A stretch of 64,000 nt of DNA, taken from a virus. Of the stretch, positions 1 to 64,000 are shown in pieces. The stretch lies in the IMG/VR virus record IMGVR_UViG_3300027877_000005. The stretch is one strand, 5' to 3'. Numbering within the stretch: position 1 is the stretch's first letter; each line of letters begins with the position of its first letter. The notes below the pieces were generated by a model that saw only the letters and a program-made list of their open reading frames with translations, had not been told where the DNA came from and did not search any database. The translations under genes were made by a program, and so were the position numbers.

Positions 1-30
1 TCCTAAAACAAAGATTTTAGGAGTTTTTTT
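1..30 (+). terminator. Possible intrinsic terminator of upstream gene
   Basis: TCCTAAAA/TTTTAGGA stem (1-8/15-22) followed by G and a T7 run; the stem is AT-rich. Confidence 0.4.
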
Positions 31-103
31 ATTTTAATAAAATCTTTATTTTATAAAGTTTACGTATTGCGTGAAGATTTACTTATATCAGTAAAATTGT
101 CTG

Positions 104-140
104 GTACCTGTACCAAATACATGAACCGGAGTACATGTAC
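104..140. repeat. Two GTAC-NN-GTAC boxes
   Basis: GTACCTGTAC at 104-113 and GTACATGTAC at 131-140; the same motif recurs at 12.6-17.3 kb. Confidence 0.8.
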
Positions 141-184
141 CTTAGCCCGGGTTCCGATATAGAGTTTTTTGGGTCAAGTCAGGG

Positions 185-213
185 TTGACAGGATACAAGT
201 ATTTTGGTATCCT
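185..213 (+). promoter_or_regulatory. sigma70/SigA-type promoter of the ligase operon
   Basis: TTGACA (185-190), 17-bp spacer, TG-G-TATCCT (208-213). Confidence 0.6.
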
Positions 214-268
214 TAATGTGGGTAAAATATTGCCTAAATTTTCTAAAAACTTTTTAGGAGAAAACTTT

Positions 269-445
269 ATGGAAAAACTTTTACGAATATCCGATATGAA
301 AGAATTTATTACATTGGGAAATAAAATGATGAAAGAATTATTCTCCAATGCAGTAAAAGATTATAAACCACCTAAACCTAAAAAATATACACATTATATA
401 ATATTTGGATGTAATCCAGATGGGAGAAAAGATTATGGAATATGA
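269..445 (+). CDS. Hypothetical protein (58 aa)
   Basis: AGGAG RBS before ATG 269; the track start (TTG 185) is the -35 box. Confidence 0.6.
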   Translation: MEKLLRISDMKEFITLGNKMMKELFSNAVKDYKPPKPKKYTHYIIFGCNPDGRKDYGI

Positions 446-2279
446 TTTTAGAGAAATTCTTGATATAGGATTAGAAATAGAATTTAGTAATCTAAAACGT
501 GAAACACCTAATTTTATAAATAATATGCAAAGAAAATTAAATAATTTTAAGCATGTACATGATGCATCAACAGAAACTCCAGAATTAGTTTTAGGTAATA
601 TTCCTATACAATTTGAAGTAAATGGTAAAACTAATAAATTATTATCAATTCTTAGGAATAGAGGATTGGAAATATATGGTGGAGAATTAAATTCACCTAT
701 TTTAGCTGCAAATGATTTTAGACAACAAATTTATAGATTAATGGATTTTCTAATTGATATGGGAGAAAGTTTTTCTACTACTGAACAAGATAATCGTGGA
801 AGTATTCATGTCCACATAAATGTTAGTAAAGATATAAAACATAAACATTTGATAAGATTACTTGAAACAGGATTAGCTACCGAAGCTATATTTTATAGAT
901 TAGGTGGCATGGGTAGAGTAAATAGAGGTGTAAAAAATTCTTTTATATATCAAAGACCTCTAACTTTACCTCCCTGTGTTAGATATGATAACACTTATTA
1001 TCCAATTTTTGATTATAAAGATTTGTTAGAAAGTAAAAATAAAACAGATTTTTATGGTAAATATGGAGATACAGTTTCTCATATACGTTCTGGAAATCAT
1101 TATGTAACACAAAGATATATGGGATTGAATTTTTATTCAATTCCTTATCGTGGAAGTATTGAGTTTAGATATGCTAATAAAGTATTAATTCCAGAATGGA
1201 TTGTTGCGTGGATTATTTTGTGCCAAAGTTTTGTAAATTATGCTTTGACTAAACCTAAAGATGAAAGTTTTGAAAATACTTATAGAAAATTAGAAGATAA
1301 TATAGATATTCCACTACATGAGGTAAAGGAAATTTTTGATAAATTTGAAATTAGTGAAGATTATCAAATTACTTTATTTGATATTTGGAAACAAACAGAT
1401 ATGCCATATTTTAATGGCAAACAGATTGTAACACATCTTCAAAATCCATCTTTTTATACTGGTAATTTTCCATATATTACTAAGCCCATAGAAAATGCTG
1501 AAAGAATTATAGTTGATGATGTTAGAACAGTAAGTACTGCTAAAAGTAATAAATTAGTAAATATTCAAATGGAAAATAAACCAGAATTAGATTATGTAAT
1601 AGATACTAATGGAGTTAAATCTAAATTAAAAGAAATGGGAATTAGAGTTGAAGAAGATTTATTTGTAAACCCTATTCAAATGAATAGAGATAATTATATA
1701 CGCAATTGGATGCGTGCAGGATTTAATATAGAAAATTATAGTAGAGAAGATGCAGATGAATATATACAACAAAGAGTTTTGAGAGAAAAGTCTATTCCTA
1801 TTTGTTTATTAGAACCTGGTATGGATTATGAATGTGATACTATTTATAATGATTTAAAGATTATATTTAATATAGATGAGCCTGATTCTAGAATTATTAA
1901 TTTATCTTTTTATGATATTCATCATGGTAATGAAAGTAGAATGATGAGAATTGAAACAGAAAGAAATGATGAATTAAATACTAGAATATTTAATCCAATA
2001 CCTTATATAAATGATTGTCATAGAAATCCTGAAACATATTTTAATCAAGAAGAAGAAGATAATCAAGAAGAAGATATAAACTTTGGAGAAGAATTTGGGG
2101 ATGCTAATCCAGATATAAATAATTTTCAGGGAAATATAAATGAATTAAGAATAGCCGCTAATAATGCCGCTAATGCTATGCATAATATTAGATGGGAAGT
2201 AGCTCAAAATAATCAATGGAATATTGTTCCTGATGATAATCAACAAAATAATAATCCAAATCAAGGAAATGGGAGATAA
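435..2279 (+). CDS. Putative amidoligase (Amidoligase_2-like, glutamine synthetase fold) with acidic and Asn/Gln-rich C-terminal extension
   Basis: Motifs GLEIEF, GELNSPIL, GSIHVHIN, RYMGLNF, GSIEFRY; GGGAGA RBS before ATG 435. Confidence 0.85.
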   Translation: MEYDFREILDIGLEIEFSNLKRETPNFINNMQRKLNNFKHVHDASTETPELVLGNIPIQFEVNGKTNKLLSILRNRGLEIYGGELNSPILAANDFRQQIYRLMDFLIDMGESFSTTEQDNRGSIHVHINVSKDIKHKHLIRLLETGLATEAIFYRLGGMGRVNRGVKNSFIYQRPLTLPPCVRYDNTYYPIFDYKDLLESKNKTDFYGKYGDTVSHIRSGNHYVTQRYMGLNFYSIPYRGSIEFRYANKVLIPEWIVAWIILCQSFVNYALTKPKDESFENTYRKLEDNIDIPLHEVKEIFDKFEISEDYQITLFDIWKQTDMPYFNGKQIVTHLQNPSFYTGNFPYITKPIENAERIIVDDVRTVSTAKSNKLVNIQMENKPELDYVIDTNGVKSKLKEMGIRVEEDLFVNPIQMNRDNYIRNWMRAGFNIENYSREDADEYIQQRVLREKSIPICLLEPGMDYECDTIYNDLKIIFNIDEPDSRIINLSFYDIHHGNESRMMRIETERNDELNTRIFNPIPYINDCHRNPETYFNQEEEDNQEEDINFGEEFGDANPDINNFQGNINELRIAANNAANAMHNIRWEVAQNNQWNIVPDDNQQNNNPNQGNGR

Positions 2280-2282
2280 ACT

Positions 2283-3461
2283 ATGTGTATAATAACTGTA
2301 GTTGATGTAAAGCCAAATATTATTGATGTTAATGATATAAGAACAATAACCATAGCAAATTCTTTACTAGGAAATCCTGATGGATTTGGATATTATTTAT
2401 TCAAGGATAAATTCTCTAAATCAAAAGAAGATGCTCTAGTTTACTGGAGAGAAAATTTTGGACAATTTAGGGAAGAAAATTCTCAAGATTTTAATGGAAT
2501 TTATCATGTAAGAAAATCATCAGTAAATTATTATTCTCAAGATAATAAACATTTATCTGATGAAAAATCTCATCCATTTATTTATAATGATATTGTAGTT
2601 GCCCATAATGGTTTTCTAAATTTTAGATATACACATATTGATTCAGATAAATATGATAAACTTTTTATTGGAGATTTAATTGATAGTCAAAAGTTTGCCA
2701 TAGTTTTATCTAGCATGTGCCATAAAGGACATGTTACATTTGAAAATATAAAAAATGCTTTGAATATGTTTGGTGGTGCCTATGCTTTAGCAATTAAAGG
2801 TAAACTAGATAATTATATGTGGTTAGTTAGAGGTAAAGATAGGACACTAGTTCAAATGAATATTTATGATGGTAAAAATATTGTAGGAAATATTATAAAT
2901 ACTACTTCATTTAGTCAATTATTAATTGGAGAAAATTTATTAGATTATGATTACGACTATGATTTGAAAGAATTGAAAGAAAATACTGCTTATAAATATG
3001 ATTTAGGAAGTTATAAATTATTAGAAGTTGGTGAAATAAAACAAGATAGTTCTTATACTGCTAAACCTACTACAACAGTAGTTTATGATAGAGGTTATAG
3101 TAGAGAAGATAGAACAGTATATGAAGATATACTAACTTTAATGTATAAAATGGGATTAGTAATTTCTGATTTAGTAATTCTTTCAGAAATTATATTTGGA
3201 AAGCCTGTATTCATTCTTGATAAACAAGAATTTGATGGATTTAAGGTTATACTTACTAAACTAAATGAAGAAGCTAATCATCATGGTAGAATACAGATAT
3301 GGAGTGAAATTATAAAAGAAAGAAAAGAAAGTGTATATAAATTATATAATGATGAGAAAATTCAATATCCTTATTTTATGAATTCAAAAAATGAGCTAAA
3401 AGATATTTTTAGAAAAACTAAACGGGAGAGAAATGCTAATGAATTACTTACTGTACAATAA
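2283..3461 (+). CDS. Class II (Ntn) glutamine amidotransferase
   Basis: N-terminal MC nucleophile, NPDGFG, HVRKSS, SHPF, AHNGFL, DS motifs. Confidence 0.85.
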   Translation: MCIITVVDVKPNIIDVNDIRTITIANSLLGNPDGFGYYLFKDKFSKSKEDALVYWRENFGQFREENSQDFNGIYHVRKSSVNYYSQDNKHLSDEKSHPFIYNDIVVAHNGFLNFRYTHIDSDKYDKLFIGDLIDSQKFAIVLSSMCHKGHVTFENIKNALNMFGGAYALAIKGKLDNYMWLVRGKDRTLVQMNIYDGKNIVGNIINTTSFSQLLIGENLLDYDYDYDLKELKENTAYKYDLGSYKLLEVGEIKQDSSYTAKPTTTVVYDRGYSREDRTVYEDILTLMYKMGLVISDLVILSEIIFGKPVFILDKQEFDGFKVILTKLNEEANHHGRIQIWSEIIKERKESVYKLYNDEKIQYPYFMNSKNELKDIFRKTKRERNANELLTVQ

Positions 3462-4176
3462 AGGAAGTTATCTTAGTGCTAGACTTTTAGCTACATTATT
3501 AGGATTAAAACCAATATCTAGTCCTGAAAAAATAATTAATGGTAAAGTTAGTGTAAGATATGGAAACTCATCAGGAAACTTTTCTGAAGATACTTTGATA
3601 AACTCACCTGATGTAATAAAATTATGTAGTGATAGTTTAAGATTTTCTCAATGGTGTTTAGAGAATGGATTTAATAGTCCAATATTTGAATTATATAATC
3701 CAGATAAAAATGATTATGAGTATCCATTCTTGCTAAGGAAAAAGTATCATAAACAAGGTGATGATATAATTTTAGTAGATAATCCTGATAAAATAAAGGA
3801 AGCAGATAGTCTTGAAAAAAGATTTCATGTTCCTTTTGTTGAAACAGATTATGAATTAGGAATACATTTAGTAAATAGGAAAGTGATAAAGATTTTCAAG
3901 AAAGTTTCTAATAGTGAAAGTAGTGGATTTATTAGAAATCAAAAGAGAGGTTATCACTTTCATATTATAAATGATATAGATAATAATTTCAAGACAGCAC
4001 AAGATATTTGTCAAAGTTTATTTGAAAAAATGGGCTTAAATTTTGGAAGAGTAGATATCGCATATAATATAAAGAGTAAAAGATATATTATATGGGAAGT
4101 TAATACTGCACCAGGACTAAATCAATTAACCTCAGAAATTTATGCCCAAATTCTGAGGGAATTAATTTATGTTTAG
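3433..4176 (+). CDS. ATP-grasp ligase (phiEco32/RimK-like)
   Basis: YPFLLRK, FGRVDIA and WEVNTAPGL ATP-grasp C-terminal motifs. Confidence 0.85.
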   Translation: MLMNYLLYNKGSYLSARLLATLLGLKPISSPEKIINGKVSVRYGNSSGNFSEDTLINSPDVIKLCSDSLRFSQWCLENGFNSPIFELYNPDKNDYEYPFLLRKKYHKQGDDIILVDNPDKIKEADSLEKRFHVPFVETDYELGIHLVNRKVIKIFKKVSNSESSGFIRNQKRGYHFHIINDIDNNFKTAQDICQSLFEKMGLNFGRVDIAYNIKSKRYIIWEVNTAPGLNQLTSEIYAQILRELIYV

Positions 4177-4969
4177 AAACTTTATAGGACAAAAGAAGAT
4201 TATATTGGAATTAGAATCAATTTCTATAAAATTGAAAAATAATTTTGAAGGAGTAAATATTTTATTAAGAGGACAAGCTGGTTGTGGAAAAACTTTACTA
4301 GCAAAAAGTTTTCTAAATAATTTAGGTGAATATGTTTTTCAACTACCAAATAGAAACTCTAAATATGAATTACTTTGGAATAATAAAATTGCTGAATATA
4401 AATTTCATTTTGTAGATGAAATACATACTATATCACATATGGAAGTTTTATATCCAATAATGGATAGTAAAAAATATGTATTTGTATTTGCTAGTAATGA
4501 ATATGGAGATTTGCCAGATGCTTTTTTATCAAGAAATTTTGTATATTTCTTTGCTGAATATAGTTCTGAAGAAATTTCTAATATAGTTGTAGAATATGCT
4601 AAATCTAAAAATATTTTCTTGGAAGTAACTCTAGCAGATTTATTTGCTAAATATTCTAGAAACAATCCTAGAATAGTAAAGAATTTGTTTGATAGAGTTT
4701 TATTTATAATTAACAGGGGATATTACAAACTAAATTCTAGAGGAATATTATCTGCTCTAAATGATATTGGAATATATGATGGTGGATATACTGATTTAGA
4801 TATGAATTATCTACAAACTATAAAGAATTTAGGTGTAGCAAGTATTGACAGTATTTGTAGGATAATGAAAATTGATAAAAATACTATAGCAAATGAAATT
4901 GAGCCATTCTTAATATCTAAAGGACATATAGTAATAAGTCCTAGAGGGAGAAAGTTTATCAAATGGTAA
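4169..4969 (+). CDS. ruvB: RuvB-like AAA+ ATPase with C-terminal winged helix
   Basis: Walker A GQAGCGKT, Walker B FVDEIH, EVLYPIMD, SRNNPRI, C-terminal IEPFLISKGHIVISPRGRK typical of RuvB. Confidence 0.8.
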   Translation: MFRNFIGQKKIILELESISIKLKNNFEGVNILLRGQAGCGKTLLAKSFLNNLGEYVFQLPNRNSKYELLWNNKIAEYKFHFVDEIHTISHMEVLYPIMDSKKYVFVFASNEYGDLPDAFLSRNFVYFFAEYSSEEISNIVVEYAKSKNIFLEVTLADLFAKYSRNNPRIVKNLFDRVLFIINRGYYKLNSRGILSALNDIGIYDGGYTDLDMNYLQTIKNLGVASIDSICRIMKIDKNTIANEIEPFLISKGHIVISPRGRKFIKW

Positions 4970-6267
4970 CTCTTGTAAAAGATAACACAACAGTTGAATT
5001 AAATTCTTTAACATATTCATTAAAATCAAGAATAAGTGGATACTTAGCAGATGATATAGATAGAAGTCAAATGAGGCTTTGGATATTACTTAATACAAAA
5101 TCTGTATTTGCAATAACTATCTCTAAAACTTTAATGGGGAGTATGTGCATTAAAGTTGAAATGGATAGTAAGACAACATTAAAAGAACATGAAGTTAGTT
5201 TAGAAAAAATATATGAAAATGTAACTAATTTTCTTGCAGAATATCCTGATGTAAAGAAAGTTTTACTAGATGGAGAATATAAAGTATTTGCTATATGTAA
5301 CGATGCTAATGATTTTGTTCCCTATAAATTATCAGAAAGAAAGTTAGTAGAAGTAAATATAAATAATGTTTACCCTTTAGTTGATTCTATACAAAAAGTA
5401 GATGATGATTATTTTATATGTGCTTTTCCTGATATTCTCTTTTCAGTAGATAAATATACAACATTAAATCTGATTTGTATATTGGTAAAATATTATGTAG
5501 AAACTAGATTTCCAGTAATTGATAAAAATAGATTAGAAGATAAACAAATAATTAGTTTACCATCATTTACATTATGGGTTTATCATATAAAATCTTTATT
5601 GAAAGCTACTTGTAGCACAACTTATTCAGTAAAGAATTATTATGATAATATGAGTAAAATGAATATGTTAGCACATGTTCCAGCTAATAATTGGTGGATA
5701 GAAGAAAGTACACTAAAATTAGATACAAAAAGATTAATGGATTTTATTGCTAAGAAAGAAAGTAATATTATAGTAGTTAAAGATGATATTGATATGAAAG
5801 ATAATCCTGAAAAAGTAGATGAAATAGAAGAAATTGTAACACCTTATATTCCAGAATATTTCTCCCATGCTTTTATGGATGATGATTTACAAATAATGGA
5901 ATGGAGAGATTTTTTAGACGAATTCAATCGTTATGAAAGTAGTTATAAACAGTTTGATAGATATAATTTTGACATATTTGTTTCATCTATTATTATAGTT
6001 CCTACTGAAAATATTGGTAGTGTAGATAAGAACGATATAATCTTTTTAGGATTTGATGGTGGTAAATTTTATCTAACAATTAATTCTAAAGAAGAAGGTA
6101 AAGCTTTAACTTCTAATGAGGTAAACTTGAAAAATACTTTACAGGGATACTTTTGGAGAAAGTTTGGCTATGAAGTAGAAACAGTATTTGAAACTATGAC
6201 AGAAGATGATACTAAAAATTGTAATGTAAATTTATCATTCTTTCAAGATGGGTATATAGGAGAATAA
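4963..6267 (+). CDS. Hypothetical protein (434 aa)
   Basis: Long ORF overlapping the ruvB stop, in operon; no family recognised. Confidence 0.8.
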   Translation: MVTLVKDNTTVELNSLTYSLKSRISGYLADDIDRSQMRLWILLNTKSVFAITISKTLMGSMCIKVEMDSKTTLKEHEVSLEKIYENVTNFLAEYPDVKKVLLDGEYKVFAICNDANDFVPYKLSERKLVEVNINNVYPLVDSIQKVDDDYFICAFPDILFSVDKYTTLNLICILVKYYVETRFPVIDKNRLEDKQIISLPSFTLWVYHIKSLLKATCSTTYSVKNYYDNMSKMNMLAHVPANNWWIEESTLKLDTKRLMDFIAKKESNIIVVKDDIDMKDNPEKVDEIEEIVTPYIPEYFSHAFMDDDLQIMEWRDFLDEFNRYESSYKQFDRYNFDIFVSSIIIVPTENIGSVDKNDIIFLGFDGGKFYLTINSKEEGKALTSNEVNLKNTLQGYFWRKFGYEVETVFETMTEDDTKNCNVNLSFFQDGYIGE

Positions 6268-6268
6268 A

Positions 6269-6694
6269 ATGTTTTACTGCCCAAAGTGTGAATGTAAAGT
6301 ATATCCCGAAGTATCTATAAAGAATATTCAATCTGATTATTCTGTAAACTTATTTACTAACTGTGTAAATTTAGCTTTATGTGCTCTAGGAAATTTTCAA
6401 AATTTAGAGGTCACAGGATATAGATGTCCTCATTGTGGTAAAATATTTGAGCAAACTAGTTTATATATGAGAAGTCAAATTAGTAGTAAGATTGATAAAA
6501 TGGAAAAGTTTTTAATAGTTTCTGTAAAAAATAAGAAAGAGGAATATATAGATAATCATTTAGTTTTAGTAATTCCTCCAAGAATTATTCATGAAAGTGA
6601 ATTAGATTATTATAAAACATTCAATCCTTATAATGATGACAAGTATCTTATTATTAATAGACTAAATAAAATTACAGTTACTACTCCAAAATAA
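6269..6694 (+). CDS. Zinc-ribbon protein
   Basis: CPKC near the N-terminus and CPHC pair. Confidence 0.7.
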   Translation: MFYCPKCECKVYPEVSIKNIQSDYSVNLFTNCVNLALCALGNFQNLEVTGYRCPHCGKIFEQTSLYMRSQISSKIDKMEKFLIVSVKNKKEEYIDNHLVLVIPPRIIHESELDYYKTFNPYNDDKYLIINRLNKITVTTPK

Positions 6695-6704
6695 GAGGTG
6701 AAAA

Positions 6705-7700
6705 ATGGAACAACAAAGATTTTATGGAAGTGACCCCGAATACTTTATTTATATGAAAAAGAAGGAAACAGATTTTGGAACAATTCCTTTAATAGTTCCT
6801 CCAGCAGCTTTATTTGCAGATATGGGTGTAAAGTTTACCACATCTCCAAATGGTAAAAGAGTTTTGTTAGAAGAAGCTGATTATAGATTTATTGAAGATG
6901 GTGCAGCTCTAGAATTAAATTTCAAAAGACCATTGGCTAATTCTCAGGATATAAATAATATTTTATATAGTGCTTTAGATAATATTGATTATAAATTACG
7001 TCACATTAATTATGAATTGAAGATATCCAAAGATGTACTGGGATATTTTAGTGTAATTAAATACTGGAAAAATAGAGATAAATCTTTTACTGATTGTGTT
7101 AGATTTGGATGTGACCCAGACCAATTTCCTGAACTTTATATTATAAATGGTTTTGAAGAAGAAAATTGTAAAATAATTGATGCTTCAAAACATAATTATA
7201 GATATGCTGGTGGACATTTACATGTACAAAATATGTCTAAAGATAGTGATGTATATTATAGATATATGGAATTAGCACCAATTGTATTTGATTTTATTGT
7301 AGGAACAACTAATATTTTATTTCAAAGAGATAATAAAATTTTGACTCAAGAAAAAGCACGTCTAATATATTATGGAAGACCCGGCAGAATTCGTTTACAA
7401 AAATATTCTGATACAGTAAATGGTATAGAATATAGACCTCCAAGTAATCAATGGATAAATAATGGATATAATGTAAATTCAATGTTATATTCTGCTGATA
7501 TTGCAGCATCAATCATTGAAGATAATGGTGCACCTAAATTCTTTTCAGCATTTCAAGATAGAGTATTTGATATGTGGAAAGCATTAACAAATCATGATAG
7601 AGCAAAATCTAAAAATCTTCTTTTAGATAGTTTATCATGGGCATTAGATAATCACTATATTACTATCTTTCAATTGGAGAAAATCTATGGACAACTTTAA
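6705..7700 (+). CDS. phiEco32-like COOH-NH2 ligase type 2
   Basis: YGSDPEYF, EDGAALELN, FGCDPD, RYAGGHLH, YYGRPGRIR, GIEYRPPSN. Confidence 0.88.
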   Translation: MEQQRFYGSDPEYFIYMKKKETDFGTIPLIVPPAALFADMGVKFTTSPNGKRVLLEEADYRFIEDGAALELNFKRPLANSQDINNILYSALDNIDYKLRHINYELKISKDVLGYFSVIKYWKNRDKSFTDCVRFGCDPDQFPELYIINGFEEENCKIIDASKHNYRYAGGHLHVQNMSKDSDVYYRYMELAPIVFDFIVGTTNILFQRDNKILTQEKARLIYYGRPGRIRLQKYSDTVNGIEYRPPSNQWINNGYNVNSMLYSADIAASIIEDNGAPKFFSAFQDRVFDMWKALTNHDRAKSKNLLLDSLSWALDNHYITIFQLEKIYGQL

Positions 7701-8499
7701 TGATTATTTAAAACATAATAATGAAATTTTATCAAGTTTATCTTCAATTGCTTATGACGGACATGTTGGCAGTAGTTCTGTTGTATTTAGTTTTGATTAT
7801 AAACCTATTATTACAGATGTTTGTTTCGCTAGAATGTACAGTCAAATAAAAGAAGCAAAATATAAAAGAGAATTTTCATCTAATTATATTATGAGAATGC
7901 CTTATCTAAAAGAAGATAAAGATGAAACTTTACATGCAAATTATGTAGATTATCCTACATTCTTTAAGAATTTACAAGAATTAATGGAAGATACTTATAA
8001 GATAACTGTATATGATACTGATTATAGAAATATAAAGTTTGTATCAATGGAAAGTAAAATTGAATTACCTTTAGATTTAAATTATTGTTTAACCTTAGTA
8101 TTATATACAATGATTAGGGGTATAGAAGGAGAGAATAATTATTCTTTGAGAAAACGTTTTAGTAAAACAATTTTACTAAGTGGAGATATCAAAGAATATT
8201 TATATACAACTTCTAAAGAAAATAGGGGTTCACATCATAATGTAAGTGATTCTTTAGATAAAATAGCTAACCATAATAATTTACCAGAAGAATTCAAAGA
8301 GAAAATTTTTGAAAATTATGTTAAAACATTAAAGATAACCTTTGGTAAAGATGGATTAATTCATAATCCTGAATACATAAAGTATTTTGAAGGATTTTTT
8401 GATAAAAAACCTAATGGATATGGTAATGCTATGCAAACTAAATCATTTGATTATATAAATCTAACCACAAATAGAATTATACGGGAGAGTTTACAATGA
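7687..8499 (+). CDS. Hypothetical protein (270 aa)
   Basis: Coupled ORF between the ligase and the glutaminase. Confidence 0.75.
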   Translation: MDNFNDYLKHNNEILSSLSSIAYDGHVGSSSVVFSFDYKPIITDVCFARMYSQIKEAKYKREFSSNYIMRMPYLKEDKDETLHANYVDYPTFFKNLQELMEDTYKITVYDTDYRNIKFVSMESKIELPLDLNYCLTLVLYTMIRGIEGENNYSLRKRFSKTILLSGDIKEYLYTTSKENRGSHHNVSDSLDKIANHNNLPEEFKEKIFENYVKTLKITFGKDGLIHNPEYIKYFEGFFDKKPNGYGNAMQTKSFDYINLTTNRIIRESLQ

Positions 8500-9134
8500 T
8501 TAATATTGGAGTTTCTAAGATGGGAATGAACCCACCTTCATTTTATAATAGATTATTGAACTCAGCATTTAAGAGTATAAATATTAATACAAATGAATGT
8601 GCTGTAGAATATGTAAACTTTGATAGTCCATATGATTATATTCTATTTGATGGTGGAAGTGATGTTTCACCTGAATTTTATGGAGAAGAAAATATACATT
8701 CTTATATTGATAAACTTAGAGATGATTATGAAAAGAGTATATTTGAACATTATAAAGATACTACAACAAAATTTACAGGAATTTGTAGAGGACATCAATT
8801 TCTAAATGTAATGTATGGAGGAACTTTAATACAAAATCTTGGAAGTTGTTTATTATCTCATCCTGCTTATCATTATATTAGAGTAAGTGGAATGATAGAA
8901 AATAGTTTTAAGAATATTTTACCAAGAATGACTGAAGTAAATTCCATGCATCATCAAGCTGTAAATAAATTAGCAAAAAATTTATATGCAATTGCTTTTG
9001 AGCCTCATACTTCTATCATAGAAGTTTATGGTGAAATGGATGATAAAGTAAGAGCAGTACAATTTCATCCAGAATTTGCTAATTCATTTCCTTATACTAA
9101 AGAAATTTTAGCATGGTTGTTTAGGATTTTATAA
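8496..9134 (+). CDS. Peptidase C26 / class I glutamine amidotransferase (PuuD-like gamma-glutamyl hydrolase)
   Basis: DGGSDVSPEFYGE, GICRGHQFLNV (catalytic Cys), VNSMHHQAV, VQFHPE (His-x-Glu). Confidence 0.9.
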   Translation: MINIGVSKMGMNPPSFYNRLLNSAFKSININTNECAVEYVNFDSPYDYILFDGGSDVSPEFYGEENIHSYIDKLRDDYEKSIFEHYKDTTTKFTGICRGHQFLNVMYGGTLIQNLGSCLLSHPAYHYIRVSGMIENSFKNILPRMTEVNSMHHQAVNKLAKNLYAIAFEPHTSIIEVYGEMDDKVRAVQFHPEFANSFPYTKEILAWLFRIL

Positions 9135-9199
9135 TAATAAATCGTGAGGTAAGTTAGACAAATGAATACATATTAAATATTTTCTTATCGGAGGTTAAT

Positions 9200-9499
9200 A
9201 TGAAACATACTAATAAACGTTTGGAGGAAAGATTTAATATAACAATTGATAGGAAAACATTAAAGAAATTAAATGCCAATATACAAGATATAGATAATTC
9301 TATTCCTTGCATGTTTATAAAAAGGAAGAGTAATAGATTATCTGAATGGTTAATCTTAGTAAATAATAGGTGGACAATTTGTTACTATGATAAGAATAAA
9401 AATAGTATTGTCACCTTTATTGATAATAGTATCCTTGAAAAGTTTGAATTAATAGAAAGGTGTATGGAATTATGGAAAGTAAAAACAAGCCATGTTTAG
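9200..9499 (+). CDS. Hypothetical protein
   Basis: GGAGG RBS, 99-aa ORF. Confidence 0.7.
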   Translation: MKHTNKRLEERFNITIDRKTLKKLNANIQDIDNSIPCMFIKRKSNRLSEWLILVNNRWTICYYDKNKNSIVTFIDNSILEKFELIERCMELWKVKTSHV

Positions 9500-9825
9500 T
9501 CTTACAATATAATCCTACTAATGATGAAGTTATAGGAATTGAATTAACTACTACTTATAATTATTGGGAAAAAGAAGCATTTATAGATATGAATAAAAGA
9601 CAATTATTCCCATGTAAAGTAGACGGAATAAAGTATAAAGATTACAGTACATGGTTTAATAATATAAGAATGTGTCCAATTTCTGATGAAATATTAAAGA
9701 AAATAGAAAGTATAAAAAGTTCATTGAATAGTTTATCTCACTTTACTTCTGCACCGGGAAGTTCTTTTGGCAATAGTGTTTATAAAATTAATTTTCCTAA
9801 AGTTTTTTACCCAGGTTATGACTAA
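9460..9825 (+). CDS. Hypothetical protein
   Basis: 121-aa ORF in operon; start uncertain. Confidence 0.65.
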   Translation: MYGIMESKNKPCLVLQYNPTNDEVIGIELTTTYNYWEKEAFIDMNKRQLFPCKVDGIKYKDYSTWFNNIRMCPISDEILKKIESIKSSLNSLSHFTSAPGSSFGNSVYKINFPKVFYPGYD

Positions 9826-9840
9826 ATTTTGGAGGACAAA

Positions 9841-10236
9841 ATGATTGAATTCGAAAAAGCTGGTAAAATTTACCAAATTACATTCTATTTTCCTGATAAA
9901 CATAGTGAATTATATCGGCGGTATACTCATGCCAAATTATCTATCAAAATTATAAATGAAGAAAATCCTAACGATTATGCTTGGGAAACTATTGATGAAA
10001 CATTTGCTAAATGTAATATTTATTGTGATGAATTTAATAAAAATAGGGGTAGGTTTCAGGCTCTAACTAATCTATCTAATAGTGTTTTGTTTAGGGATAT
10101 GTTCAATAAATATGATAGGAAAATGATTTGGGAAAAATACTTTGAAAAGTATGGATATCCCCCAAAGAATAAAGCAATTTCCTATGAAAGATTAGTATAT
10201 CTTCTAACCCATAGAAAACATAGTCGTAAAGATTAG
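9841..10236 (+). CDS. Hypothetical protein
   Basis: GGAGG RBS before ATG 9841. Confidence 0.7.
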   Translation: MIEFEKAGKIYQITFYFPDKHSELYRRYTHAKLSIKIINEENPNDYAWETIDETFAKCNIYCDEFNKNRGRFQALTNLSNSVLFRDMFNKYDRKMIWEKYFEKYGYPPKNKAISYERLVYLLTHRKHSRKD

Positions 10237-10242
10237 TTAGAT

Positions 10243-10279
10243 AAAAAAGACTGCCCATAGTTTATTCTATGGGCAGTCT
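10243..10279 (-). terminator. 13-bp perfect hairpin with U-tract on the minus strand
   Basis: AGACTGCCCATAG-TTTATT-CTATGGGCAGTCT preceded by A6 on +. Confidence 0.55.
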
Positions 10280-10301
10280 ATCCCAAACTTTGGAGGAAAC
10301 A

Positions 10302-10487
10302 ATGTTGCCATTCAGTAAAGAATTAAAAGTTATATCTAAAATATTATTGCCTGATGAAACTTATCATATTAAATTACAAGAAGAATTAGAGAATAAAGAT
10401 AAAGTAAAAAGACACCAACCTAAATATTCTGAAGAAGATTATAAAGAATTGATTGATGATAAAATTTTAGGAATATTGGGAGGATAA
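10302..10487 (+). CDS. Hypothetical protein (61 aa)
   Basis: GGAGG RBS before ATG 10302; the track start 10269 lies inside the hairpin. Confidence 0.6.
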   Translation: MLPFSKELKVISKILLPDETYHIKLQEELENKDKVKRHQPKYSEEDYKELIDDKILGILGG

Positions 10488-10489
10488 TT

Positions 10490-10663
10490 ATGTTTACAAT
10501 AACTATTACATACTTAGTTGATGGTAATCCTGAAACATATACTGTAAAGAATGTATCTGAAATTCATACTAATTATAATAAAACTACATATAAAGTAGGT
10601 GATGATGAGTATGTATGTTATTATGTAATAAAAATTAAATGTAAACTTCAGATGGAAAACTAA
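10490..10663 (+). CDS. Small hypothetical protein (57 aa, not in ORF track)
   Basis: GGAGG RBS; MFTITITYLVDGNPETY...QMEN; fills the operon gap. Confidence 0.6.
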   Translation: MFTITITYLVDGNPETYTVKNVSEIHTNYNKTTYKVGDDEYVCYYVIKIKCKLQMEN

Positions 10664-10664
10664 T

Positions 10665-10748
10665 ATGATAAATGAATGGTTATTAATTATCATTATAATA
10701 ATCTTTACAGCAGGATATTTAGTGGGAAAGGAAAATAAAGATGACTGA
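10665..10748 (+). CDS. 27-aa single-TM peptide
   Basis: MINEWLLIIIIIIFTAGYLVGKENKDD; coupled to both neighbours. Confidence 0.5.
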   Translation: MINEWLLIIIIIIFTAGYLVGKENKDD

Positions 10749-10956
10749 TAATTCTTGGATGAGCCAATATATATTATCATTAAGAAAAGAATCTATAAAA
10801 GAATTAATGGATGAAATGTTAATGTATCATAGAATTTATATACTCAATGGGGAAAAGATGCCATCTAAAGAATTCACTCTATATAAAGAATGTCAAAGTG
10901 AATTGATAAAACGGTATGTAACTATAAAAGATATGGTGAATGGAGAAAACAAATGA
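10741..10956 (+). CDS. Hypothetical protein
   Basis: 71-aa ORF, ATGA overlap with the next gene. Confidence 0.65.
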   Translation: MTDNSWMSQYILSLRKESIKELMDEMLMYHRIYILNGEKMPSKEFTLYKECQSELIKRYVTIKDMVNGENK

Positions 10957-11732
10957 TTACAAAAAGTATAATAAATAAAGTTGGATTAGAAGCTGAGGTA
11001 TTAATTCGTAGTAAAAAGAACGAATTAGTAATTCCATCTGATTATAATTTACCCTGTGATGATTTTATAGTATTAGGTGAAATAAGAGCACCTGCAAAAG
11101 ATAATATTCCAGATACTTTATATGCTTTCATGAAAGAATTTTATATGTTTAATAAATCCCTTGAATACTTTAACTTTCATACTGATATAGAAAAAGGATG
11201 GGCTACAATTAGCCCTGAAGATTATACAAATATTTTACGTAAAATGGGTAGTAAAGAAATTGCTACTTGTAAAAATATATATAAGAATGTTGATATTCTA
11301 AAATTGACAGATGCCAATGTATCAGATGGAAAGATTTTATCCCATAATATTTCTACAGGATTACATATACACTTTTCTTCTGATATAGTTGTTCATAATA
11401 TATATCATGTTCCTGATATGTATCAAGTAAAGAATAATTTATTTGTACATTCTGCCCAAGATAAAAGATTTGATGAAGAAACTAAAATATATTCTTTACT
11501 AACAAATAATGCTATTCGTAGTATTATATCTGCTTTTGATAAAGATATCTTTCCTAAATATAATATTGAAAATGTAACTCTAAAATATCGTAAGCCGGGA
11601 TTTTATGAAGAAAAATCTTGGGGATTTGAATATAGAAGTTTACCTTTTAATCAATTAGTATATGATAATCTAACAGAAATTGTAGAATATGCTTTTAATA
11701 GGTTAGATAAGTTATCCAAAGTTCTGGTGTAA
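10953..11732 (+). CDS. Third glutamine-synthetase-fold carboxylate-amine ligase
   Basis: VGLEAEV (ExE), LGEIRA, TGLHIHFS, YRKPG, WGFEYRSLP. Confidence 0.75.
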   Translation: MITKSIINKVGLEAEVLIRSKKNELVIPSDYNLPCDDFIVLGEIRAPAKDNIPDTLYAFMKEFYMFNKSLEYFNFHTDIEKGWATISPEDYTNILRKMGSKEIATCKNIYKNVDILKLTDANVSDGKILSHNISTGLHIHFSSDIVVHNIYHVPDMYQVKNNLFVHSAQDKRFDEETKIYSLLTNNAIRSIISAFDKDIFPKYNIENVTLKYRKPGFYEEKSWGFEYRSLPFNQLVYDNLTEIVEYAFNRLDKLSKVLV

Positions 11733-11733
11733 A

Positions 11734-11934
11734 ATGAATATTTATAAAGTAACCGTAGAATATTCTAAACAATCTGGTAGAGATATAGTCTTAGCTAAAA
11801 GTGTATATGAAAATGTTAGAATGTGTTTAGTTGCTGAAAATTATATACGCATATTAGAGAAGGGTAAATTAGAGATTAAAAAGATTTCATATGAAAGAAT
11901 TTGGTCAGTAAAGATTGAAAGGGAAATAGGATGA
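11734..11934 (+). CDS. Hypothetical protein
   Basis: 66-aa ORF coupled to its neighbours. Confidence 0.6.
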   Translation: MNIYKVTVEYSKQSGRDIVLAKSVYENVRMCLVAENYIRILEKGKLEIKKISYERIWSVKIEREIG

Positions 11935-12041
11935 TAACAATTCCTTTAGAACTTCTAGTTATGTTTATTGTATTTATTATATTCTGTATAGTAATGATGA
12001 TAGTATGGTTTATATTAGCTTTAATTATAAAAAAGATATGA
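11931..12041 (+). CDS. 36-aa hydrophobic membrane peptide (not in ORF track)
   Basis: MITIPLELLVMFIVFIIFCIVMMIVWFILALIIKKI; ATGA overlaps at both ends. Confidence 0.55.
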   Translation: MITIPLELLVMFIVFIIFCIVMMIVWFILALIIKKI

Positions 12042-12202
12042 AACCATTACCTTCTAAATTAGCTTTATGGATAAATGCTTGGCTAGAATTAGTAGATGCT
12101 ATATTATGTATATTATCCTTTACATTAATAAGAACATCATTTAGTTATAGATTTATAGTATGGGATTGTATACAGGTAGCAAAGAGTAAACAAAATAGGT
12201 AA
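12038..12202 (+). CDS. Small hypothetical protein
   Basis: ATGA overlap with the upstream peptide gives start 12038 (MKPLPSKL). Confidence 0.55.
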   Translation: MKPLPSKLALWINAWLELVDAILCILSFTLIRTSFSYRFIVWDCIQVAKSKQNR

Positions 12203-12576
12203 TATTTGTATACTACAAACTCATATCTAATTTCATAATTTCTAAAATTTGTTATCGGTCAGTTTGTAAAACTTTGCTGTTACTAAAACCCCCCAAATAA
12301 ACTTTAGAAAATTCCTAAAATATGCTATAAAGGAGAATTTATATGAAATAAAATGAATAAATAAAGATAAACAATAATTATTTATCAAATTTATAAAGCA
12401 ACAAAATATACCCATAAATATAGAATGATATACCATGTATGATATATACGCACATACATGGAAGTAAAGTTTATTTACCAGTTTGTAAACTTTTACTGTT
12501 ACTATTATTGAATATATAAAGTTTATGGTTCAGATAAAGTTTAGTCAGGTATAAAGTTTATTGATAAACAAAGTTT

Positions 12577-12608
12577 AGCCAGCCGCTTGGTTCAGGGCTG
12601 GCTTTTTT
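12577..12608 (+). terminator. Intrinsic terminator
   Basis: AGCCAGCC/GGCTGGCT stem then T6. Confidence 0.75.
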
Positions 12609-12880
12609 GTTACCTGTACTCACTGCTGGGTACCTGTACCCCTGGGTCACACAGGCACAAATTCTGTAGGTACCTGTACTGTTTGTATACATGGCTAGGT
12701 ACCTGTACTCAATCTTTAAGGTACAGCCCGGCTCCCGGGTTCTAGAACCAGCCCTGAGTCAAGTCATTCGTACTGGTACAGATTTCGTGCTATACTTTTA
12801 CATAGGCAGAAAAACGCCTATCGCCTGGTTCAATCCAACCATATCGAAAATGAACCAGGGTACATATACAGGAGGTGTAT

Positions 12881-13258
12881 ATGAAAAAGAATGATAGTGT
12901 GTCCGTACCAAAGGTAGACGCTGTACAGAAAGCGGTATTCAGCACCGTATTCGCTATACTGTACAACCCTGCCAAGCCACGTGACCCAGCAATCAAATCT
13001 GATTCACCATCCAGAGATGATGTACCATGGGTTGTTATTATACCAGACCTGTCTGTTGTAGCTACTGTATTAGACAAGGATGGCGACCCAGTATGTGGTC
13101 ACGTGAACCCGCAGTACGCATCAGCATATGCTGGTCGTCTGTATAATCGCCTGGTTCAAAACCCTGAATTGCTTGATTCATATAGGAAGAACCCAGACGT
13201 GTATCCAATCAATCGTGGGTACATGGGTAAAATGATTCCTATTCAATTTGAGGTCTAG
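12881..13258 (+). CDS. Hypothetical protein
   Basis: GGAGG RBS before ATG 12881; extended -10 TGCTATACT at 12788-12796. Confidence 0.75.
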   Translation: MKKNDSVSVPKVDAVQKAVFSTVFAILYNPAKPRDPAIKSDSPSRDDVPWVVIIPDLSVVATVLDKDGDPVCGHVNPQYASAYAGRLYNRLVQNPELLDSYRKNPDVYPINRGYMGKMIPIQFEV

Positions 13259-13270
13259 ATGAGGTGAACC

Positions 13271-13399
13271 ATGATTACTAATACTAATAAACTCAAGATG
13301 AATCAGACCCTGCGGCGGGGTCAGCTTGACAATATCAAACGCCGCACCCCAAAAGCCAAAAAGACCCATAAAGGAGGTTCACATGGCAAACACAAGTAA
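13271..13399 (+). CDS. 42-aa basic peptide (not in ORF track)
   Basis: GAGGTG RBS; MITNTNKLKMNQTLRRGQLDNIKRRTPKAKKTHKGGSHGKHK. Confidence 0.55.
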   Translation: MITNTNKLKMNQTLRRGQLDNIKRRTPKAKKTHKGGSHGKHK

Positions 13400-13946
13400 T
13401 CCTACCAAAGCATCACCTACTGTACTGGTTCTGCCATCACCGCACCGCATTTCAGGTGACGTTGATGCTATGCTTGAATCAACCGTTGCAGAACGGTTCA
13501 AGACCATCATTCTGGTAAAGAATGGTGAGAAAGATACTGGTAAGGGACAGTTGGTTCTGTCTCATACTCCCGATTCAAAAGACCCCAATGTACAGGTTAG
13601 CACCTGGAATGCGGGTCTAGGTCATCTGTTACGGTTCGTGCAAGCGGGGGTCAATGCATGGACTAGCGGTGTTGGTCTATCAGGTGATGGGTCAGCGATG
13701 TACGTTGCTAATACTGCTGACACCGTGTTCAAAACCGTACCCCAGCTCAAGGGTTACGACATCGTGCTGGTTCCGAATGGTCGTGCTGGAACAGCCAAAT
13801 ACCGCATCCCGGTGCCTGAATTGGTAAGCCAAATCCTGAACCGTGCCAAGGTTATTAGCACCTGCGTTGAAGCCTTTGGTATCGCTCAGGGTAAGGAACG
13901 TACCAAAAAGGCTACTGATGCACCGCAGATTACAGCTATACTCTAA
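13383..13946 (+). CDS. Hypothetical protein (187 aa)
   Basis: AAGGAGG RBS before ATG 13383 (MANTSNP). Confidence 0.8.
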   Translation: MANTSNPTKASPTVLVLPSPHRISGDVDAMLESTVAERFKTIILVKNGEKDTGKGQLVLSHTPDSKDPNVQVSTWNAGLGHLLRFVQAGVNAWTSGVGLSGDGSAMYVANTADTVFKTVPQLKGYDIVLVPNGRAGTAKYRIPVPELVSQILNRAKVISTCVEAFGIAQGKERTKKATDAPQITAIL

Positions 13947-14030
13947 TCTGCCAGTTTCTGAACCCGGGCAGTTATACAGCTACCCGGGTTCCCATCTCCA
14001 TACCACCATTCGTTACAAAGGAGTTTTACT

Positions 14031-14282
14031 ATGCCACGAACTGCCAAACCTAAGACTGCACCAGCAGTACAGCCACAACAGCCCTTCATTACTGGCGACC
14101 CACACGCAGGTACGCCAGAGAATCAATTGGTTATATATAACTACATGATGGGTCTGACCCCTGAGCAACAGGGTATTGTACGTGGGTTACTTAAATCCAT
14201 GCAAGCGGGCGGGTACAAAAACGGTTGTCACTACCTGAAAGCGTTTTTCAATGACCGACCCACACCGGTTCAGCTAGCGTAA
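14031..14282 (+). CDS. Hypothetical protein (83 aa)
   Basis: AAGGAG RBS. Confidence 0.7.
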   Translation: MPRTAKPKTAPAVQPQQPFITGDPHAGTPENQLVIYNYMMGLTPEQQGIVRGLLKSMQAGGYKNGCHYLKAFFNDRPTPVQLA

Positions 14283-14296
14283 GCACCGGTACATCC

Positions 14297-14366
14297 AACT
14301 GGGTTGGGTTCAGAGGCTACCACACCGCAACGAACCCACGATCCGGGTTCAGAGCCTAACCCAGTT
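14297..14366 (+). ncRNA. Putative structured RNA element (unclassified)
   Basis: 15-bp outer stem with two G-U pairs on + enclosing a GAACCC/GGGTTC hairpin. Confidence 0.35.
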
Positions 14367-14450
14367 ACCCCTGCACCAACGTTACATATATAGGAGACAA
14401 CAACATGACGTGAACCATGGGTGGTATACCTTATAGCCACTAATTGAATT

Positions 14451-14483
14451 GACCCCCGCCTGGGACAGCGGGGGCATTTTTTT
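14451..14483 (+). terminator. Intrinsic terminator
   Basis: CCCCCGC/GCGGGGG stem then T7. Confidence 0.8.
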
Positions 14484-14554
14484 ACTTGTACCCAGGAGAT
14501 GGGTACCTGTACTGGGTTCCGGGCGCCGGGCAGGGGATGGGTACCAGAATGCCT

Positions 14555-14580
14555 GAGTACATGCACAAGTGCATGTACTC
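14555..14580. repeat. Perfect 12-bp inverted repeat GAGTACATGCAC-AA-GTGCATGTACTC
   Basis: Read directly; upstream of promoter 14646. Confidence 0.85.
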
Positions 14581-14645
14581 ACGATTTCTGGTTCATGTAT
14601 AAGTACAAGCACCAGATGATTGTAAAAATTGGTCTAAAAATGCCA

Positions 14646-14674
14646 TTGACGTGGTACGGTATCCCTGGTATAAT
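14646..14674 (+). promoter_or_regulatory. sigma70/SigA promoter
   Basis: TTGACG, 17 bp, TG-G-TATAAT. Confidence 0.8.
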
Positions 14675-14722
14675 TGCTCTGTAAGAGTTAAAATCCAACC
14701 TGAACCAGCAAAGGAGATTGAA

Positions 14723-15442
14723 ATGAAAACCAAGTTACATGCACCAGTTGATGAAGTTGACCCACTAGCAGAACGGAACCAGCTAGTAGATACACTCATC
14801 AATACATCGTTTCAGCTATCCGCTACGGGTACGATATTCACCATTGGTACAGAATCGAATCCCAGTTGGGAGGACATCTTATTCGTTCTGAACCGCCTGT
14901 ACACTACCGGTTACGCTGAAGAGTTCAAACTTCTCCCATTCAATGTTGAACCAGCAATACTTGTATCAGGCTTGTCAAAGGAAGTAGTGGCATGGCTGGT
15001 TCCGCTCATCATTCAGGCGATTGATAGGAAAGTGATGGGTTCAGAGATTGATATCTTAGCCCCCAATAACAAAAACCTGGTACGTTTGGCTGATGTCCTT
15101 GGGTGGTATTGGTATCACACGTTACATGGACCCAAGCCTGTGGTCAATCAGTTAGTGAGCATTGAGCGGCACCATAAGGTGGTTCAGAACGCTTCTCTGA
15201 GTTGCCCATTGTGCTACCACCAGTTCATACCAGCACCCGGTTATAAGACCCAATCTGAAAAGGCATTTGCATTTGCCAAGTGGCTACCGACCCACCTGGT
15301 TCATACCCACATGTTTACTGATACAAGTAAAACAAGCGTTGCCAAGTGTACTTGTGGTACGTGTTCAGGTAAAATCACAAAATACACAGGCGACCCAGTT
15401 AAGAACCGCAAGCTGTTACAGAAGAAAGGTGGTACAAAATGA
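14723..15442 (+). CDS. Hypothetical protein with C-terminal Cys/His zinc-binding motifs
   Basis: AAGGAG RBS before ATG 14723; CPLC...HLVHTH and CTCGTC. Confidence 0.75.
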   Translation: MKTKLHAPVDEVDPLAERNQLVDTLINTSFQLSATGTIFTIGTESNPSWEDILFVLNRLYTTGYAEEFKLLPFNVEPAILVSGLSKEVVAWLVPLIIQAIDRKVMGSEIDILAPNNKNLVRLADVLGWYWYHTLHGPKPVVNQLVSIERHHKVVQNASLSCPLCYHQFIPAPGYKTQSEKAFAFAKWLPTHLVHTHMFTDTSKTSVAKCTCGTCSGKITKYTGDPVKNRKLLQKKGGTK

Positions 15443-15639
15443 GAAAGGTGATTGTGTATACAAAAACCTTGACTGTGTTACTTGTAATCGTAGATAGGTA
15501 CAGGAATGGTAAGTGTGTCAGTCATGCCTATCCAAATCCGTACCCAGCATCAGTTCAACGCTTGATGAAGTTACTTGAGAACCGTGATTCTGAGGTCAGT
15601 GGAGCAAGGGGGGTACTTATACTCACATTCAGTTTCTGA
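15439..15639 (+). CDS. Hypothetical protein (66 aa)
   Basis: ATGA overlap; its stop codon lies inside motif A. Confidence 0.7.
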   Translation: MRKVIVYTKTLTVLLVIVDRYRNGKCVSHAYPNPYPASVQRLMKLLENRDSEVSGARGVLILTFSF

Positions 15640-15656
15640 ACCGTAGCAGTTACATA

Positions 15657-15687
15657 AACCCTGGTGTATGAACCAGGGTTCTTTTTT
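15657..15687 (+). terminator. Intrinsic terminator
   Basis: AACCCTGG/CCAGGGTT stem then C and T6. Confidence 0.75.
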
Positions 15688-15766
15688 GCCTGGGAACCAA
15701 GGCTGGGTACCTGTACTCACCCTCCCTGGGTCAACCTGAAATGAGTTTGTGGGTACCAGAGACCCT

Positions 15767-15790
15767 GAGTACAAGTATATACTTGTACTC
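15767..15790. repeat. Perfect 24-bp palindrome GAGTACAAGTATATACTTGTACTC
   Basis: Read directly; ends 24 bp before the -35 of promoter 15814. Confidence 0.85.
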
Positions 15791-15813
15791 AAGATTCTTG
15801 GGTCGATTGCCTC

Positions 15814-15842
15814 TTGACAACCTGGAACCAGTATGCTAAAAT
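15814..15842 (+). promoter_or_regulatory. sigma70/SigA promoter
   Basis: TTGACA, 17 bp, TG-C-TAAAAT. Confidence 0.8.
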
Positions 15843-15853
15843 AAAGAGAAAAA

Positions 15854-16444
15854 ATGGAGACTAACATGATAATTTGGACATTAATTGGCATATTTATACA
15901 GTGGGTCGGTAAACTCTTCAAGAGGGCAGACGTACTCTTTATAGGGTACTACCTAGCTGGGTCAGGTAAGACACGCTCATTACCAGTATATGTACACGAA
16001 GCTGTATTGAATGAGCTTGGGTGGTTACGTCAATACTGTCATCCTGATACATATATAGTCCACCGGTTTGATAATCTAGTGTTATTCCATACCATAGGAA
16101 AGTGTTGGGTCAAGAAAGACGGCGACCTTATCTATATCAAGGATAGGTACATGTTCTACCCACTTTGTCCCGATAGTGATACTCATTTCAGCGATTGTGG
16201 GTGCAAACCTGAATGGAAAGTATACTCAAGTCTAACCAAGCATATGTATATCACACCACAACGATATACTGATAAATTATTGAATTCAAGATTTAGATAC
16301 TTACACTTCCACCGAACCATGGGTAGATTCATATCTGTTACTGCTGATATATGGGGTATCAAGTACGAAATCAATGATGAGTTTTGGGTCAACAAGGGTA
16401 AGCCATTCGATGTGTACTCTGAGATACCTATATATCATATCTGA
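15854..16444 (+). CDS. Hypothetical protein (196 aa)
   Basis: ORF directly after promoter 15814; no family recognised. Confidence 0.7.
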   Translation: METNMIIWTLIGIFIQWVGKLFKRADVLFIGYYLAGSGKTRSLPVYVHEAVLNELGWLRQYCHPDTYIVHRFDNLVLFHTIGKCWVKKDGDLIYIKDRYMFYPLCPDSDTHFSDCGCKPEWKVYSSLTKHMYITPQRYTDKLLNSRFRYLHFHRTMGRFISVTADIWGIKYEINDEFWVNKGKPFDVYSEIPIYHI

Positions 16445-16473
16445 TACCAGTTTGTATGAGGGTGCAGTTACAT

Positions 16474-16503
16474 AATGTGGGTTGGTGTGAACCGACCCAC
16501 ATT
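16474..16503 (+). other. 13-bp RNA hairpin with GNRA (GUGA) loop, no U-tract
   Basis: AATGTGGGTTGGT-GTGA-ACCGACCCACATT, one U-G pair on +. Confidence 0.6.
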
Positions 16504-16633
16504 ACAGCCCCTGAATACGCTCATTGATACATGTACTCATCCTCTCTGGTGCTAATCATAATATGAGTCAATAGGTACCTGTACCATTAAAATAGAGTAC
16601 AGGAACTCATGCTTGCTGGTACAAAATTGCTTA

Positions 16634-16661
16634 TTGACAAATCTGTCCCAATCACTATAAT
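16634..16661 (+). promoter_or_regulatory. sigma70/SigA promoter
   Basis: TTGACA, 16 bp, TATAAT. Confidence 0.75.
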
Positions 16662-16684
16662 GTATAGTTAAGGAGAATAAAATC

Positions 16685-16954
16685 ATGAATAATAACCCGT
16701 TTTATTGTGTTGTACATCCTACTACATCCTTTATTAATTCCACTGGATTCCAGGCAGTGGATGATGTAGATGCTATCCAGAAAATGCTTGATGATATGAA
16801 AAGATTCAATCACAAGTATGCCATGCTGTACCGCTTGAATGGTACACGTTATCCATTCTTTGTATGTGTAATAAATTGCCATTTAGTTCCTGGTACAGCA
16901 GATGTATTCAATGACAATGTGACAGGAAAGGTGGTGCAGTTCCATCAAATGTAA
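16685..16954 (+). CDS. Hypothetical protein (89 aa)
   Basis: AAGGAG RBS after promoter 16634. Confidence 0.75.
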   Translation: MNNNPFYCVVHPTTSFINSTGFQAVDDVDAIQKMLDDMKRFNHKYAMLYRLNGTRYPFFVCVINCHLVPGTADVFNDNVTGKVVQFHQM

Positions 16955-16985
16955 ATACCAGTTTGTATTGGGGTGCGGTTATAAG

Positions 16986-17012
16986 AATGGGGTGGTTCCA
17001 TACCACCCCATT
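16986..17012 (+). other. 11-bp hairpin after motif A, no U-tract
   Basis: AATGGGGTGGT-TCCAT-ACCACCCCATT. Confidence 0.55.
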
Positions 17013-17332
17013 ACTATCCCCAAGATGAGAGGTAATAGGTACCTGTACCTGTTTGCCAGTTTGTAATGCGTTGCTGTTATGAGAGGCTCTGGTACGTTAG
17101 AATGAGAAAATATGGGTACCTGTACCTGTGAGTTTGTAATCCGAACCTGTTATGGTACTGCTGTATACATGTATGAGTTTGCACATAGGTACTTGTACCA
17201 AAAATCATGAGTACATGTACTCAGGGTATCTGGTTCCACCAGTTTGTAATCCGTTCCTGTTATGGGGCTTGGGTACATGTACCAGCAAAGCTGAGTACAT
17301 GTACTCTATTTACTTGGTATAGATGCTTAAAT

Positions 17333-17376
17333 AAAAAAAACCGGACAATCCCGGTGAATTAGACCAGGATTGTCCG
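17333..17376 (-). terminator. Intrinsic terminator (distal of a tandem pair)
   Basis: 14-bp stem with a G-U pair only on the minus strand; A8 on + at 17333-17340. Confidence 0.75.
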
Positions 17377-17387
17377 ATTTGTTAAAT

Positions 17388-17421
17388 AAAAAAAATCCCC
17401 TACCATTTCTGGTAGGGGATT
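17388..17421 (-). terminator. Intrinsic terminator with GAAA tetraloop
   Basis: AATCCCCTACCA/TGGTAGGGGATT 12-bp stem; A-run on +. Confidence 0.8.
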
Positions 17422-17605
17422 ATTCTGATTGATATATGAAAGTGAATGGTAGAATGGAATATACACGCTCATTCCTGACCATTTCACTCTCAATTGTCGA
17501 ATATAATCTTGGTGAAATTACGATATGCCAAGATTTTACAACGATGGTAATAGAATGGCTACATCTAAAATGTTTACCATCCCTAAAATCAAAGATGATT
17601 TTCAT
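17420..17605 (-). CDS. Hypothetical protein (61 aa)
   Basis: AAGGGAGT RBS before ATG 17605 (MKIIFDFRDGK). Confidence 0.6.
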   Translation of the reverse strand: MKIIFDFRDGKHFRCSHSITIVVKSWHIVISPRLYSTIESEMVRNERVYSILPFTFIYQSE

Positions 17606-17623
17606 TTTCACTCCCTTTAAAAT

Positions 17624-17730
17624 CCCTATCACTCACATGAGCGGATTAACCTGATTCAGATTAAACTACATGGTAGTATGCATCCTACCAATTAACCGTT
17701 TTAGTGAATCCGCTCATGTGAATGATAGGG
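17624..17730 (-). ncRNA. 24-bp RNA stem enclosing a 59-nt branched loop
   Basis: Arms 17624-17647 and 17707-17730; the single mismatch is a U-G pair only on the minus strand. Confidence 0.5.
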
Positions 17731-17736
17731 CATGGT

Positions 17737-17927
17737 AGGGGAGTGATTACTCACTCCCCTTTGACAAAGATCCGGATCGCCCTAAGCGTTATCCCATGCA
17801 ATCTTTACAATCTTGATGAAATTGTAAACAAAGATTGCAATCAGGATAATTTTGCATGCAAGTAAAATATCCATTTTACACTCCCTTTGGGATGTATCCT
17901 AGGGGAGTGATTACTCACTCCCCTAGG
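17737..17927 (-). repeat. Two identical hairpins AGGGGAGTGA-(GUAA)-TCACTCCCCT
   Basis: 17737-17760 and 17898-17927, each just downstream of a minus-strand stop; the loop is GNRA on minus. Confidence 0.85.
17782..17874 (-). CDS. 30-aa membrane peptide (not in ORF track)
   Basis: AAGGGAGT RBS; MDILLACKIILIAIFVYNFIKIVKIAWDNA. Confidence 0.6.
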   Translation of the reverse strand: MDILLACKIILIAIFVYNFIKIVKIAWDNA

Positions 17928-17939
17928 TTTACCTAAGAG

Positions 17940-18545
17940 CTAATCAATCCGCTCAATCTTAGCACGATTAGCAAAATTGATTTTGCCCTCAGGAGCATGC
18001 CCTTCACGCTTTGGAAGGGCGGTAATCCTTTGAGCTCTTATCGCATATACATGGGATTGAGCTTTAATCTCACTAAAACTCAATTCCACGTCATGGGGTG
18101 TATCCTTACCACCCGTAGAAAATGCGTGTATGGTTAAGCTCATATCGGTAAGATTTAATTCCTTGATTACTTTCTCAAGGATTAATCCCCTACCGCTATT
18201 TACTATCGCAAGCGGTTTACCTAAGAACATACCGCAAGCGACATACCCTACCATGCACAAGAGCTCTTGCATCGGATTTTCAAATTTACCCGTACGCATT
18301 AATCCTAGGTAATTTGGGCAATCACGATGCCCGCCCACTGGCGTAAAATTTGCGCCCACTTTCACCCCTATGGATTTACCATCCTTTGGGGTTACTTTAA
18401 GCGTGAACGCATAGCCTACTGGACTATTCCCGATAATTTGGGTAATCCAGTTACTAATATTTACGCCCTTTTCATCCTTAAAGCTTTCTAAGAATGAAAT
18501 AATTTGGGCGATAGCAACAAAACAAGCTAAAAATATGCTATCCAT
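17940..18545 (-). CDS. Hypothetical protein (201 aa) with hydrophobic N-terminus
   Basis: AAGGGAGT RBS, intact ORF. Confidence 0.75.
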   Translation of the reverse strand: MDSIFLACFVAIAQIISFLESFKDEKGVNISNWITQIIGNSPVGYAFTLKVTPKDGKSIGVKVGANFTPVGGHRDCPNYLGLMRTGKFENPMQELLCMVGYVACGMFLGKPLAIVNSGRGLILEKVIKELNLTDMSLTIHAFSTGGKDTPHDVELSFSEIKAQSHVYAIRAQRITALPKREGHAPEGKINFANRAKIERID

Positions 18546-18768
18546 GAGATTACTCCCTTAAAGCGTTACATATGTCCTGTCAAAGACAGGTTGATAAAAT
18601 TCTCCCTCCACCCGCCCCCGACATGTTCGCCTTGCCCCCACACGTGACACGATAGAATTGGGTTATATAGTGGTGTTTCGAGTATATATCAGGCTATTGC
18701 CGCTTGCTACCCTGAATTTTTAATGTTCTGTCTAACTGTCTTAATAATAGCATTAACTTGTGAAGATT

Positions 18769-18866
18769 GTATTAGAATTTTGTTAACATTTTGCCTTGTA
18801 GTATTAGAAATTTGTTAACAAAACCCCTGTTTTGTTCTAATTATTCTAGTCGTGTTAATTAGAACA
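18769..18866. repeat. 20-bp direct repeat pair plus 11-bp inverted repeat in a non-coding gap
   Basis: GTATTAGAAWTTTGTTAACA at 18769 and 18801; TGTTCTAATTA/TAATTAGAACA at 18833/18856. Confidence 0.75.
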
Positions 18867-18922
18867 CTTTGTCAGACAACTTTTACTTCAGTTTACTTAA
18901 TAGTTTAGGTTACTTAACTATT

Positions 18923-19054
18923 CTAATTCAGACCAGGATTGCCTGGATTACTACTGTGTGCTGGCTGATACTGTGTGGCACACAGTATCCATACCCCCCT
19001 ATTTGGATAAAAATTGTCCGGTTTGCGCTCATTACCCGTGTACCAGTACCCCAC
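18923..19054 (-). CDS. Possible 43-aa peptide
   Basis: GGGGG RBS then GTG; MGYWYTGNERKPDNFYPN... Confidence 0.3.
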   Translation of the reverse strand: MGYWYTGNERKPDNFYPNRGVWILCATQYQPAHSSNPGNPGLN

Positions 19055-19057
19055 AGA

Positions 19058-19277
19058 TTTTATCCCCCTTTTTGAAAATCTCTAATCGGTATACTTCACA
19101 TCTAAAGGTACTTGTTCAAGTTCTTCATCCCAACACTTGGGACACATTTCAAATCCAGTATAATCCCATAGATATCCCCCACCCCATTCTATTTCTTCTT
19201 CAGTACCTGTCCAGCCACATACAGGGCATACATAAATCAGTTTCAAATTTTTTTTATCCCCCCTTTTCAAAATCTCT
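19058..19277. repeat. 26-bp direct repeats flanking the Zn-finger gene
   Basis: 19058-19083 and 19252-19277, two mismatches. Confidence 0.75.
19082..19270 (-). CDS. Small zinc-ribbon protein
   Basis: CPVC and CPKC; the true start is probably the TTG after the GGGGGG RBS. Confidence 0.65.
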   Translation of the reverse strand: MKRGDKKNLKLIYVCPVCGWTGTEEEIEWGGGYLWDYTGFEMCPKCWDEELEQVPLDVKYTD

Positions 19278-20282
19278 TATCGGACTTAACAGTTCAGCTA
19301 TTACATCTACAGTAAAGGCGTTACCTAACATCTTGTATCTTTGAGTGTTACTTACTCCTTCTGTATAGTTATCAGGTACGGTCTGTAGTCTTTCACATTC
19401 AATGGGAGAGATATATCTTATACCCCTTTTATCTACTATCCCAAAGCATCTTTCATTACTATATCCTTTATAATGACTAGCCTCTAACATTTGCATCTTT
19501 ACTTCATCATCAGGGAAGTATAATTTAAACTTATTCTTTCTTTTCTTATCCGATAATAACCAATTGAAAGAATCCTTAGTATAGTAAAAGACATTATCTG
19601 CATCTTCTTCGTATACATCCTTCCAGTAGATATTACCTTTCTTTATCACACTTGGGATATGTCCTCCTCCTGATGCTGTTCTTATCGTAGGAGATTTATC
19701 CGTAAATACTCTTAGTTCCTTTTCTTTAAATCCTCCATATATATTATGAATAATAACTGGTTCTACATCATTCTCTAAGATGTCTCCTATCATTATATTC
19801 CTATCTTCGGGGGATTTTATATTAGGGATGTTAGTCCAATATAGTCTCTCTCTATTCTGAGCAGATACTAAAGCAGAGTTAATCAATATAGGTTCTACCC
19901 CCATATACTGAGTGATTATATCTCTCCACTCTTTCTTCATCTTTACATTTTCTAATAAAAAGTATTTAGGTACATATTCGTGTAATATATCCACAAATTC
20001 AAAGAATAACTTACTTCTTGGGTCATCAAAGTTAAGTCCTTTTCCAGCTACGGAGAATCCCTGACATGGACTTCCTCCTATTAACAAATCAATTCTAGGT
20101 AGTTTCCATTCTTTCCAATTATTTATATCACCTAATTCAACTGTGTCTGGATAATTTTTTAAAGCTATCTTAGTAGCGTATTTATCTATCTCAGATGCGT
20201 AATAGTGGTCGTAGGAAATATTGGCTCTGTCTAGAGCTATCCTAGCACATGAGATACCATCAAATAAACTTAGTACATTCAT
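19254..20282 (-). CDS. DNA (cytosine-5) methyltransferase
   Basis: Motif I LSLFDGIS, IV GGSPCQGFS, VI ENV, VIII QNRERLYW, IX-X ECERLQ...LGNAFTV; start MNVLSLF at 20282. Confidence 0.93.
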   Translation of the reverse strand: MNVLSLFDGISCARIALDRANISYDHYYASEIDKYATKIALKNYPDTVELGDINNWKEWKLPRIDLLIGGSPCQGFSVAGKGLNFDDPRSKLFFEFVDILHEYVPKYFLLENVKMKKEWRDIITQYMGVEPILINSALVSAQNRERLYWTNIPNIKSPEDRNIMIGDILENDVEPVIIHNIYGGFKEKELRVFTDKSPTIRTASGGGHIPSVIKKGNIYWKDVYEEDADNVFYYTKDSFNWLLSDKKRKNKFKLYFPDDEVKMQMLEASHYKGYSNERCFGIVDKRGIRYISPIECERLQTVPDNYTEGVSNTQRYKMLGNAFTVDVIAELLSPIRDFEKGG

Positions 20283-20452
20283 TTTATTTCTCTTAGTAAA
20301 TTCTCTATTACTCTTAGTTCTTCTAGTATTTCTCTTAGAATAACTACCTCTTGACTTACAGGTATAAAGTAGGGAGTAAAGCAATAATGACTTTCTCCAT
20401 TAGTTACAAATTGTCCACAGTAGGGACAAGTCCATCCACCAGTGTTATCCAT
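20279..20452 (-). CDS. 57-aa Cys-motif plus amphipathic-helix protein (not in ORF track)
   Basis: MDNTGGWTCPYCGQF...LREILEELRVIENLLREIK; ATGA overlap with the methylase. Confidence 0.6.
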   Translation of the reverse strand: MDNTGGWTCPYCGQFVTNGESHYCFTPYFIPVSQEVVILREILEELRVIENLLREIK

Positions 20453-20690
20453 GTTTTCTCTCCAATGTATGTCTTTCTAGTATAACAGGTTTAGGTATAG
20501 CCATAACAGCAGACTTGTGAGCAGGGGTCATGTTCTGAGCTATTTGTATATGGTTCTTATCTTCATATATAAGGTATCCAATTGATTCTATTTCAGAAAC
20601 ACCAGTAAACTCACTGGGGGCTTTTACCCAATCTGCTTGTAAAGCGGAATCTAACCAACGTACATAAATCATTTTGTTTTTCTTTGTCAT
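20445..20690 (-). CDS. Hypothetical phage protein
   Basis: 81-aa ORF with a W-x-D and SIGYL pattern of a kind seen in small phage proteins. Confidence 0.7.
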   Translation of the reverse strand: MTKKNKMIYVRWLDSALQADWVKAPSEFTGVSEIESIGYLIYEDKNHIQIAQNMTPAHKSAVMAIPKPVILERHTLERKHG

Positions 20691-20691
20691 C

Positions 20692-20904
20692 TTATCCTCC
20701 AGGTTCTATCATCACTTCTGCTTGATAGCCTAATTTTTCAAACCTTATCAAAATTCCTACCGCTTCATAATAATTAAGTCTAGTGGCTAATAGTGGAGTA
20801 CTTACCATGAAGGGATTGCTACCATTGAAACGTACAAAGTATCCACTTCCACTTCTAATTATAAATCTATCTTCATCTTTTATCTCACTAAATGCTATAG
20901 TCAT
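20692..20904 (-). CDS. Hypothetical protein
   Basis: 70-aa ORF in operon. Confidence 0.6.
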   Translation of the reverse strand: MTIAFSEIKDEDRFIIRSGSGYFVRFNGSNPFMVSTPLLATRLNYYEAVGILIRFEKLGYQAEVMIEPGG

Positions 20905-20905
20905 A

Positions 20906-21079
20906 TTAATTTTCCTTTTTATCTGGAAGTAACTTATCTAAAAATTCTTTTTTATCTTTACTTGCTAGATAAGCTATTAATATTTTTCTTTTCCATGTAG
21001 TATCACACATAGATTCACCTATCATTATCCCTACCCAATAAAAAAATACTGTTATAAGCACAAACCATAAATCACTCAT
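20906..21079 (-). CDS. 57-aa protein with N-terminal TM segment (not in ORF track)
   Basis: GGAG RBS; MSDLWFVLITVFFYWVGIMIG... Confidence 0.55.
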   Translation of the reverse strand: MSDLWFVLITVFFYWVGIMIGESMCDTTWKRKILIAYLASKDKKEFLDKLLPDKKEN

Positions 21080-21215
21080 TTCTATATCTCCTTAAACGAA
21101 AACAGCTATACTATCCTTCATATAATATGATGTATGTATAGCTGTTTTCATGTCCTTTTCTTCCACCTTTAATCTAACTACTTATTTCTTTTTCTTCTTC
21201 TTACCTTTGCCACAT

Positions 21216-21413
21216 TTAGGCATAGTCGTCATCCCAATCTTTTCTTTTACCCTTACGGGCTTTTCTCAAGGCTCTACGTTCTTGTTTTTCCAAGAACTTT
21301 TCGTACTCTTCGTCTGCACTTTCGATAGAGGCTTCAGCCTCTTCAAATAAACCTTGATTGATTAATCTACGTACAATTTGTCTTTCCAGTTTTGGTGAAT
21401 AGTCTTTACTCAT
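21216..21413 (-). CDS. Small charged helical protein (65 aa)
   Basis: GAGAG RBS before MSKDY; the promoter lies inside the longer track ORF. Confidence 0.6.
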   Translation of the reverse strand: MSKDYSPKLERQIVRRLINQGLFEEAEASIESADEEYEKFLEKQERRALRKARKGKRKDWDDDYA

Positions 21414-21458
21414 CTCTCTAACTCCGTTTTGAAAATATCCATTTCTCAAGATAGGTAT

Positions 21459-21487
21459 ATTATAACATGAATTTGTGTTCTTGTCAA
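21459..21487 (-). promoter_or_regulatory. Consensus sigma70/SigA promoter for the methylase operon
   Basis: Minus strand TTGACA-17 bp-TATAAT with TG extension. Confidence 0.85.
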
Positions 21488-21495
21488 GAGGTATA

Positions 21496-21618
21496 TTACT
21501 TTGTTTTCTTTCTGGCCTTTTTGACCACCTTCCCACCGTACTTCTTATCCCATTTTTTGGCAAGCTTGGGCTTATTGATGTGCATCCAAGCACGCTGTTT
21601 TGCTGATTTGTATGGCAT
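21496..21618 (-). CDS. 40-aa basic peptide (not in ORF track)
   Basis: GGAGG RBS; MPYKSAKQRAWMHINKPKLAKKWDKKYGG..., resembling the MP[FY]KS-x-x-QR class of small phage proteins. Confidence 0.65.
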   Translation of the reverse strand: MPYKSAKQRAWMHINKPKLAKKWDKKYGGKVVKKARKKTK

Positions 21619-21619
21619 A

Positions 21620-22081
21620 TTATCCTCCGTTCCTTTCGGAAATCTGTTTTATTTTTTCTTGAAGCAAAGCAATTTCATTTTTTAGAGCTTGAATTTGAGT
21701 TACATTGAATCTGGTTTCTTGTATTCTTTCGTCTAAAAGTTTTTGTAAAGCTTCTATATTTTCTTTGTTTTCTTTTGACACACATAGTAATTTTTGTTCC
21801 AAATCCATTACTTTAGTCTTTAGTACTTCGATATCAGCTTTTAGTTGCATAATTTCATCCTGTAACTCTTTATTTTCTTGGGATAATTCAGTCACTCTTG
21901 CTTTATACTGTTCTATTAGTTCTTTAGAAGCACCCTGTATAATATCTGCTGCGGTTGCTTCTTCTTTATCTGCTTCAGCTTCTGTTTTTCTTTTTTGTTG
22001 TATTAACGACCACACGCCCGTTACTGTTCCAATAAGGGCACCTAAGGCTACTATGAATTGATAAATATCAAAGTTTTCCAT
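21620..22081 (-). CDS. Membrane-anchored coiled-coil protein of the lysis cassette
   Basis: N-terminal TM (QFIVALGALIGTVTGVWSLI) then long heptad repeat; next to the holin. Confidence 0.7.
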   Translation of the reverse strand: MENFDIYQFIVALGALIGTVTGVWSLIQQKRKTEAEADKEEATAADIIQGASKELIEQYKARVTELSQENKELQDEIMQLKADIEVLKTKVMDLEQKLLCVSKENKENIEALQKLLDERIQETRFNVTQIQALKNEIALLQEKIKQISERNGG

Positions 22082-22367
22082 TTTTTCTCTCTCTGTGACT
22101 AATCATGATGAGTGCCGCAGTTATTAGTAGTATTCCAGCATGTGCATGTAAAGCTGTAGACCATGTATTAATTACTCTTGCAATTTCTGGAGTTACATTG
22201 TTGATAACTGATAATAAATATATATAAAAAGCACCTACATTAATCAACCATGTTAATGGTGCTTTTGCCCACACTTGTTTATATTTTTTACCGTAATATA
22301 TCCAAACCACAATCCCTGTTATTACTAGTATTAAATTTATAATCCTTAGTATTTCTTGGGTAGTCAT
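22068..22367 (-). CDS. Putative holin (three TM segments)
   Basis: Three hydrophobic stretches, basic C-terminus, directly after the endolysin. Confidence 0.65.
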   Translation of the reverse strand: MTTQEILRIINLILVITGIVVWIYYGKKYKQVWAKAPLTWLINVGAFYIYLLSVINNVTPEIARVINTWSTALHAHAGILLITAALIMISHRERKNGKL

Positions 22368-22382
22368 TTCTTTTTCTATTCT

Positions 22383-23411
22383 CTATTGTTTTGGGTTCAT
22401 ATATCTATAACTGGTTTGTACAGCACACCATTTACCAGCGTAAGGGCCTGACTTGATTTGCATCCAGGCAGAAGAACCACCAATATTTTTCAGAGCAACT
22501 TCCTCACCACGATGGAGATGGCCTACAATACCATAAGCAGTACCAGGGCCTGACCTTACATATAAACTGTCAACAATAACTTCCATCATGAAATCTGTGG
22601 GTGGTTGGGGTGGTTCAACTTGTCCAATAGGAAGAATGTGTGTGCCAAACCTACTATTGTATTCATCTACCGTACCGTACCATCTATCTAAATCCATATC
22701 TACATCACCATCTGCCACCATACCATATTCTCTAGCCTTTCCATTTCCATCTGCTTCCCACTGCCACTTGCATCCTTTTCTCCAAGTCCAGTTAGGGGGC
22801 ATCCAAGGTGAGTCACCATTTGTCCAGTTAGCTACCCATTGTTCATTAGTAAAGTAATTATTAGGAGCAACTTTTCCACTCCAAAAACCATAGGATGAGT
22901 ATGGGCTAGTAGCCTTACTTACCAAAGATTTTAATTTGGTATCCATGTTGATTATCCAAGCTAAAGTCTCTGCTTTATCAAGTGAAGTTTGTTCATAATC
23001 TTCTTCATAATTCATTTGAAAGGGGAACTCAGCAGCTATTTCAGCAAATTCATTAGCATGGGCATTGTAATCTTCTCCAGGTCTGCAATACCAATACACA
23101 CCATAAGGCATGTCTGCTGCAATAAGTCCTCTACGGTACTCATCACAACGACTATCTTTCCACCCATTTCCATAACCTAATCGCACAATAGCAAATTGAC
23201 ATTTTGTTTTTGTGATATTAAAGTCCATTATTCCATTCCATGCACTAATATCAATACCTTGAACTTCCCATGCTGCTTCGGCTATACTACTAAAAGCAAC
23301 GGATATTGTGCGACTATCACGCCTGTCAAACGGTCTTTCATGTTTAGGTGGTGCATCACAAACTGGACAACCAACTTCTAATCCACCACATCTAGGACAA
23401 ATTTGTGCCAT
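22383..23411 (-). CDS. Endolysin: GH25 muramidase + C-terminal SH3b, with N-terminal Cys motif
   Basis: QGIDISAWNG, GVYWY, DYE, W..WQW, VDMD; LYVRSGPGTAYGIVGHL (SH3b). Confidence 0.9.
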   Translation of the reverse strand: MAQICPRCGGLEVGCPVCDAPPKHERPFDRRDSRTISVAFSSIAEAAWEVQGIDISAWNGIMDFNITKTKCQFAIVRLGYGNGWKDSRCDEYRRGLIAADMPYGVYWYCRPGEDYNAHANEFAEIAAEFPFQMNYEEDYEQTSLDKAETLAWIINMDTKLKSLVSKATSPYSSYGFWSGKVAPNNYFTNEQWVANWTNGDSPWMPPNWTWRKGCKWQWEADGNGKAREYGMVADGDVDMDLDRWYGTVDEYNSRFGTHILPIGQVEPPQPPTDFMMEVIVDSLYVRSGPGTAYGIVGHLHRGEEVALKNIGGSSAWMQIKSGPYAGKWCAVQTSYRYMNPKQ

Positions 23412-23437
23412 AATTTACTCTCCTTATTTTACTCTAA

Positions 23438-24775
23438 TTATATCATAAATACTCTTGGTTCGTCATTTCCAGTTGTTGTTGGGTATGTAGGAATTTCTGC
23501 TCCCACAGCCATATACATAATAAGCCTATCTTCTGGTTCTACATAACTGCCCATTTTACAAACAAATCCTGTATTAGTAATTGATTTTAAATCCATAGAG
23601 GATATTAATGTACCACCAACTATATTTGCATATACTACGTCTGTATATTTAGCAGACGCAATATTTAGAGGAAATCCAGATTCAGTTGCTACATAATCAT
23701 TCCAAACCGTTATACATCTTCTTTCTGTAGGAGAAGTAGCTATCCCAAAAGATGTAACACCTTCTTGTGAAAAATTATAAAGACTGTCCTGTTCTTTGGT
23801 ACTAGAAATAAAAATTATTGCGGCTGGTTTGAATCCCAGTTCAACTTCTATATCACCATCATCTGCTCTTGTAGTAAATGACCCAACTTTCCAAAGTGCA
23901 CCCTTTATGACAAGATAGTGAAAATATGAATTTGATGCAGTTAGTCCTTCTCCACTAGGAATAGGATAATGATGTAGTGTAAATCCATTAGTATTAAAGG
24001 ATTCAATATTATCTACAAAATATCTAGGGTATACACCTATTGGTTCATAATTATCAGCCCAAACAGCAGCAGATATTTCTCCAGACCCAGCATGTCCAAA
24101 TGATACATAAGGAGCAGGTTCTCCAAAATCTGCATATCCATGATATACTTGTCCTTGATTTAAATTTTTATCTGCAAATCCAACACTAAAGTCATGGACA
24201 GATGAAGATGAACTATTATAACCATAATCTGCACTAAGCATAAATAATGCATCTGGTTTGAATCCTGGGTCAGCTATACCAGATGAAATATTATGTCGTG
24301 GTCTTCTTTTTGTCTGAGAATATACATCAGTTATATCACTTCCACCAATTGCTAAGTAATTTACTTTCCAAGGTTGTGTAACAGCATCTGAAACGATAAA
24401 TTGAAATCCAGAACCAGTAAATGTTTGAAAATCTACATAACCATCTGCACTTCCAATCCAATTTTCACCACTTGAAGTTATGTAAATAACTCTGGTATTA
24501 AAACTTCCTTTCCAGATTCCATATTGGTCTGGACTACCATTCCATCCAGCGGATTCTACTGCAAATCTACCTATTGTTCTAGTACTAGCTACACCAACTC
24601 CAAAATTATAAGTATCATTAGCCCCATTACTTAATACATTTCCACTAGTTGGAGTTCTTGTATAAAAGAAAATAGCAAATTTGGGTGGGAATCCAACACA
24701 ATCTACCACTGGTTTTGAGCTTACTGCCCAACTTGGGTCTAAACTAAATTCACCAACTTTTGCTAAAATTGCCAT
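23438..24775 (-). CDS. Tail-associated virion protein with three GFxP repeats (paralogue of 62156-63841)
   Basis: Internal repeats VGFPP / PGFKP / LGFKP; lies at the end of the tail module. Confidence 0.7.
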   Translation of the reverse strand: MAILAKVGEFSLDPSWAVSSKPVVDCVGFPPKFAIFFYTRTPTSGNVLSNGANDTYNFGVGVASTRTIGRFAVESAGWNGSPDQYGIWKGSFNTRVIYITSSGENWIGSADGYVDFQTFTGSGFQFIVSDAVTQPWKVNYLAIGGSDITDVYSQTKRRPRHNISSGIADPGFKPDALFMLSADYGYNSSSSSVHDFSVGFADKNLNQGQVYHGYADFGEPAPYVSFGHAGSGEISAAVWADNYEPIGVYPRYFVDNIESFNTNGFTLHHYPIPSGEGLTASNSYFHYLVIKGALWKVGSFTTRADDGDIEVELGFKPAAIIFISSTKEQDSLYNFSQEGVTSFGIATSPTERRCITVWNDYVATESGFPLNIASAKYTDVVYANIVGGTLISSMDLKSITNTGFVCKMGSYVEPEDRLIMYMAVGAEIPTYPTTTGNDEPRVFMI

Positions 24776-24783
24776 AATTCACC

Positions 24784-25632
24784 TTATAAACTAGTATCAA
24801 TTAATGTTACATGTGCAGTTAAGAATGATGTACCAGAACCAGGAGCATCAATGTCCATAGTCAAGTAATCACCATCATTGAAATCGGGGACTTCAATTGT
24901 TGTAGATTGTCCAGTATAAGCACCAGAAGTAATTACTGGTCTGTTAGATTGAGTGGTAAAAATAGTAGCACCATTTCTATGAATGTCTACAATAACATTA
25001 CCAGATGAAACAGGAGGAGTTGACACAGAAATAAATACTTTACTAACATGAAGGTTTACACCAAGTTCATTATACATCCTTAATCCACCTACTGTTGTAG
25101 ATAAGTAGTATGGCATTGTAAATATAATTTCTCTAGGTGGTTGGTAAGGAGTACCGTGGGTGTGGTCTGCTCTAGAGTATAATATACTTGTACCAGATGC
25201 AGGTGCTTGTGTGTAGCTTCTTTCAGATACTACGGTATTCCCTGCATTTACACCACTGGCTATCGTTACTGTAATTTTAGATGTTTCCTTTACTACACTT
25301 ACGTTTCCTTCAAAATTAAGTACTGATACACCAGAACCAATGGGAACATCGTCTTTTTGAATCTGTTGTATTGAACCAGCAATTTTATATCTAATACGGT
25401 TCAAGTTATCCCACAATGACCACCCACTTGTAGGTAGTTCCCAAATAGCAGCTTCTGTGGTATCAAACGCAATAGAGGATTGTGGCAACTGTCCAGTAAA
25501 TCCCCAACCCCAACCACCACTTGGGCCTGATGCTCCACCCAAATGTACAGGTTTAGCATTTAGCCAATATTGAATACTTGAAATATATTCATATAATTGA
25601 TTTTCAAAATTTCTGTTAATATAAAAAGGCAT
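24784..25632 (-). CDS. Putative tail fibre / receptor-binding adaptor
   Basis: SRADHTH fibre-knuckle motif, Gly/Ser-rich, follows the tail-tip genes. Confidence 0.6.
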   Translation of the reverse strand: MPFYINRNFENQLYEYISSIQYWLNAKPVHLGGASGPSGGWGWGFTGQLPQSSIAFDTTEAAIWELPTSGWSLWDNLNRIRYKIAGSIQQIQKDDVPIGSGVSVLNFEGNVSVVKETSKITVTIASGVNAGNTVVSERSYTQAPASGTSILYSRADHTHGTPYQPPREIIFTMPYYLSTTVGGLRMYNELGVNLHVSKVFISVSTPPVSSGNVIVDIHRNGATIFTTQSNRPVITSGAYTGQSTTIEVPDFNDGDYLTMDIDAPGSGTSFLTAHVTLIDTSL

Positions 25633-25634
25633 AT

Positions 25635-28600
25635 TTACATCCTATCATCTGCTCTTATTATTGTAATCATTCCAGATGGTAATGTGGCAGAATAATCATG
25701 CCATAGTAATTCTTCTGAATCTCTTTGCAAAAATCTTCCACTTGATACTGTTCCTACTCCAGAAGTAGAAACAAACATAAATGGGTCAGGGAAATTATTA
25801 GTAAAATCTAGGTGAATAAAAGCACCGCTGAGTACTGTACTAATTGGAGTATATGCATTACTAAGTGGTTCTGTATTGTACATGATTAATCCTCTGTACC
25901 CGCCGGCTACTCCTATAAATCTTCCTAAAATACCACTTGGTACTCCACTAGCTGGGAACATGTCCAATGGGCCTGATATATCAAAAGTTCTAGCATCAAA
26001 TACTGGTGCATTTGGGTAAATTATATCAAAACTCCCATATTCATTTAAGTAACTTCTTCCCAAATGAGAAGAACTGCGGGAAGGAAAACTTCCGTAACCA
26101 CCCCCACTAGGAGGTGCCATGCCACTACCTGTTGTTGTAGTTCCTGTTGGTAAATCATAAATAACAGTAGGGATACCTTTAGCTGTGTCTACCATCATTG
26201 GTGACATACCTTTATAAATTACATCAAATAATCCAGATGCTAAAAGTTCTCCAGAAACTGTAGGACTATGTTTTAATATTAGATATTCAGTTTCTATTCT
26301 TTGTCTTCCACTTTCAAACATTATTGGTATATAATACCAAATTCTACCACTATAATCCGCTGGGTCTCCTTCTTCTATAATTACTTTATCATGGAAAGGT
26401 GCTCCATATGGTGTCTGAGATTGAGATGGGAATAAAACTTTTTTTACAGCCCCACCCCACCCATATCCAACAGTTATAGGTCGTGTAGGGTCAAATCCAG
26501 AAGGTATTATATCTACGTGTGCATATATAGTATCATCAATATCGTCTGTATGAGGATAAACAGTAAATACTTTTCTTTCTTCATTATATCCATAATCAGG
26601 CGGTAATGTTTCAAACTCAGCTTCTATTTTTCCTGGGTCATCTGAACTCACCAGAGCTAGTCTTTTATTTTCACCATCTCCTACTAGCATTCCACCTGGA
26701 TTAGTATCTGAAAATCTAGAACAAATGGTTTCATAACAAACATATCTATTTGGTGTTGCCCATGATGGAATACTTCCTGAAAGTTTAACACGTGGTAAAA
26801 CACTAGTATCCCACACATCATCATATACTCTCATTTCCCCACCACCACCATTAGTATTGAATTTTATATCAAAGAGAGTATCTACTAAGAAAGGTTCATC
26901 CTCTATAGGATAAGGATGTTCTATTACACGACTATGTTGACATACAACTATAAGATGCCCTATTCCGTTACCAGTGTCTGGATTCTCACAAGCAGCAGAA
27001 ATAGATGGAGATGTATAATTATTTCCACCAGAAGTATATGTAGGAACTATAACACTTTCATATTGAGTATTTGAGGGGTCTCCTGGGCCTCCAGATTTAT
27101 ATGTATAAACATGTTCAGATAAAGCTCCAGTATGTATGTTTAAACAAAAGAAATATATATTAAATACATCAGTATTCCCCGGCGTTTCATTTCTAGTTAC
27201 TATTGCAGCAAAAGCATTATTAGGAGTAGCTTTTCCTCCAATTCCTCTAATACTGTATCCACTATTATATATTGGAGTTGCCATATGATTAGTTATAGCT
27301 TCTCCCGTATATGTATCTAGTACACAAACTCCACCTTGAAATTGGGTTTCAGGTGCAAGCTCTACACCATATATATAAAGAAAATATCTTCCAGGGCCTC
27401 CTGAACTAGCACTACCAAATGCACCAGTAGGAGATGCAGATTCATTTTCATTGATTGGGGTTATTTTAAAATCTCCAAACGTTGCTACTTTAGTTTCTCT
27501 ATTCAATCCAACATGCCCCCACCAATATCCTATATGTGAAGTACCTAAGTCGTCATAAGTAAAATCAACTATACCAATTCCAAAATTATTATCATCAATT
27601 CTTGAAAGACCTCCATATGTACATGCTATGCTTGCTTCATATAAAGTTGGGTCATCCCAATGATATTTATTATGTTCATACCAATTAGATAATCCTTGTC
27701 CAGAAGGTAGCCATACTCCACTTGCTAAACGAAAAATGAATTCATCTACATACCAACCATCTCCATCAAGACCTTTTCCATAAGCATGCCCATCTGTTTC
27801 TATGTCATCAAGAAATGCTATCCCGCCCCTTCTTTGAATAGTTGCTGAAAATACTTTATAGCCACTTTGCATTTCTCCTGAAGCTAACATTATAGCCATT
27901 CCATTTGTTGGTGGTGGAACTGCGACATGTACTGTCCTTCCCATAGTACCTGAGTACCATTGAGATATATACCCTATATCACTAACCCAAAAATGTTTCA
28001 TTCCCCCCTTAGGTATATCTCCCCAATCCCATGGTGCAGTCATGTTACCAGAATATGTTGGTGGTTGGTACCATATATCCCTACCATGATATACTGAGAT
28101 TAAGTTTTGCCCATCCCAATTTGTATCCATATCTATAACAGCTATTTCGGCTGGTTTTAAATAACCAGAAGTTGTGATAACAATTTGCTGTGTATAGATA
28201 GGAAGTCTATCTACTGTTATTCCTGTAACCCAAGATAGATTACCAGATGGAGCATAATACTCTCCAGATAAAGTCCATTCTCCAGAACCAGGAATTGTGA
28301 AAGCTGCTGCGACTAATCCATTTATTCCATAATTTCTATTAATAGATGTAGCTTCAGCAATAATACCAGAAACTAAATATTCTGGTTCAGTACCACTAGC
28401 TGGATAATAATTCCAGAATCCTGGTGGTGAATATGGCATCCAAGAACCCAAAGAAGTATGTCTTACATATAATTGACTATCTACAATTGGATTGGGAGAT
28501 ATTCCACTTGCAACCCCACTTGCTGGTGTTATTGTTGTTGATATAGTACTTAGTAGTCCATTATAAGCAGCTAAATCCTTTATATTTAAATCTGTAATTC

Positions 28601-29666
28601 CAGTAGAATAGTTATTCCACGTAGGACTATAGATATATTTTCTCCATACTCCACTCCCCTGTGTTCCTATATATACCCAATCATTCCAGTTTGCATATCC
28701 AAATAATCTTGGGCATCTTTGGTCTAAATTATAAGTAGAAACTAATCCTGCTGATGACATATTTATTGTAATATGTGTTACCATTCCATCTACTGTTAAT
28801 TTATTAGTAATGCCACGAATAAAAGAACCTAGTTCTATTTCAGGATAAGACCCAGCAGCAGATATATTTTTTTCGGGGATAGTTTGAGAAAATTCATTTA
28901 ATATTAATAATGCTAAAGAATAGGCAATACCAAATGTTTTGATAGCTGGATTAGCATAAACTACTGTTCTATAATCATTTCCAGGTCTGTTCCAAGGAGT
29001 CATAGTAGAGGTGTCTGCCCATATCCAAGTTTTAGTTATTGGGTCTCCCGCTCCCCACACTACTGCTCTATTTCTAAGCATCTTATCGCTTTTTGTATAT
29101 CCAATATTTGTAACTTCAGTACCATAAAATGTTTTTACAGGTTCTGTGGCATTTACATTTAGTTTACCAATTTGACATACATTCTCATTATCAAAATAAA
29201 AATACCAACCATTTAATTGCAATAGGTTGATAATAGCATCATAAGCTGATGTAGCTCCAAGTGTTGTATTTTCTGCTAATTGATTTCCTTGACTACTTGT
29301 ATTGAAATTATAATCTACTCCAGCATACCCTAAGAATAATTCTATCCAATATCTACAAGTAGATGGATAATCAATTACAAATTGAGAGTCAATAAAATAA
29401 TCTGTTAATCTTTTTGAATCATCTTGACAAGTTACTGCATATATTGTATCAGGAACTATTTCTTCTATAGATGCAATATTGTATGTATGTACTTTTGTTC
29501 CCTCTTCATATACTTCAATAGTATGCCAAGGATTGAAGCCCCTTGCAGTTACAGCTTCAACGTTCATATCCAGAGTACCAAATCCAGAACAAATATCTTG
29601 CTCTCTACTATATTCTATAACACTACTTGTTATATCCGTTCCATTCCATTTTATCTGTATATTCAT
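25635..29666 (-). CDS. Large tail-tip protein: N-terminal baseplate-hub (Tal-like) domain plus beta-rich extension
   Basis: First ~330 aa align by eye with 29666-30613; YIGTQGSGVW propeller-like start follows. Confidence 0.7.
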   Translation of the reverse strand: MNIQIKWNGTDITSSVIEYSREQDICSGFGTLDMNVEAVTARGFNPWHTIEVYEEGTKVHTYNIASIEEIVPDTIYAVTCQDDSKRLTDYFIDSQFVIDYPSTCRYWIELFLGYAGVDYNFNTSSQGNQLAENTTLGATSAYDAIINLLQLNGWYFYFDNENVCQIGKLNVNATEPVKTFYGTEVTNIGYTKSDKMLRNRAVVWGAGDPITKTWIWADTSTMTPWNRPGNDYRTVVYANPAIKTFGIAYSLALLILNEFSQTIPEKNISAAGSYPEIELGSFIRGITNKLTVDGMVTHITINMSSAGLVSTYNLDQRCPRLFGYANWNDWVYIGTQGSGVWRKYIYSPTWNNYSTGITDLNIKDLAAYNGLLSTISTTITPASGVASGISPNPIVDSQLYVRHTSLGSWMPYSPPGFWNYYPASGTEPEYLVSGIIAEATSINRNYGINGLVAAAFTIPGSGEWTLSGEYYAPSGNLSWVTGITVDRLPIYTQQIVITTSGYLKPAEIAVIDMDTNWDGQNLISVYHGRDIWYQPPTYSGNMTAPWDWGDIPKGGMKHFWVSDIGYISQWYSGTMGRTVHVAVPPPTNGMAIMLASGEMQSGYKVFSATIQRRGGIAFLDDIETDGHAYGKGLDGDGWYVDEFIFRLASGVWLPSGQGLSNWYEHNKYHWDDPTLYEASIACTYGGLSRIDDNNFGIGIVDFTYDDLGTSHIGYWWGHVGLNRETKVATFGDFKITPINENESASPTGAFGSASSGGPGRYFLYIYGVELAPETQFQGGVCVLDTYTGEAITNHMATPIYNSGYSIRGIGGKATPNNAFAAIVTRNETPGNTDVFNIYFFCLNIHTGALSEHVYTYKSGGPGDPSNTQYESVIVPTYTSGGNNYTSPSISAACENPDTGNGIGHLIVVCQHSRVIEHPYPIEDEPFLVDTLFDIKFNTNGGGGEMRVYDDVWDTSVLPRVKLSGSIPSWATPNRYVCYETICSRFSDTNPGGMLVGDGENKRLALVSSDDPGKIEAEFETLPPDYGYNEERKVFTVYPHTDDIDDTIYAHVDIIPSGFDPTRPITVGYGWGGAVKKVLFPSQSQTPYGAPFHDKVIIEEGDPADYSGRIWYYIPIMFESGRQRIETEYLILKHSPTVSGELLASGLFDVIYKGMSPMMVDTAKGIPTVIYDLPTGTTTTGSGMAPPSGGGYGSFPSRSSSHLGRSYLNEYGSFDIIYPNAPVFDARTFDISGPLDMFPASGVPSGILGRFIGVAGGYRGLIMYNTEPLSNAYTPISTVLSGAFIHLDFTNNFPDPFMFVSTSGVGTVSSGRFLQRDSEELLWHDYSATLPSGMITIIRADDRM

Positions 29667-30613
29667 TATTTCCTCAGTTCTAAATTAGTTGTATATCCAC
29701 CCTCTCCCCATCTATGCTCACAAGTATAAATATACCAATTACCTGAAATCCCTGTGTGAGATTCACTAATTGTTATTACTTTTCTAGCATGTAAATCTGG
29801 GTCTCCAACAATTTCTACAGTAATTTCTTCTGTCAATCTGTTCAATTTATCTAGGTTATAGTTACAGGCAGATTGAGCCATGCTCTGGTCATCAATCCAA
29901 GGGCTAGCCACAACAACTGTTTTTCTAAATCCTGTTGGAAGGTAAGGACTTTCAGCTTCAGCTACAGCATAAATCCCATCTGTTCCATAAACAACTATTC
30001 TGTTTCTTAAATCTCTATCTGAACGTCTATGTCCAAGTCTAGTAATTCCAGTAACAGTTTTTATTGGAGAATCTCCACCCATTACGTAAGGTCTTCTGTC
30101 CTCAAAATGAGCTAGACCTGTTTCATCACACCAAATTGAATAAGCTATAATATCAGAAACCGTCTTACACATATCATAAGCTGAAATAAGATTTACTTCT
30201 ACATCTCTAGTAATACCAAAAGTAAAGTAAGAAGTATCATGTGTATAATTTGTAATCTGAGCCATGTTTAACATGGCTTCTACTAAATCTTCCGCAGCTA
30301 TATTTCTAGCTTTATAACAATTATCTGGTGTGTTGGATGCTATGAAAAAATCTATAGCTTTTACCATCTCATCGTTACATGTTATTACATAAGTATTATC
30401 TGGAACTTGTTTCTCTACCTGTTTTACCCATCCTGTAAATATTTGATGAGTATGTCCTTCATACCCAAGAGAAACAGTTACAGAATCCCCCATATCTAGA
30501 GAAGTAGCTACAGCATTGATTACTAAACTAGTGCTTGGTGTATTGTGAGCTTCACTAACTGTAAGAGAAGTTACTTGTGTAGTACCAGTAACAGTTGCAT
30601 CTAATTTACTCAT
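29666..30613 (-). CDS. Baseplate hub / Tal-like protein
   Basis: Position after the Dit-like gene; TCND...DFF, SAYD, SDRDLRNRIVVYG. Confidence 0.7.
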   Translation of the reverse strand: MSKLDATVTGTTQVTSLTVSEAHNTPSTSLVINAVATSLDMGDSVTVSLGYEGHTHQIFTGWVKQVEKQVPDNTYVITCNDEMVKAIDFFIASNTPDNCYKARNIAAEDLVEAMLNMAQITNYTHDTSYFTFGITRDVEVNLISAYDMCKTVSDIIAYSIWCDETGLAHFEDRRPYVMGGDSPIKTVTGITRLGHRRSDRDLRNRIVVYGTDGIYAVAEAESPYLPTGFRKTVVVASPWIDDQSMAQSACNYNLDKLNRLTEEITVEIVGDPDLHARKVITISESHTGISGNWYIYTCEHRWGEGGYTTNLELRK

Positions 30614-30965
30614 CTTTACTCAATTCCAATAAGACTCTAAATACTAAATCTGTGTAACTCATATCCGTTCTAAACGTTTGACCGTATGAACTTGTCCACT
30701 GGGTTGTAAGTTTATCTAAGTAGAAGTTTCCAAGTGATGCTCCATTGAAACTTAAACTGTAAGAAGCACCATCATCAATTAAAGCCTTTAGTGCATTTAC
30801 ATCACCACTTCCTACCACAAGACACTGTACAGCTACAGCATTACTTATATGTCCGAATGTTTGATAAACTGTACCAGCATCAACGGGTTGAAGTTTAGCT
30901 ATGATTTGCTCATCTGCTTCTTTCAAATCTACGACTGTTATTCTTATATTATTATATGTCCACAT
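30606..30965 (-). CDS. Distal tail (Dit-like) protein
   Basis: Directly downstream of the tape measure; 119 aa; assigned by synteny. Confidence 0.55.
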   Translation of the reverse strand: MWTYNNIRITVVDLKEADEQIIAKLQPVDAGTVYQTFGHISNAVAVQCLVVGSGDVNALKALIDDGASYSLSFNGASLGNFYLDKLTTQWTSSYGQTFRTDMSYTDLVFRVLLELSKDE

Positions 30966-30966
30966 A

Positions 30967-33900
30967 TTATGCTATCACACTTTTACTGATTGATGAATTG
31001 GTTGCAGTATTGAATCTAATTAAGTCCTCATATAAATAAGGTTTGATTATTGTTGCCAAAGTTCTACCGTCTACTGTTAATGTCACTCTTTGGTCTACTG
31101 CTAAACTTAATGCAGTAGTAGTTTGACCTTGTGTATTAGTCATTCCTGTTTTTTCTGGAGTAACATTGAATGATGGTAAAAGTCCTATATTGCTTAACCA
31201 TTGAAAGAATTTCTCTAGGGCATTTAATTCTGGTTGAGCTTGGGGAACTGTTGTAGCAGGAGGAACTGGAGTAGCATTTGGAAATACATACCCATTAGCC
31301 CAAGGCCCAGGAGTTAATCCAGGGATTGATTGATTATTATCAGGAAGTAGTGTATAAGGTGCAACAGGTGTAGCATTTGGTGATGTTCCTTGCAACCAGT
31401 TAGTAACAGTAACAGGTAATGGATTACCAGAAGTATAACCAAGTAATTGTCCTGTTGGAGCTGGAGGCCCAAACATAGTATATTGTTGTCCACCAAATTC
31501 AAATCCTTCTCCTGGTGGTAATGCTTGTAAATTTTCAATTTTTGGTATTGCTTCTTGAGCAGCTTGTGCCTCTTGTAATCTTTGTGTTGCACCTGCGGCT
31601 ATTGCTTGTTGTAATAATGCCATTATATCTGCTTCAGATATTCCACCTCTACCTCCAGCCATACCAGCCTGTGTTTGTCTGTGAAGTTCATAAGCTGTAA
31701 CTGGCACATAGAATGTGGCACCAGAAGGAAGATTATACATTCCTTGTAGTCCTTTATCTTCTTCTATATCAATCAAATCTCTCATTAACATTTGCATAAT
31801 TGTTTGGTCTAAGTGAGCTACTGTAGCACTATCTTGTAAGAAATATAATGCATCTGTTTCTTCTGGTTTCCATGTAGGCAATAATGTTTGGATTTGTTTG
31901 ATGAATTGTGGATACATACTTTGTGCTTGTTGGAATTGTTGCATAGTATATTGTTGCCAATCTACTAATCCAGGCATTTGTCCAGTAATACCAGCACCTT
32001 CCAAAGCAGGAGTAAAATACTCTTGAGGTACGTTAGTTCTAAATGGAGTAACTCTGTTTTCCATCATTACTAGCTGGTCATTTTGATTTTTTACCCACAA
32101 GTCAATTTCTGCTTGGGTTAGACCAGAAGCTTTCAAATATTCTCTCCAGAATTGTTCAGCTTGTGTAGCAATTTGTTGATATTGTTGTGGTGTCATTTCT
32201 GGAAGACTAATTGTAGGCATAAACTTTTCTTGTAGTTTTGAATATACACTTCCCTGTTGAACAGCTTGTAACATCTGAGTAAATTCTTGTGGTAATGATG
32301 CTAATCTTGTGGCATAAGCATCTAAATCTTTTTGTTGCGTTTCTGAAGCTACTCCACCAGTTTGTCCTGCTATTTGGTCATTCAAAACTTTTATTTTTGC
32401 TAATATGTCTGATATTTCTGTGTAGTAAGAAACGATAACACCAAGACTTTGTTCATCAAGTTCAGATACAAATTTAATAGCTTCTTGGGTAGACATTGGT
32501 GTAAATCCAGCAGGTGCAGGAGTAATAGTTTTAGCAGTTGGGCCTACTCCTATAGTAACTTCTTGCATCATAAGCATCTGTGCATTTATTAATTGATTTA
32601 CAGTACTTCCAATCTTTTGTGCTAAAGTTTTTGCATTTAGATAATTTTGAATAGACCCTTGAGCATTTAAAGATATTTGTTCCAAAGCTTTGTTCATAAT
32701 ATCAGCAGAAGCAGTTGCGGCTAATCTAGCTATTTCTTCTTGTTGAGGTGTGGAAACAACATTTAGTTCTTCTGTAGCTTTTGCTTGTTCACGTACTAAT
32801 TTATTGTAAGCCTCTAATAACTTTTTTCGTGTCTCTTCATCAAATACTGGTTTACCAGCCCATTCGCCACCTATAGCCAACCCTAGTGCTGTTTCTTCTG
32901 GAGTTACTTGTTTACCCCCTTGAGTAGACCAAGGAAGTTTAGACCAAGTATTCATCATCCAATTAACTGCATTAACTTTAAAGATTTCTAAGCCCCCCAT
33001 AGATTCTCTAGCTTCTCTATTTAATCTTTCTAATGCTTGTTCTGTTGTTTCATCTTCATCTGTTGTACCAGTTCTTGCTTCAGCCATTTTAGCAGCCCAA
33101 ACTGTAACTAAATTATCTTCGAAGGTTAAGAACTTGTCATAAAATCCTGTGGCTATGATTGAACCAATAGTAGCCCACATAGGACTTCCTGTTAATGCTG
33201 CTACAAGTAAACCAGCACCACCACTGATAGCAGCTTTGGTACCTGCACCAGGGCCTCCAGCAGCAAGTTGTGTGGCAGATATTAATAAAGGCCCTAACAT
33301 AGTTCCTAGGGAGAACTTACTAATACCTCTAGTGCTTATTGGAGCATTTCTACCTTCTTCTACAGTAGAATACAGAGGAATGGTTCCCCCAGTCCCAGGA
33401 TAGAGATAGTCTCTGCTTCCACCTCTTCTTCTGGCTAACATGGTAGCAAATGGAGTATTCATTCTATTCCACATGCCCCCAAAGAACTCTCCAACAGTAG
33501 CAGTTCTAGCAAGGTCTGGTGCTTGAGCATATCCAGCATTCACAGCACCTATTCCACTTCTTTGTAATCTTCCTAATAACCAATTAGATAGTGGATACCC
33601 TGCGGTTCCTCTTGACCCAGTTAATGGTTGTCCATTTGCTTGATTTATACCACCAAATGTAGGTGACATAAACATTGAAGCTAATCCTACTGGAATATTC
33701 TTATTTAGTAAAGCTCCACCCTGTTGAGTTCCCAATACTCCTTTTGCTAACATAAATGTAGCAAGAATTGGAGCAGCAACCTTTAGTACACTAGTTAAAT
33801 CTCTAACACCTTTTACTAAAGTAGTTATCATATTTGTAACTGCGGTTAGAAATCCTAGTACTCCACCTTCTTCACCTAAAGTTATAGCTAATTCTGTAAA

Positions 33901-36111
33901 TGCATTGTTTAGTCTAGTTGTTGCAGCATCTAGGGTTCCCATTTCAAGAGCCATAGCTTCAGCAGCATCACCGCTGGCATTTTCTGATACAGTAACTAAA
34001 TTCATAACTACATCTAAGTTTTTAACCAAAGCAGATAATTGAGCACCTCTTCTTGCACCAGCACCTCCAGCTTGTGTTAGCGCACCCATAGCCTTTTCAT
34101 CAAGAATACCAGCTTCACTCATTTGCTTTAGCTGTTTTAGAATTTCCATCAAATCTCTGAAATCACCTGATACTGTCTTTGTGGCAATACCATATTCAGC
34201 AAATGATTGTTGTGCTTTATCTGTCTGCATAGCAGCGATAATACCTCTAATGGCATTACCAAGCTCATCAGCAGATAAGTTAGTTGATTGAGCAAGAGCA
34301 CCAATCAAAGCATTTAGTTCATTATAATTTACACCAGCTTCTTGAGCAGCACTACCAACAATGGTAAATGATGTAGCCATTTGATTTACAGAAACATTGG
34401 CTTTTTTACTTACTGCAACCCATGAATCTAATAATTGAGTTCCCTGTGTTAATCCCATACCTAACTGACTTAAAGAACCAACCAAAGTATCCAGAGCTTG
34501 TTTTTGGTCAATATTAGCTAACTTAGCAAGAACCATAGAATCTTTCAACATTGATTGGGTTACTACAGTTCTTTGCATTTCATCACCAGCAGATGAAGCA
34601 GCAGCCGCAGCTAACGCATATCCTTCTATAACACCTTCTAGACTTGAGCTAGTTTGTGTAGCTATTTGTGCTGATGCTTCAAGAACTGTACTAAATTGAT
34701 TAGTAGAATCACCCAAAACGATTTGAACATCAACCATGTCCAATTGAATTTTCTTCATTTCATCTAGAAGTTCACCTAATTTTCTAATAGGTGTGTAGAT
34801 AGCAGTAATAGCGATAGTCCATTTCAAAACTTCTACCACATCTCTCATTACCGCCGAACCAAAACTTCTAAATCTTTTTTGTGTATCTGCTAGAACATTA
34901 CCATTTCTATCTAAGTGAGCAGTAAAGTTTCTAACTGCCCCCGTAGCATCTGTCATCTGAAATGATACAGTTTGAATACCAGTAGATAATTCAGTAACAT
35001 TTCCTACAGCTCTAGCTGATGTCATGCCTAAACCTTTCATTGTCTTTTCAAGGTTTTTAGCAGCTACATCACTTAATCCAATAGTTCTTAGATTTTCTGC
35101 ACTAACTGTCTGAGGAGTTCTATACATCTCAGGTCGTGTATCATCTGCACCTCCTCCTCTAGTTCTTCCCCCCACAGTCCCAGGAGTAGTTCCAAGAGTT
35201 GCTCCAGCTACGCCTCTATCCGCAGCAACTTCATACATCTGTTCTACATCTTGATTTATTCTATCTACTACAGCTTCATCAATTCTAGTTGTTGCTCTTC
35301 TTACATCAGCACCTCCTCCAGGCATAGGCCCAGAAGGAAGTAAAGGAAAGCGTGAAACTGCACCAGGCATAAGCTGTGGTGGAACATATCCTGTGGGTTG
35401 TAGAATAGGCCCCATAGGAAGTCGTGGTGGAGGTGTATAAGGAGGTAATTGTGGATATCTAGTTGGAGGTGATGGAGGAGGAGGAATATAACCAGTAGGT
35501 TGCCCAGTCCCTCCTGCTATATATCCTGGAGGAAGTTGAGGCATTATTTCTCTAGGAAGCCCTGAAGGTAATTCCATTAGCGACCCTCTTCTTCCATACA
35601 AAGTACGTATAACTCTTGCTCTTACTTCTTCTATATCTTTAGCAAAATCTAAATTTCTCTTCCATATCTGCTCTGTTGCAGCTAAAGTTTCATTAGCTTG
35701 TTCTGCTAATGCTTTTTGTTGAGTAATTATATTTTGCTGTCTTTGTTGCTCACCAACATCCCCCGCTGCAATTGCTTTGTTTAATAATTGAGTAGCTCTT
35801 CCAGTTTTACCAAGAGCAGACATCTTATCCTGCATAGCAATTGTAGCTTGGATTGTTGAGAGAAGTTCAGCAAAAGATTTAGTCAACTGATTTACTGTAG
35901 CTGTCTCAGCCCCCAAACCTCTAAGTTGTTTACTAAAGTCTGCTAATAAAAGTGCAGAATCTCTAATATTATTTAGGTTTACTCCAACAAGTCTGTTAAG
36001 GACTTTTTCAACCTCTTGCAAACTAGAAGTACTTACATCGGAGGTTTTTGCTAAATCTCTTAAGGATTTAATTAATTGTTCAGTTCTTTGAATAACTTCA
36101 TTTCCAGGCAT
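30967..36111 (-). CDS. Tail tape measure protein (1714 aa)
   Basis: Very long Ala/Leu/Gly-rich ORF after the tail chaperones, with a TMP core (ASAQIATQTSSSLEGVIEGY...). Confidence 0.9.
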   Translation of the reverse strand: MPGNEVIQRTEQLIKSLRDLAKTSDVSTSSLQEVEKVLNRLVGVNLNNIRDSALLLADFSKQLRGLGAETATVNQLTKSFAELLSTIQATIAMQDKMSALGKTGRATQLLNKAIAAGDVGEQQRQQNIITQQKALAEQANETLAATEQIWKRNLDFAKDIEEVRARVIRTLYGRRGSLMELPSGLPREIMPQLPPGYIAGGTGQPTGYIPPPPSPPTRYPQLPPYTPPPRLPMGPILQPTGYVPPQLMPGAVSRFPLLPSGPMPGGGADVRRATTRIDEAVVDRINQDVEQMYEVAADRGVAGATLGTTPGTVGGRTRGGGADDTRPEMYRTPQTVSAENLRTIGLSDVAAKNLEKTMKGLGMTSARAVGNVTELSTGIQTVSFQMTDATGAVRNFTAHLDRNGNVLADTQKRFRSFGSAVMRDVVEVLKWTIAITAIYTPIRKLGELLDEMKKIQLDMVDVQIVLGDSTNQFSTVLEASAQIATQTSSSLEGVIEGYALAAAAASSAGDEMQRTVVTQSMLKDSMVLAKLANIDQKQALDTLVGSLSQLGMGLTQGTQLLDSWVAVSKKANVSVNQMATSFTIVGSAAQEAGVNYNELNALIGALAQSTNLSADELGNAIRGIIAAMQTDKAQQSFAEYGIATKTVSGDFRDLMEILKQLKQMSEAGILDEKAMGALTQAGGAGARRGAQLSALVKNLDVVMNLVTVSENASGDAAEAMALEMGTLDAATTRLNNAFTELAITLGEEGGVLGFLTAVTNMITTLVKGVRDLTSVLKVAAPILATFMLAKGVLGTQQGGALLNKNIPVGLASMFMSPTFGGINQANGQPLTGSRGTAGYPLSNWLLGRLQRSGIGAVNAGYAQAPDLARTATVGEFFGGMWNRMNTPFATMLARRRGGSRDYLYPGTGGTIPLYSTVEEGRNAPISTRGISKFSLGTMLGPLLISATQLAAGGPGAGTKAAISGGAGLLVAALTGSPMWATIGSIIATGFYDKFLTFEDNLVTVWAAKMAEARTGTTDEDETTEQALERLNREARESMGGLEIFKVNAVNWMMNTWSKLPWSTQGGKQVTPEETALGLAIGGEWAGKPVFDEETRKKLLEAYNKLVREQAKATEELNVVSTPQQEEIARLAATASADIMNKALEQISLNAQGSIQNYLNAKTLAQKIGSTVNQLINAQMLMMQEVTIGVGPTAKTITPAPAGFTPMSTQEAIKFVSELDEQSLGVIVSYYTEISDILAKIKVLNDQIAGQTGGVASETQQKDLDAYATRLASLPQEFTQMLQAVQQGSVYSKLQEKFMPTISLPEMTPQQYQQIATQAEQFWREYLKASGLTQAEIDLWVKNQNDQLVMMENRVTPFRTNVPQEYFTPALEGAGITGQMPGLVDWQQYTMQQFQQAQSMYPQFIKQIQTLLPTWKPEETDALYFLQDSATVAHLDQTIMQMLMRDLIDIEEDKGLQGMYNLPSGATFYVPVTAYELHRQTQAGMAGGRGGISEADIMALLQQAIAAGATQRLQEAQAAQEAIPKIENLQALPPGEGFEFGGQQYTMFGPPAPTGQLLGYTSGNPLPVTVTNWLQGTSPNATPVAPYTLLPDNNQSIPGLTPGPWANGYVFPNATPVPPATTVPQAQPELNALEKFFQWLSNIGLLPSFNVTPEKTGMTNTQGQTTTALSLAVDQRVTLTVDGRTLATIIKPYLYEDLIRFNTATNSSISKSVIA

Positions 36112-36112
36112 A

Positions 36113-36412
36113 TTATTCTATCTCATCATCCTCAATTTCTAATGAAAATTCGTTTGGATTACCTTTTGTTTTAAATACTTTCTTGAACCATTCATCAATA
36201 TCCCTTTGTGTTCCATACCAAATTATATCATCTGTTGGTCTTTTTTCCTTTGGCAGTTCGCTGAAAGAATCTATCTGTGCTCTCTTTCTTATTACATACG
36301 AAATAGTCCAAGGCAATTCATCTGCGGGCGGCAGACCTTCATGCAACGGTAGTCCGCTAGTCTTTGCGGAAGACCATATAGCTGTTATTCCGTTGCTTCT
36401 GGCGATTTTTTT
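36113..36412 (-). CDS. Tail assembly chaperone GT extension via -1 frameshift
   Basis: The -1 frame is open from the A AAA AAA slippery site (36406-36412) through ORF 36113-36346. Confidence 0.7.
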   Translation of the reverse strand, partial: KKIARSNGITAIWSSAKTSGLPLHEGLPPADELPWTISYVIRKRAQIDSFSELPKEKRPTDDIIWYGTQRDIDEWFKKVFKTKGNPNEFSLEIEDDEIE

Positions 36413-37128
36413 AGTACATCAATTCCCATTTCTAATTTTTGATACTCTGTCTTTAGTCTGTCTTTTAATGTTGGTCTAACATTATTATATGCATCAAAAT
36501 TTTTGAAAGCGGGGGTTTTAAATCTATCATCTTTGAATGTAGCTAGATAAATGGACATATCATAAAAGCTATTATTCATTTCTTCTTGGCAAAGTTTGTT
36601 TATAACTTCACCTTCATAAACTTTGTATAGTTCCTCTATTGGTCTTTCCTTTAGATAAGATAAGTCTAGTTCTTTTAGTTTAAAAGCCTCTTTATCTACC
36701 GCAGTTTTAAATTTTTCAGAATATTCATCTACAGCTTTTTGATATTCTTCCCATTTTTCTAGGTCATCGTCAGATGGCTCTTGAGGTTCTGGAACATCTA
36801 CATTTCTCATAGCACGTTGATAAATCTCTGGAGTTCTCAAGACCTCTATAGATTTTACAACTACTTCTGGGTCAGTGAAATCCTCCAATTCAGCAATAAG
36901 AGAAGTTCTCTCATCACTATCTTTTGTCTTTAATTTCTTTCTTAAATCTGATGCTTTTCTATATCCATATGCTCTGGACTTACCTAAATCAGCATCACCT
37001 AAAAGTCTCATATAGAACTTAACTTTCAATCCAGAATAAGCATCTTCAATTTCTACTTCCTTATTCCATTTAAAAAGTTCAGCAATATCTACATCATTCT
37101 TTTCTACATCTCTTAATTTGTCAGCCAT
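36385..37128 (-). CDS. Tail assembly chaperone (G-like)
   Basis: Between tail tube and tape measure; acidic and helical; slippery heptamer near the 3' end. Confidence 0.8.
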   Translation of the reverse strand: MADKLRDVEKNDVDIAELFKWNKEVEIEDAYSGLKVKFYMRLLGDADLGKSRAYGYRKASDLRKKLKTKDSDERTSLIAELEDFTDPEVVVKSIEVLRTPEIYQRAMRNVDVPEPQEPSDDDLEKWEEYQKAVDEYSEKFKTAVDKEAFKLKELDLSYLKERPIEELYKVYEGEVINKLCQEEMNNSFYDMSIYLATFKDDRFKTPAFKNFDAYNNVRPTLKDRLKTEYQKLEMGIDVLKKSPEATE

Positions 37129-37139
37129 TTTCCACTCCT

Positions 37140-37188
37140 ATAAAAGAAAAGGAACTATAACAGATTACTCTAATTATAGTCCCTTTTT
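37140..37188 (-). terminator. Intrinsic terminator/attenuator after the major tail gene
   Basis: 14-bp stem with a G-U pair on minus followed by TTTTCTTTT. Confidence 0.6.
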
Positions 37189-37220
37189 AACCTTTTACTA
37201 TAAATTTAATTTTTTAATTG

Positions 37221-38414
37221 TTAGGGCATAGCCCCGTTGTAAATCTTTAATTCACCTGTAGTTGATTTGAAATCGAATGTTTGTTGAGCATTTTGATTTA
37301 CGTTTGATGTAAATCCTTCATTAGTAATTGAAATTGAAGGCATGTACAAAGTCTTCAATACAGTATAAGGTGAAGTCTTATCTACTGGGTCTTGTAATTT
37401 TACAATTAGTGGAATACCACTTGCAGTAAATTCAGACACACCAAATTCTGTTATACCTGAAGGATTCAATTGACCTGTTGTTAACAATGCGATTAACTCT
37501 GTATCAGTATCCAAAACAGTAATTGTTCCAGTTACCGCAGGAATTTGTGCTTGGTAGCCAACAAGTTCTCTATTTCCCATTTCTTTAACCGCTTCGGGAT
37601 TGAATGTACCATTGATTGTTACTGATTGGACTCTTTCGATTCCACCAGCACCAATAACTACAGGAACATCCATACCTCTAATTGCGGCTGGCATGGTATT
37701 ATCAGTTGAATCTGTCCAGTTAAGTCCTGCTGGAGCAGCTTGATATACTGCAATACATTGAGTTACTCTGGCATCACCAGTTGTCAATGATGTACCAGAA
37801 ATTGAGTATTCCCCAGTTCCTGGTGCAGATGGTTTTTCTGTTAGATAAACTCCATCAAGAATTACTGATAATGCTTTATTACCGTCTTTCAAAACTACTG
37901 GAGTTTGTGTCAATGTGAATGTAGTTGACCCAGTTACAAACTTGTCAACAATAACATCATTCTTGAACCATCTTTTCTTTGTACCAATTGTAGTATATTC
38001 TTCAGTTGATTCTCCATCTACTGTATAAGTAAATGTAAAATCTCTAATTACACAACGTCTAGCATGTGCCGCTTTTACATAGTCTTCAACTGTATCGCTT
38101 TTAATATTAACGATAATATCAACATCTTTTAATTCTGTGATACTTACACCAGAAGCTGGGTACGCTGTCGCATCTTTCCCTGTCAAAACAGAGAATAATT
38201 TAACTCCTACATCCATAGCTTGGAAAGTTACGGTGATTGCAGGAATGTCTTCGATTGTACCAGCATGTAGTCTATTACCTAATTCATCAATATCTGTTGA
38301 AGGTCTGTCTGCTGTTACAGATAGTCTTTGTACTCTAGGGAATGTTAACGCATCTCTTGGGCCTACAACTTTTAGCTCTACAGCCTTTGATGGAATTGCT
38401 ATTCTTCTAGCCAT
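37221..38414 (-). CDS. Major tail (tube) protein
   Basis: 397 aa, beta-rich, VQRLSV...IDELG and VQSVTI...VKEMG paired motifs; synteny. Confidence 0.8.
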   Translation of the reverse strand: MARRIAIPSKAVELKVVGPRDALTFPRVQRLSVTADRPSTDIDELGNRLHAGTIEDIPAITVTFQAMDVGVKLFSVLTGKDATAYPASGVSITELKDVDIIVNIKSDTVEDYVKAAHARRCVIRDFTFTYTVDGESTEEYTTIGTKKRWFKNDVIVDKFVTGSTTFTLTQTPVVLKDGNKALSVILDGVYLTEKPSAPGTGEYSISGTSLTTGDARVTQCIAVYQAAPAGLNWTDSTDNTMPAAIRGMDVPVVIGAGGIERVQSVTINGTFNPEAVKEMGNRELVGYQAQIPAVTGTITVLDTDTELIALLTTGQLNPSGITEFGVSEFTASGIPLIVKLQDPVDKTSPYTVLKTLYMPSISITNEGFTSNVNQNAQQTFDFKSTTGELKIYNGAMP

Positions 38415-38426
38415 TATAGAGACCTC

Positions 38427-38882
38427 CTAAGTAATACTTTCGTATTCTGTCATAAATTTTATACTTGTTCTCCAATAAAGTCTTTCTGTTAAATCTGGAA
38501 AAACTCTAGTTGGAGTAGCTATTAAAGTGTTTGGTTTTATTTTCAGCATCCCAATTTGAGGAACTGCTGTTGGTGGAAATCCTTGGTCATAATCATAAAC
38601 TGGAATATTTGTTTCCACACTATCCATGATAACATAAGTTATTTCGTCACGTTGATTTTTGTTATCACCATAGATTTCTACATTCCAAACTCTGTTTCTT
38701 AACCCATGTCTATTTCCTAATTCTAGCGGCCTTGAAAATATCTCATTACCAACTACTGACACTGAGGGAAGCGTCAATTCGGCATTGGGGTAATCATCAG
38801 TTATATGTATACTGGGATAGCCAGATAAGGTATCCCTTATATAATAGTATACACTTAAATTCTGTTTTATGTCTAAGTTCAT
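38427..38882 (-). CDS. Tail terminator / completion protein
   Basis: LPSVSV, VEIYG...QRDEI pattern; upstream of the tail tube. Confidence 0.65.
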   Translation of the reverse strand: MNLDIKQNLSVYYYIRDTLSGYPSIHITDDYPNAELTLPSVSVVGNEIFSRPLELGNRHGLRNRVWNVEIYGDNKNQRDEITYVIMDSVETNIPVYDYDQGFPPTAVPQIGMLKIKPNTLIATPTRVFPDLTERLYWRTSIKFMTEYESIT

Positions 38883-39769
38883 TTAATTTTTCTCCGACCT
38901 ACAATACCGCCTTTAGTTCTTATAACCTTATATTTTCTTCCATCTTCCAAACTTGTATAGATTCCCCATATATATCCAGGAGGATATTCCTCTGGTCTAT
39001 TCTGTAAATCTAATACTGCTTGGTCGAACAAGTTCGTTGCTTCTTTTTGAAACTCTATATTTATTTCTTCGATTTCTTCAGAAACCTGTGCTTGTTCAGA
39101 TTTTTTTTCAAATAATCTTTGTTCTATATCATCTGTTATTCTGTAAGCCGAATGTGATAAAAAATGACTTGCAGCAAATTGTGGATATGCATACTTATAT
39201 TCAAGATTACCATGCTCTAAAAAGTACCAATAGGGGGCTAAATCTCCCCACGTATGGAATCTGGCAGAAATAGTTTCACTGTATGCATCTAAGTTACGCC
39301 ATACTATATTACGCCAGTACCAGTATGACCTGTTCTTTTCCATAAGTCCTTCCCCACCTGTTACTTCAAGCTCTTCTCTTGCAGCATCTATTCCTTCTTG
39401 AAAATCATTAGCACTTCCAGCTATCTGTTCAAAAATATCATAGATTCCATAAACTCCATAATTTACTATCGCCATTAAAATGTCATCAATATTATTTATT
39501 ATAATATTGTTAAGATTCTCAAGAAATTTTATATTTCTTCCAAATTCTCTACTATTTACAGCATTATATGTATTATCAAGAAGTATGTTAAGATAAAAAG
39601 TACTATTTTCTGCTAGAATTTGCATTTGTAATTCTTTATCAGTATAGTTTATCACCTCTTCTCCTCTTTTACTTCTTTCATATTTATTAATTTGCTCTAG
39701 TTCACGCTGTCCTTTTTGAGCTGCTCTTGATAACATTTTTGTATTTTTATCAATATATTCTCTAAACAT
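38879..39769 (-). CDS. Putative neck / tail-completion protein (HK97 gp10-like position)
   Basis: YWYFLEHG motif; synteny. Confidence 0.5.
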   Translation of the reverse strand: MFREYIDKNTKMLSRAAQKGQRELEQINKYERSKRGEEVINYTDKELQMQILAENSTFYLNILLDNTYNAVNSREFGRNIKFLENLNNIIINNIDDILMAIVNYGVYGIYDIFEQIAGSANDFQEGIDAAREELEVTGGEGLMEKNRSYWYWRNIVWRNLDAYSETISARFHTWGDLAPYWYFLEHGNLEYKYAYPQFAASHFLSHSAYRITDDIEQRLFEKKSEQAQVSEEIEEINIEFQKEATNLFDQAVLDLQNRPEEYPPGYIWGIYTSLEDGRKYKVIRTKGGIVGRRKIK

Positions 39770-39770
39770 C

Positions 39771-40004
39771 TTATTTCATCACTAGACCTTCAACATCTCC
39801 AAAAAGAATTCTAAGATAAGAACGTGTATAATCATTCATCCCATCAAGAATAACTTTACGAATAAATTTAAATTCTTTGCTATTCTTTGGGAACATTAAT
39901 TCAACATCACTTAACATAATTGCAACAAACTTGTCTTTCTTATTTTCAATTACGTTTAAAGCGTCAACTAAGTCCAAACCTTCTATTATAATTTCTCCTG
40001 CCAT
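39771..40004 (-). CDS. Hypothetical protein
   Basis: 77-aa ORF in the structural operon. Confidence 0.7.
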   Translation of the reverse strand: MAGEIIIEGLDLVDALNVIENKKDKFVAIMLSDVELMFPKNSKEFKFIRKVILDGMNDYTRSYLRILFGDVEGLVMK

Positions 40005-40018
40005 AATATCCTTCCTTT

Positions 40019-40456
40019 TTATTCTTGCTCTTTTAGTGTTATAACTATCCTATTTATATTGGGTACTCCACGATATGAAACATCTTCTTGTAAATAAATT
40101 TTACTATCCACCATATAATGAACTGCATGTTCAACTGCATATAAATTTGTTGGATTATATTTTATTTGTACAAGTGCCTCTCCCTTTCTTATATACCCTC
40201 CCGCTACTCTCCAAGGTAAGTCAATCTCACCTATAGCTACATGTGCATTTACAATATAGCCTGAAGTAGTATTTATCCAATAAGTACCCCCACATGTTGG
40301 ACAAAATGGGTCAGTAGATAAATTAGAGACAGGGTTTAAACTACATACCGAACACGGAATTCCTGATACAGTAACAAGAATAGTTATGTCTCTTCCTATT
40401 GCATCTCTGATAGCATCAATAATTGTTGTTGTATTACTAGGCCAAAATATTGTCAT
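40019..40456 (-). CDS. Putative head-closure (stopper) protein with Cys motif
   Basis: CSVC...CPTCGGT insert; synteny after the adaptor. Confidence 0.55.
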   Translation of the reverse strand: MTIFWPSNTTTIIDAIRDAIGRDITILVTVSGIPCSVCSLNPVSNLSTDPFCPTCGGTYWINTTSGYIVNAHVAIGEIDLPWRVAGGYIRKGEALVQIKYNPTNLYAVEHAVHYMVDSKIYLQEDVSYRGVPNINRIVITLKEQE

Positions 40457-41661
40457 TATTTTTCCTTCATGGCTAATTGAAATATCTTTTCAAATTCTTT
40501 GGCTACATTTGACCACTTGTATTGAGGCTGTTGAGTAAGTTCATAGGCTCTTTTGCCATATGCCTGTATTTCAGCACCACCGTTGTATTTCCAATCATGA
40601 TATGCCCATTCTAGTGAGCTTATCAATGCTCTGATATCTACAACTTCTCCAACCGTATTAACCCTTTCAATCATCTGAGGCATTACTGTAGGAAGCATCT
40701 TGGCAGTTTTTTCTGTCCATACTTCTCTCAAAGCAGAGTGACTTGGAAGGATTTGCATCTTACCAGTTGCAGCATGTTCCCAGTTAACCAACCCCCAACC
40801 CTCACCTAATGATGTATTTATGCCTACATCGGTAGCGTTATAAATAACATTGAGCTGGTCATCAAATACACTTGGAATTTTATCCGCTGTAGTAGACAGA
40901 ATCAACTTATTGTCGAATCCATATCTTAGTGACAACTCAACTACATTTACTCCTAAATCTTGCACCCCCATGTGTAAATATAATTTAGCATCTGGTTTAT
41001 TCCTTTGAAATTCTGCAAAAGCCCACATCGTTATATCAATTCTTTTTCTTGGTTGGTTTCTATTTCCATTGAATATGATAAATGAATTTAGAAACTCTTC
41101 CATTTTATCTTCGGGATATAACTGCTGTCTAGCCATTGTTGGGTCAATTGGATAAAAAGTTTTTGCAGAAATGCCATGTGGAACAATATGGAATTTCTCC
41201 TCTGTGACGTTAGGTGTTCTTGTAGCTAAAACAACGTCTTTTCCAAATTGTGTATAAACACAAACTCTATTTACAATATCAAAGTGCTTATAAAAACTTG
41301 GGCTATGCTCTCTAGCATCCACTGGAAAATATGTTACAATTGGTGGAGCATCCTTCATTCCTGATTTCTTAATTTCTCCTAGATACATATCAATAACCCA
41401 AGGGTCATTTATCATAAAGATAAAATTTGGTTTCAATATGTTAATCAGAGGAATTATTCTACCAAGACCATAAACATCTCCACCTAAACTAGCGGGATAA
41501 ATTTTATGCTTATAATTATGAGGGTCTCCAAAATAATTTATCCCTAGATGATGTATCTCATAATTCTCTGGTAATTCATTAATTATTGAATGTGCAACCC
41601 TAGCAAATCCTGTTGCTGCAACTGCGTCAGAAATCCATAATACTTTTATTTTGTCTTTCAT
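40456..41661 (-). CDS. Glycosyltransferase family 4 (GT-B)
   Basis: KVLWISD...TGFARV, GNRNQPRKRID, NATDVGINTSLGEGWGL...E (EX7E). Confidence 0.9.
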   Translation of the reverse strand: MKDKIKVLWISDAVAATGFARVAHSIINELPENYEIHHLGINYFGDPHNYKHKIYPASLGGDVYGLGRIIPLINILKPNFIFMINDPWVIDMYLGEIKKSGMKDAPPIVTYFPVDAREHSPSFYKHFDIVNRVCVYTQFGKDVVLATRTPNVTEEKFHIVPHGISAKTFYPIDPTMARQQLYPEDKMEEFLNSFIIFNGNRNQPRKRIDITMWAFAEFQRNKPDAKLYLHMGVQDLGVNVVELSLRYGFDNKLILSTTADKIPSVFDDQLNVIYNATDVGINTSLGEGWGLVNWEHAATGKMQILPSHSALREVWTEKTAKMLPTVMPQMIERVNTVGEVVDIRALISSLEWAYHDWKYNGGAEIQAYGKRAYELTQQPQYKWSNVAKEFEKIFQLAMKEK

Positions 41662-41673
41662 AAAACCCTTCCT

Positions 41674-42165
41674 TTATTCTTTGTTATCTACAAATGTTTT
41701 ATATTCGTCACCTTGACCAAATTCGTCTATATTTCCAATATACCCAGGCAAGTGACCTTTTACTGCACCTGCCAATTTTTTGTTTGGTGGTGGTAAGAGT
41801 TGAGTTAATTCTTCCCAATCTCTTCGTAACGATTCAGATTTGTTTCTACCACCTTCTATGTTTGAGAAAGAAATCTCAGCATCACGCCAAGAACCTACAT
41901 TCCAAGAAAAATTTTCTAAGCTTCCGCTTTTCAAAATTATGGAAGCCATTAATATAATAGGTTGAATATCTCTTCTTTCTATATCTGGAGAAACTCTATC
42001 ATCATTATCAATTTGATACTTATCAGCCCACCAACGTTGTAAAGCATCTACAGATGCTATCAAGGAGGCATGTAACCATTCATCTAGATATTTATAACTA
42101 GCTGGGTCTAAGTCTCCTAGCTTCAATCTTAATCGTGGGATAAGGTAATTTAAATCTGTAGCCAT
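41674..42165 (-). CDS. Head-tail adaptor protein
   Basis: LIPRLRLKLGD, YKYLDEWL pattern; position after the capsid gene. Confidence 0.6.
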   Translation of the reverse strand: MATDLNYLIPRLRLKLGDLDPASYKYLDEWLHASLIASVDALQRWWADKYQIDNDDRVSPDIERRDIQPIILMASIILKSGSLENFSWNVGSWRDAEISFSNIEGGRNKSESLRRDWEELTQLLPPPNKKLAGAVKGHLPGYIGNIDEFGQGDEYKTFVDNKE

Positions 42166-42638
42166 TATTCATACTTTTCCAATTCAATTTGAGATATTCT
42201 CTCTTCCAGATGTTTAATAATTTTTTCAGATTTTTCTAGCTCTCTGGCTCTATTCAAAAGTCTTAATATAGGTGCAGTATCTGTGAACTTATCTAATCTA
42301 GCTCTGAGTGCCATATATTTTCCATCTAGAAGTTTATCAATTTCATCATCTGAAAGTTGGTTTGGGGATGGAGGTGGTGGCTCTGGGGCCTTTGCCAACT
42401 TTACAACCCTTCCAGCTTCTAGATGACTTCTATTCATTCTTTCAAAAAATACAAGTTGTTTAACATCCCATAATTCTATATAGGCTTTATCACTATCACC
42501 TTCAAGTAAAACCCCTTCTGGTTCTTCCGAAAAGGGGTTAAGCGCAACAACATGCACCTTTCCTACAATAGTCTTTTTGTACCTAGCAAGCGGTTCTTTT
42601 CCCTCTTGCATGGCAGCATATAAATCTAAATCCGACAT
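42165..42638 (-). CDS. Hypothetical head-associated protein
   Basis: 157-aa ORF immediately after the capsid gene. Confidence 0.7.
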   Translation of the reverse strand: MSDLDLYAAMQEGKEPLARYKKTIVGKVHVVALNPFSEEPEGVLLEGDSDKAYIELWDVKQLVFFERMNRSHLEAGRVVKLAKAPEPPPPSPNQLSDDEIDKLLDGKYMALRARLDKFTDTAPILRLLNRARELEKSEKIIKHLEERISQIELEKYE

Positions 42639-42706
42639 AATATATTACTCCTTTTTTAATTTTTAGAGGGGGAGGATTTTAACCCTCCCCCTGCATTGTT
42701 TTATAA

Positions 42707-43712
42707 TTAGCTTGCAGTTACGTTGTTCAACATATAAATACCTTGAGCATTATCAATAATCATTCCGAATTGTTGATAAAGTTCCAACATCCATTGTGGA
42801 GGTGTGGGATTCATATCTGACCATTGTTTCTGTTTTACATCACCGTAAGTAATAAACTCACCTACGCTATCACCAATAACAAGAACATACGTATCAGGAA
42901 TCATCTTCTGATAGTCTTCTGGATTGTTATAAACTTGGTCAATTGCTACGATAGGAACACCGTAGAATACACCAATTTTACCAGTATTTAAAATTTCATT
43001 TACTTTGTCATCTGATGTTACATAGTTTGTACCATCTTTACTCCAAAATCCAGCGAATTTGGAAATAGGGGTAATAACAGAACGTGCACCAACAATTGCT
43101 TTTGCACCAGAAGTTGTCTGATTAATTCTGTTAATAGCAGTAATCAAAGCGGTATCAGTTAAGAGAACGTGCACCAACAATTGCTTTTGCACCAGAAGTT
43201 GTCTGATTAATTCTGTTAATAGCAGTAATCAAAGCGGTATCAGTTAAGACACCACCTACAGATGTATAGTTTAATGGGGTGTTACCAGCAGTCCAGATTG
43301 TTCCTAAAGAAGTAAAGATTTTATTGAAATAGTAGTCTTTTAATTTAGCTGCCATTTCTGCTTTAATATCTGCAATAGTACCAATCTCTCCGCTTTCCAT
43401 TTCCCATTCATTATAAGTAACTTTTACGTCAGCACCATCTAATACATAGTTGATTCTTTCTGATACAGTGATTTCTGTAGCTAAATGCACAGCACCAGGA
43501 ACTAATGTTCTAACTTTAATGCCTTTTCTAACTTTCTTTACAAGGCTGTCTCCTGGTTTTAATGCTCTGGTATTCAAAAGATTACCAACAATTTGTCCTG
43601 TTAAATGGTTTGGCTGAACGTATTCAACGATAATGCTGGCTAGTGCATCTCTTTGTGATTTGTCTTTAACCATAGAAGCAATAGCTTCTTGAATTTTCTT
43701 TTCATCAGCCAT
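42707..43712 (-). CDS. Major capsid protein (HK97 fold inferred), split by an 85-bp tandem duplication
   Basis: Two ORFs share TDTALITAINRINQTTSGAKAIVGARS; removing one copy gives a single 306-aa ORF; synteny. Confidence 0.85.
43079..43248. repeat. Exact 85-bp tandem duplication
   Basis: 43079-43163 identical to 43164-43248. Confidence 0.95.
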
Positions 43713-43735
43713 AAGTAGTACTCTCCTTTATAATT

Positions 43736-44314
43736 TTATAGAGTTCTGAAGGTTAATGAACCGTCTTCAGAATTGAACCGCTCAACAATAGCGATAGTAC
43801 CACCACTACTGTAAGCTAATTTACCAGCTTCTGCTGCTGTGTCATCAGCGACATTCAAAACTTCTAGTGGAGCACCTGCTGCCATAATTCCAGCAGCAAA
43901 TACAAATCCACCTGAAGGTACAGTGAATACGCCTCTGTCAAAAGCTAAAGCTTGATAACCTGATGGGATTGTTTGCCCATTTTGGTTCCCTGGGTAAGTT
44001 AAATAAATTTTAGAAGTGAATGGAACGTTCCCAACTTGGTCCCAACCACCTTGTCTCAATGACCAGTTATAGGCTGGCATTGGAACTAACATTTTGATGT
44101 CGTCTGTAACTTGTGAGTTACTTACAGGCCAAGTAATAATATACTTAGCTTTTCCGGCTTCTGTGCTGTTGATAGGAACTCTTGCACCCATTAGGTCTGC
44201 TCTACTACCAAAATCATAGCTAGAAGAGTGGCTAGTAAGAATAACCATACGCCCTTCGACAACATCACCACATGCTATAACGCCTATAATATCAGTGTAT
44301 TTGTTGATTTCCAT
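43736..44314 (-). CDS. Putative capsid decoration / minor head protein
   Basis: 192 aa between scaffold and capsid genes. Confidence 0.55.
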   Translation of the reverse strand: MEINKYTDIIGVIACGDVVEGRMVILTSHSSSYDFGSRADLMGARVPINSTEAGKAKYIITWPVSNSQVTDDIKMLVPMPAYNWSLRQGGWDQVGNVPFTSKIYLTYPGNQNGQTIPSGYQALAFDRGVFTVPSGGFVFAAGIMAAGAPLEVLNVADDTAAEAGKLAYSSGGTIAIVERFNSEDGSLTFRTL

Positions 44315-44329
44315 AGCTAATATCGCTCC

Positions 44330-45340
44330 TTATTTTTTATCACTTTTATTTAGATATTCAATAATATCTTTAGGGGTAACATCACCGACTTCTTTTGTCT
44401 TAATAGGAGGAACAGTTGTTGTAGTAATACTAATTGAAGCTTTTCCATCTTCTACTGGTTTAAAAGCAGCGATTAATTCTTGAATAAAGAATTCAAGCTG
44501 TTCGTCTTTCATTTCTGCAAAAGTTTCTGCTCTCTCATTAAAATAGTCATCTGTAATATTTAGATTAGCGTCTACAAATTTTTGTCTAAGTGCAGAAAGT
44601 TTAATTTTCTTAGCTTCTGCTTCTTCAATTGTTTGTTTATATTGAGCTAATTCATCGTACTTAGGTTTTAATTCATTTAATTCTTTTTGGACTGAATCTA
44701 AACTAGCTTGCAATTCTGCAAGCTTTTCATCATGTTTTTGTTTTTGTTCATCCATTAGTTTATTGTGTTCAGTTAATTCAATAGTGTCCATCGAATCTCC
44801 TTCTATTCCTTTTGAAGATAACGCAAGTGTTGTGGTTCTACCTTGATATGCAGGAATCCCTACAATAGTAGCTGCGTTCATAGATACGTTTTTTAATGTT
44901 GTACCCTCATCTTCCGCTATCTCATCTGTATAAGTTAATTCCCAAGAAATATCAATACTCTTTCCCTCATTGTATCGTTTCTTTAAGAATTCTACATCTT
45001 CATGTCTTTCTCTATCCCATAATGCCGCTAGTGCTTGTATTGAATTGTTTTCTGTTTTCAAATGAGTCATGACACCTAGAGGAAATGTTTCATCATGTCC
45101 TTCGGATATTTCTCCTACTGCCATTTTCAAGGGCATGAATAAGCCTGTCTTCAAAACATTAGCAAATTCTTCTCTAGGAATTCTTTGCCGATTGGCATTG
45201 TATCCATCATCTGTTAAAGAAAACTTCATCCAAGCAACATTTGGATTTAAAGAAATGGATGCAGAGGCAGCCATCTCATCTATCTCCAATTTATCTATCA
45301 TTAATTTTACATCTTTTGCTTGTATTGTGATGGTTTTCAT
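44330..45340 (-). CDS. Prohead protease/scaffold-like protein
   Basis: Globular N-terminal half plus coiled-coil C-terminal half; after the portal. Confidence 0.65.
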   Translation of the reverse strand: MKTITIQAKDVKLMIDKLEIDEMAASASISLNPNVAWMKFSLTDDGYNANRQRIPREEFANVLKTGLFMPLKMAVGEISEGHDETFPLGVMTHLKTENNSIQALAALWDRERHEDVEFLKKRYNEGKSIDISWELTYTDEIAEDEGTTLKNVSMNAATIVGIPAYQGRTTTLALSSKGIEGDSMDTIELTEHNKLMDEQKQKHDEKLAELQASLDSVQKELNELKPKYDELAQYKQTIEEAEAKKIKLSALRQKFVDANLNITDDYFNERAETFAEMKDEQLEFFIQELIAAFKPVEDGKASISITTTTVPPIKTKEVGDVTPKDIIEYLNKSDKK

Positions 45341-45356
45341 ATATTATTTACCTCTT

Positions 45357-46874
45357 TTAGGCCTGTTTGCCGTTTTGATTACCTGAAGGTGCGCCAGGTG
45401 CTTTCTTTGGTTTTGGTGCAACGGTAGTTTTTCCAGGTACTGGACTACCAGGTACAATAGGAGCAGGAGTTGTGTCTTCTAACTCATAATCTTTTAATAA
45501 TTGTTGCTCTTCTTTTCTATATTCTAGTTCTTGTGATAAATCAAATCCATAAGATTCAGTAAATGATTTTCTAGACAAGTTACCAGTATCGTATAATTTT
45601 TGTACACCTTCGTAGAATAATCTTAATCCTAATAAATTTATAGGTTTAAATTTTATATCTGGTAAAGGACTTACCAAATTATTCTTTTCTTTTACTTCGT
45701 AATATATATGATTTATAATAGGTAATAAATCATCTCTAATAGTTTCCATTGTACTAGTAGGAGAAAGGGTAGAAATTTCTGGGTCACTTGTAAATGACCG
45801 TTCTGTTTCACCTGTGATTAATATTCTTGGAAATCCTAATGCTAGAATAATATCTTTGTTTACTGAATTATATTTACTATCATTCAATAGGGCTTCTACA
45901 TCAGGGAATATCCAATTTAATTCTACTGTATGGTTAGTGAATAGAGTAAATACCCTTTCTATATCATCCATACTAAATCCTTCTCTCCAATGAAACTTTG
46001 TTTCCAAATCATCTAACACATCTTGTTGGTCTTCCGTTAATGGGAACTCATCACTACCCGCTGTAACGTGCAAGATAGCACTAATTACTCTTGCAGCGAT
46101 AGAGTAATCCATTCTCAATAGATTTCTTTTGTGTTTGAATGATTCCAATCCTGGGTATAAATAAGGGATTGGATATTGTGAATCAGAAAGAATAGTTGAT
46201 TTCACAATAAGAGGATTGTCCAATAAGATTTTCTTTTCTCCAGCTACCACCTTTGCTACAAAATCAGGATATAGTTTTGCTATCTCCTGATATAATTCTT
46301 TGTCCACAGACCCATCATCGTATGTTCCCTTTGTTTGCAAGAACATTACTATATCATCAGGAATTTCTAAGAAATAAGATTCTTCGTCTGTGATGAAAGG
46401 TCTTTTGATTACTATATCTTGTGCATTTCTTAGCCACATCTTAGTTGGGTATAAAAGTGAATCCAATCTTTGAATTCCTTTTTCTCTCAACTGTTTTCTA
46501 TTAATAGTCTCTAATGTTATTTCTGGAACCACTAGACCAGTAGTTAAAAACTCTAGTGCTGCTTTTCTTAAGAATTTTATTACATCTCTTTTTAGAGATG
46601 AATAAATTTGATAATCAGTTTTAGAGATATTATTTTGTGGAATAATAATATCATTGATTGCCAATCCAACTATCTTTGTAACAACTGTAGTAGCGATTGG
46701 TTCATGTCTAAAAAAGAATCTACAGTCTTTTACAATTTTTTCAAAGTTATCATGGTCTTCAAATGAAATTTTATCTACTGAGTTAGAACCCCAAACACTA
46801 ACATAACTTCTATAACTAGACTGTGGCATAAAAAATGCTGCTTTTGCCAATTTTGTTTGTTTATTATTATCCAT
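45357..46874 (-). CDS. Portal protein
   Basis: ~505 aa directly after the terminase; GGAGG RBS before MDNNK; Pro/Lys tail. Confidence 0.8.
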   Translation of the reverse strand: MDNNKQTKLAKAAFFMPQSSYRSYVSVWGSNSVDKISFEDHDNFEKIVKDCRFFFRHEPIATTVVTKIVGLAINDIIIPQNNISKTDYQIYSSLKRDVIKFLRKAALEFLTTGLVVPEITLETINRKQLREKGIQRLDSLLYPTKMWLRNAQDIVIKRPFITDEESYFLEIPDDIVMFLQTKGTYDDGSVDKELYQEIAKLYPDFVAKVVAGEKKILLDNPLIVKSTILSDSQYPIPYLYPGLESFKHKRNLLRMDYSIAARVISAILHVTAGSDEFPLTEDQQDVLDDLETKFHWREGFSMDDIERVFTLFTNHTVELNWIFPDVEALLNDSKYNSVNKDIILALGFPRILITGETERSFTSDPEISTLSPTSTMETIRDDLLPIINHIYYEVKEKNNLVSPLPDIKFKPINLLGLRLFYEGVQKLYDTGNLSRKSFTESYGFDLSQELEYRKEEQQLLKDYELEDTTPAPIVPGSPVPGKTTVAPKPKKAPGAPSGNQNGKQA

Positions 46875-48429
46875 AAGAATAATTTCCTCCAACTACCCAT
46901 CTACTTTTAGCTAATGGTTTTTGTGCTTTGGAAAACAACATACCTACTACTAACATATAATAGGCAACCATAGCACAAAGCATAGCCGCAGTATTATGGT
47001 CTTCGCCTCTTTTACCTCCCTTTGGGGTCAATGTTTTATAAATAACTTCTCCGATTGGAGTTTTAGTATATGTCATTCTTTCAAGCTCTGTAACTAATTC
47101 TATATCTGTATGGGTATACACAATCTTATGAGAGTTAGTGTACTCTTGTAACAATGTCACACTATGAGGTTTCATTTTTGTTTTTATTTCCTCACCTTCT
47201 GAGTTCTCACCTAAACTAAGCCAAGAACCAAAGGCTACTGGGAATAATCTTTTCGTATAATTTTTATGAAGATATACTTCGTCTTCTAATAAATGTTGTA
47301 CCAATCCTTTTTCATTTCCTGTATCTATACCAATTACTTGAGGTCTATTGAATTTAGTATCTAGATAATCAATAATTTTTTCTTGCGTAGGATAAGCTAC
47401 TTTGTAAAAATTTATTCTTGCATGTTCTCTAATTATACCATTTTTCTCATAAAGTATAATGATTGAAGTGGGTTCCGTGTACCCCAAGTCTACTCCCATT
47501 ATAACTAAATCGTTAGCTGGTACTGGTGGAATAAGAGCCATTCTATTTATTATTTCACTATAAGAATAATCTATTCCAGAAAGACTTATCTTGTAGGTTG
47601 GATAAGTTTCTATTTCCATCAATCTTCTATCAAATACAGCAAATGTAGGAGAACCATGTCTTCCCAAAACCAAGTGAATATAATCTTCACTTTCATTCCC
47701 ACCGTATTGTTTTACATTTCTTTCTTCATCCTGTTCAGTATATCTAGGATTTTCATGAGCAGATGTTCTATGGTGAGAAAACTGGTCATTGACCTCATCT
47801 GCTAAATATAATACACAGTTTTCTCTAAGCCCTGTTGGTACTCCAGACACCCATAATTTATGGCTATCTTCCCACGAATTTAGAACAGGTTGGAGTTCTA
47901 ACCATGTTCCCCAAGGATAGTATCCAGCTTCATCTAGAATGATAATAGGTGTATGTTTACCTACAACATTAACACCTGTACCAGACTGTCCAGCGATAGC
48001 ACACACAAGTTGAGCAGTATTTAATAAAGTTATTGTATAAGTAGACGAATTGATACCACGTTTTGGTTCTATAAAATTCTTCAGAAATAAATTATTTCTT
48101 AAATACTTTATAAGATTATTAAATACTGGTTCAAGATGTGTCTTATTTGGTACTGTATACATTATGTATTCATTAGGGAAAAAATTATTAATCATTACCC
48201 ATAGAATATAATCAGTTAGAGATACTGTCTTCCCTACAGCACGACCACAGCAAAGAGATACATAGTTATTAAAATCTCCTAAGTATTCTTTCTGATAGGG
48301 CGTGTATTCAAAAACTTCTTGTTTATAAGTTAATGTTTCTATATTTCTATAGAACTCTCCGAACATAATTGGATGTCTAATGATTTCATATAGACACCAT
48401 TCTTCAGGAGTTATCTTCTCTTGTAACAT
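46867..48429 (-). CDS. terL: Terminase large subunit
   Basis: Walker A CGRAVGKT, Walker B IILDEA, nuclease MGVDLG and IGIDTG; GGAG RBS before ATG 48429. Confidence 0.9.
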   Translation of the reverse strand: MLQEKITPEEWCLYEIIRHPIMFGEFYRNIETLTYKQEVFEYTPYQKEYLGDFNNYVSLCCGRAVGKTVSLTDYILWVMINNFFPNEYIMYTVPNKTHLEPVFNNLIKYLRNNLFLKNFIEPKRGINSSTYTITLLNTAQLVCAIAGQSGTGVNVVGKHTPIIILDEAGYYPWGTWLELQPVLNSWEDSHKLWVSGVPTGLRENCVLYLADEVNDQFSHHRTSAHENPRYTEQDEERNVKQYGGNESEDYIHLVLGRHGSPTFAVFDRRLMEIETYPTYKISLSGIDYSYSEIINRMALIPPVPANDLVIMGVDLGYTEPTSIIILYEKNGIIREHARINFYKVAYPTQEKIIDYLDTKFNRPQVIGIDTGNEKGLVQHLLEDEVYLHKNYTKRLFPVAFGSWLSLGENSEGEEIKTKMKPHSVTLLQEYTNSHKIVYTHTDIELVTELERMTYTKTPIGEVIYKTLTPKGGKRGEDHNTAAMLCAMVAYYMLVVGMLFSKAQKPLAKSRWVVGGNYSYG

Positions 48430-49090
48430 CAAATGTTGCTCCATTGTAAGGCACAGTGAATTTTTCGTTAGGAGGTAAATCTCCCCACTTAGCAAGATAT
48501 CTTGCCTGTGCTAATCTAAATTTATGATGATGTAAATTTAATTCAAACGGTGTATACTTTTTCATTGTTCCACTATTCTCATGCATTACTTTACATCCTG
48601 CTATATCTTTTATATCATATCCTTTCAATCTCATTCTCCAATGGTAATCATTATCTTCAAAATAAGCATAGTGTGGAGATAGTGTTTCATCAAAATATCC
48701 TACATCATTGATTATTTTTCTAGGAAAACTCATACAGGCAAAGGATGTTGCTCCCTCTGCTGGATAGATTGAAAAGTTTTCATCATACCCTTCCATAAGT
48801 TTTTCAATAGAATCTGGATAGAATTCTATATCATCATTACTTATCAATATATGGTCTTTTACATTATGTAAAAACCAATTCCAACTCATGGCTACCCCCA
48901 AATTATACTTAGCTTTTATTAATGTAATTTTTGACTCAAGTTTTTGTGGTAGCATTTCCATAAATAATTTTGTTCCATTATCAATTATATAATAATTGAT
49001 AGGCTTTAGTGTCCCAGCTTCTGCTGATTCCAGACACTTTACTAATAAATCATACCTGTTTAATGTTGGTATACATAAATTTACTTCCAT
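48404..49090 (-). CDS. Glycosyltransferase family 2 (GT-A)
   Basis: CIPTLNR, IDNG, SNDD (DxD-like), YFEDNDY. Confidence 0.88.
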   Translation of the reverse strand: MEVNLCIPTLNRYDLLVKCLESAEAGTLKPINYYIIDNGTKLFMEMLPQKLESKITLIKAKYNLGVAMSWNWFLHNVKDHILISNDDIEFYPDSIEKLMEGYDENFSIYPAEGATSFACMSFPRKIINDVGYFDETLSPHYAYFEDNDYHWRMRLKGYDIKDIAGCKVMHENSGTMKKYTPFELNLHHHKFRLAQARYLAKWGDLPPNEKFTVPYNGATFDVTREDNS

Positions 49091-49100
49091 ATCACCCTTC

Positions 49101-49838
49101 CTACAATCCTAATATTTTTATTAAATCATTTACTGTTGGGTTTACAGGATAAAAATTAGTATCACTGTAAATCACATGTCTCATATCCCAATGAATCCCA
49201 TCATGTGGGGCAATCTTAGGAATATCAAATCCATTCGCTAGTGCTAATTGAGATGACATTAATCCTACAAATCCTTTAGATTTTGATATCCATGTTGTTG
49301 TTTCTAATAAATCCATTCCTGTTATATCTACACCATATCCTATATCATCATTATCTGCTCCAACAACATAACAAGTAATTGGACAATTAATTATAAAATC
49401 ACAGAATAATTTTTTGAATGATGTTTCTCCTCTTGGTGCTACAATAATATAAGGTTCACTATCAGTTTCAAAATCTGGATATTCGTATTCTACTTTTGCT
49501 GGAGTAGGCAAACCTGTAGATTCCATAATAAAATCTGGTATAGCTTTGTCTGGAACTGTTCTAAATCCCATATGATATGTCATATCATATAAACCTATAT
49601 CTACTGGAACTCTCCAAGGCTGTACTCCCATGTCCATTCTTTCTATTTGATAATTATCTGGCATATAGAATCCATATATATAACTCTGATATCCAAATAA
49701 TCTTTCTAAGGGTTTACAATATTTACTGGTATAAAAATCTGCTAATGCTTCACGCATTTGACAAACCTTTTTAATGGCTGGTAAAGCGTAAATGGCATCT
49801 CCTAATCTTCCTGGATGCGTACATGCTATTTTATTCAT
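49101..49838 (-). CDS. GT9-like glycosyltransferase
   Basis: HPGRLGDAIYALPAI and SKSKGFVGLMSSQLALA match heptosyltransferase-type motifs. Confidence 0.7.
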   Translation of the reverse strand: MNKIACTHPGRLGDAIYALPAIKKVCQMREALADFYTSKYCKPLERLFGYQSYIYGFYMPDNYQIERMDMGVQPWRVPVDIGLYDMTYHMGFRTVPDKAIPDFIMESTGLPTPAKVEYEYPDFETDSEPYIIVAPRGETSFKKLFCDFIINCPITCYVVGADNDDIGYGVDITGMDLLETTTWISKSKGFVGLMSSQLALANGFDIPKIAPHDGIHWDMRHVIYSDTNFYPVNPTVNDLIKILGL

Positions 49839-49847
49839 AACCTCTCC

Positions 49848-51131
49848 TTACATTCCATATAATAAATTTTTTGCAACTTCCCATCTATAATTCTGTATCC
49901 TTTCCTCTTGGTCTTTTGACAATGGTGTATCTAAAAGAATTTTTACTAATTCAATAGGCCATTGATACTTTACTGCAAAGAACCACCATTTGTGTAATCT
50001 ATTTATCTTATCAGCATCTGGAATATTCAATGGAGTATGCTCATAAAATGCCTGTGCTTGTGTATCTTCTGTTATCAATCCTTTATCTAAACAATACTTC
50101 CACAAATCTGTTCTAGGGAATGGTTGAAATATAGAAGCCCACGAATCTGTGGGGTTTAATTTCATATTCATTTCCAAGGTTTTCAAAGCATCTTCCAATG
50201 GATTTTCTACAGGCAACCCAATCATATTCTGTAATCTAACTTTTATTCCACGCTCTTCACAAGTCTTAGTTGCATCACTTATTTGTGAATTTGTAATAAA
50301 CCCACGTCTTAATAATTTTTGTGTTTCTGGTACCGCAGATTCTAATGCTATATTAAGAAATACACAGCCACTATTAGCCAACATATCTATTTTATAACCA
50401 TCAATACTATTTGCTCTAACAGAACCACAATATTGTAGCTTAGTTTGTTTTATTAGTTTACAAAATTCTTCTAGCCATTCATAACTAGCTGCTAAATCAT
50501 CATCATTGAAATAAACTAATTCTAGTCCATAGTCTTTCTTTACTTCTAGAATTTCTTCTATCATCAATTCAGGAGATACTCTTTGGAAGAAATCTTTTTT
50601 CTGGTCTTGGTATAATTTCTTGAATAAGTGATTAAAACAATATGTACAACTATAAAGACAATATCTTCCTGCTATAAATCTTTTCATTCTAGCCTTGCCA
50701 AACTCATCATACTTATATTGAATTTGTCTATAAGGATGAGCCAAAGAATTTACATCTGGAAGGTTCCCTCTGATTAATTTCTTTCCTTGATAAACTCCAT
50801 TTACTATATCAAGAATTACACTCTCTCCTGGGCCTATCACAACATAATCTATGTTACTATTCTTCAATCCAGATTCTGGAAAGAAGGTAAAGTGAGGCCC
50901 ACCCACTACCGAAACAAAATCTCTTTTGCTTTTTAATTCTGCTAATTTATTAAAAAACCATTCATGTTCTCCTGACATAACAGAGCACATGATGTAGTCT
51001 GCTTTTGGTATTACATCTCTATGTGCTTGTACTAAGTCTACATCATGTCCAGCATCTTTCAATATTCTGGCTAAGTACATGATACCTAATTTATCTGTTC
51101 TTAATCTATTCTCCAGAAATACTACTTTCAT
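49848..51131 (-). CDS. Cobalamin-binding radical SAM enzyme (class B methyltransferase-like)
   Basis: B12 domain VVGGPHFT...GPGE; CLYSCTYC (CxxxCxxC); DDD; NMIGLP; start MKVVFLE. Confidence 0.88.
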   Translation of the reverse strand: MKVVFLENRLRTDKLGIMYLARILKDAGHDVDLVQAHRDVIPKADYIMCSVMSGEHEWFFNKLAELKSKRDFVSVVGGPHFTFFPESGLKNSNIDYVVIGPGESVILDIVNGVYQGKKLIRGNLPDVNSLAHPYRQIQYKYDEFGKARMKRFIAGRYCLYSCTYCFNHLFKKLYQDQKKDFFQRVSPELMIEEILEVKKDYGLELVYFNDDDLAASYEWLEEFCKLIKQTKLQYCGSVRANSIDGYKIDMLANSGCVFLNIALESAVPETQKLLRRGFITNSQISDATKTCEERGIKVRLQNMIGLPVENPLEDALKTLEMNMKLNPTDSWASIFQPFPRTDLWKYCLDKGLITEDTQAQAFYEHTPLNIPDADKINRLHKWWFFAVKYQWPIELVKILLDTPLSKDQEERIQNYRWEVAKNLLYGM

Positions 51132-51795
51132 CTGTACCCTTCCTTTCCAACAAGATATTAAAATACGTGTTCCCATCAGGCCCATATATAACTATTTCAT
51201 AGTTTGGTAGATATTCTTTTATAAATTCTAAAACATAACTATCATAATAATTATGAAAGGCTATTAATAAAAATCTAGCTTCTTTTAGTATAGTAGAATT
51301 TTTAATAACGTTGTATTCAGACCCTTCTATATCAATTTTTATTAAGTCTGCTGGAGAGTTTATTACATTTTCTAACTCTTCCAATTTAAATATCTTGTTC
51401 TCATATTTTTCAAATCTAAATCCTTGTGCAGTATAGTGGGTTATTGGTTCAATAGTATACCCCAATGGATTTTTATCCCCAGTTCCAAATACTTCTGATT
51501 CTTTTAGACCATAGTAGATTCCCCAATTTAAAGGTACTATTTTGTATAAATAATCTTCTAGATTCTTTAGTAACATATCAAAATTTTCTGAATCTGGTTC
51601 AAAGCAGTAAATCTTTTCAATGGTTGGAACTTGTAGTAACCACATAGAACTTAGTCCGCTAGATGCCCCAATATCAACCACAGTTTTTATTTCACTTTTT
51701 TTTAATAACTCTATTATCCCTTGCCAAAATGGGTTATACATGAAATCATCATAAACCATTCTATCTATAACTCTATTAACTTTCAAATCTATCAT
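51106..51795 (-). CDS. FkbM-family methyltransferase
   Basis: VDIGASSG, FEPD, KIDIEGSE. Confidence 0.9.
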   Translation of the reverse strand: MIDLKVNRVIDRMVYDDFMYNPFWQGIIELLKKSEIKTVVDIGASSGLSSMWLLQVPTIEKIYCFEPDSENFDMLLKNLEDYLYKIVPLNWGIYYGLKESEVFGTGDKNPLGYTIEPITHYTAQGFRFEKYENKIFKLEELENVINSPADLIKIDIEGSEYNVIKNSTILKEARFLLIAFHNYYDSYVLEFIKEYLPNYEIVIYGPDGNTYFNILLERKGTDESSISGE

Positions 51796-52702
51796 ATAAT
51801 TTCCTGTATTCTATTAATGCGTTATTAGTTTTTTCTGGTAGATATTTTACATATTGTTTAATATTTTGAAGCAAGGTATCTGTTGTCACATATCCAAAAA
51901 CTTCATCTTCTAAATTCTTTTTTATAGACTGTTCATTTCTTTTTTGGTAAACTGTAGGGGGCATGAATAATGGTCTAGTGTCCAAAAGATATTGAGCAAT
52001 ATAACCACCCCAAATATCATCTGACCTCCCAACAAAGGGAAGAACCATGTAATAAGGTAAAGCTTCTCTAGCAATAAAAGTATTCTGGCTGTTGAATGGA
52101 ATAAAATTATTAGATGTAAATGGAACATCTACTTTTAATTCTAAATCCCTTGGCATATGTATCAATCTACAAATAGCATCAACATCAGGGTCTCCATCCC
52201 ACAAATCAGCTTGAAATAAAATTTTTCTCTTTTGTATTCCCCTGTGTACTATTGGTCTAATCTTTGTTAGATATGAAATAGGAAATCCACGGTGCCATAA
52301 TTCACTATGATTAGTTACCTGTAATGGTTCAAAGACATTAATATCTAGACTATCAAAAACATGTACATCTATTTCTTGCCCTACTCTTACATCTTTTCCC
52401 CAATTTTCATAAGGAATATTATCATCATCTATGCTGGCAACAACATCTGCCCCAAGCTCATAGGCATGTATAAAGCCTATATTTCTTCTCATGATACAAT
52501 TCCATCCTATTGCATCACTCAATCTTGGATATAAATCTTCTTGTATATCTGGATGTAAATATGTAGCATTTATGTCTTTATAAGAATTATGTGGAGTTTT
52601 TATATCTCCAACTATAATCATATCCCAACCTTCCATGTGTGAATATTTTAATGTAGCTTCTGTTGGTTCTTGTATCGTTGTTGTTACAATAAATTTTTTC
52701 AT
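51776..52702 (-). CDS. STELLO/DUF288-like putative glycosyltransferase
   Basis: IVTTTIQ, VGDIKTP, RRNIGF, IDDDN, HRGFP, DGDPDVDAI, PFNSQNT, RSDDIWGGY. Confidence 0.8.
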   Translation of the reverse strand: MKKFIVTTTIQEPTEATLKYSHMEGWDMIIVGDIKTPHNSYKDINATYLHPDIQEDLYPRLSDAIGWNCIMRRNIGFIHAYELGADVVASIDDDNIPYENWGKDVRVGQEIDVHVFDSLDINVFEPLQVTNHSELWHRGFPISYLTKIRPIVHRGIQKRKILFQADLWDGDPDVDAICRLIHMPRDLELKVDVPFTSNNFIPFNSQNTFIAREALPYYMVLPFVGRSDDIWGGYIAQYLLDTRPLFMPPTVYQKRNEQSIKKNLEDEVFGYVTTDTLLQNIKQYVKYLPEKTNNALIEYRKLYDRFES

Positions 52703-53544
52703 AGTTCATGTATCTCCAATCCCGCATCAATATGTCCCCAAGTCTCTGGATTTGTAGTTTCTTTCATTGTAAAAGCTTCGTCAATATTATTTATTTTCCC
52801 GCTACCCCCAAATCCTGCATCATGTCCAATATGCCAAATGGGTAGACTCCAATCAACCGCTATGTTATATCCTACTAAAGTTGCTTTCATTTGAACATTA
52901 CTGTCCATGTATGCCCTTCCAGTAAATCTTTCCTCAAATCCACGCATGGCATACCAAATATCTTTATGTGCAATTTGAAAATCTCCACAATTACTTACCA
53001 AAGAAAATCTATCATTCCAATGTACACTTGTAGGAGGTTGTTGAGAATATCTGGACTCAAGCTGTTCTAATGCTGTTATATAAATATCTGGTCTTGTTCT
53101 GTCTCCCAAAGGTCTTAAATCATATAAAGAAATTGACCTCATACCTGTGGTAAAAAATGTACTAGTATTTATTACTCTTTCAAGATGTTTTCTTTGTGGA
53201 GGAATAATATCTATATTTGCTGAGATTAAAAAATCAGTACTAAGTCTTCGTAATCCTACATTTCTTGCTTGAGTTTCACATACTGCTTGTGCTTGTGGGT
53301 CATTCCATGTCCATTCCCTAGCTTGTTCTTGTGTTACCCTTACCCAACGTATTTTTTCTTTATGTACTAAATCATCTTTTATTTCTTCAATCATAGTTGG
53401 CTTGTCATTATCTGTATTCCAATCTACATATACAATTTCATCCAATACTTCAGCCATTGAATTAAGACAATAGGTAGCTCTTTCTAATAATAAATTTCCA
53501 TAATTATCATTTCTACTAATTATAGATGCTCCATACGTTGTCAT
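52699..53544 (-). CDS. Putative GT-A fold glycosyltransferase
   Basis: SRNDNYG, YVDWN, RNVGLRR, ANIDII, GDFQ, GRAYMDSN. Confidence 0.7.
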   Translation of the reverse strand: MTTYGASIISRNDNYGNLLLERATYCLNSMAEVLDEIVYVDWNTDNDKPTMIEEIKDDLVHKEKIRWVRVTQEQAREWTWNDPQAQAVCETQARNVGLRRLSTDFLISANIDIIPPQRKHLERVINTSTFFTTGMRSISLYDLRPLGDRTRPDIYITALEQLESRYSQQPPTSVHWNDRFSLVSNCGDFQIAHKDIWYAMRGFEERFTGRAYMDSNVQMKATLVGYNIAVDWSLPIWHIGHDAGFGGSGKINNIDEAFTMKETTNPETWGHIDAGLEIHEL

Positions 53545-54527
53545 ACACACTTCTCCGTTAAGTCATAACGCACCTGTTGTTCTATCCAATCATAAGTTCT
53601 TTCTAATCCTGACTCTAATGGAATGACAGGTTCCCAATGTAAAATTTCTTTTACTTTAGTATTATCTGAATTTCTTCCTCTAACTCCCTGAGGCCCGTCA
53701 AGATTATAAACCTTATTTATATCTATTTTTGCTTTAGTAGCAATTATATCTGCTAATTCATCAATTGTTATCATCCTATCACTGCCTATATTCAAAGGTT
53801 CGTGATAATCACTTAACATTAATTTATGAATTCCTCTAACAATATCATCTATATAACAAAATGAACGTGTTTGTTTCCCATCCCCCCAAATTTCAATATC
53901 TGATTCTTGCATAAATTTTGCTGTAGCTATCTTTCTACATAAAGCAGCAGGAGCTTTTTCTCTACCACCTGTCCATGTTCCTTGAGGCCCATATACATTG
54001 TGGAATCTAGCTATGTATGTCTGAGTTGCTGTTTCTCTACCAATGTATTGACAAAACTTTTCCATTGTCAATTTCTCCCAACCATAAGCATCTTGGGGTT
54101 GAGCAGGATAAGCATCAGATTCTTTTAGTGGTACAACATCTGGTTTATCTTGTAAAAATTCTGGATATACACATGCTGAAGAAGAAAAGAAATATTTCTT
54201 TACTCCATTATCTACTGCACTTTGTAGTGTATTTAGATTTATTAAAAGATTGTTATGCAAAATTAGAGAATGATTTCTGGAAATAAATCCCATCCCGCCC
54301 ATGTCTGCTGCTAATCCAAAAACCCAATCTATATTTTCTGTTGCCCATTGTGCATTGTGTATGTCAAGCAAAGATACTTTGTGAAATTCATTTGCAGAAG
54401 TTCTTTCATATTTTGGATACTTAGTATCTACTCCACGAACCCAATAGCCCAATTGAGTTAAATAATTTGTAAGGTGGTATCCAATAAATCCACCCGCACC
54501 TGTTACTAATACTCTTTCTGTTCTCAT
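53541..54527 (-). CDS. NAD-dependent epimerase, GDP-mannose 3,5-epimerase-like
   Basis: GAGGFIG, LAADMGGMGFI, SSACVYP, YGWEK (YxxxK), GREKAPAALCRK, GVRGRNSDN. Confidence 0.9.
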   Translation of the reverse strand: MRTERVLVTGAGGFIGYHLTNYLTQLGYWVRGVDTKYPKYERTSANEFHKVSLLDIHNAQWATENIDWVFGLAADMGGMGFISRNHSLILHNNLLINLNTLQSAVDNGVKKYFFSSSACVYPEFLQDKPDVVPLKESDAYPAQPQDAYGWEKLTMEKFCQYIGRETATQTYIARFHNVYGPQGTWTGGREKAPAALCRKIATAKFMQESDIEIWGDGKQTRSFCYIDDIVRGIHKLMLSDYHEPLNIGSDRMITIDELADIIATKAKIDINKVYNLDGPQGVRGRNSDNTKVKEILHWEPVIPLESGLERTYDWIEQQVRYDLTEKCV

Positions 54528-54784
54528 TTTTTCCCTTCCTTATCAAAATAAGTGTAATAAGTTTTTGATACAGTTGAAATGTCTTCATCTCCTAGTAATG
54601 AATCAATTGCTTTGATTAGAGCAGACCGTCTAGCATTCATGATTTGTGCTCTTTCTGCTGCTTCTAATCTTTTTTCATTTGATAAATCTTTATTCATAAT
54701 ATCTTCTTGAGCAAACCAACACCGCACAGAAGTTGTAATTAATTCATCAATTATTATCCCAATACTCTTTCTAGATATGTCCAT
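54524..54784 (-). CDS. Small helical protein (DUF4254-like, tentative)
   Basis: SIG..IDEL...W..QE...N.RR..LI..ID pattern seen in glycan loci. Confidence 0.5.
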   Translation of the reverse strand: MDISRKSIGIIIDELITTSVRCWFAQEDIMNKDLSNEKRLEAAERAQIMNARRSALIKAIDSLLGDEDISTVSKTYYTYFDKEGKK

Positions 54785-56019
54785 TTTACTACCTCCTGTC
54801 CTTCATCACCTTCCATGTAGTAAATAACAGGCTCTGGTAATGGTACAATAAATGCTCCCCCATACTTCAAGAACTTAATATTTCTAGCTATAAAATCATC
54901 TATGAAATGCCAAGGTAATACAAATAGCATATCTGGATGTTCTTTAAATACTTCATCTTCCGAAGCTATAGGAATATTAGAAGAGATAGTATACTTTCCA
55001 AACTTATCTGGATTTACATCTGCAATAATTGGAATCAACTTTTTAGTTATCCCAAAGTATTGAAGTAAAGTATTTCCTTTTGTTGATGCACCCATTCCAT
55101 AAATTCTTATGCCGGCAAATTCTGCTCTAGTTAGAAAATCTAACACAGTTCTTTTTACTTTATTTATTCTTTCCGAAAATGATTTCATTGGGTCATCAAA
55201 ACTATCTAGATATGCCCTTTCATCAGCTAAAGAATTTAAAACGCTATCTTGGGTACAGAAGTAATCATTTTTGCAAGCAAATACTCTTATACTTCCACCA
55301 TTTACTTTGTTATAAGAAACCTTAAAAACTTTCAATCCATGTTTATCTAGTAGATTTACGATGTCAGTTAGTTTATAATATTCTAAGTGTTCGTGACAAA
55401 TATTATCAAAAGCATTTATTCTCAGCATTGAAATCAAATCTGTAAATTGAATTACAAATATGCCATCATCTGCTAAAACATTAGCTATATCTTCTACAAA
55501 TTTATTTGGGTCTGGTAAATCGTAGAACATGGCAATAGCAGTAACTACCCTTGCTTTATTCCAATAATAAGAATCTTTACTAAAATAATCATTAACAAAG
55601 AAACTACAGTTTTTAGTAGCCTTCTCTGCCAAGTTTAGTGCTGGGTCATATCCCAATTTGAATGTAATTTTATTCTTGTATAGTGTAAACATAACACCAT
55701 CATTACATCCAATATCTAATAATAAATCTTCATCATTAATCTTTATAGTATTCTCAATTTCAGTTACAATATCCTGCAAAGATTTAACCATTGATGGATT
55801 GATAGCTGATTGATAGAAATAAGTTCTATACATTTCATCTAAATTAACTGTGTGTTTAAGCTGAACAAGACCACAAGATTTGCATTCCATTAATACTAAC
55901 GGAACTGCTTCTCCTTCAGTCTTGTTCACAAAGTTAGATGGATATATACTTCCTAAATTAAGAACCTCTCTCATACTTTCCCCACAAATCCTACATACAT
56001 ACTGTTCCTTGTGTGCCAT
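54754..56019 (-). CDS. NDP-hexose C-methyltransferase (TylCIII/EryBIII/NovU family)
   Basis: CRICG...CKSCGLVQL Zn site, DIGCNDG, CHEHLEYY, NGGSIRV, GASTKGNTLL, LPWHF. Confidence 0.9.
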   Translation of the reverse strand: MAHKEQYVCRICGESMREVLNLGSIYPSNFVNKTEGEAVPLVLMECKSCGLVQLKHTVNLDEMYRTYFYQSAINPSMVKSLQDIVTEIENTIKINDEDLLLDIGCNDGVMFTLYKNKITFKLGYDPALNLAEKATKNCSFFVNDYFSKDSYYWNKARVVTAIAMFYDLPDPNKFVEDIANVLADDGIFVIQFTDLISMLRINAFDNICHEHLEYYKLTDIVNLLDKHGLKVFKVSYNKVNGGSIRVFACKNDYFCTQDSVLNSLADERAYLDSFDDPMKSFSERINKVKRTVLDFLTRAEFAGIRIYGMGASTKGNTLLQYFGITKKLIPIIADVNPDKFGKYTISSNIPIASEDEVFKEHPDMLFVLPWHFIDDFIARNIKFLKYGGAFIVPLPEPVIYYMEGDEGQEVVKWTYLERVLG

Positions 56020-56033
56020 ATTTCACCTCTCCG

Positions 56034-56363
56034 TTATTGTTCTTTTGGTGTAGTTACTGTAAATCCAAACTCCGCTGAGTGGAATCTTTGTGTTTCATTT
56101 TCTAATAATACTTGGACTAAATAATACCCCGCTGATGATAAAAGTCCAGATGGTAAAGAAGCTTGTAAATAAGATTCACCTGATGCAACCATCACTGCAT
56201 TTATATTAACTACTATTCCATCTGGTTTCTTAATGATAAATTGTTTAGTTGTGTAAGGACTCAAATCTGCGGGAGATGTTTGACCTGTCAATTCATCATA
56301 TTCTTTTACTAAAACTTCTAGGGTATGTCCATAATCTGTTTTGAATATTATGGTATGACTCAT
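56034..56363 (-). CDS. BppU N-terminal-like adaptor domain protein
   Basis: DLS...IKKPDG...AGYYLVQV...F.V pattern. Confidence 0.55.
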   Translation of the reverse strand: MSHTIIFKTDYGHTLEVLVKEYDELTGQTSPADLSPYTTKQFIIKKPDGIVVNINAVMVASGESYLQASLPSGLLSSAGYYLVQVLLENETQRFHSAEFGFTVTTPKEQ

Positions 56364-59300
56364 AATTTTACAATTCCTTTTATATATTTGTTTATAATTA
56401 CTATATAACTAGTTCCAGTTTCGATATTAGCATCAAAAGCTAGATGGTTATTCAATTCTGCTTCAGACATAATAAACTTATTTATATCTGTTTCAAATAC
56501 TGCATGAGTATTTATTACAGTTTCACATTCAATCTTGTGAGCGTCAGGTGGTGCTATACCAGCTACATAAGCTTTTGTAGAACTGCTTACAGCCTCAGCA
56601 CCATAAACATACGCATGGATATAAGAAATATTAGCGGTATGTCCTTGTACGAAGGCACTTATTCTAGAAGTAGTGCTTGAAATTCCTACCACATAAGCAG
56701 ATTTATTACTGCTTACTATTACTCCACCATGTACATATGCAGGAATTTGTGAAACTGCTGTACTTTGACCAGCTACATAAGCCCCTATATTAGAACTTAT
56801 TACAGCTTTACCTGAAGTGTAAGCTGGTACATTACTACTTGTCTTTATTATACCATAAGTGTACGCATTTGTCAAGGATGAAGCGATAGATTTTCCTGCT
56901 AAATATGCAGAAATTCTGGAATTTGTAGAGATTTTACCAGAAGTATAGGCAAATTTAGAAGTTTTTTCTACAATTCCACCAGCTACATATGCTGATTTAG
57001 AAGAGCTTGTATCTGCTTTACCATGAGTATAAGCACTAATAGAACTTTCATTACCAGCATATCCACTAACAAAGGCATGGATTGAAGAAGAACTAGTTGC
57101 TATACCTGTTGTAAATGCTGGTATACTATCTGCAATATCTTGTCTACCGTGTACATATGCTGGAATAGAATCTACAGCACCAGCCTGTCCAGATACATAT
57201 GCATGTTGTGATGTTATATCGTAACTTTGTCCTTTTGTAAAGGCATGGATAGAACTGGTATCAACAGAATATCCATTTACAATGGATAGAACTGGTATCA
57301 ACAGAATATCCATTTACAAAGGCGTGTATAGAACCTTGTAATGTAGAAGTACCTGATGTATATGCTGATGTAGAGTCTACAGCATCTTGCTTACCTTTTG
57401 TATATGCAGATATATTATCTTGGGCTGTAGAAATTCCTGCTACATATGCTGACTTGGTTGCTTCAGCAGTTGTTTTACCAGCTACAAATGCAGAATGAGA
57501 ATCGCTTAATGTTTCTTGTCCACGAACATATGCATGTACATTTGAAGATACAGATATATATCCTAGTACTGGTATTCCAACTGTAACCCATTCAATTTCA
57601 AATCCATATGCCCCTTGTACAAAAGCATGAATTAGACTATTAGCATAGTCTAAACCTTTTGTATAAGCAGGAATGGATGCAATTCCTGGTGCAAACCCAA
57701 AGGTGTATGCTGGTTGTGAATCACTTGCTATATCTTGACCAGAAGTAAATGCAGACTTATTTGCTATTCCACTATATTGACCTCTAGTGTAAGCATTTAT
57801 ATTTCCAACTTGTGATGCTTGCCCCTTTACAAAAGCTAATTGATTGTCACTTGCATCAAATTTACCTTGTACAAAAGCTTGTTGATTATCACTTATAATC
57901 AATCCACCAGAAGTGTATGCAGTGTGAGAACCACTTGCTATACTTGAACCTCTAGTATATGCAATCTGGTTATCTGATACTACTAATCCACCAGCCACAT
58001 AAGCGGTCTTAGAAGCACTTGTAGATATTTGTCCACGTACATATGCTGATTGATTATCACTTACGATTAGTCCACCACTTACATATGCATAGATAGATGA
58101 TATTTCAGTACTTCTACCCGCAGTATAAGCATGGATATTAGCTATGCCAGGAGAGAATCCACTTACATAAGCGTGGATAGATGCTGTTGCACCTGATATA
58201 CCACCTACGTAGGCATTTATAGAATCTGTTGTTATGATTCCTCCTGCTACATAGGCATGTAGTAAAGAAATCATAGTGTCTTTACCAGACACGTAAGCTT
58301 TTATAGAACCTGTAGCACCATACTGACCACTTGTAAATGCAGACTTAGATGCAACGAATGTACTTACACCACTTGTAAATGCATTTTGATTATCAGATGT
58401 AGAAATCTGACCTTTGGTGAAAGCAAATTGTGAATCGCTTGTATCTGATGAACCTCTTACATATGCAAATTTAGAAGCAGATGCAAAGATTGGAACACCT
58501 TCTACAAACGCAGAATGTGAATCCGATACTAAGCTTTTACCATGTGTGTATGCAGATTGTGAATCTGAGGATGTAGATAATCCTTTGACATATGCATGAA
58601 TTACACTACTTGAGCTACTTATACCACTTGTATAAGCTAGTTGATTGTCTATACCATATGCTTGCCCTTTAGTGTAAGCATAGATTGAATGTGCTATTAT
58701 GCTCTTACCACTTGTGTAAGCATTGATAGAGTCCGAAGCTATGATTGCAGTACCTTCTACATAGGCATTCTTATTTGCAGAAGCAATTGATTGACCTTTT
58801 ACATACGCTGGTTGGTTATCAACAATTGAATTTTTACCAGCTACAAAAGCATAGATTGAATCTAAGGCTGTATCTTTACCAGATACAAATGCATTTATAG
58901 AATCACTTTGGCTTGCTGAACCTTTTACGAAAGCATGGATATTAGATGATACTGATTGTTGGGTTATTACAGGTAATCCTACAGTAATCCATTCAATCTC
59001 AAAACCATAAGCTCCTTCTACAAATGCTGTCTTCGATGCAATAACTTTTTCTACACCAAAAGTATAAGCTGTTATAGAATCATTTACAGAAGTTTGACCT
59101 CTTACATATGCTGATTTATATCCTGATAAACTGGTTTGTCCTCTTACATATGCCCCTTGGTTATCACTTGCAAAAGATTGTCCTCTAGTGTAGGCATAAA
59201 TTGAATTACTTCCTATACTCTGTCCCTTAGTATAGGCTGATTGATTATCACTTGCTGATTGTTCTGATGGGAATCCTTCTGTATAAGCGTGTATTAAATT

Positions 59301-62147
59301 GCTTGTAGAAATTTGTCCTTTTGTATATGCAAGTTGATTATCTGATGCTACACTTTGACCACTAGTGTAAGCTAATTGATTATCTGATGCACTACTTCTT
59401 CCAGAAACATAAGCGTGTATGAGTGTTGAAGTACTAATCTTACCACTAGTATATGCTAATTGATTGTCAACTATAGAAGTTTGACCACTAGTATAAGCCG
59501 ATTGTGAATCTGCTATACCACTAGCACCTTTTGTATAGGCTGATTTATTAGCAGAAGTTAATGATTGACCGTTGGTGAAAGCTGGTTGATTATCAACTGT
59601 TGAGGTTTGCCCTTTGGTATAAGCAGCCTGATTATCTGTAATACCAGTAGCACCTCTAGTGTAGGCTGGTTGATTATCTAAAGTAGATAATTGACCTCTG
59701 GTATATGCTAATTGATTATCTGATGTACTATCCTTACCTTGTGTAAATGCACCTTTAGAAGCTGAAGCACCATAAGAACCATTTGTGTAAGCATGTTTAT
59801 TGCTACTAGATGATAGAACACCGTTTGTGTAGGCATGTTTACTACTTAGTACCCATGGTACCCATTCAACTATAATATTAGCATTTGTTGTAAGTATTTT
59901 TTCTGTGGATTTAGTTTCAACTATTATGTTAGCAGTAGTAACATCTAGTTTGTCTGATACTTTATCTTCTACTAATATACTAACTTCAGTAGTTCTTATA
60001 CCATGTGCAGATGTAAACGCATGTATCCAGCTTGTCTTAGAGCCTTCTACACCAGAAGTATATGCATGGATTAAAGAAGATTTTGTTCCAGATTGCCCTT
60101 CAGTATAAGCTGGTTGATTGTCGGTAGCTTGAGGAGCACCTTTAGTATATGCAGACTGACTATCCGAAGCTGGTATCCATTCTCCCTCCATAGCTGTATA
60201 AGCATGGATAGAACTTCTAACAAAAGTTTCTTGTAATATTAGATAGTTATAATAAAGATTTCCAGTATCATCTGTAAATACATAGCTAATTCTACCATAT
60301 TCATTTTCAAAATGGTAGGCATATTCTGGAGCAATAGAAGTAAATGTTCCTGTATCAAGAGTTGCTTCTGGATACCAATCTCCACTATCAGCATATTTTG
60401 TATAAATTATATCTCTACTAGTATTGTCAATATAGAAAAGATGTCTATATCCACGTTTATATGCTGCCCCAGGCCAATAACTCCAAGCATTAATGTAGCC
60501 ATTTGCAGTACCAATTCTGGTAAGATTTTCATCCATATAATATGGAGGGCCTGACATACCATGTGTTCTATAAATATAAGTATTACCATCAGGAGAGGCA
60601 ACTATTGATTTTTCTCTGTGTATATATGCCGATGATGGATAAGTTACTTCATCTGCCCACACACCAGTATCTAAATTTCTAGTTCTTGTTGCAGTATAAT
60701 AAGAAGAATCATTATATCCAACTATACATTTGTTTTGGTAAACAAGCATCCCAGGATAGTGCCAGTTTTTAGAAACATTTGCTGGTACATTTTCTGGAGA
60801 AAGCCAAGACCCACTAACTTTATTAGTGTATCTAATTATTCTATAACCACTAACTTGGTCAGTGTAAATTACATGTGGTTTTTCATTAGCATCAAGACTG
60901 ATAAAACATTGTCTGTATGTTGGAAGACCTGTAAGATTAGCTGCCTCTTCCCATGTTCCCCAAGAATCATTAGAAGTATCAAGTATGTTATAGGCTATGT
61001 CTCTTGTAGCTAAAGCATTAGCAGAACTTAGGACATGAATTTTATCATGTGCATCAATAGCAATATTGAAATAAGCAATTGTAGAACTACCATGAATAGT
61101 TGTTACTGAAACCGAAGAAAGTGCAGTCCAAGTTGCACCATCGTTTGAAGATTTATCTATTTGAATATTATTACTATCAGATGATTTAGAGAATACATAT
61201 CTAACCCCCATCTTGGTTGTAACAACATATGCTGGGGCGGCTGATGATGCACGTATTAATGATTTAGTACCTTTTACATAAGCAGACTTAGAAGAAGATG
61301 TACTAGAAGTCCCAGCTACATAAGCAGATTGATTATCAATTGCTTTTCCTTCCTCATATCCATTTACATAAGCATGTTTGCTTGAAGATGCCGAACTACC
61401 AGTATAAGATTGTATTTGTAAGGAGACAAAAGGTATTGCAGGGTCAACTGGATAAGGCCCTTGAATAAAAGCATGTTTACTTGATGATGCTACTTGTGCT
61501 CCATATACATATCCAGATTGATTATCTGAACCTGAATATGCATCAAAGAAAGATGCAGCAATAATACGCCAGTAATCAGCACCAGCGTTTACAAAGTTAA
61601 CTGCAATTGTTCCAGCAGAACCACTATCTAAATCATATTCTGATGCAAATGTCCAGTTACCAGGGTCTGAGCTATGGACTAGAGTATAGTTAGCACCTTG
61701 TGTAGATGCAGTCCTGTAGTCATCTCCTTGTGCAGCTACTATTAATAAATTGGGAAGAGTAGTTACAATATTTACAGATGGATTTGCTGTACTACCACCA
61801 CCACTAATTTGACTATGATATACAACTAGGTCTTTAGTAGTAGTATATGATGATGGATTTAATGCTATAGAATCGCCATCTGCGTTTGGAAGACTAAAAT
61901 TATATGTACCATTATCTGGATTTATTAAATACCATAGTTCAATAGCACAATCATTTCCTGTCCCAGCCTCTGCTACTAAGGTCATCTCCTTTCCGTTATA
62001 AGTTGGTGGAGTAACAGTAGTTCTTCCAGCTACATCTTCAATGTAAACAGAAAGAATTAGTAAATCTCCGTTACATGTATAACTGTAAGTAACAGGATTT
62101 GAAGTGCTATATGTACTTAGTGCTTTATTGTCTAACGAAAAAGACAT
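56360..62147 (-). CDS. Giant Ser-rich 14-aa-repeat virion protein (~1916 aa), split by a 37-bp duplication
   Basis: Repeat xxSx[NS][QIK]xA[YF][TV]xGxx in both ORFs; Asp-box SNDGATW in a propeller-like domain; removing one duplicate gives 1917 codons. Confidence 0.8.
57245..57318. repeat. Exact 37-bp tandem duplication
   Basis: 57245-57281 identical to 57282-57318. Confidence 0.95.
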
Positions 62148-62155
62148 TTAAACTC

Positions 62156-63841
62156 CTAAAAGGTAGCGGCTATAATTGTTACTCTTATTCTAAGTTCTGA
62201 ATAATCAGTAATACTTGATATTTCTCCTGCGGTCAATTGTTTATTAAATTCATGAACTACATCATCTGCTACTGTTTGAGTATCAGAAGTAATTACTGTA
62301 GAACCTTGTCTAAGCTCACATTTTAAAGTTACAGAAGTTGCACCTGCTTTTCTTTTTGCTTTCCAACTTAAGATATGAACACCACTTTTTGTACCAAATA
62401 AACGCTCTAATCTGACCTCAAAATAATCTCCTGTTAGAGCATTATCAAACCATGCATAAGTAGTATCATCTGAATCTGCTAAATTTGGATATAGTGTATA
62501 ACCATCATTTTGATTTATCCAACTATCTCTATAATCATCTGCATATGGAACAGCAACATATCCACTTCCACATACATATGCGTGTATTGAAGAAGATTTT
62601 GGTGAATCACCAATAGCTAAATAGGTTACGAAACTTGGGTGTGGGTCTGGAATATCCATAGCTACGGTAAATCCATCATTGTCCATAGATACCAAATCCA
62701 TTTGTCCCTTTAATACATTGTCAGCTAAAAACAAGTATACTGCCTCATGATTAATCCCCATCATTTCTTCTGTAGGAACTGTCCAATCTTCAGAAGAATA
62801 TGCATAGACTCTACGTTGTGTTTCTGTGGCAGCACCAACACTGAGTCTATCATCGGAAAAGAATCCGCTTACTAATGTATTTCTACTTTGGAATTGATTA
62901 TTACTTATAAAAAGAACTGCGGCTGGTTTAAATCCAACACCAGATACTACAATATTTTCAGTATCTGTTCTAGTCATAAACATACCTGGATGAAAATTTG
63001 GGCCTTTCAGAGCTAAATAATATATATAATTTGCATCATCATATTCACCTAATGTATAGTGACTTAATCTTAATCCACTTGGAAGCCACTCTTTGAAAGA
63101 TACTGTATCTTTCATTACTCTACGTGAGTAATAAGAATCTGTAGATGATGCTATTTCCCCACTAACAGCATAAGTTAATGCACTATTCAAGGCAGTACCT
63201 CCATGATGAGTACCGCCGGCAACTTCGTATTGATTTACATATGGGTTAGTTACAAACCCAATACTCATATCTCCATAGTTATTATTTGTAGCTGGGTCGG
63301 ATGTAAGCATTCCACGTACAACAATTACTCCATCTGGTTGAAAACCAGTAGTAATATCTTTATCTACCCTTTGATATTGCGTAGTTGGTAATGCAGAATA
63401 TCCTAGATATACACCACCGGATGCTATTGTATTTTTTATTGCTAGATAATGTATACGGGAAGCAGTTGAAAACTGGTCAGCTATAACAAATTTAAATCCA
63501 TCACTAGTCATGCCATCAAAATCAGCTATACCATTTAAACCATTCCAGTAAGTATATAAATAAAAAATACTATCTGAACGGTTCCACCCTACCATTGGTT
63601 CTGATGTGGTACCATCTTCATAAAGATGTCCTACATTAAATCTACTTCCACTTGCCGTAGCAATCCCAAAAACAAACGATGTATTTCCTGGACTTATACC
63701 ACTTGCTGTAGATGTGGAATTTCCTCCCCAAATAATTACAGCGGCTGGTGTAAAACCTACACCACTAACAGTTAAAATTTGTCCTGGAGTAAAAGCAGTT
63801 GGTATCGAAAACGAACCAAGATTTATACTATTATTTGCCAT
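62156..63841 (-). CDS. Virion protein with three GFxP repeats, one 14-aa repeat unit and a C-terminal beta domain
   Basis: VGFTP / TGFQP / VGFKP repeats align with 23438-24775; contains SSSIHAYVCG. Confidence 0.7.
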   Translation of the reverse strand: MANNSINLGSFSIPTAFTPGQILTVSGVGFTPAAVIIWGGNSTSTASGISPGNTSFVFGIATASGSRFNVGHLYEDGTTSEPMVGWNRSDSIFYLYTYWNGLNGIADFDGMTSDGFKFVIADQFSTASRIHYLAIKNTIASGGVYLGYSALPTTQYQRVDKDITTGFQPDGVIVVRGMLTSDPATNNNYGDMSIGFVTNPYVNQYEVAGGTHHGGTALNSALTYAVSGEIASSTDSYYSRRVMKDTVSFKEWLPSGLRLSHYTLGEYDDANYIYYLALKGPNFHPGMFMTRTDTENIVVSGVGFKPAAVLFISNNQFQSRNTLVSGFFSDDRLSVGAATETQRRVYAYSSEDWTVPTEEMMGINHEAVYLFLADNVLKGQMDLVSMDNDGFTVAMDIPDPHPSFVTYLAIGDSPKSSSIHAYVCGSGYVAVPYADDYRDSWINQNDGYTLYPNLADSDDTTYAWFDNALTGDYFEVRLERLFGTKSGVHILSWKAKRKAGATSVTLKCELRQGSTVITSDTQTVADDVVHEFNKQLTAGEISSITDYSELRIRVTIIAATF

Positions 63842-63855
63842 AGAATCCTCCTATA

Positions 63856-63999
63856 TTAGACTATAGTTCCAGCTTCTATAACAACTTGAATATTAGTAGC
63901 TAAGTCTGTTTCATCCCAAATTTCTCCAGATGGATTTAATGTTATGTCTTGTAATCCATCTACTTTTTGATAGTTATATCCAACAGTTGTAAAACCAGA
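63856..63999 (-). CDS. 3' end of an upstream ORF (partial)
   Basis: Open frame from the window edge: ...NPSGEIWDETDLATNIQVVIEAGTIV*. Confidence 0.55.
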   Translation of the reverse strand, partial: SGFTTVGYNYQKVDGLQDITLNPSGEIWDETDLATNIQVVIEAGTIV

Positions 64000-64000
64000 T

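Follow-up and report, generated by a model that had tools for sequence, protein, structure and literature searches.

T4-type phages carry mobile regulatory cassettes known as promoter-early stem-loops (PeSLs; Arbiol et al., 2010, PMC2839356; Comeau et al., 2014, PMC4122927). A comparable family of elements, characterized by a short sequence with the core GTAC-NN-GTAC (box B), was found in the window analyzed here, a 64,000-nt stretch of DNA from the virus IMGVR_UViG_3300027877_000005. Both are repeated composite modules combining a terminator stem-loop with a strong sigma70-like early promoter (PMC2839356, PMC4122927), and both border the ORFan genes of a hyperplastic region, where relatives differ in gene content and homology breaks at the modules. 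However, the present modules occur in an unrelated, siphovirus-like lineage, share only short patches of 6-23 bp instead of long near-identical repeats, and hold terminator and promoter 100-170 bp apart with extra conserved parts in between, namely box B at a fixed offset and a GGTACC-N9-hairpin, while motif A stands before the terminator. Gene-free 80-bp arrays also distinguish them from PeSLs. The phage itself is uncultured, with a tape measure protein of 1714 aa and a TerL that has 23.5% identity to its closest counterpart among cultured or deposited phages.

The core GTACNNGTAC had 16 exact matches in the 64-kb window, compared with 0.35 expected from shuffles (shuffle maximum 3), and all 16 lay outside called genes. 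Two precede the AT-rich ligase operon (104, 131), 13 are in the GC-rich island (12630, 12670, 12699, 12770, 14503, 15707, 16575, 17039, 17116, 17189, 17211, 17273, 17295), and one is at 19040. The preliminary description had counted 14 copies up to 17304, where there are in fact 15 (2 + 13), and was correct about the cluster of six within 17039-17304. After correction for GTAC density, GTAC pairs at +6 numbered 13 in the noncoding DNA of the island versus 1.09 expected (P = 1.8e-10), and 0 in its coding DNA versus 0.41 expected, so that coding and noncoding frequencies were not equal. The dominant spacings between GTAC words were 6 bp, seen 15 times, and 16 bp (GTACC-N9-GAGTAC), seen 7 times, and outside the island GTAC had its expected genomic frequency. 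The information content indicated that GTAC-NN-GTAC is only the center of an asymmetric 14-mer, 5'-T(G/A)GGTAC(C/T/A)TGTAC(C/T)-3', flanked by TGG on the left and merely by Y on the right.

A full module runs from a stop codon through the 23-bp motif A, the terminator hairpin with its T-run and about 18 nt containing a GAACCA word to the first box (B1), followed by 36-46 nt, a second GGTACC (B2), 9 nt, a 12-bp-arm hairpin with the base GAGTAC/GTACTC, an A-rich tract and a sigma70 promoter. The modules of the window lie on the + strand. At the ligase operon, a terminator hairpin and T-run (1-30) close an upstream RNR unit, with a motif A immediately ahead of position 1 (L020:9684), and are followed by box B CTGGTACCTGTACC (101-114), a hybrid type II/type I box GAGTACATGTACCT (129-142) and a sigma70-like promoter with TTGACA, a 17-nt spacer and TG-extended TATCCT (185-213). 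This junction (90-222) is a paralogue of the island junction at 12690-12805, in agreement with the earlier proposal that the box links the AT-rich ligase operon to the GC-richer island. At the left edge of the island, four TAAAGTTTA repeats (12465-12560) stand ahead of the terminator (12578-12608). A half box (12611-12622) and full boxes at 12627-12640, 12667-12680 and 12696-12709 follow, with the GGTAC of the first full box beginning 20 nt past the T-run, and then a GGGTTCTAGAACC palindrome, GTCAAGTCA and a promoter with TG-extended TATACT (12737-12795). The box described previously as preceding an extended -10 at 12788 corresponds to GTACTGGTAC at 12770; the promoter is present, but this copy is probably not a true box, as in alignment it falls on the -35/spacer of a paralogue of the promoter at 185.

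Within the island, junction J1 comprises a terminator (14452-14483), B1 TGGGTACCTGTACT (14500-14513), whose GGTAC begins 18 nt past the T-run, B2 GGGTACCA with a 9-nt spacer and the 12-bp-arm hairpin GAGTACATGCAC-AA-GTGCATGTACTC (14539-14580), and the conserved sigma70 promoter of a 239-aa gene with TTGACG, 17 nt and TG-extended TATAAT (14646-14674). The same order is found at J2, with motif A (15630-15652), the terminator (15656-15687), B1 with GGTAC again beginning 18 nt past the T-run (15704-15717), B2, a 9-nt spacer and the perfect 24-nt palindrome GAGTACAAGTATATACTTGTACTC (15751-15790), and the sigma70 promoter of a 192-aa gene (15814-15842). J3 has a box B, a 9-nt spacer and the degenerate type II palindrome GAGTACAGGAACTC (16572-16608), followed by the consensus (12/12) sigma70 promoter of an 89-aa gene (16634-16661). 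A gene-free array with units of 73-84 bp closes the 3' end (17036-17306), with boxes B at 17036, 17113, 17186 and 17270, type II palindromes at 17209 and 17293, and motif A copies at 17057, 17130 and 17240. An outlying variant, GTACCAGTAC (19037-19052), is found 16 nt to the right of a segment whose orientation is opposite to that in some relatives.

The promoters at 16634 (12/12), 14646, 15814 and 185 are the four top-scoring intergenic sigma70-like sites in 1-20 kb, with the genic sites 5969 and 11536 scoring as high as 14646 and 15814. From the ends of boxes and palindromes to the -35 elements there are 24-134 bp. The earlier view that boxes lie upstream of + strand promoters therefore holds for these four but not in general, since the 20 kb further upstream of the window (L020, L041) are free of boxes and contain two strong sigma70-like promoter sequences, judged by eye, in a tRNA region. 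Thus, the boxes mark one set of junctions. The window past 19049 is also box-free and, as had been noted, no box precedes the minus-strand promoter 21487.

The distance from T-run to box was 18-21 nt at 13/13 island terminators preceding a junction in seven genomes, with differing spacer sequences, whereas the distance from box to -35 varied from 58 to 169 nt, which speaks against the UP-like site suggested before. The box is anchored to terminators and not to promoters. This link is not universal, since boxes without a preceding terminator occur at 16572, in the arrays, at L037:2336 (directly ahead of an RBS) and at L029:2911 and 3106. One extra island terminator (L037, box at +60) leads into a gene-free array, L032, the most distant relative, has offsets of 37 or 73 nt, and about 30 terminators elsewhere carry no box. 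The fixed offsets could in part stem from common descent of duplicated modules.

Seven further metagenomic phages retain box B in a syntenic island that encodes proteins of only 52-74% identity. In an alignment of orthologous intergenic DNA, the box, B2 and promoter hexamers were invariant and the flanks had diverged. Across the eight genomes, 57 copies were co-oriented and none was a non-palindromic reverse copy, and this asymmetry and co-orientation do not support the dimeric regulator envisaged in the preliminary description. The two most distant relatives (L032, L044) have GCAC, GAAC or GACC in place of the second GTAC and keep the remaining letters of the box, while L038, a relative of the ligase operon with 62% identity, shows GTACC at the corresponding junction only in the form of split half-sites. 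These results show that the boxes are under purifying selection as DNA, limited to noncoding cassette boundaries at fixed offsets from hairpins; two L029 boxes (2911, 3106) fall inside a called ORF.

The palindromes at 14555-14580 (12-nt arms, central AA) and 15767-15790 (a perfect 24-mer) are exact as first described, but their interpretation as fusions of half-sites is not borne out. All nine long palindromes have 12-bp arms with loops of 0-9 nt, double compensatory changes were found in 6/13 palindrome pairs, and none was broken within the arms. Judging from the constant arms, variable center and compensatory changes, the palindromes behave as hairpins or cruciforms rather than as dimer sites of fixed spacing, with B2 placed 9 nt ahead.

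Among the relatives, a core gene trio is conserved and the remaining cassettes vary. When L037 was compared with the window, homology restarted at motif A and the terminator past non-homologous cargo, and the extra DUF1360 cassette of L037 has a box on either side. The array of L043 has six boxes at 78, 80, 79, 82 and 80 bp, and similar arrays of 4-6 boxes at the island 3' end are present in L035, L029, L037 and the window. Past the array, a gene of about 200 aa has one orientation in the window, L035 and L043 and the opposite one in L029, L037 and L032. The island is also compositionally distinct and has host-type promoters.

Global regulators of phages and plasmids, such as P1 C1 and RK2 KorB, act on dispersed asymmetric operators. 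The boxes resemble these as a short conserved site shared by many transcription units at variable promoter distance within one regulon, but are tied to terminators instead of promoters, form regular arrays, and no cognate regulator was found for them. Roadblock-assisted termination is known from Pol I terminators, in which Reb1 or TTF-I sites lie downstream of a T-rich release element, and from the bacterial roadblocks CodY, CcpA and LacI; we know of no phage example. The arrangement here is similar in that a putative protein site follows a T-rich termination element at a short fixed distance, and the offset of 18-21 nt approximates the reach of the polymerase front edge. However, the terminators here are ordinary intrinsic hairpins with T-runs that should work alone, and a roadblock role of box B is putative. 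The half-box words GGTTC/GAACC and GGGTC/GACCC were also enriched within island genes beyond synonymous shuffles, which the roadblock model does not predict.

Recombination offers another account, in which the boxes are site-specific cores or preferred microhomology that mobilize, delete or invert ORFan cassettes, with regulation secondary. Boxes do occur at every type of cassette boundary, including "empty" units that hold no gene and boundaries lacking a terminator or promoter (L037:2336; L029:3106), gene content between boxes differs among relatives, and many metagenomic contigs break at junctions (window positions 12043-12489, 16623, 17274). The inverted segment has GTAC boxes just outside both ends, but the inversion itself ends at a separate 12-nt inverted repeat, AAACCGGACAAT, and the only breakpoint mapped falls at motif A and the terminator rather than within a box. 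Since the approximately 84 kb examined revealed no integrase, invertase or transposase family, and a benefit to evolvability alone is unlikely to hold 11-14 bp invariant at such divergence, we regard this account as unlikely. An iteron-like function, chiefly of the 3' array, as a replication origin, a packaging/terminal-repeat boundary or a T5-like stop signal at the inner end of the first-entering DNA, appears quite unlikely. The arrays, with 4-6 regularly spaced units at 78-82 bp and conservation across at least five genomes, occupy a gene-free zone of about 1 kb between converging early and late transcription beside strong bidirectional terminators, and a separate TAAAGTTTA cluster lies at the opposite island edge. 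T5 first-step-transfer DNA likewise ends in a noncoding region rich in repeats and palindromes, and the distinct composition and host-type promoters of the island resemble a first-expressed segment. However, the majority of boxes are scattered singly or in pairs among the gene junctions, an arrangement atypical for origins or pac sites. No gene for an initiator or a small terminase lies alongside, that for the large terminase is at a distance of 30 kb, and, with TerL as divergent as given above, no T5 similarity was found.

The strict co-orientation of an asymmetric 14-mer upstream of each gene would also suit a promoter element read by an RNA polymerase or sigma-like factor specific to the phage, providing a second, later promoter per cassette, and a small protein with a sub-threshold sigma70 region 4/LuxR-type HTH is encoded upstream at L041:4467-4856. 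This is very improbable, as arrays of 4-6 boxes lead to terminators with no downstream gene, two to four boxes can share a junction, the distance from box to gene start is highly variable, and 84 kb of sequence showed no phage RNA polymerase. The least probable reading has the boxes act in RNA, through GGUACC pairing or processing in read-through transcripts, or through GTAC methylation that sets promoter activity, the latter having been raised in the preliminary description. In its favor are the self-complementarity of GGTACC, the shared direction of boxes and transcription, and two or three genes for methyltransferases (a C5 methylase at 19254-20282, an N6_N4 methylase upstream). Against this, the boxes stand behind strong intrinsic terminators and are thus probably little transcribed, their conserved letters reach well past GTAC, and the decay of the second GTAC in L032 and L044, the ordinary GTAC frequency outside the island and the lack of the C5 methylase at the locus in L029, L032 and L035, which retain boxes, argue against methylation.

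A protein-binding site, still putative, is the best remaining reading of the sequence pattern. We give about even chances to its specific form, in which box B is an operator-like site within PeSL-like terminator-promoter cassettes and acts as an insulator or coordinating element. A sequence-specific DNA-binding protein, encoded by phage or host, would recognize box B and occupy the untranscribed spacer directly behind each terminator, where it could block read-through to insulate the cassette and/or switch all units jointly; as the offset from the T-run matches the reach of the RNA polymerase front edge, these roles seem most likely, and UP-like activation less so. No such binder was found. 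The island proteins gave no hit in Pfam or PHROG, the 239-aa and 187-aa core proteins, when modeled, matched no known fold, and the only HTH hints, 15-17 kb upstream of the window, were sub-threshold. The regular gene-free arrays at the island end may serve as a multi-site platform for the same protein. The modules would punctuate a GC-rich island of ORFan, presumably early, genes transcribed by the host RNA polymerase, with one paralogous copy opening the adjoining AT-rich ligase operon, and may work like PeSL cassettes as joints at which ORFan genes are gained, lost or swapped. Box B, at its fixed place after the stop signals, would thus be an addition to the known style of swappable phage gene cassette.

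The window is part of the genome of a large uncultured tailed phage. An AT-rich operon (1-12.2 kb, plus strand, 26% GC) encoding an amidoligase, an ATP-grasp enzyme, a RuvB-like ATPase and a glutaminase is followed by an island of seven ORFan genes with 40-48% GC (12.6-17.3 kb). From 17.9 kb onward, the minus strand carries the late side, comprising a methylase, lysis genes, a 1714-aa tape measure protein, portal and terminase. Identical metagenome contigs provided 20 kb more upstream sequence, which encodes DnaB, nucleases, a tRNA cluster, primase, an N6_N4 methylase and RNR. No known or deposited phage matched at the nucleotide level, for the island and the ligase operon included, and the best TerL match among deposited phages, to an environmental virus, had 23.5% identity. 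Contigs L011-L019 were 99.5-100% identical to this phage and therefore added no evolutionary depth. The phage is present in wetland and freshwater-sediment samples. Neither a tRNA scan nor an Rfam scan found anything in the window. The apparent tRNA gene cluster, judged by eye to be large, lies at 7300-9900 of the upstream contig L041, around 10-12 kb before the window. Together with the GC-rich island driven by host promoters, it raises the idea that the island genes might be tuned to host codon usage for the time before the phage tRNAs are produced.

The sequence GTACNNGTAC, the core of a longer element termed box B, was present in 16 copies in the window versus 0.35 expected, and all 16 were intergenic, with none in a called gene. 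The preliminary description had counted 14 copies at 104-17304; this range contains 15, with one more outside it at 19040, and the enrichment itself held. Since the island is rich in GTAC overall, we applied a correction for GTAC density. The non-coding DNA of the island contained 13 GTAC pairs at +6 versus 1.09 expected (P 1.8e-10), and its coding DNA contained 0 versus 0.41 expected, so that an equal corrected frequency in coding DNA, the outcome named beforehand as speaking against the motif, was not found. The perfect palindromes at 14555-14580 and 15767-15790 were confirmed, and the four promoters listed with them (185, 14646, 15814 and 16634) were the four top-scoring intergenic sigma70-like sites in 1-20 kb. 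The 20 kb upstream of the window contained no box, although strong sigma70-like promoter sequences were visible there by eye.

Within the island genes (12881-16954), half-box-like words on both strands exceeded their numbers in synonymous-codon shuffles, namely GGTTC/GAACC (20 versus 8.3), GGGTC/GACCC (19 versus 7.2), TGGGT/ACCCA (28 versus 15.1) and GTAC (35 versus 24.9), with z over all words of 3-5.7. This excess points to selection at the DNA level across the whole island.

The 239-aa core island protein (14723-15442) had 21 homologues at 52-74% identity, whose contigs yielded seven further distinct genomes (L029, L032, L035, L037, L043, L044 and L045). A syntenic GC-rich, GTAC-rich island was found in all seven, flanked by an AT-rich left block and late genes wherever the locus extended far enough. 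The pattern GGTAC[CTA]TGNAC occurred 57 times in the forward orientation on the gene strand and only three times in reverse, all at AT-centred palindromic sites; because the relatives share ancestry and the copies within a genome are paralogous, this bias and some of the fixed spacings may partly reflect descent. A count matrix of 41 sites gave the consensus T(G/A)GGTAC(C/T/A)TGTAC(C/T) with a CT centre. Since the flanks are informative as TGG on the left and as no more than a pyrimidine on the right, the box is asymmetric. In the two most distant genomes (L032 and L044), the second half-site is GCAC, GAAC or GACC, while GGTACYTG and its flanks are kept; the general pattern is therefore GGTAC-YT-G-N-AC, of which GTAC-NN-GTAC is one case. 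A symmetric form was found only as the minor GAGTACATGTACTC type, in short 14-nt palindrome versions, and a ligase-operon relative with 62% identity had split GTACC half-sites alone at the corresponding junction.

The GTDB genome scan for the box with motif A, a 23-bp element described below, returned 59 single matches, not more than a rough chance estimate, and none had a second box; consequently, it gave no prophage or host clue. The IMG/VR scan for box pairs returned only chance matches, which were collagen-like Gly-Thr coding repeats and a giant-virus contig. The box was absent from the IMG/VR records of TerL relatives, which are fragments, the island protein was not found in IMG/VR, and a literature search with the box string returned unrelated primers only.

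Hairpin and T-run terminators are located at 12578-12608, 14452-14483 and 15656-15687, and were also found in the relatives. The distance from the end of the T-run to GGTAC was 17-21 nt, and that from the box to the best downstream promoter or -35 was 58-169 nt. Using a hairpin-plus-T-run search, a box was found at +18 to +21 after 13 of the 13 junction-preceding island terminators in seven genomes, and around 30 terminators elsewhere had none. The exceptions to the offset were L037, with a box at +60 leading into a gene-free array, and the divergent L032, at +37 and +73. The spacers between terminator and box were unlike in sequence, yet the word GAACCA was usually present.

Two GTAC-to-GTAC spacings stood out in the island, 6 bp with 15 occurrences and 16 bp with 7, the latter class being GTACC-N9-GAGTAC, in which a second GGTACC stands 9 nt ahead of a palindrome. 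The nine long palindromes, from five genomes, had 12-bp arms, a GAGTAC/GTACTC base and centres of 0-9 nt; among 13 palindrome pairs, double compensatory changes were found in six and broken 12-bp arms in none. The constant arms, variable centres and compensatory changes indicate that the long palindromes act as hairpins or cruciforms, not as dimer sites of fixed spacing. When the regions upstream of the 239-aa gene were aligned among orthologues, the terminator, the box, GGGTACCAGAAT, the hairpin, an A-rich tract and TTGAC-N17-TGnTATAAT survived, and the remainder diverged. Judged from these comparisons of sequence, box B is an asymmetric, co-oriented DNA site under selection, which marks cassette boundaries and keeps its place relative to terminators and hairpins. 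Upstream of the terminator at 14452-14483, there is also a nucleotide-conserved leader (14385-14450) that contains an AGGAG site as well as very short ORFs (ATG ACG TGA; ATGGGTGGTATACCTTATAGCCACTAA). It is almost identical in L037 and L029, and may represent either a leader peptide or an RNA element.

Each genome has a gene-free box array at the 3' end of the island, with six boxes spaced 78, 80, 79, 82 and 80 bp in L043. The array unit comprises box B, 4-15 nt, the 23-bp motif A and a AAATACATGT-like element. Motif A (CAGTTTGTAA-N7-CTGTTA) has nine copies on the plus strand (12260-17262, and L020:9684 in an upstream contig of the same phage), and is restricted to the plus strand of the island region and the one copy directly before the window. 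Outside the arrays, it stands between a stop codon and a terminator. Another repeat, TAAAGTTTA, occurs four times at 12465-12560, around 17-50 bp apart, ahead of the first terminator of the island, as well as at 12298 (minus strand) and as a single copy at 54-62, ahead of the box at 104. It was among the top repeated 9-mers of the L032 island (4 copies), and was visible, exactly or with one letter changed, in junction sequences of L043 and L044. This repeat may be a second iteron-like signal.

A gene trio (187 aa, 83-101 aa and 216-239 aa) was present in all five island genomes compared, with the remaining genes variable; in the other three genomes, genes of corresponding size follow one another in unchanged order, as judged from the gene lists of their contigs. 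L037 carries an additional DUF1360 gene with boxes on both sides, and past non-homologous cargo its nucleotide homology to the window restarts at motif A and the terminator. The junction before the ligase operon (90-222) is a paralogue of the first island junction (12690-12805). Promoter-early stem-loop (PeSL) cassettes of T4-type phages combine stem-loop terminator and sigma70 early promoter repeats, which flank ORFans and mediate modular shuffling (PMC2839356, PMC4122927). The junctions described here similarly have a sigma70-like early promoter per repeat, the four top intergenic promoter matches of 1-20 kb lying in junctions, and a stem-loop terminator precedes the promoter within one intergenic module, both here and in the relatives. 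The hyperplastic ORFan region with indels at modules likewise corresponds to a conserved trio with variable cassettes. However, PeSL copies share tens of bases that serve as patches for homologous recombination, and no such similarity was found here except in the pair at 90-222 and 12690-12805. Since paralogous junctions share short blocks only (the 14-bp box, GGGTACCAGA, the hairpin base and hexamers), we describe them as working like PeSL without classing them as members.

Two observations concern variation around the junctions. Independent metagenome contigs of the same phage (L011-L017) begin or stop at cassette junctions (12043-12489, 16623 and 17274), which is consistent with structural variation there at the population level. 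A segment with a gene for around 200 aa (17940-18545, minus strand) has opposite orientations in two sets of genomes: the version of the window (17338-19024), L035 and L043 is inverted relative to that of L029 (3800-5300), L037 (4700-6250) and L032. A perfect 12-nt inverted repeat (AAACCGGACAAT / ATTGTCCGGTTT) flanks the segment in the window, and no invertase gene was seen.

UP elements are A/T-rich, have a fixed position (-40 to -60) and contact alpha-CTD, whereas the box contains G+C and lies anywhere between 58 and 169 nt from the -35. An operator for a dimeric regulator does not suit a main box without dyad symmetry (TGG left, Y right, CT centre; 57 forward and 0 non-palindromic reverse copies). 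Operators of this kind overlap or closely adjoin the -35/-10 elements, whereas the boxes stop 24-134 bp upstream of the -35 elements; the sole overlapping 'box' (12770) corresponds to promoter -35/spacer sequence when the two paralogous junctions are aligned. LexA/SOS-box, CtsR, CIRCE, sigma54 and N4-type hairpin-promoter sites were dropped by inspection, being unlike in spacing and sequence.

Recombination sites would suit boxes that flank exchanged genes, and this reading is unlikely; no recombinase family was seen in the roughly 84 kb examined, which is part of the genome. An integron attC requires an IntI-type integrase and R''/R' core sites (RYYYAAC / GTTRRRY), and by eye neither the boxes nor motif A fit GTTRRRY. 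It is also quite unlikely that the arrays serve as an origin, a packaging site or an entry stop. Iterons of a replication origin are direct repeats arranged in tandem, close to an AT-rich unwinding region and the gene for an initiator. The arrays do consist of tandem 78-82 bp units; no initiator is adjacent and the replication genes are more than 20 kb away. We consider it highly improbable that the boxes are a phage-specific promoter. An RNA or methylation signal has the least to recommend it. A C5 and an N6_N4 methylase were found. Conservation is not centred on the tetranucleotide, as methylation-sensitive GTAC sites would suggest. Methylation is the weakest rival because the second GTAC decays to GCAC, GAAC or GACC in the distant relatives and the C5 methylase is missing from the locus in several box-bearing ones.

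We infer that a sequence-specific protein binds box B, and the phasing (6, 16 and around 38 bp, with 80-bp arrays) suggests multi-site binding. Searches of Pfam and PHROGs with every island protein and 20 more small proteins returned nothing above threshold, PDB profile searches with the 187-aa and 83-aa families found no match, and a protein atlas search gave no usable one. For the 187-aa protein, AF2 gave a good model (pLDDT 80, pTM 0.75) that matched nothing (Foldseek E >0.2; VIA best Z 4.6); for the 239-aa protein, it gave a weak one (pLDDT 65.6), with no Foldseek match and no recognised fold. The latter protein has a C-terminal CPLC...C-x-C-x2-C cysteine cluster, whose first pair is invariant in the 21 homologues. 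The only candidate DNA-binders seen are two small proteins of the replication module, far upstream, with sub-threshold matches to Sigma70_r4/GerE HTH (L041:4467-4856, E 0.002-0.004) and HTH_23 (L041:2933-3427, E 0.02).

The offset of 18-21 nt from the T-run is about the downstream reach of RNA polymerase, as known from footprints of elongation complexes. We therefore favour a role as insulator or roadblock, or in coordinated switching, over UP-like activation. In its specific form, that box B is a programmed roadblock, the proposal is tentative and would have to be called doubtful. A protein bound 18-21 nt past each intrinsic terminator would halt polymerases escaping termination, so that every early cassette would become an insulated unit and all of them could be switched together. 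The 80-bp arrays would then form the last barrier, or a DNA-entry stop, separating early from late DNA. Comparable protein-assisted termination is described for eukaryotic Pol I; we know of no protein-assisted intrinsic terminator of the roadblock kind in phages.

What had been a vague 'promoter-upstream motif' now has a defined architecture that can be tested: in swappable early-gene cassettes of a phage lineage without a cultured relative, a conserved 14-bp box holds a set place relative to terminators and hairpins. If a box-bound protein enforces termination or coordinates the early units, PeSL-type cassettes would gain a regulated component, and the junction would be a compact natural terminator-insulator-promoter part. 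The junctions also provide more evidence that cassette-style shuffling of ORFans is widespread outside T4-type phages.

Follow-up and report, generated by a model that had tools for sequence, protein, structure and literature searches.

Conserved junction elements as candidate transcription-unit punctuation and crossover points in a small-gene island of an uncultured freshwater phage

The elements repeated between the small genes of an uncultured freshwater phage are explained best, with a probability that we put slightly above even, as conserved punctuation of transcription units that doubles as a series of crossover points, like the PeSL (promoter-early stem-loop) cassettes of T4-type phages. 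The genes form a GC-rich island at 12.2-17.3 kb of the 64-kb window, the whole stretch of DNA analyzed here. The phage is long-tailed and no T4 core genes were seen in it; the window gave no DNA match among 50,697 phage records, and the eight island genes, described as orphans in a first-pass annotation, indeed gave no Pfam or PHROG hits (8/8). About ten related lineages were recovered from metagenomes (the window's own lineage is termed W), and the GC-rich island, the ORF-less clusters at both of its ends, and the order of its motifs recur in lineages B, C, D, and E and in L024-L043. The GC content of the island is 45-48%, a value for which the junction elements do not account; nor do they explain why GTAC and GGTTC/GAACC are in four- to five-fold excess within the coding sequence.

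In the preferred reading, motifs A and B, the hairpins, and the promoters would be the conserved punctuation of units transcribed by the host polymerase, which together would make up the island of small accessory genes. A full junction runs from the stop codon through motif A, which in many cases has a hairpin of its own, to a predicted intrinsic terminator, a B box, and a long two-tier hairpin, followed by a predicted TTGACA / TGnTATAAT promoter and a strong ribosome site. Six junctions lie in 12.2-17.3 kb and one at 1-213, with none in the 47-kb minus-strand block. The order gene, stop, motif A, hairpin, motif B, promoter, ribosome site, gene, previously described as repeating from gene to gene, is complete at 15630-15854 and 16448-16685, whereas motif A is degenerate at 14283-14722, and the junction at 13946-14031 has only motif A and a hairpin, the other elements being missing.

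All of these genes and junctions are on the plus strand. Module 3 (14283-14722), between the core genes of 83 aa (14031-14282) and 239 aa (14723-15442, with a Cys-x2-Cys motif), holds the degenerate A (14362-14385), a terminator (14453-14480), a B box (14503-14512), a long two-tier hairpin (14540-14595, z -6.96), and a predicted promoter (14646-14674, TTGACG-17-TGgTATAAT); its terminator, extended -10, and leader align in five lineages, in which the stems differ in sequence and are still paired. Module 4 (15630-15853), between the accessory genes of 66 aa (15439-15639) and 196 aa (15854-16444), is composed of A4 (15630-15653), which contains the TGA stop of the 66-aa gene, a terminator (15657-15686), a B box (15707-15716), a long hairpin (15752-15805), and a promoter (15814-15842, TTGACA-17-TGcTAAAAT). 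Module 5 (16445-16684), ahead of the accessory 89-aa gene (16685-16954), comprises A5 (16448-16471), a hairpin without a T run (16475-16503), B-type boxes (16527-16608), and a consensus promoter (16634-16661, 12/12). Far from the island, module 0 (1-213) precedes an AT-rich ligase operon, with a terminator hairpin (1-30), a C box (54-62; TAAAGTTTA), B boxes (104-113 and 131-140), and, at 185-213, a promoter in which TTGACA is combined with an extended -10; the motif A of this module falls just upstream of the window, after a ribonucleotide reductase gene, as located in a relative (L001, 2267).

The promoters are of the extended -10 sigma-70 type, and those of the island are the strongest host-type promoters in the window, the best four matches of a window scan (11-12/12) being at 14646, 15814, 16634, and 11536. 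T-run terminator-like hairpins occur at 12581, 14453, and 15657, with the promoters at 14646, 15814, and 16634 downstream, and they are conserved in five lineages. Promoter and terminator activities are predicted from these consensus matches, which are supported by conservation. A further candidate promoter, P1 (12767-12796; TTCGTA, 18 nt, TGcTATACT), read from the sequence, is followed by a 5' leader hairpin (12824-12859) that is kept with changed letters in the nearest relative (lineage B, L009, 8085-8118). The long hairpins upstream of the promoters are two-tier structures built on GGTACCAG/TGAGTAC, with folding z of -4 to -9 and with tips fully compensated across lineages. Phage T7 has RNase III processing hairpins between its early genes, and the hairpins found here resemble them in being long, intergenic, and placed at early-gene borders, with an internal loop that separates the lower stem from the upper one; unlike those of T7, however, they lie downstream of terminators and upstream of promoters and would be transcribed by readthrough only. 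The GTAC-based motif B (GTACNTGTAC) has 14 sites by pattern match (104, 131, 12630, 12670, 12699, 14503, 15707, 16575, 17039, 17116, 17189, 17211, 17273, and 17295), giving 18 matches against 0.35 expected, because palindromes count on both strands.

Motif A (CAGTTTSTR-N8-CNGTTAY) is a bipartite and asymmetric 24-bp element with nine pattern matches in the window (12260, 12479, 13952, 15630, 16448, 16959, 17057, 17130, and 17240), against 0.03 expected; both boundary elements, whose recurrence the first-pass annotation had pointed out, are far above chance. All nine copies are on the plus strand, and over 14 non-redundant loci, 67 copies are on the plus strand and none on the minus strand (0.06 expected). 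The motif either begins 0-5 nt past a stop codon or includes the stop codon, and in the copies at gene ends, its variable spacer forms the arm of a hairpin with compensatory changes. In the hairpin at A3 (13952-13992), the spacer is the 5' arm and box 2 (CAGTTAT) is in the loop; 86% of the cells are paired, and two pairs have changed on both sides with the pairing kept.

These properties recall the stoperators of cluster A mycobacteriophages, 13-mers occurring genome-wide in temperate phages and bound by a known immunity repressor (L5 gp71-type), which also binds the early-promoter operator (PMC9283540, PMC6550527). Motif A might likewise be the DNA site of a repressor-like phage protein halting the elongating polymerase in one orientation, with B as the matching operator at promoters and, where the plus-strand block ends, the stack of A copies as a fail-safe barrier ahead of the convergent late genes, an alternative that we regard as possible although rather improbable. 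L5-type stoperators share with motif A the asymmetric (in A, bipartite) form, the location at or across stop codons where intergenic gaps are short, the strict co-orientation with transcription (here 67 to 0), and a related class of sites at promoters (PMC9283540). The right cluster of lineages B, C, and E, moreover, has three or four of its A copies downstream of a strong T-run terminator, where transcripts should have ended, which fits poorly with a purely RNA-level role for A and favors a role at the DNA level. Nevertheless, no repressor, HTH protein, or integrase was recognized in the window near the island (10 neighboring proteins checked), and a duplex DNA site would need no compensatory changes of the kind seen in the spacer. 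Motif A further differs from stoperators in its 24-bp length with a variable 8-nt spacer and in its restriction to one region of about 6 kb plus one junction; it is absent from 17.3-64 kb of the window and, apart from the single junction ahead of the ligase operon, from the 10 kb upstream as represented by a relative (L021). Motif A may serve either as a hairpin-presented 3'-end signal or as a stoperator-like roadblock, and any protein binding A or B is at this stage putative.

The two clusters at the island ends contain no ORF with a ribosome site, as had been stated, and the previously described orders, A, A, terminator, and three B at 12260-12710 and B, A, B, A, B, B, A, B, B at 17039-17304, are exact. 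The left cluster (12203-12720, plus strand) is one continuous conserved non-coding block, consisting of a conserved leader (12203-12259), A1 (12260-12283), an AT-rich stretch with an inverted C box (12298-12306), a covarying hairpin (12433-12461), A2 (12479-12502), four direct C boxes in 17-18-bp steps (12465-12560), the intrinsic terminator (12581-12606), and B boxes at 12630, 12670, and 12699. In the preferred reading, it would be a block of about 400 nt, constant in its geometry, at which the AT-rich operon ends ahead of the first island promoter. The right cluster (16959-17304, plus strand) starts with A6 and its hairpin (16959-17012) and continues in units of about 75-110 bp, with B at 17039, A7 at 17057, B at 17116, A8 at 17130, B at 17189, a palindromic B at 17211, A9 at 17240, B at 17273, and a palindromic B at 17295. 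Behind it, two back-to-back terminator hairpins (17335-17430), the first formed by two motif D copies in inverted orientation (17341-17356 and 17362-17377), close both the plus-strand block and an inverted minus-strand mini-operon (17420-18946) that carries a 201-aa gene (17940-18545) and a third copy of motif D (18931-18946).

Gene deletion had been proposed to have left empty cassettes, the ORF-less units, at both ends of the array, and this origin now appears quite unlikely. Both clusters are kept unit for unit and in positional orthology, at 72-81% identity, in every lineage covering them, orthologous right-cluster arrays being found in lineages B, C, D, and E (for example, 81% identity between W 17184-17306 and L009 12250-12372, and 78% between W 17211-17427 and L020 4226-4435); the clusters are therefore older than the lineage splits and have been maintained, whereas random scars would not survive 30-60% protein divergence in such a form. 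A1 and A2 likewise stand at a fixed distance, which is 219 bp in five lineages and lies within 206-222 bp in the remaining ones, and the left block lacks a unit structure with gene-sized gaps. Some observations do agree with deletion. In the right cluster of lineages D, G, and H, A copies flank a 52-aa gene that has a good ribosome site (L018 11072-11230), and the ORF-less units of lineage E show a GGAG-like site, an ATG about 9 nt further on, and an immediate stop, resembling vestiges of gene starts. Also, a source-sample contig of lower depth (12 versus 82) joins 16623 to 16978, omitting promoter 5 and the 89-aa gene, the shorter side of this join being only 30 letters. The best reading of both gene-less clusters is that they are functional non-coding regions and not scars. 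The right cluster is best read as an expanded junction: the 201-aa operon stands on the plus strand directly behind it in lineages B, C, and D and on the minus strand in W and E, the downstream gene having been lost in W through inversion.

Two other functions were considered for the clusters. If the left cluster were the physical end of the packaged genome (a terminal repeat or a cos/pac start) and the clusters were packaging or injection signals, the GC-rich island would enter the cell first, as in T7, T5, or SPO1. The position of the strongest host-type promoters of the window in the island, the many assemblies that break within it, and the contigs of three lineages starting at an identical homologous base (W 12213, 47 nt before A1) are in line with this proposal, which we still consider unlikely. 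The contigs concerned are L016 and L017 (two samples), L026, and a 169-nt contig of run X7 (12213-12381); the recurrent start at 12213 is the only hint for the origin, packaging, or injection alternatives. At least ten contigs, however, run straight through 12213, one 64-kb contig from lineage C ends 405 nt inward of this base, and contig ends can also be produced where co-occurring strains diverge. The placement in the source sample used assembled contigs, in which read-start pile-ups do not show. A replication origin in one or both clusters, with A, B, and C boxes beside an AT-rich unwinding stretch, is very unlikely. Direct repeats of three kinds are present, the A1-A2 interval is very AT-rich with its four C boxes in 17-18-bp steps, lineages B, C, and D have an AT-rich tract of about 400 bp next to the right cluster, and the cumulative GC skew peaks at about 17 kb; this peak is sufficiently explained by the switch of the coding strand at the same place. 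Iteron-type origins have regularly spaced direct repeats beside AT-rich DNA, bound by an initiator that is encoded nearby. The A copies of the right cluster are irregularly spaced (56-110 bp), single copies of A and B are also found at ordinary gene junctions, and the replication genes are far upstream, no initiator gene being adjacent.

The comparison of relatives that had been suggested as a check gave a twofold answer: the nearest relative is collinear, with the same eight island genes in the same order, which is the outcome named beforehand as refuting the array, and turnover is therefore slow, whereas deeper relatives do not show this outcome and differ in register with the junctions. Three of the eight genes are universal across the lineages, namely those of 187 aa (13383-13946), 83 aa, and 239 aa, and the 187-aa protein was modeled with confidence, yet no known fold was matched. 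The remaining genes have been swapped, lost, or gained, with breakpoints falling in the junction modules. The accessory genes of 125 aa (12881-13258) and 42 aa (13271-13399) are found in lineages W, B, C, G, and H; the slot of the former has an unrelated 71-aa gene in lineage E and is geneless in D, and a frame resembling the latter is still detectable in D and E. A second slot holds, depending on the lineage, the 196- and 89-aa genes, an unrelated 117-aa gene, or nothing. The 196-aa gene occurs only in W, B, and L028, and the 89-aa gene, absent from L028, only in W and B; the 117-aa gene of lineage C lies exactly between the homologues of A4 and A6, and in lineage E, the gene that follows the 239-aa gene leads directly to the right cluster. 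Module 5 itself is present in W and wholly absent in B, where a 20-bp gap takes its place (L009 11730-11750). The strains L032 and L034 are 95.4% identical across 3.7 kb ending at a B element, after which come unrelated genes, each terminating with a stop codon and motif A. The left end of this swap is sharp, and its right side grades from a diverged 52-aa gene into 84% identity, so that it does not amount to a demonstration of a single clean crossover at a repeat.

Integron gene cassettes consist of a promoterless ORF followed by attC (inverted repeats of inverse core and core), with an integrase gene adjacent. Here, similarly, motif A accompanies the stop codon of every variable gene, in many cases with a hairpin, the arrays run in one orientation with a recombination-prone element right after each exchangeable gene, and motif A ends in GTTAY. 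That a dedicated site-specific recombinase uses motif A for crossover is nonetheless most improbable. Neither the island nor the DNA beside it gave a match to an integrase or any other recombinase family; boxes 1 and 2 of A are direct and not inverted repeats, so that an attC-like fold is not formed; the breakpoints do not share a fixed base, the sharp L032/L034 boundary falling after a B element and not inside A; and most cassettes here carry their own promoter.

The closest parallel is provided by the PeSLs of T4-type phages, units of about 100 bp in which a terminator stem-loop and a sigma-70-type early promoter are placed between small orphan genes, and whose cassettes are excised as mini-circles through recombination between neighboring repeats (Arbiol et al. 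2010, PMC2839356; Comeau et al. 2014, PMC4122927). Here, too, a composite of a predicted terminator hairpin and a predicted strong sigma-70-type promoter is repeated between small orphan genes, its copies are concentrated in a plastic region rich in such genes, and indels and replacements between related phages end in the repeats, only the left ends being sharp here. The phage, however, belongs to a different group and not to the T4-type myoviruses, and its junctions, about 220-440 bp long, have no PeSL consensus sequence; their own sequence, based on GTAC and CAGTTT motifs, bears no relation to the PeSLs as published (PMC2839356). They additionally contain the oriented 24-bp element abutting the stop codon and the two-tier GTAC hairpin upstream of the promoter, and conserved gene-less stacks stand at both ends of the island. 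The first-pass proposal of an array for gaining and losing genes is thus supported with respect to the exchange of accessory genes at repeated junctions, and not with respect to the ORF-less units as scars. We infer recombination as the cause of the mosaics, although selection alone could retain only those recombinants that respect the transcription units, giving the same in-register pattern without a causal role of the repeats. Since the same 100-250 bp of junction sequence is repeated in one orientation, patches of homology are available, between which related phages would exchange, lose, and gain genes, each gene keeping its own promoter and terminator as in the PeSL cassettes.

The elements that recur at the gene junctions of this phage (lineage W) are best read, as far as sequence comparison goes, as cis-regulatory punctuation of host-polymerase transcription units that would double as a recombination substrate. 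The genome is that of a long-tailed phage, marked by a 1714-aa tape measure protein, portal, and terminase, and a composition scan divides the window into three zones: an AT-rich operon of ligase-type enzymes and small ORFs (1–12200, plus strand, GC 25–27%), a GC-rich island of eight small genes encoding proteins of 125, 42, 187, 83, 239, 66, 196, and 89 aa (about 12550–17330, plus strand, GC 44–48% in the 13–16 kb windows), and a block of lysis, tail, head, and glycan genes filling the rest on the minus strand (GC 30–41%). The island DNA gave zero matches against 50,697 phage records, neither a relative nor the window's own sequence turned up among the IMG/VR viral contigs scanned, Rfam and tRNA scans of the window returned nothing, and neither Pfam nor PHROG profiles matched the eight island genes or their two neighbors. 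Searches with one protein of the ligase operon and with the 239-aa protein of the island reached contigs of about ten lineages, the identical or related ones originating from freshwater and wetland metagenomes; a GC-rich island with the same motifs in the same orientation is common to all of these lineages. The islands of every lineage hold 44–50% GC between zones of 25% and 35% (12550–17330 in the window), for which no explanation was found.

The island proteins themselves gave few clues. PDB sequence searches returned nothing, and the models of the 187-aa (pLDDT 88.7) and 239-aa (pLDDT 71.5) proteins had no convincing fold match in PDB, BFVD, AlphaFold clusters, or a wide VIA search, the best being a generic helical bundle (Z 5.0); for the 83-aa protein, poorly modeled, only weak HTH-like neighbors were seen in the Atlas. 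At the nucleotide level, GTAC occurs at 16.5 per kb in the island versus 1.2 and 3.0 per kb in the flanks, GGTTC and GAACC are enriched about five times, and both excesses reach into coding sequence, at four to five times over-representation. A start context, GTGAACCATG, is repeated at several of the small island genes (13262–13273 and 14405–14420 in the window; 10722 and 10855 in L018, a lineage D contig), which accounts for part of the GAACC excess. Ahead of the terminator in the junction at 14283–14722 lie a mini-ORF and a conserved ACCTTATAGCCAC stretch (14400–14440).

The repeated elements described in the first-pass annotation were borne out by counting: motifs A and B are in large excess, promoters and terminator-like hairpins (12 versus 4.9 expected) are placed as it had described, the best promoter matches of our scan coincide with those it had located (three of the best four with a TGn extension), and the element orders that it had listed for the two gene-less clusters, left (12203–12720) and right (16959–17304), are exact. 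Motif A (CAGTTTSTR, eight variable bases, CNGTTAY) is present in nine copies in the window versus 0.03 expected, all on the plus strand, and over 14 non-redundant loci all 67 copies are on the coding strand, with zero on the opposite one (0.06 expected); at gene ends, it begins 0–5 nt past a stop codon or has the stop codon inside it. Motif B, GTACNTGTAC, has 14 sites in the window versus 0.35 matches expected, and its asymmetric CCTG form lies on the plus strand without exception. Five of the seven copies of a third box, the C box TAAAGTTTA, fall within 12298–12560 and one in the junction at 54. That junction, which stands ahead of the AT-rich ligase operon, repeats the make-up of A, terminator, B, and promoter, with the A copy just upstream of the window; neither A nor B was found in a further 10 kb upstream, a stretch that holds tRNA genes. 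On a lineage B contig (L021, 700–5200), upstream of a ribonucleotide reductase gene, are several tRNA-cluster-like intergenic stretches and a masked N run. An A-like sequence inside the 239-aa gene (15219–15248; 10499 in L009, 2999 in L016), encoding a conserved Cys-x2-Cys-Tyr-His-Gln-Phe, could be a chance resemblance or a self-regulatory site.

The B boxes proved to be pieces of a larger two-tier unit, whose lower stem pairs GGTACCAG with CTGGT(W)C and whose upper stem, beyond an internal loop with some six bases per side, starts with TGAGTAC/GTACTCA and ends in a tip that varies in both length and letters. The copies that precede promoters reach folding z-scores of −4 to −9, the tips of orthologs in four lineages differ wholly in their letters with full complementarity, and in a distant relative (L024) the base of the upper stem is altered too, with pairing retained. 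The variable arm spacing, taken with this compensation, makes a folded strand a likelier form of the element than a plain dimer site on double-stranded DNA. The A copies at gene ends are also structured, the 8-nt spacer serving as the 5′ arm of a hairpin with the second box in its loop; among orthologs of the copy at 13952, 86% of cells are paired, with two double changes in this small sample. The orientation of motif A, its link to stop codons, its place just before terminators, and its compensated hairpin would fit a hairpin-presented transcript signal that governs 3′ end formation or readthrough. We weighed against it a stoperator-like DNA roadblock (PMC9283540), which would suit the copies lying behind strong terminators in lineages B, C, and E and those without hairpins; the A copies stacked in the right cluster are of the latter kind, each with a B box 3–9 nt upstream. 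Three further candidates were rejected: as a promoter, motif A would have a −10 without the conserved last T, a 19-nt spacer, and a transcript heading directly into a terminator; as a CRISPR-like array, its repeats are non-identical and irregularly spaced; and as a target for a guide RNA acting in trans, neither box has a complement elsewhere, bar an 8-mer at 12214.

The first-pass annotation had proposed an array for gaining and losing genes, against which collinear relatives of identical content would speak. The nearest lineage, B (41–78% protein identity), is indeed such a relative, its island having all eight genes in unchanged order, but at greater distance the content varies. Three genes, those of 187, 83, and 239 aa, recur in all lineages, and no others do. 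Most lineages fill the first slot with the 125- and 42-aa genes; in lineage E, an unrelated 71-aa gene replaces the 125-aa gene, and in lineage D no gene occupies the slot. Between the homologs of the A copies at 15630 and 16959, W and B have the 196- and 89-aa genes, L028 the 196-aa gene alone, C an unrelated 117-aa gene, and E nothing. Lineage B lacks the junction at 16445–16684, its 196- and 89-aa homologs being just 20 bp apart. It also carries, left of the island, a further 2.3 kb or so of small AT-rich ORFs that vary even between population variants: among L008, L009, L012, and L013, ORFs of 84, 75, and 57 aa are present or absent at about 5400–6200 (L009 coordinates), and no A or B motifs were found around them. 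The clearest example comes from L032 and L034, which are 95.4% identical across 3.7 kb ending just past a B element, beyond which come unrelated stretches of 620 and 463 nt, with a full hairpin–promoter–gene unit in one strain and a homolog of the 117-aa gene in the other. Both swapped genes end in a stop codon, motif A, and a hairpin, after which similarity resumes at 84%; the boundary is sharp on the left only. This mosaic, registered with the modules, is the pattern of the promoter-early stem-loop cassettes (PeSLs) of T4-type phages (PMC2839356, PMC4122927).

The gene-less clusters had been taken for deletion scars, but both are conserved over lineages with positional orthology, which points to maintained elements. 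The left cluster is a single block that aligns over five lineages with long invariant runs, a small covarying hairpin, and a terminator stem that differs yet pairs in each; the distance between its two A copies (12260 and 12479) is exactly 219 bp in W, B, C, D, and E and ranges over 206–222 bp in other lineages. Folded as one RNA, the block reaches a z-score of only −2.08, and in an alignment fold the C boxes lie in invariant long-range pairing with little covariation. In lineage B, a 54-aa hydrophobic ORF crosses the A at 12260 and stops inside it (L009 7397–7561; window 12005–12283); this frame is broken by two in-frame stop codons in the window and a 2-nt insertion in lineage D, and the conservation at 12005–12283 is therefore at the DNA level. 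In the right cluster, four or five A copies alternate with B in every lineage, and BLAST matches of 72–81% between positionally equivalent units indicate that the array was inherited, not re-created; Tandem Repeats Finder did not call it, the units being too diverged. A single coding frame through it was rejected, since the lengths of the units are not divisible by three and ORFs shift frame. Lineages D, G, and H have, amid the A copies, a gene for a membrane-type protein of 52 aa that is equipped with a good ribosome site, and the empty units of lineage E show a ribosome-site-like GGAG and an ATG followed by an immediate stop, so that a unit is able to harbor a gene and may have harbored one in the past, which somewhat weakens the conclusion that they are maintained elements and not scars. 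Directly before the first A of this cluster, lineages D, E, and G encode a conserved membrane-type peptide of 29 aa that bears the motif GYWTAKNS (L018 10862–10955, L020 3819–3908, L034 3442–3533), absent from the window.

Part of the apparent emptiness at 17.0–17.3 kb stems from an inversion of the adjoining 201-aa operon (17420–18946). Downstream of the right cluster, B, C, and D have an AT-rich leader and then this operon on the plus strand, the strand opposite to that in the window, whereas in W and E the operon is inverted and a terminator pair adjoins the cluster (window 17333–18946 versus L009 12400–13800). A 16-bp motif, GACCAGGATTGYCYGR, flanks the inverted segment in three copies (17341, 17362, and 18931; 0.1 expected); a single, simple exchange between copies was rejected as the mechanism, as it does not yield both arrangements. 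Three rearranged joins occur in assembled contigs: in the source run, 16623–16978 would skip 354 bases including the fifth promoter and the 89-aa gene (depth 12, weakly anchored) and 17402–17732 skips 329 bases (depth 7), and in run X9, 17774–18513 goes back 740 bases within the operon (weakly anchored or of low depth). Lower-depth contigs of the source sample show base differences clustered in or beside junction elements at 12485–12534, 14568, and 17009–17050, and also at 15893–15961, inside the 196-aa gene, and 18729–18796.

Contigs of three lineages, from at least three studies, start at the identical homologous base, window position 12213, 47 nt before the A at 12260 (L016 and L017, from two samples, and L026, each at its base 1), and run X7 has a 169-nt contig with an end there as well; many other contigs run through it. 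The position may be a physical end of packaged DNA or a precise point of strain divergence. On the former reading, an entry device can be imagined, which we consider improbable: packaged DNA would begin at 12213, so that the conserved 400-nt block and the GC-rich, GTAC-dense island enter first, and motif A, its second box in a hairpin loop before each terminator, would be a distributed nut-like signal read by one universal island protein (83, 187, or 239 aa) that opens the terminators in turn and times early expression, the composition being kept as a binding or entry substrate.

Altogether, the system appears to work like PeSLs in function and differs from them in sequence and taxonomic placement. 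Its particular features are an oriented element tied to stop codons, GTAC hairpins built in two tiers, gene-less stacks that are conserved and keep a fixed geometry, and a deviant island composition held clade-wide. To our knowledge, junction repeats of terminators and promoters that permit gene swapping have been described experimentally for T4-type phages only, and we know of no described counterpart of either the oriented 24-bp stop-codon-locked signal or a two-tier GTAC hairpin upstream of each promoter. The present case carries the principle of swap-permitting junction repeats over to a clade of uncultured long-tailed phages from fresh water, unrelated to the T4 type, in which gene-less stacks of junction elements can be conserved functional DNA and not debris. 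Within the clade, slots occur filled, swapped, and empty, a natural series that bears on the question of whether such repeats cause exchanges or mark where exchanges survive.

Follow-up and report, generated by a model that had tools for sequence, protein, structure and literature searches.

A conserved, oriented two-part motif with a fixed 8-base gap marks gene ends in a freshwater siphophage and its relatives

The 64,000-nucleotide stretch of phage DNA analysed here (the window) carries a two-part motif of 24 bases with a fixed 8-base gap, CAGTTTSTR-N8-CDGTTAY (motif A), which is a real, conserved and oriented bipartite site of fixed register at gene ends and constitutes the conserved 5' boundary of a regulatory module of ~200-225 bp that recurs. 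The modules separate the transcription units of a regulon that occupies the distal end of the + arm in a ~93-kb freshwater siphophage: the ribonucleotide reductase (RNR) operon end, the amidoligase operon and an island of ORFan genes. The cores of the motif, CCAGTWT and GTTAY, keep a fixed 17-nt register, and every copy lies within the untranslated part of a + strand unit. Judging from the sequence, it is quite possible, if short of probable, that motif A is a sense-strand site for a predicted sequence-specific factor acting at transcript ends, through termination, read-through or 3'-end fate.

A pattern search of the + strand found eight exact copies in the window, starting at 12260, 12479, 13952, 15630, 16448, 16959, 17057 and 17240, and one copy at 17130 with a single mismatch (G replaces C at position 1); these correspond to the nine same-strand copies of the original prediction. 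No chance match was obtained in 100 dinucleotide shuffles of the window, and the enrichment over an island-composition background was borne out, since 2000 Markov simulations gave 0 matches and the count expected analytically is 3e-5. The claim that no copy occurs outside the island stood inside the window, but one more exact copy lies 25-48 nt upstream of position 1 (window -48 to -25), after the RNR gene. This tenth copy was read from the related contig L064 (7670-7693) and placed in the same phage on the basis of the 99.76% identity between L064 and window positions 1-10304; on this same identity, positions 1..30 (+) are the 3' part of the terminator belonging to it. Confinement of the motif to the island was contradicted, as motif A also marks the ends of the RNR operon, which a terminator-bearing copy closes just outside the window, and of the ligase operon, indicating a wider regulon. 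The motif is absent from the late (minus-strand) arm in the window search and from the 16.5 kb of the + arm upstream of the RNR-end copy, and its sites are limited to ~17 kb of the genome. Rfam covariance models gave no match on any motif A copy. The only Rfam signals were weak sub-threshold matches at terminators at 17.34-17.54 kb.

The search of the genome and its relatives yielded ~77 non-identical copies in 15 related metagenomic phage loci, all co-oriented with the genes and none antisense; only DNA contigs were found in the public runs searched. The invariant spacer length and variable spacer sequence proposed originally were recovered, with 8 nt in every copy: 173 kb of related loci contain 53 exact N8 copies, none with an N3-N7 or N9-N14 spacer and none on the minus strand. 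As the half-sites are conserved around a free spacer in a fixed register, among lineages 44-75% identical in the neighbouring proteins, direct selection by a reader is indicated rather than mere homology.

Copy 1 (12260..12283, +, exact, CTGTTAC type) lies in an AT-rich untranslated stretch, 58 nt past the gene that ends the amidoligase operon, and its ortholog is present in all relatives covering that region. Copy 2 (12479..12502, +, exact, also CTGTTAC) starts 219 nt after copy 1, a distance that by position subtraction is 206-222 nt in 8 lineages. It is followed by four AAAGTTTA repeats (12518..12577, +, period 17-18 nt), read from the sequence and conserved in alignment A1, whose core AGTTT resembles half-site 1 of the motif, and then by an intrinsic terminator (12577..12608, +, stem AGCCAGCC/GGCTGGCT plus a T-run). 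The position of this terminator, which closes the amidoligase operon and its untranslated tail, is also conserved in alignment A1. Copy 3 (13952..13975, +, exact, CAGTTAT) is intercistronic, 6 nt past the stop of the 187-aa gene, and its spacer is the 5' arm of a hairpin (13960..13991, +) with GTTAY in the loop. Copy 4 (15630..15653, +, CAGTTAC) includes the TGA stop of a 66-aa gene as motif positions 8-10 and precedes by 3 nt an intrinsic terminator (15657..15687, +) with a 9-bp stem, a 6-nt loop and a CTTTTTTG tail. Copies 5 (16448..16471, +, CAGTTAC) and 6 (16959..16982, +, CGGTTAT) lie 4 nt past the stop of a 196-aa gene and 5 nt past that of an 89-aa gene, respectively, and directly 3' of them are hairpins lacking a T-run, of 14 bp (16473..16504, +) and 11 bp (16986..17012, +). 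The four stop codons reported near the motif (ending at 13946, at 15639 inside the motif, at 16444 and at 16954) were all found, as were the three following hairpins (15657-15680 with a T-run, ~16473-16504 and 16986-17012), to which that of the copy at 13952 is added. The context said to be shared by copies 5 and 6 comprises 37 nt at 76% identity (family D4).

The last three copies form a gene-less array: copy 7 (17057..17080, +, CTGTTAT) is 7 nt past a GGTACCTGTACC box, copy 8 (17130..17153, +, CTGTTAT, with the G at position 1) is 3 nt past a GTAC box, and copy 9 (17240..17263, +, CTGTTAT) occupies the -35/-10 promoter place of full modules in alignment A5. The module order, conserved in paralogous and orthologous copies (module alignment A5), is motif A, hairpin or intrinsic terminator, GTAC-palindrome operator boxes, sigma-70 promoter and ribosome-binding site. 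For instance, a GTAC-palindrome operator block at 15705..15812 lies between the terminator and the promoter of its module, the latter being the near-consensus sigma-70 promoter of the next unit (15814..15842, +, 11-12/12 consensus matches). Equivalent palindrome blocks occur at 14501-14600, 16574-16625, 12628-12711 and 101-140, and further sigma-70 promoters at 14646-14674 and 16634-16661. An island terminator at 14453 has no neighbouring motif A.

Position 19 of the motif splits the copies into two contexts, 39 with A/G19 and 38 with T19. CAGTTAC-type copies are found just past stop codons and adjoin or overlap hairpins, and nearly all of the 24 copies starting -12 to +10 nt from a stop codon belong to the A/G19 class; CTGTTAY copies are located in AT-rich untranslated regions or in arrays interleaved with GTAC boxes. 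A strong hairpin is present at 32/39 A/G19 copies, adjoining or overlapping the motif in 30/39, with its 5' arm starting inside motif A in 15/39 and 1-6 nt after it in 15/39. At least 4 T occur in the next 8 nt at 14/39, and many of the hairpins are intrinsic terminators. Compared by class, hairpin association is 28/39 for A/G19 vs 5/38 for T19 (Fisher p = 2e-7). At orthologous sites of the 13960-13991 hairpin in 10 lineages, 92.5% of cells are paired and compensatory changes occur in 9 of 12 pairs, a result reached by 0/500 shuffles; GTTAC is invariant in the loop, and the G-U pairs are on the + (sense) strand. Among T19 copies, TAnnnT is found at +13 to +15 in 20/38 against a background of ~9%, many of these matches being the AT-rich AAAGTTTA repeat itself.

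The original prediction had envisaged a protein-recognised site with one of three roles: site-specific recombination at cassette ends, RNA processing or termination that depends on a factor, or use by a phage-specific polymerase. Termination or RNA processing fits best, because 30/39 CAGTTAC-type copies adjoin or overlap a strong hairpin and the intercistronic hairpin covaries, while a phage polymerase and attC-like recombination are disfavoured. We infer that a factor binds motif A, that it reads the RNA form, and that binding affects termination or decay. A putative sequence-specific factor, probably phage-encoded, would read the motif at the end of each unit, with recognition favoured in the transcript, where the motif follows the stop codon and precedes the terminator hairpin or else lies within the intercistronic hairpin. 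The bound factor could set terminator efficiency, read-through or 3'-end stability, and this shared reading may place the regulon under common temporal control. Counting against this reading, motif A ends 1-6 nt before the stem in most terminator-type copies, so that simple competition with the 5' arm of the terminator could not account for an effect. A strictly invariant 8-nt spacer is commoner in the recognition of double-stranded DNA than of single-stranded RNA, which counts against RNA reading. The conserved island proteins had no Pfam or PHROG match, and the 187-aa protein and a 239-aa protein (C-x2-C...H-x4-H), when folded, had no fold match. A more specific version, which we regard as rather doubtful, is that motif A has the dedicated role of tagging transcript ends, as a bipartite RNA element that every regulon unit carries in its 3' untranslated end and that a phage protein would read; the conserved 239-aa C2H2-like zinc protein or the 187-aa protein would be example candidate readers, a joint proposal that is doubtful to the same degree. 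Such a reader would switch terminators or mRNA 3'-end stability regulon-wide at once and, if true, the tag would represent a new kind of phage temporal control, mixing nut/N, RegB and stoperator features.

Several other explanations were considered. An appreciable possibility, although we do not expect it to hold, is a double-stranded DNA operator of the stoperator kind, in which a phage DNA-binding protein (for instance a monomer carrying two reading heads) would bind the asymmetric 24-bp site and act on RNA polymerase in a polar manner, forming a roadblock where units end and serving as an operator where the position is promoter-like, maybe together with a binder of the GTAC palindromes. The invariant 8-bp spacing around a varying spacer suits this explanation, as do an orientation that strictly follows transcription and the location in short intergenic spaces, as for mycobacteriophage L5-type sites (PMC9283540). 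The alternation of CTGTTAY copies with operator-like GTAC palindromes and the 17240 copy at a promoter place point to action at the DNA level, and the TAnnnT excess at T19 copies may be added, although many of its matches are the repeat itself. However, a roadblock would be functionally redundant where an intrinsic terminator follows within 0-6 nt at the very end of a unit, no HTH repressor or DNA-binding protein was detected among the scanned conserved island and larger window genes, the sites lie within ~17 kb rather than genome-wide, and the fixed register of the motif with the covarying intercistronic hairpins would be left without a role. A tag for RNA decay or processing only, cleaved by an RNase E/Y-like or RegB-like endoribonuclease of the host or the phage so that loss of the protective 3' hairpin would clear regulon mRNAs at a set time, is quite improbable. 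In most units motif A follows the stop codon and precedes the 3' hairpin, and it is present in all regulon units, both of which agree with such a tag, and T4 RegB, which inactivates early mRNAs at a short motif, is a precedent; but endonuclease targets are not usually bipartite 24-nt sites of fixed gap, the array copies and those far from hairpins would stay unexplained, the island yielded no nuclease candidate, and this would be a special case of the preferred transcript-end factor rather than a separate mechanism. Highly improbable is a promoter for a phage transcription apparatus (single-subunit RNA polymerase, sigma factor or MotA-like activator) producing middle transcripts. Although the motif is ~24 bp, conserved, unidirectional and intergenic like T7-type promoters, and T19 copies often have the -10-like TAnnnT, with one at a promoter place, no RNA polymerase or sigma factor Pfam match was obtained among the called genes of contigs tiling the ~93-kb genome. 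Half of the copies are embedded in a hairpin or lie 0-6 nt before one, often a T-run terminator, and most are directly followed by a terminator; the array copies of the window face no gene. The spacing, read from the sequence, is also unlike sigma-70 family geometry, with half-sites 8-9 bp apart vs the 16-18 bp required, and the promoter scan missed motif A.

Between relatives, gene content does change at motif A. This turnover brings in a further alternative, that motif A is a recombination element with no other primary function, either an attC-like recombinase site or a conserved patch for homologous or illegitimate shuffling of ORFans, which we consider improbable. The ORFan island is hyperplastic, with small gene families changing position among relatives and units ending in motif A. 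In the related locus L031, copies at 3527 and 3943 enclose an extra 117-aa gene at the place of the single window copy at 15630, and several blastn homology blocks start or end inside motif A at 13974, 15643, 15647, 15653 and 16456. One metagenome run includes a minor strain variant that jumps from 16623 to 16978, its right joint being inside the copy at 16959-16982, and the PeSLs of T4-like phages, for which such shuffling has been proposed, offer a precedent (PMC2839356, PMC4122927). As to the coincidence of gene-gain or gene-loss breakpoints with the motif, several indel or replacement boundaries fall at motif A, in relatives too diverged to place crossovers and with no control for other conserved elements. 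Left breakpoints lie elsewhere, and one would in any case expect homology blocks to end at a patch that is the only conserved one. Against a recombinase site, the half-sites are direct and have no inverted symmetry, spacers differ among copies, no integrase or recombinase Pfam match was found among the called genes of the ~93-kb genome, and the cassettes own their sigma-70 promoters and terminators; the conservation pattern argues instead for direct selection by a reader. As a by-product of the preferred transcript-end function, motif A and the rest of the module may supply short homology for ORFan gene swaps between relatives.

Compared with known systems, integron attC sites resemble motif A in that they mark the 3' ends of short gene cassettes, share a single orientation and have conserved ends around a variable centre, but their inverted R/L boxes folding into a hairpin, variable length, integron integrase and promoterless cassettes have no counterpart here. 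The lambda nut site (boxA + boxB) is like the intercistronic motif A in combining a linear element with a conserved-loop hairpin (CCAGTWT, stem, GTTAC loop). It likewise lies between a gene and a terminator and is read, as proposed for motif A, on the sense transcript. However, motif A has by inspection no boxA similarity and no N-like protein is known here; the conserved-loop hairpin is found at intercistronic motif A only, whereas half-sites of the terminator type are linear with the terminator as hairpin, and stems differ; and nut sites follow promoters while motif A is at unit ends. Stoperators of Cluster A mycobacteriophages (L5 gp71-type) are asymmetric, multi-copy sites in short intergenic spaces near stop or start codons, also at promoter positions, with an orientation tied strictly to the direction of transcription and a reader protein with two independent reading domains (PMC9283540). 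Motif A shares the asymmetry, the many copies and the single orientation to transcription (~77 sense, 0 antisense), but stoperators are contiguous sites of 13-14 bp that temperate phages carry throughout the genome and that a known HTH immunity repressor binds, while motif A has 24 bp with a free 8-bp gap, a ~17-kb regulon and no HTH or repressor match among island proteins, and usually adjoins a terminator. Promoter-early stem-loops (PeSLs) of T4-like phages are repeated terminator/promoter modules that flank variable ORFans and coincide with indel boundaries (PMC2839356, PMC4122927). The PeSL is described as a compact stem-loop plus early promoter, whereas the ~200-bp module of the present siphovirus, which is unrelated to T4, has two extra conserved elements, with motif A preceding the stem-loop and GTAC operators following it; what both have in common is a repeated terminator-promoter composite between variable ORFan genes in a hyperplastic region.

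Motif A, the 24-base bipartite signal CAGTTTSTR-N8-CDGTTAY, is a genuine feature: it is highly non-random, conserved and structured. Eight exact copies occur in the window, all on the + strand, and a ninth, at 17130, deviates at position 1. Enrichment over an island-composition background, whose absence would have counted against the original prediction, was confirmed, as the composition of the ORFan-rich island alone gives an expectation of 3e-5 matches per strand and none was found across 2000 simulated islands; shuffled window sequence likewise gave no match. The distances between copies and stop codons listed in that prediction agree with the sequence, and the three hairpins that it placed after copies of the motif are present. 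Its statement that no copy lies outside the island holds within the window, but a tenth exact copy was located 25-48 nt before window position 1, 3' of the ribonucleotide reductase (RNR) gene and 5' of a terminator that extends into the window, where 1-30 is its 3' half. Two degenerate sequences were also noted. On the minus strand, 12199-12222 resembles an inverted motif A with three mismatches and shares bases with TGTATACT, a conserved extended -10-like element; this site is at the left edge of the island and is invariant in relatives (alignment A1, of the operon-tail region). Within the 239-aa gene, a motif A-like 24-mer at 15221-15244 codes for the conserved zinc-finger stretch QFIPAPGY, with two mismatches in the window and one in a relative (L046 1162), for which chance and function are both possible.

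Relatives were found via homologues of the 239-aa island protein (52-74% identity, and 44% in the most distant loci, L060 and L061), giving 15 non-redundant loci in metagenomes of freshwater, sediment and wetland origin. Every one of the 15 contains two to eight copies of motif A with at most one mismatch, about 77 non-identical copies in total, always on the gene strand and never on the other. The spacer measures 8 nt in 53 exact copies, with none of 3-7 or 9-14 nt, and half-site 1 is seldom alone, 53 of its 60 sense-strand occurrences being complete motifs. The information is concentrated in (A/G)C-CAGTTT, T8, A9, C18 and GTTA(C/T), while the spacer is free, and population variants within one metagenome are limited to position 7 and the spacer. 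Scans of IMG/VR returned only single, chance-level matches to motif A in 29 unrelated contigs and did not find the 239-aa protein, and an Rfam search gave nothing on the motif.

The window belongs to an uncultured tailed phage with sharp GC steps within one genome (25% in 1-12200, 45% in 12500-17300 and 35% in 17400-64000). An AT-rich (25% GC) + strand operon (405-12202) encodes amidoligase, ATP-grasp and glutamine amidotransferase enzymes, followed on the same strand by the island of small ORFans (12.2-17.3 kb, 45% GC); from 17.4 kb onward, the minus strand carries genes for a methyltransferase, an endolysin, tail proteins, a 1714-aa tape measure, the portal and the large terminase, and this late-gene arm meets the island convergently at 17.3-17.4 kb. 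In run X2, the AT-rich operon was covered to about one third of the depth of the island, which could reflect coverage bias or a sub-population. The public runs yielded DNA contigs only. No DNA similarity to the window was found among 50,697 deposited phages; the only matches were distant ones to the tape measure. Contig L064, from the same phage, matches window 1-10304 at 99.76% identity; contigs of this phage overlap the window, and the joined map is a two-arm genome whose size, estimated from contigs joined at the PolA gene, is roughly 93 kb. Its + arm runs through PolA, RecA, DnaB, nucleases, tRNA-like sequences, primase, methyltransferase, ribonucleotide reductase, the ligase operon and the island. 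The 16.5 kb of this arm upstream of the tenth copy contain no motif A (up to two mismatches) and no GTAC boxes, and no called gene of the roughly 93-kb genome has a Pfam match to RNA polymerase, sigma factor or integrase. A tRNA scan of the window found none; several tRNA-like sequences with GGTTCGAATCC-type T arms lie in an intergenic stretch of L064 (480-1190), some 7 kb 5' of window position 1, so the phage probably has tRNA genes outside the window.

Two contexts of motif A were distinguished by the base at position 19, with 39 copies of CAGTTAC type (A/G19) and the remainder reading CTGTTAY (T19). The 24 copies that start -12 to +10 nt from a stop codon are nearly all A/G19. A strong hairpin was recorded in 32 of the 39 A/G19 copies, its 5' arm inside the motif in 15 and 1-6 nt past it in 15, whereas only 10 of 39 T19 copies had one in the same census; by folding energy, the association was 28/39 versus 5/38 (Fisher p = 2e-7). 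Fourteen of the 39 A/G19 copies have at least four T in the next 8 nt and are therefore intrinsic terminators. T19 sites are located in the untranslated, AT-rich tail that closes the ligase operon, as two copies 206-222 nt apart adjoining AAAGTTTA repeats, as well as 3' of the RNR gene and in arrays alternating with GGTAC-NN-GTACC boxes. TAnnnT occurs at +13 to +15 in 20 of 38 T19 copies (background about 9%), many of these being the AT-rich repeat itself. The AAAGTTTA repeats (12518-12577, also 56-63) recur every 17-18 nt between motif A copy 2 and the terminator, a period equal to the register of the motif A half-sites; in relatives, this word takes up the spacer of the leader copies, and it also occurs once 3' of the off-window terminator. 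These repeats may be extra sites for a putative factor reading motif A, or iterons. In a related array (L038 4030-4200), each CTGTTAT copy precedes a GGAG-type purine-rich sequence and then an ATG with an immediate stop (ATGTGA, ATGTAA), which may represent vestigial gene starts or start-stop mini-ORFs.

Alignment of the orthologous motif A site 3' of the 187-aa gene in ten lineages revealed a common hairpin whose 5' arm is motif A positions 7-20; the loop invariably has GTTAC on its 5' side, and CCAGT invariably stands immediately before the stem. Pairing is kept in 92.5% of cells with double changes at 9 of 12 pairs, values that no shuffle or slid control approached, and wobble pairs take the G-U form on the sense strand. 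The same layout with unrelated stems is present in non-orthologous intercistronic copies (e.g. L034 10655, L047 2510, L050 8435, L055 3987 and L062 673). Pairing of half-site 1 RNA with the conserved upstream TACAAACT at 12214 was rejected, as relatives with CAGTTTC lack covariation.

The intergenic regions 3' of the copies at 15630, 16448, L041 2810, L041 3614 and L046 2040 share a module of about 200-225 bp, in which motif A is followed by a hairpin/terminator, a GGGTACCTGTACTC box, a second block of GTAC half-sites with a GAGTACATGTACTC-type palindrome, TGGGTCA, TTGACA-17-TAtAAT and a ribosome-binding site. The -35 lies about 185 bp downstream of motif A in four of the five. Region 14400-14730 is a full module minus motif A, and the right-end array repeats partial modules, with the 17240 copy in the promoter's place. 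Judged by sequence, the promoters at 14646, 15814 and 16634, all close to consensus, indicate transcription of the island units by host polymerase with its ordinary sigma factor. Clues to the host are these TTGACA/TATAAT promoters, ribosome-binding sites of Shine-Dalgarno type and, in relatives, a GH25+SH3 endolysin. GGTAC-NN-GTACC boxes and GAGTACATGTACTC-type palindromes (101-140, 12628-12711, 14501-14600, 15705-15812, 16574-16625 and 17038-17306) make up a conserved operator block that precedes each sigma-70 promoter in the regulon (RNR operon end, ligase operon and island units), probably bound by a dimeric regulator. A fixed composite of motif A and GTAC box was rejected, their gap varying from 3 to 14 nt.

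The island is organized around a conserved backbone of 125-, 42-, 187-, 83- and 239-aa genes, 3' of which the identity, number and order of small genes vary among relatives, with motif A closing each unit. Island proteins had no match in Pfam or PHROGs. The 239-aa ORFan (14723-15442) is present in all relatives with C161, C164, H191 and H196 invariant (C-x2-C...H-x4-H, C2H2-like), making it a candidate nucleic-acid binder; the predicted structures of the 239-aa (pLDDT 70) and 187-aa (pLDDT 69) proteins had no significant match in PDB or AlphaFold clusters, and Atlas look-ups were empty or under its lead threshold. One relative, L031, has an additional 117-aa gene between two motif A copies where the window has one copy, several nucleotide homology blocks start or stop within the motif, and one metagenome run includes a minor strain variant that jumps from 16623 to 16978, the right joint falling within a motif copy. 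In this variant (depth 12 versus about 80), the promoter and the 89-aa gene are missing or replaced, and linked SNPs occur just downstream (17009-17050). Such turnover fits what has been described of PeSL modules among the T4-like phages (PMC2839356, PMC4122927). This does not make motif A a recombinase site: its half-sites are direct, not inverted, spacers vary from copy to copy, no recombinase is seen among the called genes, and every unit carries a promoter and a terminator of its own.

What remains, as far as sequence can indicate, is that motif A would be a recognition site for a sequence-specific factor with polar action at unit ends. We tentatively place this recognition in the transcript, including a decay-tag variant as a sub-case, a reading we hold at somewhat below even chances, because every copy lies in a sense, untranslated segment, A/G19 copies exactly span stop codon to terminator stem, and intercistronic copies sit within covarying hairpins in fixed register. 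Recognition as duplex DNA, as an operator or stoperator, is rated less likely; the absolutely invariant half-site spacing, the alternation of copies with operator-like palindromes, the array copy at promoter position (17240) and the precedent of stoperators (PMC9283540) speak for it. A phage-polymerase promoter is unlikely given the lack of a polymerase or sigma Pfam match among the called genes, the terminators directly 3' of the motif and a geometry wrong for the sigma-70 family; by inspection, sigma-70, ECF and sigma-54 promoters in either orientation were rejected on spacing. Motif A also resembles the T7 class II pause signal (ATCTGTT), the Tus Ter core and the B. subtilis PhoP box, which we take to be coincidental.

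The timing of phage gene expression is understood in few model phages only. Here, an uncultured freshwater and wetland phage lineage has a strictly oriented, fixed-register operon-end motif linked both to terminators and to a second operator system, that of the GTAC boxes, which is of interest for both phage regulation and ORFan turnover. The motif and its conserved neighboring proteins are unlike anything catalogued (in Rfam for the motif, in Pfam and PHROG for the proteins, and in fold searches for two of them), and a reader protein, if found, would provide a regulatory principle for 3'-end control of a regulon and functions for several ORFan families. As its modules probably mark ORFan exchange points, the locus would be a clear natural example, outside the T4 group, of regulatory repeats organizing a hyperplastic region. 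Motif A is not yet evidence for a categorically new system; it belongs, as a new variant, with the known intergenic regulatory repeats of phages, such as stoperators, PeSLs and nut-like sites.

Follow-up and report, generated by a model that had tools for sequence, protein, structure and literature searches.

An uncultured freshwater phage carries, at the end of its leftward gene array, a self-contained three-gene unit on the minus strand in which strong RNA hairpins lie between the genes. On that strand the order is ORF1, hairpin 1, ORF2, hairpin 2, a 107-nt element, ORF3 and two U-tailed terminators. The reading we favour, and hold with moderate confidence, is that this is a small operon whose hairpins act as intercistronic mRNA barrier or attenuator modules and double as recombination junctions, like a promoter-less PeSL. 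Comparative evidence indicates that an uncultured phage clade builds a small accessory operon from reusable hairpin-Shine-Dalgarno-start junctions that are maintained as RNA structures. PeSL-type organisation would then not be confined to T4-like phages and would include a variant that has no promoter and lies within an operon. The findings on the mini-operon do not overturn current understanding.

Layout of the unit and its proteins

Unless stated otherwise, coordinates refer to the minus strand of the window, by which we mean the whole 64-kb stretch of DNA analysed. ORF1 (17940..18545, 201 aa), ORF2 (17782..17874, 30 aa) and ORF3 (17420..17605, 61 aa) are each preceded by the Shine-Dalgarno sequence AAGGGAGT, at 18552..18559, 17880..17887 and 17610..17617, respectively. 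A first-pass annotation of this DNA had reported the shared ribosome-binding site, and the word indeed occurs exactly three times in the window, always on the minus strand and 6-8 nt 5' of an ATG. The count alone is not significant, with 2.03 occurrences expected and three reached in 33 of 100 shuffles; it is the placement of AAGGGAGT, not its number, that is non-random. The two tandem terminators that had been proposed to close the unit were also recovered: a 12-bp stem followed by a T-run at 17394..17421, and an 18-bp stem with U-G pairs, again followed by a T-run, at 17338..17380. The second is kept in relatives through compensating changes. Folding of the whole 621-nt stretch gave a z score of -14.2. 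A BLASTN search with positions 17000-19000 against 50,697 GenBank phages returned no match, and neither ORF1 nor the exact hairpin was found in IMG/VR.

The predicted model of ORF1 has a pLDDT of 89.8, and this confidently predicted fold matches nothing known. Searches of the PDB with Foldseek (best E 0.03), of BFVD, by VIA-align wide (best Z 5.4) and of the ESM Atlas (TM ≤0.30) gave no convincing match; Pfam and PHROG gave none, an Atlas feature search of ORF1 was blank, and no RNA-binding fold was found in the protein. ORF1 thus founds a small family of proteins of about 200 aa without known relatives. ORF2 is a hydrophobic, single-helix membrane peptide, as had been suspected, and a peptide of about 30 aa is kept directly after ORF1 across the family, so that the two form a conserved pair. 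The annotation had also remarked that ORF1 and ORF2 start alike. The two N-termini (MDSIFLAC and MDILLAC) are present, but the likeness is lost in relatives and looks like chance, and a common origin was rejected. ORF3 occupies a variable slot that holds other genes, or none, in relatives.

We infer the strand, the RNA ends and the relative levels of the unit's transcript from the DNA sequence. Relatives have a conserved TATAAT block about 125 nt 5' of ORF1, and TATACT at 18681..18686 aligns with it as the candidate -10 box of the unit's own promoter. Because a consensus scan found no strong sigma-70 site in that region, this assignment is tentative and made with low confidence. An 11-nt likeness to a T7-like promoter 5' of ORF3 occurs in only one relative (L001) and was discarded. 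Two tiny runs labelled metatranscriptomic, which are probably DNA, carry contigs over ORF1 and ORF2; these contigs do not show strand or ends. Run X6 gave no such contig.

Hairpins as proposed barriers and recombination junctions

Hairpin 1 (17898..17927) starts 12 nt past the ORF1 stop and has a 13-bp stem with a GUAA loop (-26.6 kcal/mol, z -7.6), and hairpin 2 (17737..17760) has a 10-bp stem with the same loop (-19.3 kcal/mol, z -5.9). The same hairpin had been described after the first two stops, and we found two exact copies of a 22-nt sequence, at 17902-17923 and 17738-17759, against 0.00 expected; the identity extends to 25 nt (17900-17924 and 17736-17760). No U-run, as an intrinsic terminator would have, stands 3' of either, and the hairpins are therefore not full terminators. 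A similar U-less hairpin, in which a G-rich arm pairs with a C-rich arm, lies at 42670-42689 between two structural-module genes, and a search for a genome-wide family of related palindromes found none.

Six related lineages found in metagenomes keep both hairpins, and we aligned 11 hairpins from six lineages. In this alignment 84% of the cells pair, double changes occur in 7 of 14 pairs, and the covariation score (0.32, against at most 0.08 in slid controls) was reached by none of 500 shuffles. The covariation counts are inflated, since the two hairpins of any one genome do not vary independently. The upper and lower parts of the stem carry the compensating changes, whereas the GGGAG/CUCCC core is the same in each of the 11 hairpins, which fold at -16 to -26.6 kcal/mol. 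The hairpins start about 11-19 nt past the upstream stop and end about 25-31 nt before the next start. In distant relatives, with ORF1 46% identical, the gene is still followed by a hairpin of 13-14 bp and a membrane peptide of 31-32 aa, but the stem sequences are unrelated; their loops are UCAC or UUUAUC, and both the GGGAG core and the GNRA loop are absent. These comparisons indicate that hairpins 1 and 2 are selected structures, covarying over six lineages.

The annotation had held that the wobble pairs and tetraloops make sense on the minus strand only. This is true of the U-G pairs of the long stem of the 107-nt element and of terminator 2, which become C-A mismatches on the other strand, and of the tetraloops (GUAA, GCAA and GAAA), which are GNRA on the coding strand only. 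The GNRA rule itself is not strict, however; it covers 7 of the 11 loops, the remaining four being A-rich hexaloops, (A/G)UAAAA.

The plan of the operon would be ORF1, a hairpin, the membrane peptide of about 30 aa, an optional hairpin 2 with an exchangeable third gene, and two intrinsic terminators. In the sense RNA the hairpins would fold just outside the reach of the terminating ribosome, where they most probably stop decay that proceeds 3'-to-5' or allow only partial read-through, and they would leave the next ribosome-binding site free. The order of expression set in this way would be ORF1 > peptide > third gene. The earlier idea of separately stabilised segments fits the conserved hairpin positions. 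Stabiliser hairpins are known from bacterial operons, such as the REP sequences in malEFG and the hairpins of the puf operon. These, like the phage hairpins, are stable, lack a U-run and lie just past a stop codon, where they could block 3' exonucleases and set unequal expression. The phage hairpins differ from them in belonging to an unrelated sequence family, in a 5' arm that copies the local Shine-Dalgarno word and in two copies that are kept identical within a genome.

The two copies are identical or nearly so in the window (25/25) and in L001 (25/25), L004 (24/25) and L031 (22/23), even though their sequences differ between genomes; the copies of L003 are a mosaic. Behind the conserved junction formed by hairpin 2, its tail, the Shine-Dalgarno sequence and the start, we found three unrelated third genes or none, and one of the three was also seen in a truncated form. 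L006 has neither a third gene nor hairpin 2, and its peptide gene runs directly into the terminators. The copies thus homogenise and the downstream gene is exchanged, and for this reason the junctions act like recombination linkers. At the DNA level the 25-nt module and the conserved tail, Shine-Dalgarno sequence and start would make up a short homology patch, at which the copies may be homogenised and the downstream gene swapped by a PeSL-like mechanism. L034, a noisy assembly of the same phage, shows hairpin 2 with its loop inverted to the complement.

PeSL (promoter-early stem-loop) elements, in whose stem-loops G-runs precede C-runs, serve as terminators or attenuators and as points of recombination (Arbiol et al. 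2010, PMC2839356; Comeau et al. 2014, PMC4122927). The likeness to those of T4-type phages is in a repeated intergenic G-run/C-run stem-loop followed by a Shine-Dalgarno sequence and a start, in copies that flank small genes of unknown function inserted, deleted or replaced among close relatives, and in a stem-loop that is thought to attenuate transcription (PMC2839356; PMC4122927). In the present unit, too, the copies flank genes that have been gained, lost or replaced. Unlike PeSLs, the module here has no sigma-70-like early promoter; a scan within the hairpin-to-Shine-Dalgarno module found no minus-strand promoter-like site. The 12-26 nt between the hairpin and the Shine-Dalgarno sequence or ATG leave no room for a promoter, and the analogy is therefore only partial. 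Further differences are that the modules lie inside one operon rather than between independent cassettes, that there are only two copies per genome and that the phage is unrelated to T4.

A hydrophobic peptide gene of about 30 aa within a highly structured RNA also recalls type I toxin-antitoxin systems such as hok/sok and tisB. They differ in that neither an antisense RNA gene nor a convincing antisense promoter was found here, and in that the candidate peptide is predicted always to be co-transcribed after the gene of a 200-aa protein. On the plus strand, a promoter-like site at 17822-17850 agrees with the consensus in 9 of 12 positions, and the scan that found it gave 12 sites against 8.1 expected, which is chance level.

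A possible sequence-specific reader of the hairpins

Further points weigh against the barrier model. A palindrome that forms a hairpin or cruciform as DNA should covary just as much, and the invariant GGGAG/CUCCC core amid a varying stem suggests that something reads its sequence, whereas a plain barrier to decay could do without such a reader. The hairpins may be operators for an RNA-binding protein that reads the GNRA-type loop and the core. Such a protein could repress translation or act in antitermination of the lambda N/boxB type, and ORF1 is a candidate as well. We consider this unlikely, although several observations are consistent with it: the core is fixed in every hairpin, with covariation above and below it in the stem, most loops are GNRA, the copies are alike within and unlike between genomes, as expected with a co-evolving factor, and ORF1, to which no function is assigned, is always adjacent. 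Against it, the distant family members keep the position of the hairpin without the core or the GNRA loop, and the searches with ORF1 revealed no RNA-binding fold. The core is, moreover, the local Shine-Dalgarno word, and its invariance may therefore reflect origin or base composition.

In lambda nut sites (boxA and boxB), too, a hairpin with a GNRA-type loop precedes terminators, in the RNA of an early operon. The stems here have 10-13 bp, whereas that of boxB has 5 bp; a conserved boxA is missing, the analysis identified no N-like protein, and hexaloops are present. A boxA-like GCTCTTA stands 5' of hairpin 1 in the window and is absent from all relatives.

Two other roles for the hairpin sequence were considered and dropped. 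The 3' arm could form 7-9 bp as an anti-Shine-Dalgarno switch in the close clade; this was abandoned because distant relatives lack the complementarity and the main hairpin is far more stable. Cleavage of the T4 RegB type at GGAG in the hairpins was set aside on the ground that RegB needs an unpaired GGA, which secondary structure protects (PMC3014915).

The long-stem element, RNase III and RNA against DNA

The stem that closes the 107-nt element (17624..17730) has 24 bp, one of them a U-G pair, and ends 6 nt 5' of the Shine-Dalgarno sequence of ORF3. Folding confirmed this stem, which the first-pass annotation had placed before the third ribosome-binding site, and gave -53.7 kcal/mol (z -9.8) for the minus strand against -46.3 kcal/mol for the plus strand. 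The long stem is absent from five related lineages (L007, L031, L001, L004 and L003), in one of which ORF1 is 91% identical, and the extra segment relative to them is an insertion of about 109 nt between hairpin 2 and ORF3. The expectation that homologues would keep the stems through compensation was thus borne out for the hairpins, over six lineages, but not for the long stem.

Within the element lies a conserved 48-nt core (17654..17701) with nested helices of 6 and 8 bp and a UGCA loop. This core is also present 3' of the ORF1 gene in a relative with 49% ORF1 identity, in which none of the 20 unpaired positions differs and double compensation is seen in 6 of 14 pairs. We regard it as a candidate new RNA motif with clear compensatory support, which comes from two lineages only. 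A model search had been suggested for the 107-nt structure; a search of 17 sources with the covariance model R1 turned up no additional copy. Rfam gave no match over the whole window at gathering thresholds; in E-value mode over 17300-19100 none reached the gathering score, and the best sub-threshold matches lay over the terminators. When IMG/VR and the GTDB genomes were scanned for motifs from the arm of the long stem or from the core, the matches listed were chance ones and lacked the helices. The best reading of these comparisons is that the 107-nt element is a separate, accessory and previously undescribed structured RNA, inserted at this place in this lineage only. A MITE-like mobile element was rejected, since the insertion is a single copy in the window, the only relative shares its interior and not the terminal stems, and no direct duplication is visible at the junction.

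The annotation had proposed a polycistronic early RNA that host RNase III cleaves at the 24-bp stem, and possibly at the hairpins too, so that messages of separate stability or small RNAs result. Bacterial RNase III needs no more than about two helical turns of double-stranded RNA. In phage T7, stems between the cistrons are the sites at which early RNA is processed, and the leftover hairpin then protects the upstream message. The 24-bp stem is a double-stranded, intercistronic stem of this kind, perfect save for one U-G pair; it exceeds the 20 bp required of a T7-type site, and its size and the T7 precedent both speak for cleavage. In two distant relatives, L048 (28 bp, 93%) and L033 (13 bp, 100%), inverted repeats also bracket the whole ORF1 gene, in the arrangement of the stems at which RNase III processes rRNA. 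The 24-bp helix would be a good substrate of the host enzyme, and cleavage might free an RNA of about 60-100 nt and an ORF3 message with a short leader. T7 sites, however, are conserved parts of the operon and contain an internal loop, whereas the only long-enough stem here is a perfect duplex that has no conserved place in related phages and serves to close an inserted element. Because related lineages lack it, RNase III processing cannot be the conserved logic of the unit. In L033 the homologous element closes with a stem of unrelated sequence, 18 bp long and A/U-rich, that lies between an A-run and a T-run, and on that account it looks like a terminator. Hairpins 1 and 2, at 13 and 10 bp, are shorter than two helical turns. 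As an account of the unit we judge RNase III processing doubtful, about as improbable as a protein operator.

Somewhat less probable still, and offered as speculation, is that the element founds an undescribed family of small structured phage RNAs, mobile within the 3' part of the ORF1 operon. Such an RNA would be freed from the transcript of the operon, which in this phage would take a nuclease specific for double strands that cuts the 24-bp stem. It would then act in trans, for example as a regulator or decoy, possibly as a loop-loop dimer. The core loop carries the self-complementary word AUGCAU, and the single-stranded stretches are invariant while the closing helix varies in sequence.

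We think it least likely that the palindromes act in DNA only, as a cruciform or hairpin site for recombination, replication or a nuclease with RNA folding incidental: the concerted evolution of the copies, the swapped neighbouring gene, the flipped loop of L034, as recombination between two arms would give, and the mapping of PeSL crossovers within or beside the stem-loop (PMC2839356) are in its favour, but the coding-strand GNRA tetraloops, the strand-specific U-G pairs and the fixed distance of the hairpins to stop codons and ribosome-binding sites argue for constraint at the RNA level.

Anatomy and genome setting of the mini-operon

We read the minus strand of 17100-18800 and found the anatomy described in the first-pass annotation, namely a shared SD, a repeated GUAA hairpin, a 24-bp stem with one U-G pair and two terminators. 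ORF1 (18545-17940, minus strand, 201 aa in the ORF listing) is preceded by the SD word AAGGGAGT. Hairpin 1 (17898-17927), a 13-bp stem with a GUAA loop, begins 12 nt past the ORF1 stop, and is followed by ORF2 (17874-17782), which encodes a 30-aa hydrophobic peptide and has the same SD in front. Next come hairpin 2 (17737-17760), a repeat of hairpin 1 with a 10-bp stem, and a 107-nt long-stem element (17624-17730) whose 24-bp closing stem includes the U-G pair. ORF3 (17605-17420, 61 aa) carries the third occurrence of the SD, and two minus-strand sites with a hairpin followed by a T-run (17394-17421 and 17338-17380) were both called by the terminator scan. All three occurrences of the SD octamer in 64 kb lie within this unit; the count by itself is at chance level, and only the placement is informative. 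The 22-nt core of the hairpins has two exact copies against 0.00 expected. RNA folding energies are -26.6 kcal/mol for hairpin 1, -19.3 for hairpin 2 and -53.7 for the long element (z-scores of -7.6, -5.9 and -9.8), and the fold of a 621-nt stretch has a z-score of -14.2.

The window is phage-like. Its plus-strand arm spans 405-16954. On the minus strand a long arm extends leftward from 63841 across large structural genes, then a C5 DNA methylase (19254-20384) and last the mini-operon, which in this order occupies the 3' end of that arm and faces the rightward one. Upstream of ORF1, about 540 nt (18560-19080, minus) hold no convincing ORF, several blocks are kept across relatives, and a TATAAT-like box lies within these blocks about 125 nt upstream of ORF1. 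The spacer is probably the regulatory region of the mini-operon. With an inferred promoter of its own, and canonical terminators of its own at the end, the unit is moron-like. In some relatives the equivalent spacer contains repeated operator-like words. None of the three ORFs matched Pfam or PHROGs, and Rfam gave nothing in the region at threshold. The PHROG matches of a 153-aa protein at 21620-22081 (minus), to membrane, holin and spanin-like families, are weak (E 1e-4 to 1e-7), and a lysis-related gene may therefore stand some 3.5 kb upstream of the mini-operon.

Conserved hairpins and the exchangeable third gene

Seven ORF1 homologues share 65-91% identity. The family comprises about 20 representative clusters among 1.8 billion proteins, from metagenomes throughout, and no relative came from IMG/VR or GenBank phages. 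We fetched the relatives' contigs and read the DNA 3' of every ORF1. Two of them (L029 and L030) come from the same phage in other samples and are identical over the entire unit. ORF1, hairpin 1 and the membrane peptide are present in L007 (91% ORF1 identity to the window), L031, L001 and L003 (74-76%), and L004 and L006 (65%). Hairpin 2 and then a third gene follow in all of these except L006, in which both are absent and the peptide gene leads directly into terminators. At 46% ORF1 identity, L054 and L055 retain ORF1, then a 13-14-bp hairpin beginning 11-19 nt past the ORF1 stop, and a 31-32-aa membrane peptide with an SD in front. Because their hairpins have unrelated stem sequences, with UCAC or UUUAUC loops and no GGGAG, the first hairpin is conserved in position and strength over a far wider range than in sequence. 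Only the close clade has the GGGAG core and GNRA loops.

Pairs were counted in an alignment of 11 hairpins from six lineages. Standard pairs filled 84% of cells, both sides had changed in 7 of 14 pairs, and the covariation score of 0.32, which dropped to 0.08 or less once partner columns were slid, was reached by 0 of 500 shuffles; a DNA palindrome would give the same signal, and the hairpin pair of each genome does not count as two independent observations. Three compensated versions of the stem top were seen, and covariation extends to the base of hairpin 1. Seven of the 11 loops are GUAA, GCAA or GAAA and four are (A/G)UAAAA; the tetraloops read as GNRA on the coding strand only. The hairpins lack a U-run, and their distances to stop codons and ribosome-binding sites are fixed. 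These data demonstrate that the hairpins are selected, conserved and compensated structures. The mini-operon is a real, conserved, RNA-structured unit. A third hairpin of like design lies elsewhere in the window, between two structural-module genes (42670-42689, minus, -20.7 kcal/mol). Its 5' arm is G-rich and SD-like, its loop A-rich and its 3' arm C-rich; it lacks a U-run, and downstream of it are an A-rich spacer and then an SD.

Hairpin sequences differ between genomes, and the two copies within a genome match at 25/25 positions in the window and L001, 24/25 in L004 and 22/23 in L031. L004 has a stem version of its own in both copies, and the L003 hairpins are a mixture of two versions. 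Such near-identity within genomes marks exchange between the copies or, alternatively, a reader common to both. The junction ahead of the third gene (hairpin 2, short tail, SD, start) is conserved, and the gene itself differs. The window and L007 encode a 61-aa protein there, L001 and L004 one of 84-86 aa that is unrelated to it, and L031 a third kind (71 aa), which in L003 is cut to 20 aa; L006 has none. ORF3 of the window has only one database relative. In L034, a noisy, indel-rich assembly of the same phage, the 4-nt loop of hairpin 2 is in complementary orientation and hairpin 1 is normal, which is either an assembly or sequencing artefact or a real flip through exchange between the arms.

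We propose that in the sense RNA the hairpins would fold just beyond the footprint of the terminating ribosome and would block 3' decay or partly attenuate transcription. Expression would then be graded from ORF1 down to the third gene, with the next SD kept free. As DNA, the repeated module could serve as a homology patch for exchange. In the promoter-early stem-loop (PeSL) cassettes of T4-type phages, exchange at a homology patch has been shown experimentally, and the stem-loops, mostly G-runs followed by C-runs, lower downstream expression (PMC2839356; PMC4122927). The modules here are likewise repeated hairpins, G-rich then C-rich, with a putative exchange role, but PeSLs contain a promoter and these modules do not. 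The main rival explanation is a sequence-specific reader of the hairpins; it draws on the middle of the stem, GGGAG/CUCCC, which is invariant in all 11 aligned hairpins. The local SD word is itself GGGAG, and GGAG-type SDs precede other genes of the phage.

The long-stem element and its core

The first-pass annotation saw in the 24-bp stem an RNase III substrate by its size. The hairpins are compensated across six lineages, but the 24-bp stem is absent from five: in the alignment, the interval from hairpin 2 to the third gene is about 109 nt longer in the window than in L007, L031, L001, L004 and L003. The stem is an insertion in the window's lineage and therefore not a conserved processing site. 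The perfect 24-bp duplex is a plausible RNase III substrate, and a cut there would free the RNA of the core and give ORF3 a shorter leader; this would be a property of this strain's insertion only. The first-pass interpretation is partly supported, with processing, early expression and toxicity as putative parts of it, and the supposed RNase III stem is an accessory insertion with a conserved core inside.

The element is single-copy within the window. A counterpart of the core was found in L033 (49% ORF1 identity), which has no peptide gene and carries a hairpin directly 3' of ORF1; its 18-bp closing stem, with an A-run on one side and a T-run on the other, is unrelated in sequence to that of the window. 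The interiors of the two elements align without gaps across 48 nt, with 34/48 positions identical, including 20/20 unpaired ones. All 14 differences fall inside a pair of nested helices, one of 6 bp and the other of 8 bp, where six pairs are doubly changed yet still pair and one G-C has become G-U, and both sequences fold into the same architecture. Sequence taken by itself gives the match only moderate significance (local score 33 vs 22 ± 2.5 for shuffles, with 1 of 300 reaching it); the case for relatedness is built on position, architecture and compensation. L055 has a 12-bp stem 3' of its peptide gene, whose arm sequence is common to part of the window interior and the L033 closing stem, and the core is not present in it. 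A covariance-model search gave no further member in 17 sources, nor was any found in IMG/VR or GTDB genomes. The element is therefore a candidate new structured element of two lineages. It is unlike a MITE, since the interior is conserved while the terminal repeats vary.

Inverted repeats bracket the whole ORF1 gene in two distant relatives, L048 (2399-2426 / 3105-3132; 28 nt, 93%) and L033 (2953-2965 / 3627-3639; 13 nt, 100% complementarity), with arms about 30-50 nt upstream of the start and about 10 nt past the stop. A 5'-3' closing helix or an rRNA-type processing stem has such a geometry, and the window has no equivalent repeat around ORF1.

ORF1 and the membrane peptide

The ORF2-type peptide, proposed at first reading to be a membrane peptide, has one hydrophobic helix and a short polar tail in all lineages, consistent with that proposal. 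The predicted model of ORF1 is confident (pLDDT 89.8, pTM 0.84), and structure searches with it gave no convincing neighbor. In most relatives the ORF1 N-terminus is an amphipathic helix, not a membrane anchor, and N40, G109, K110 and R119 are invariant in the family alignment. Because ORF1 and the peptide are always paired, their genes suggest a shared function.

In L031 (2527-2544 / 3068-3085; 18 nt, 83%), and at the equivalent place in the window, the ORF1 ribosome-binding region is complementary to the codons of a conserved peptide motif that stands about 80 nt upstream of the ORF1 stop. The complementarity may reflect long-range occlusion of the SD, or may be a by-product of conserved codons.

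A single 329-nt contig (depth 4.4) in one small run labelled metatranscriptomic (X8) joins window position 17774 to 18513, a back-join of 740 nt that leads from the end of ORF2 to the start region of ORF1. Two complementary 7-nt words, at 17776-17782 and 18506-18512, pair as a 7-bp hairpin, and the junction falls in its 3-nt loop. Possible sources of the back-join are a chimera made in the library, a circular or tandem form, and a template switch guided by structure.
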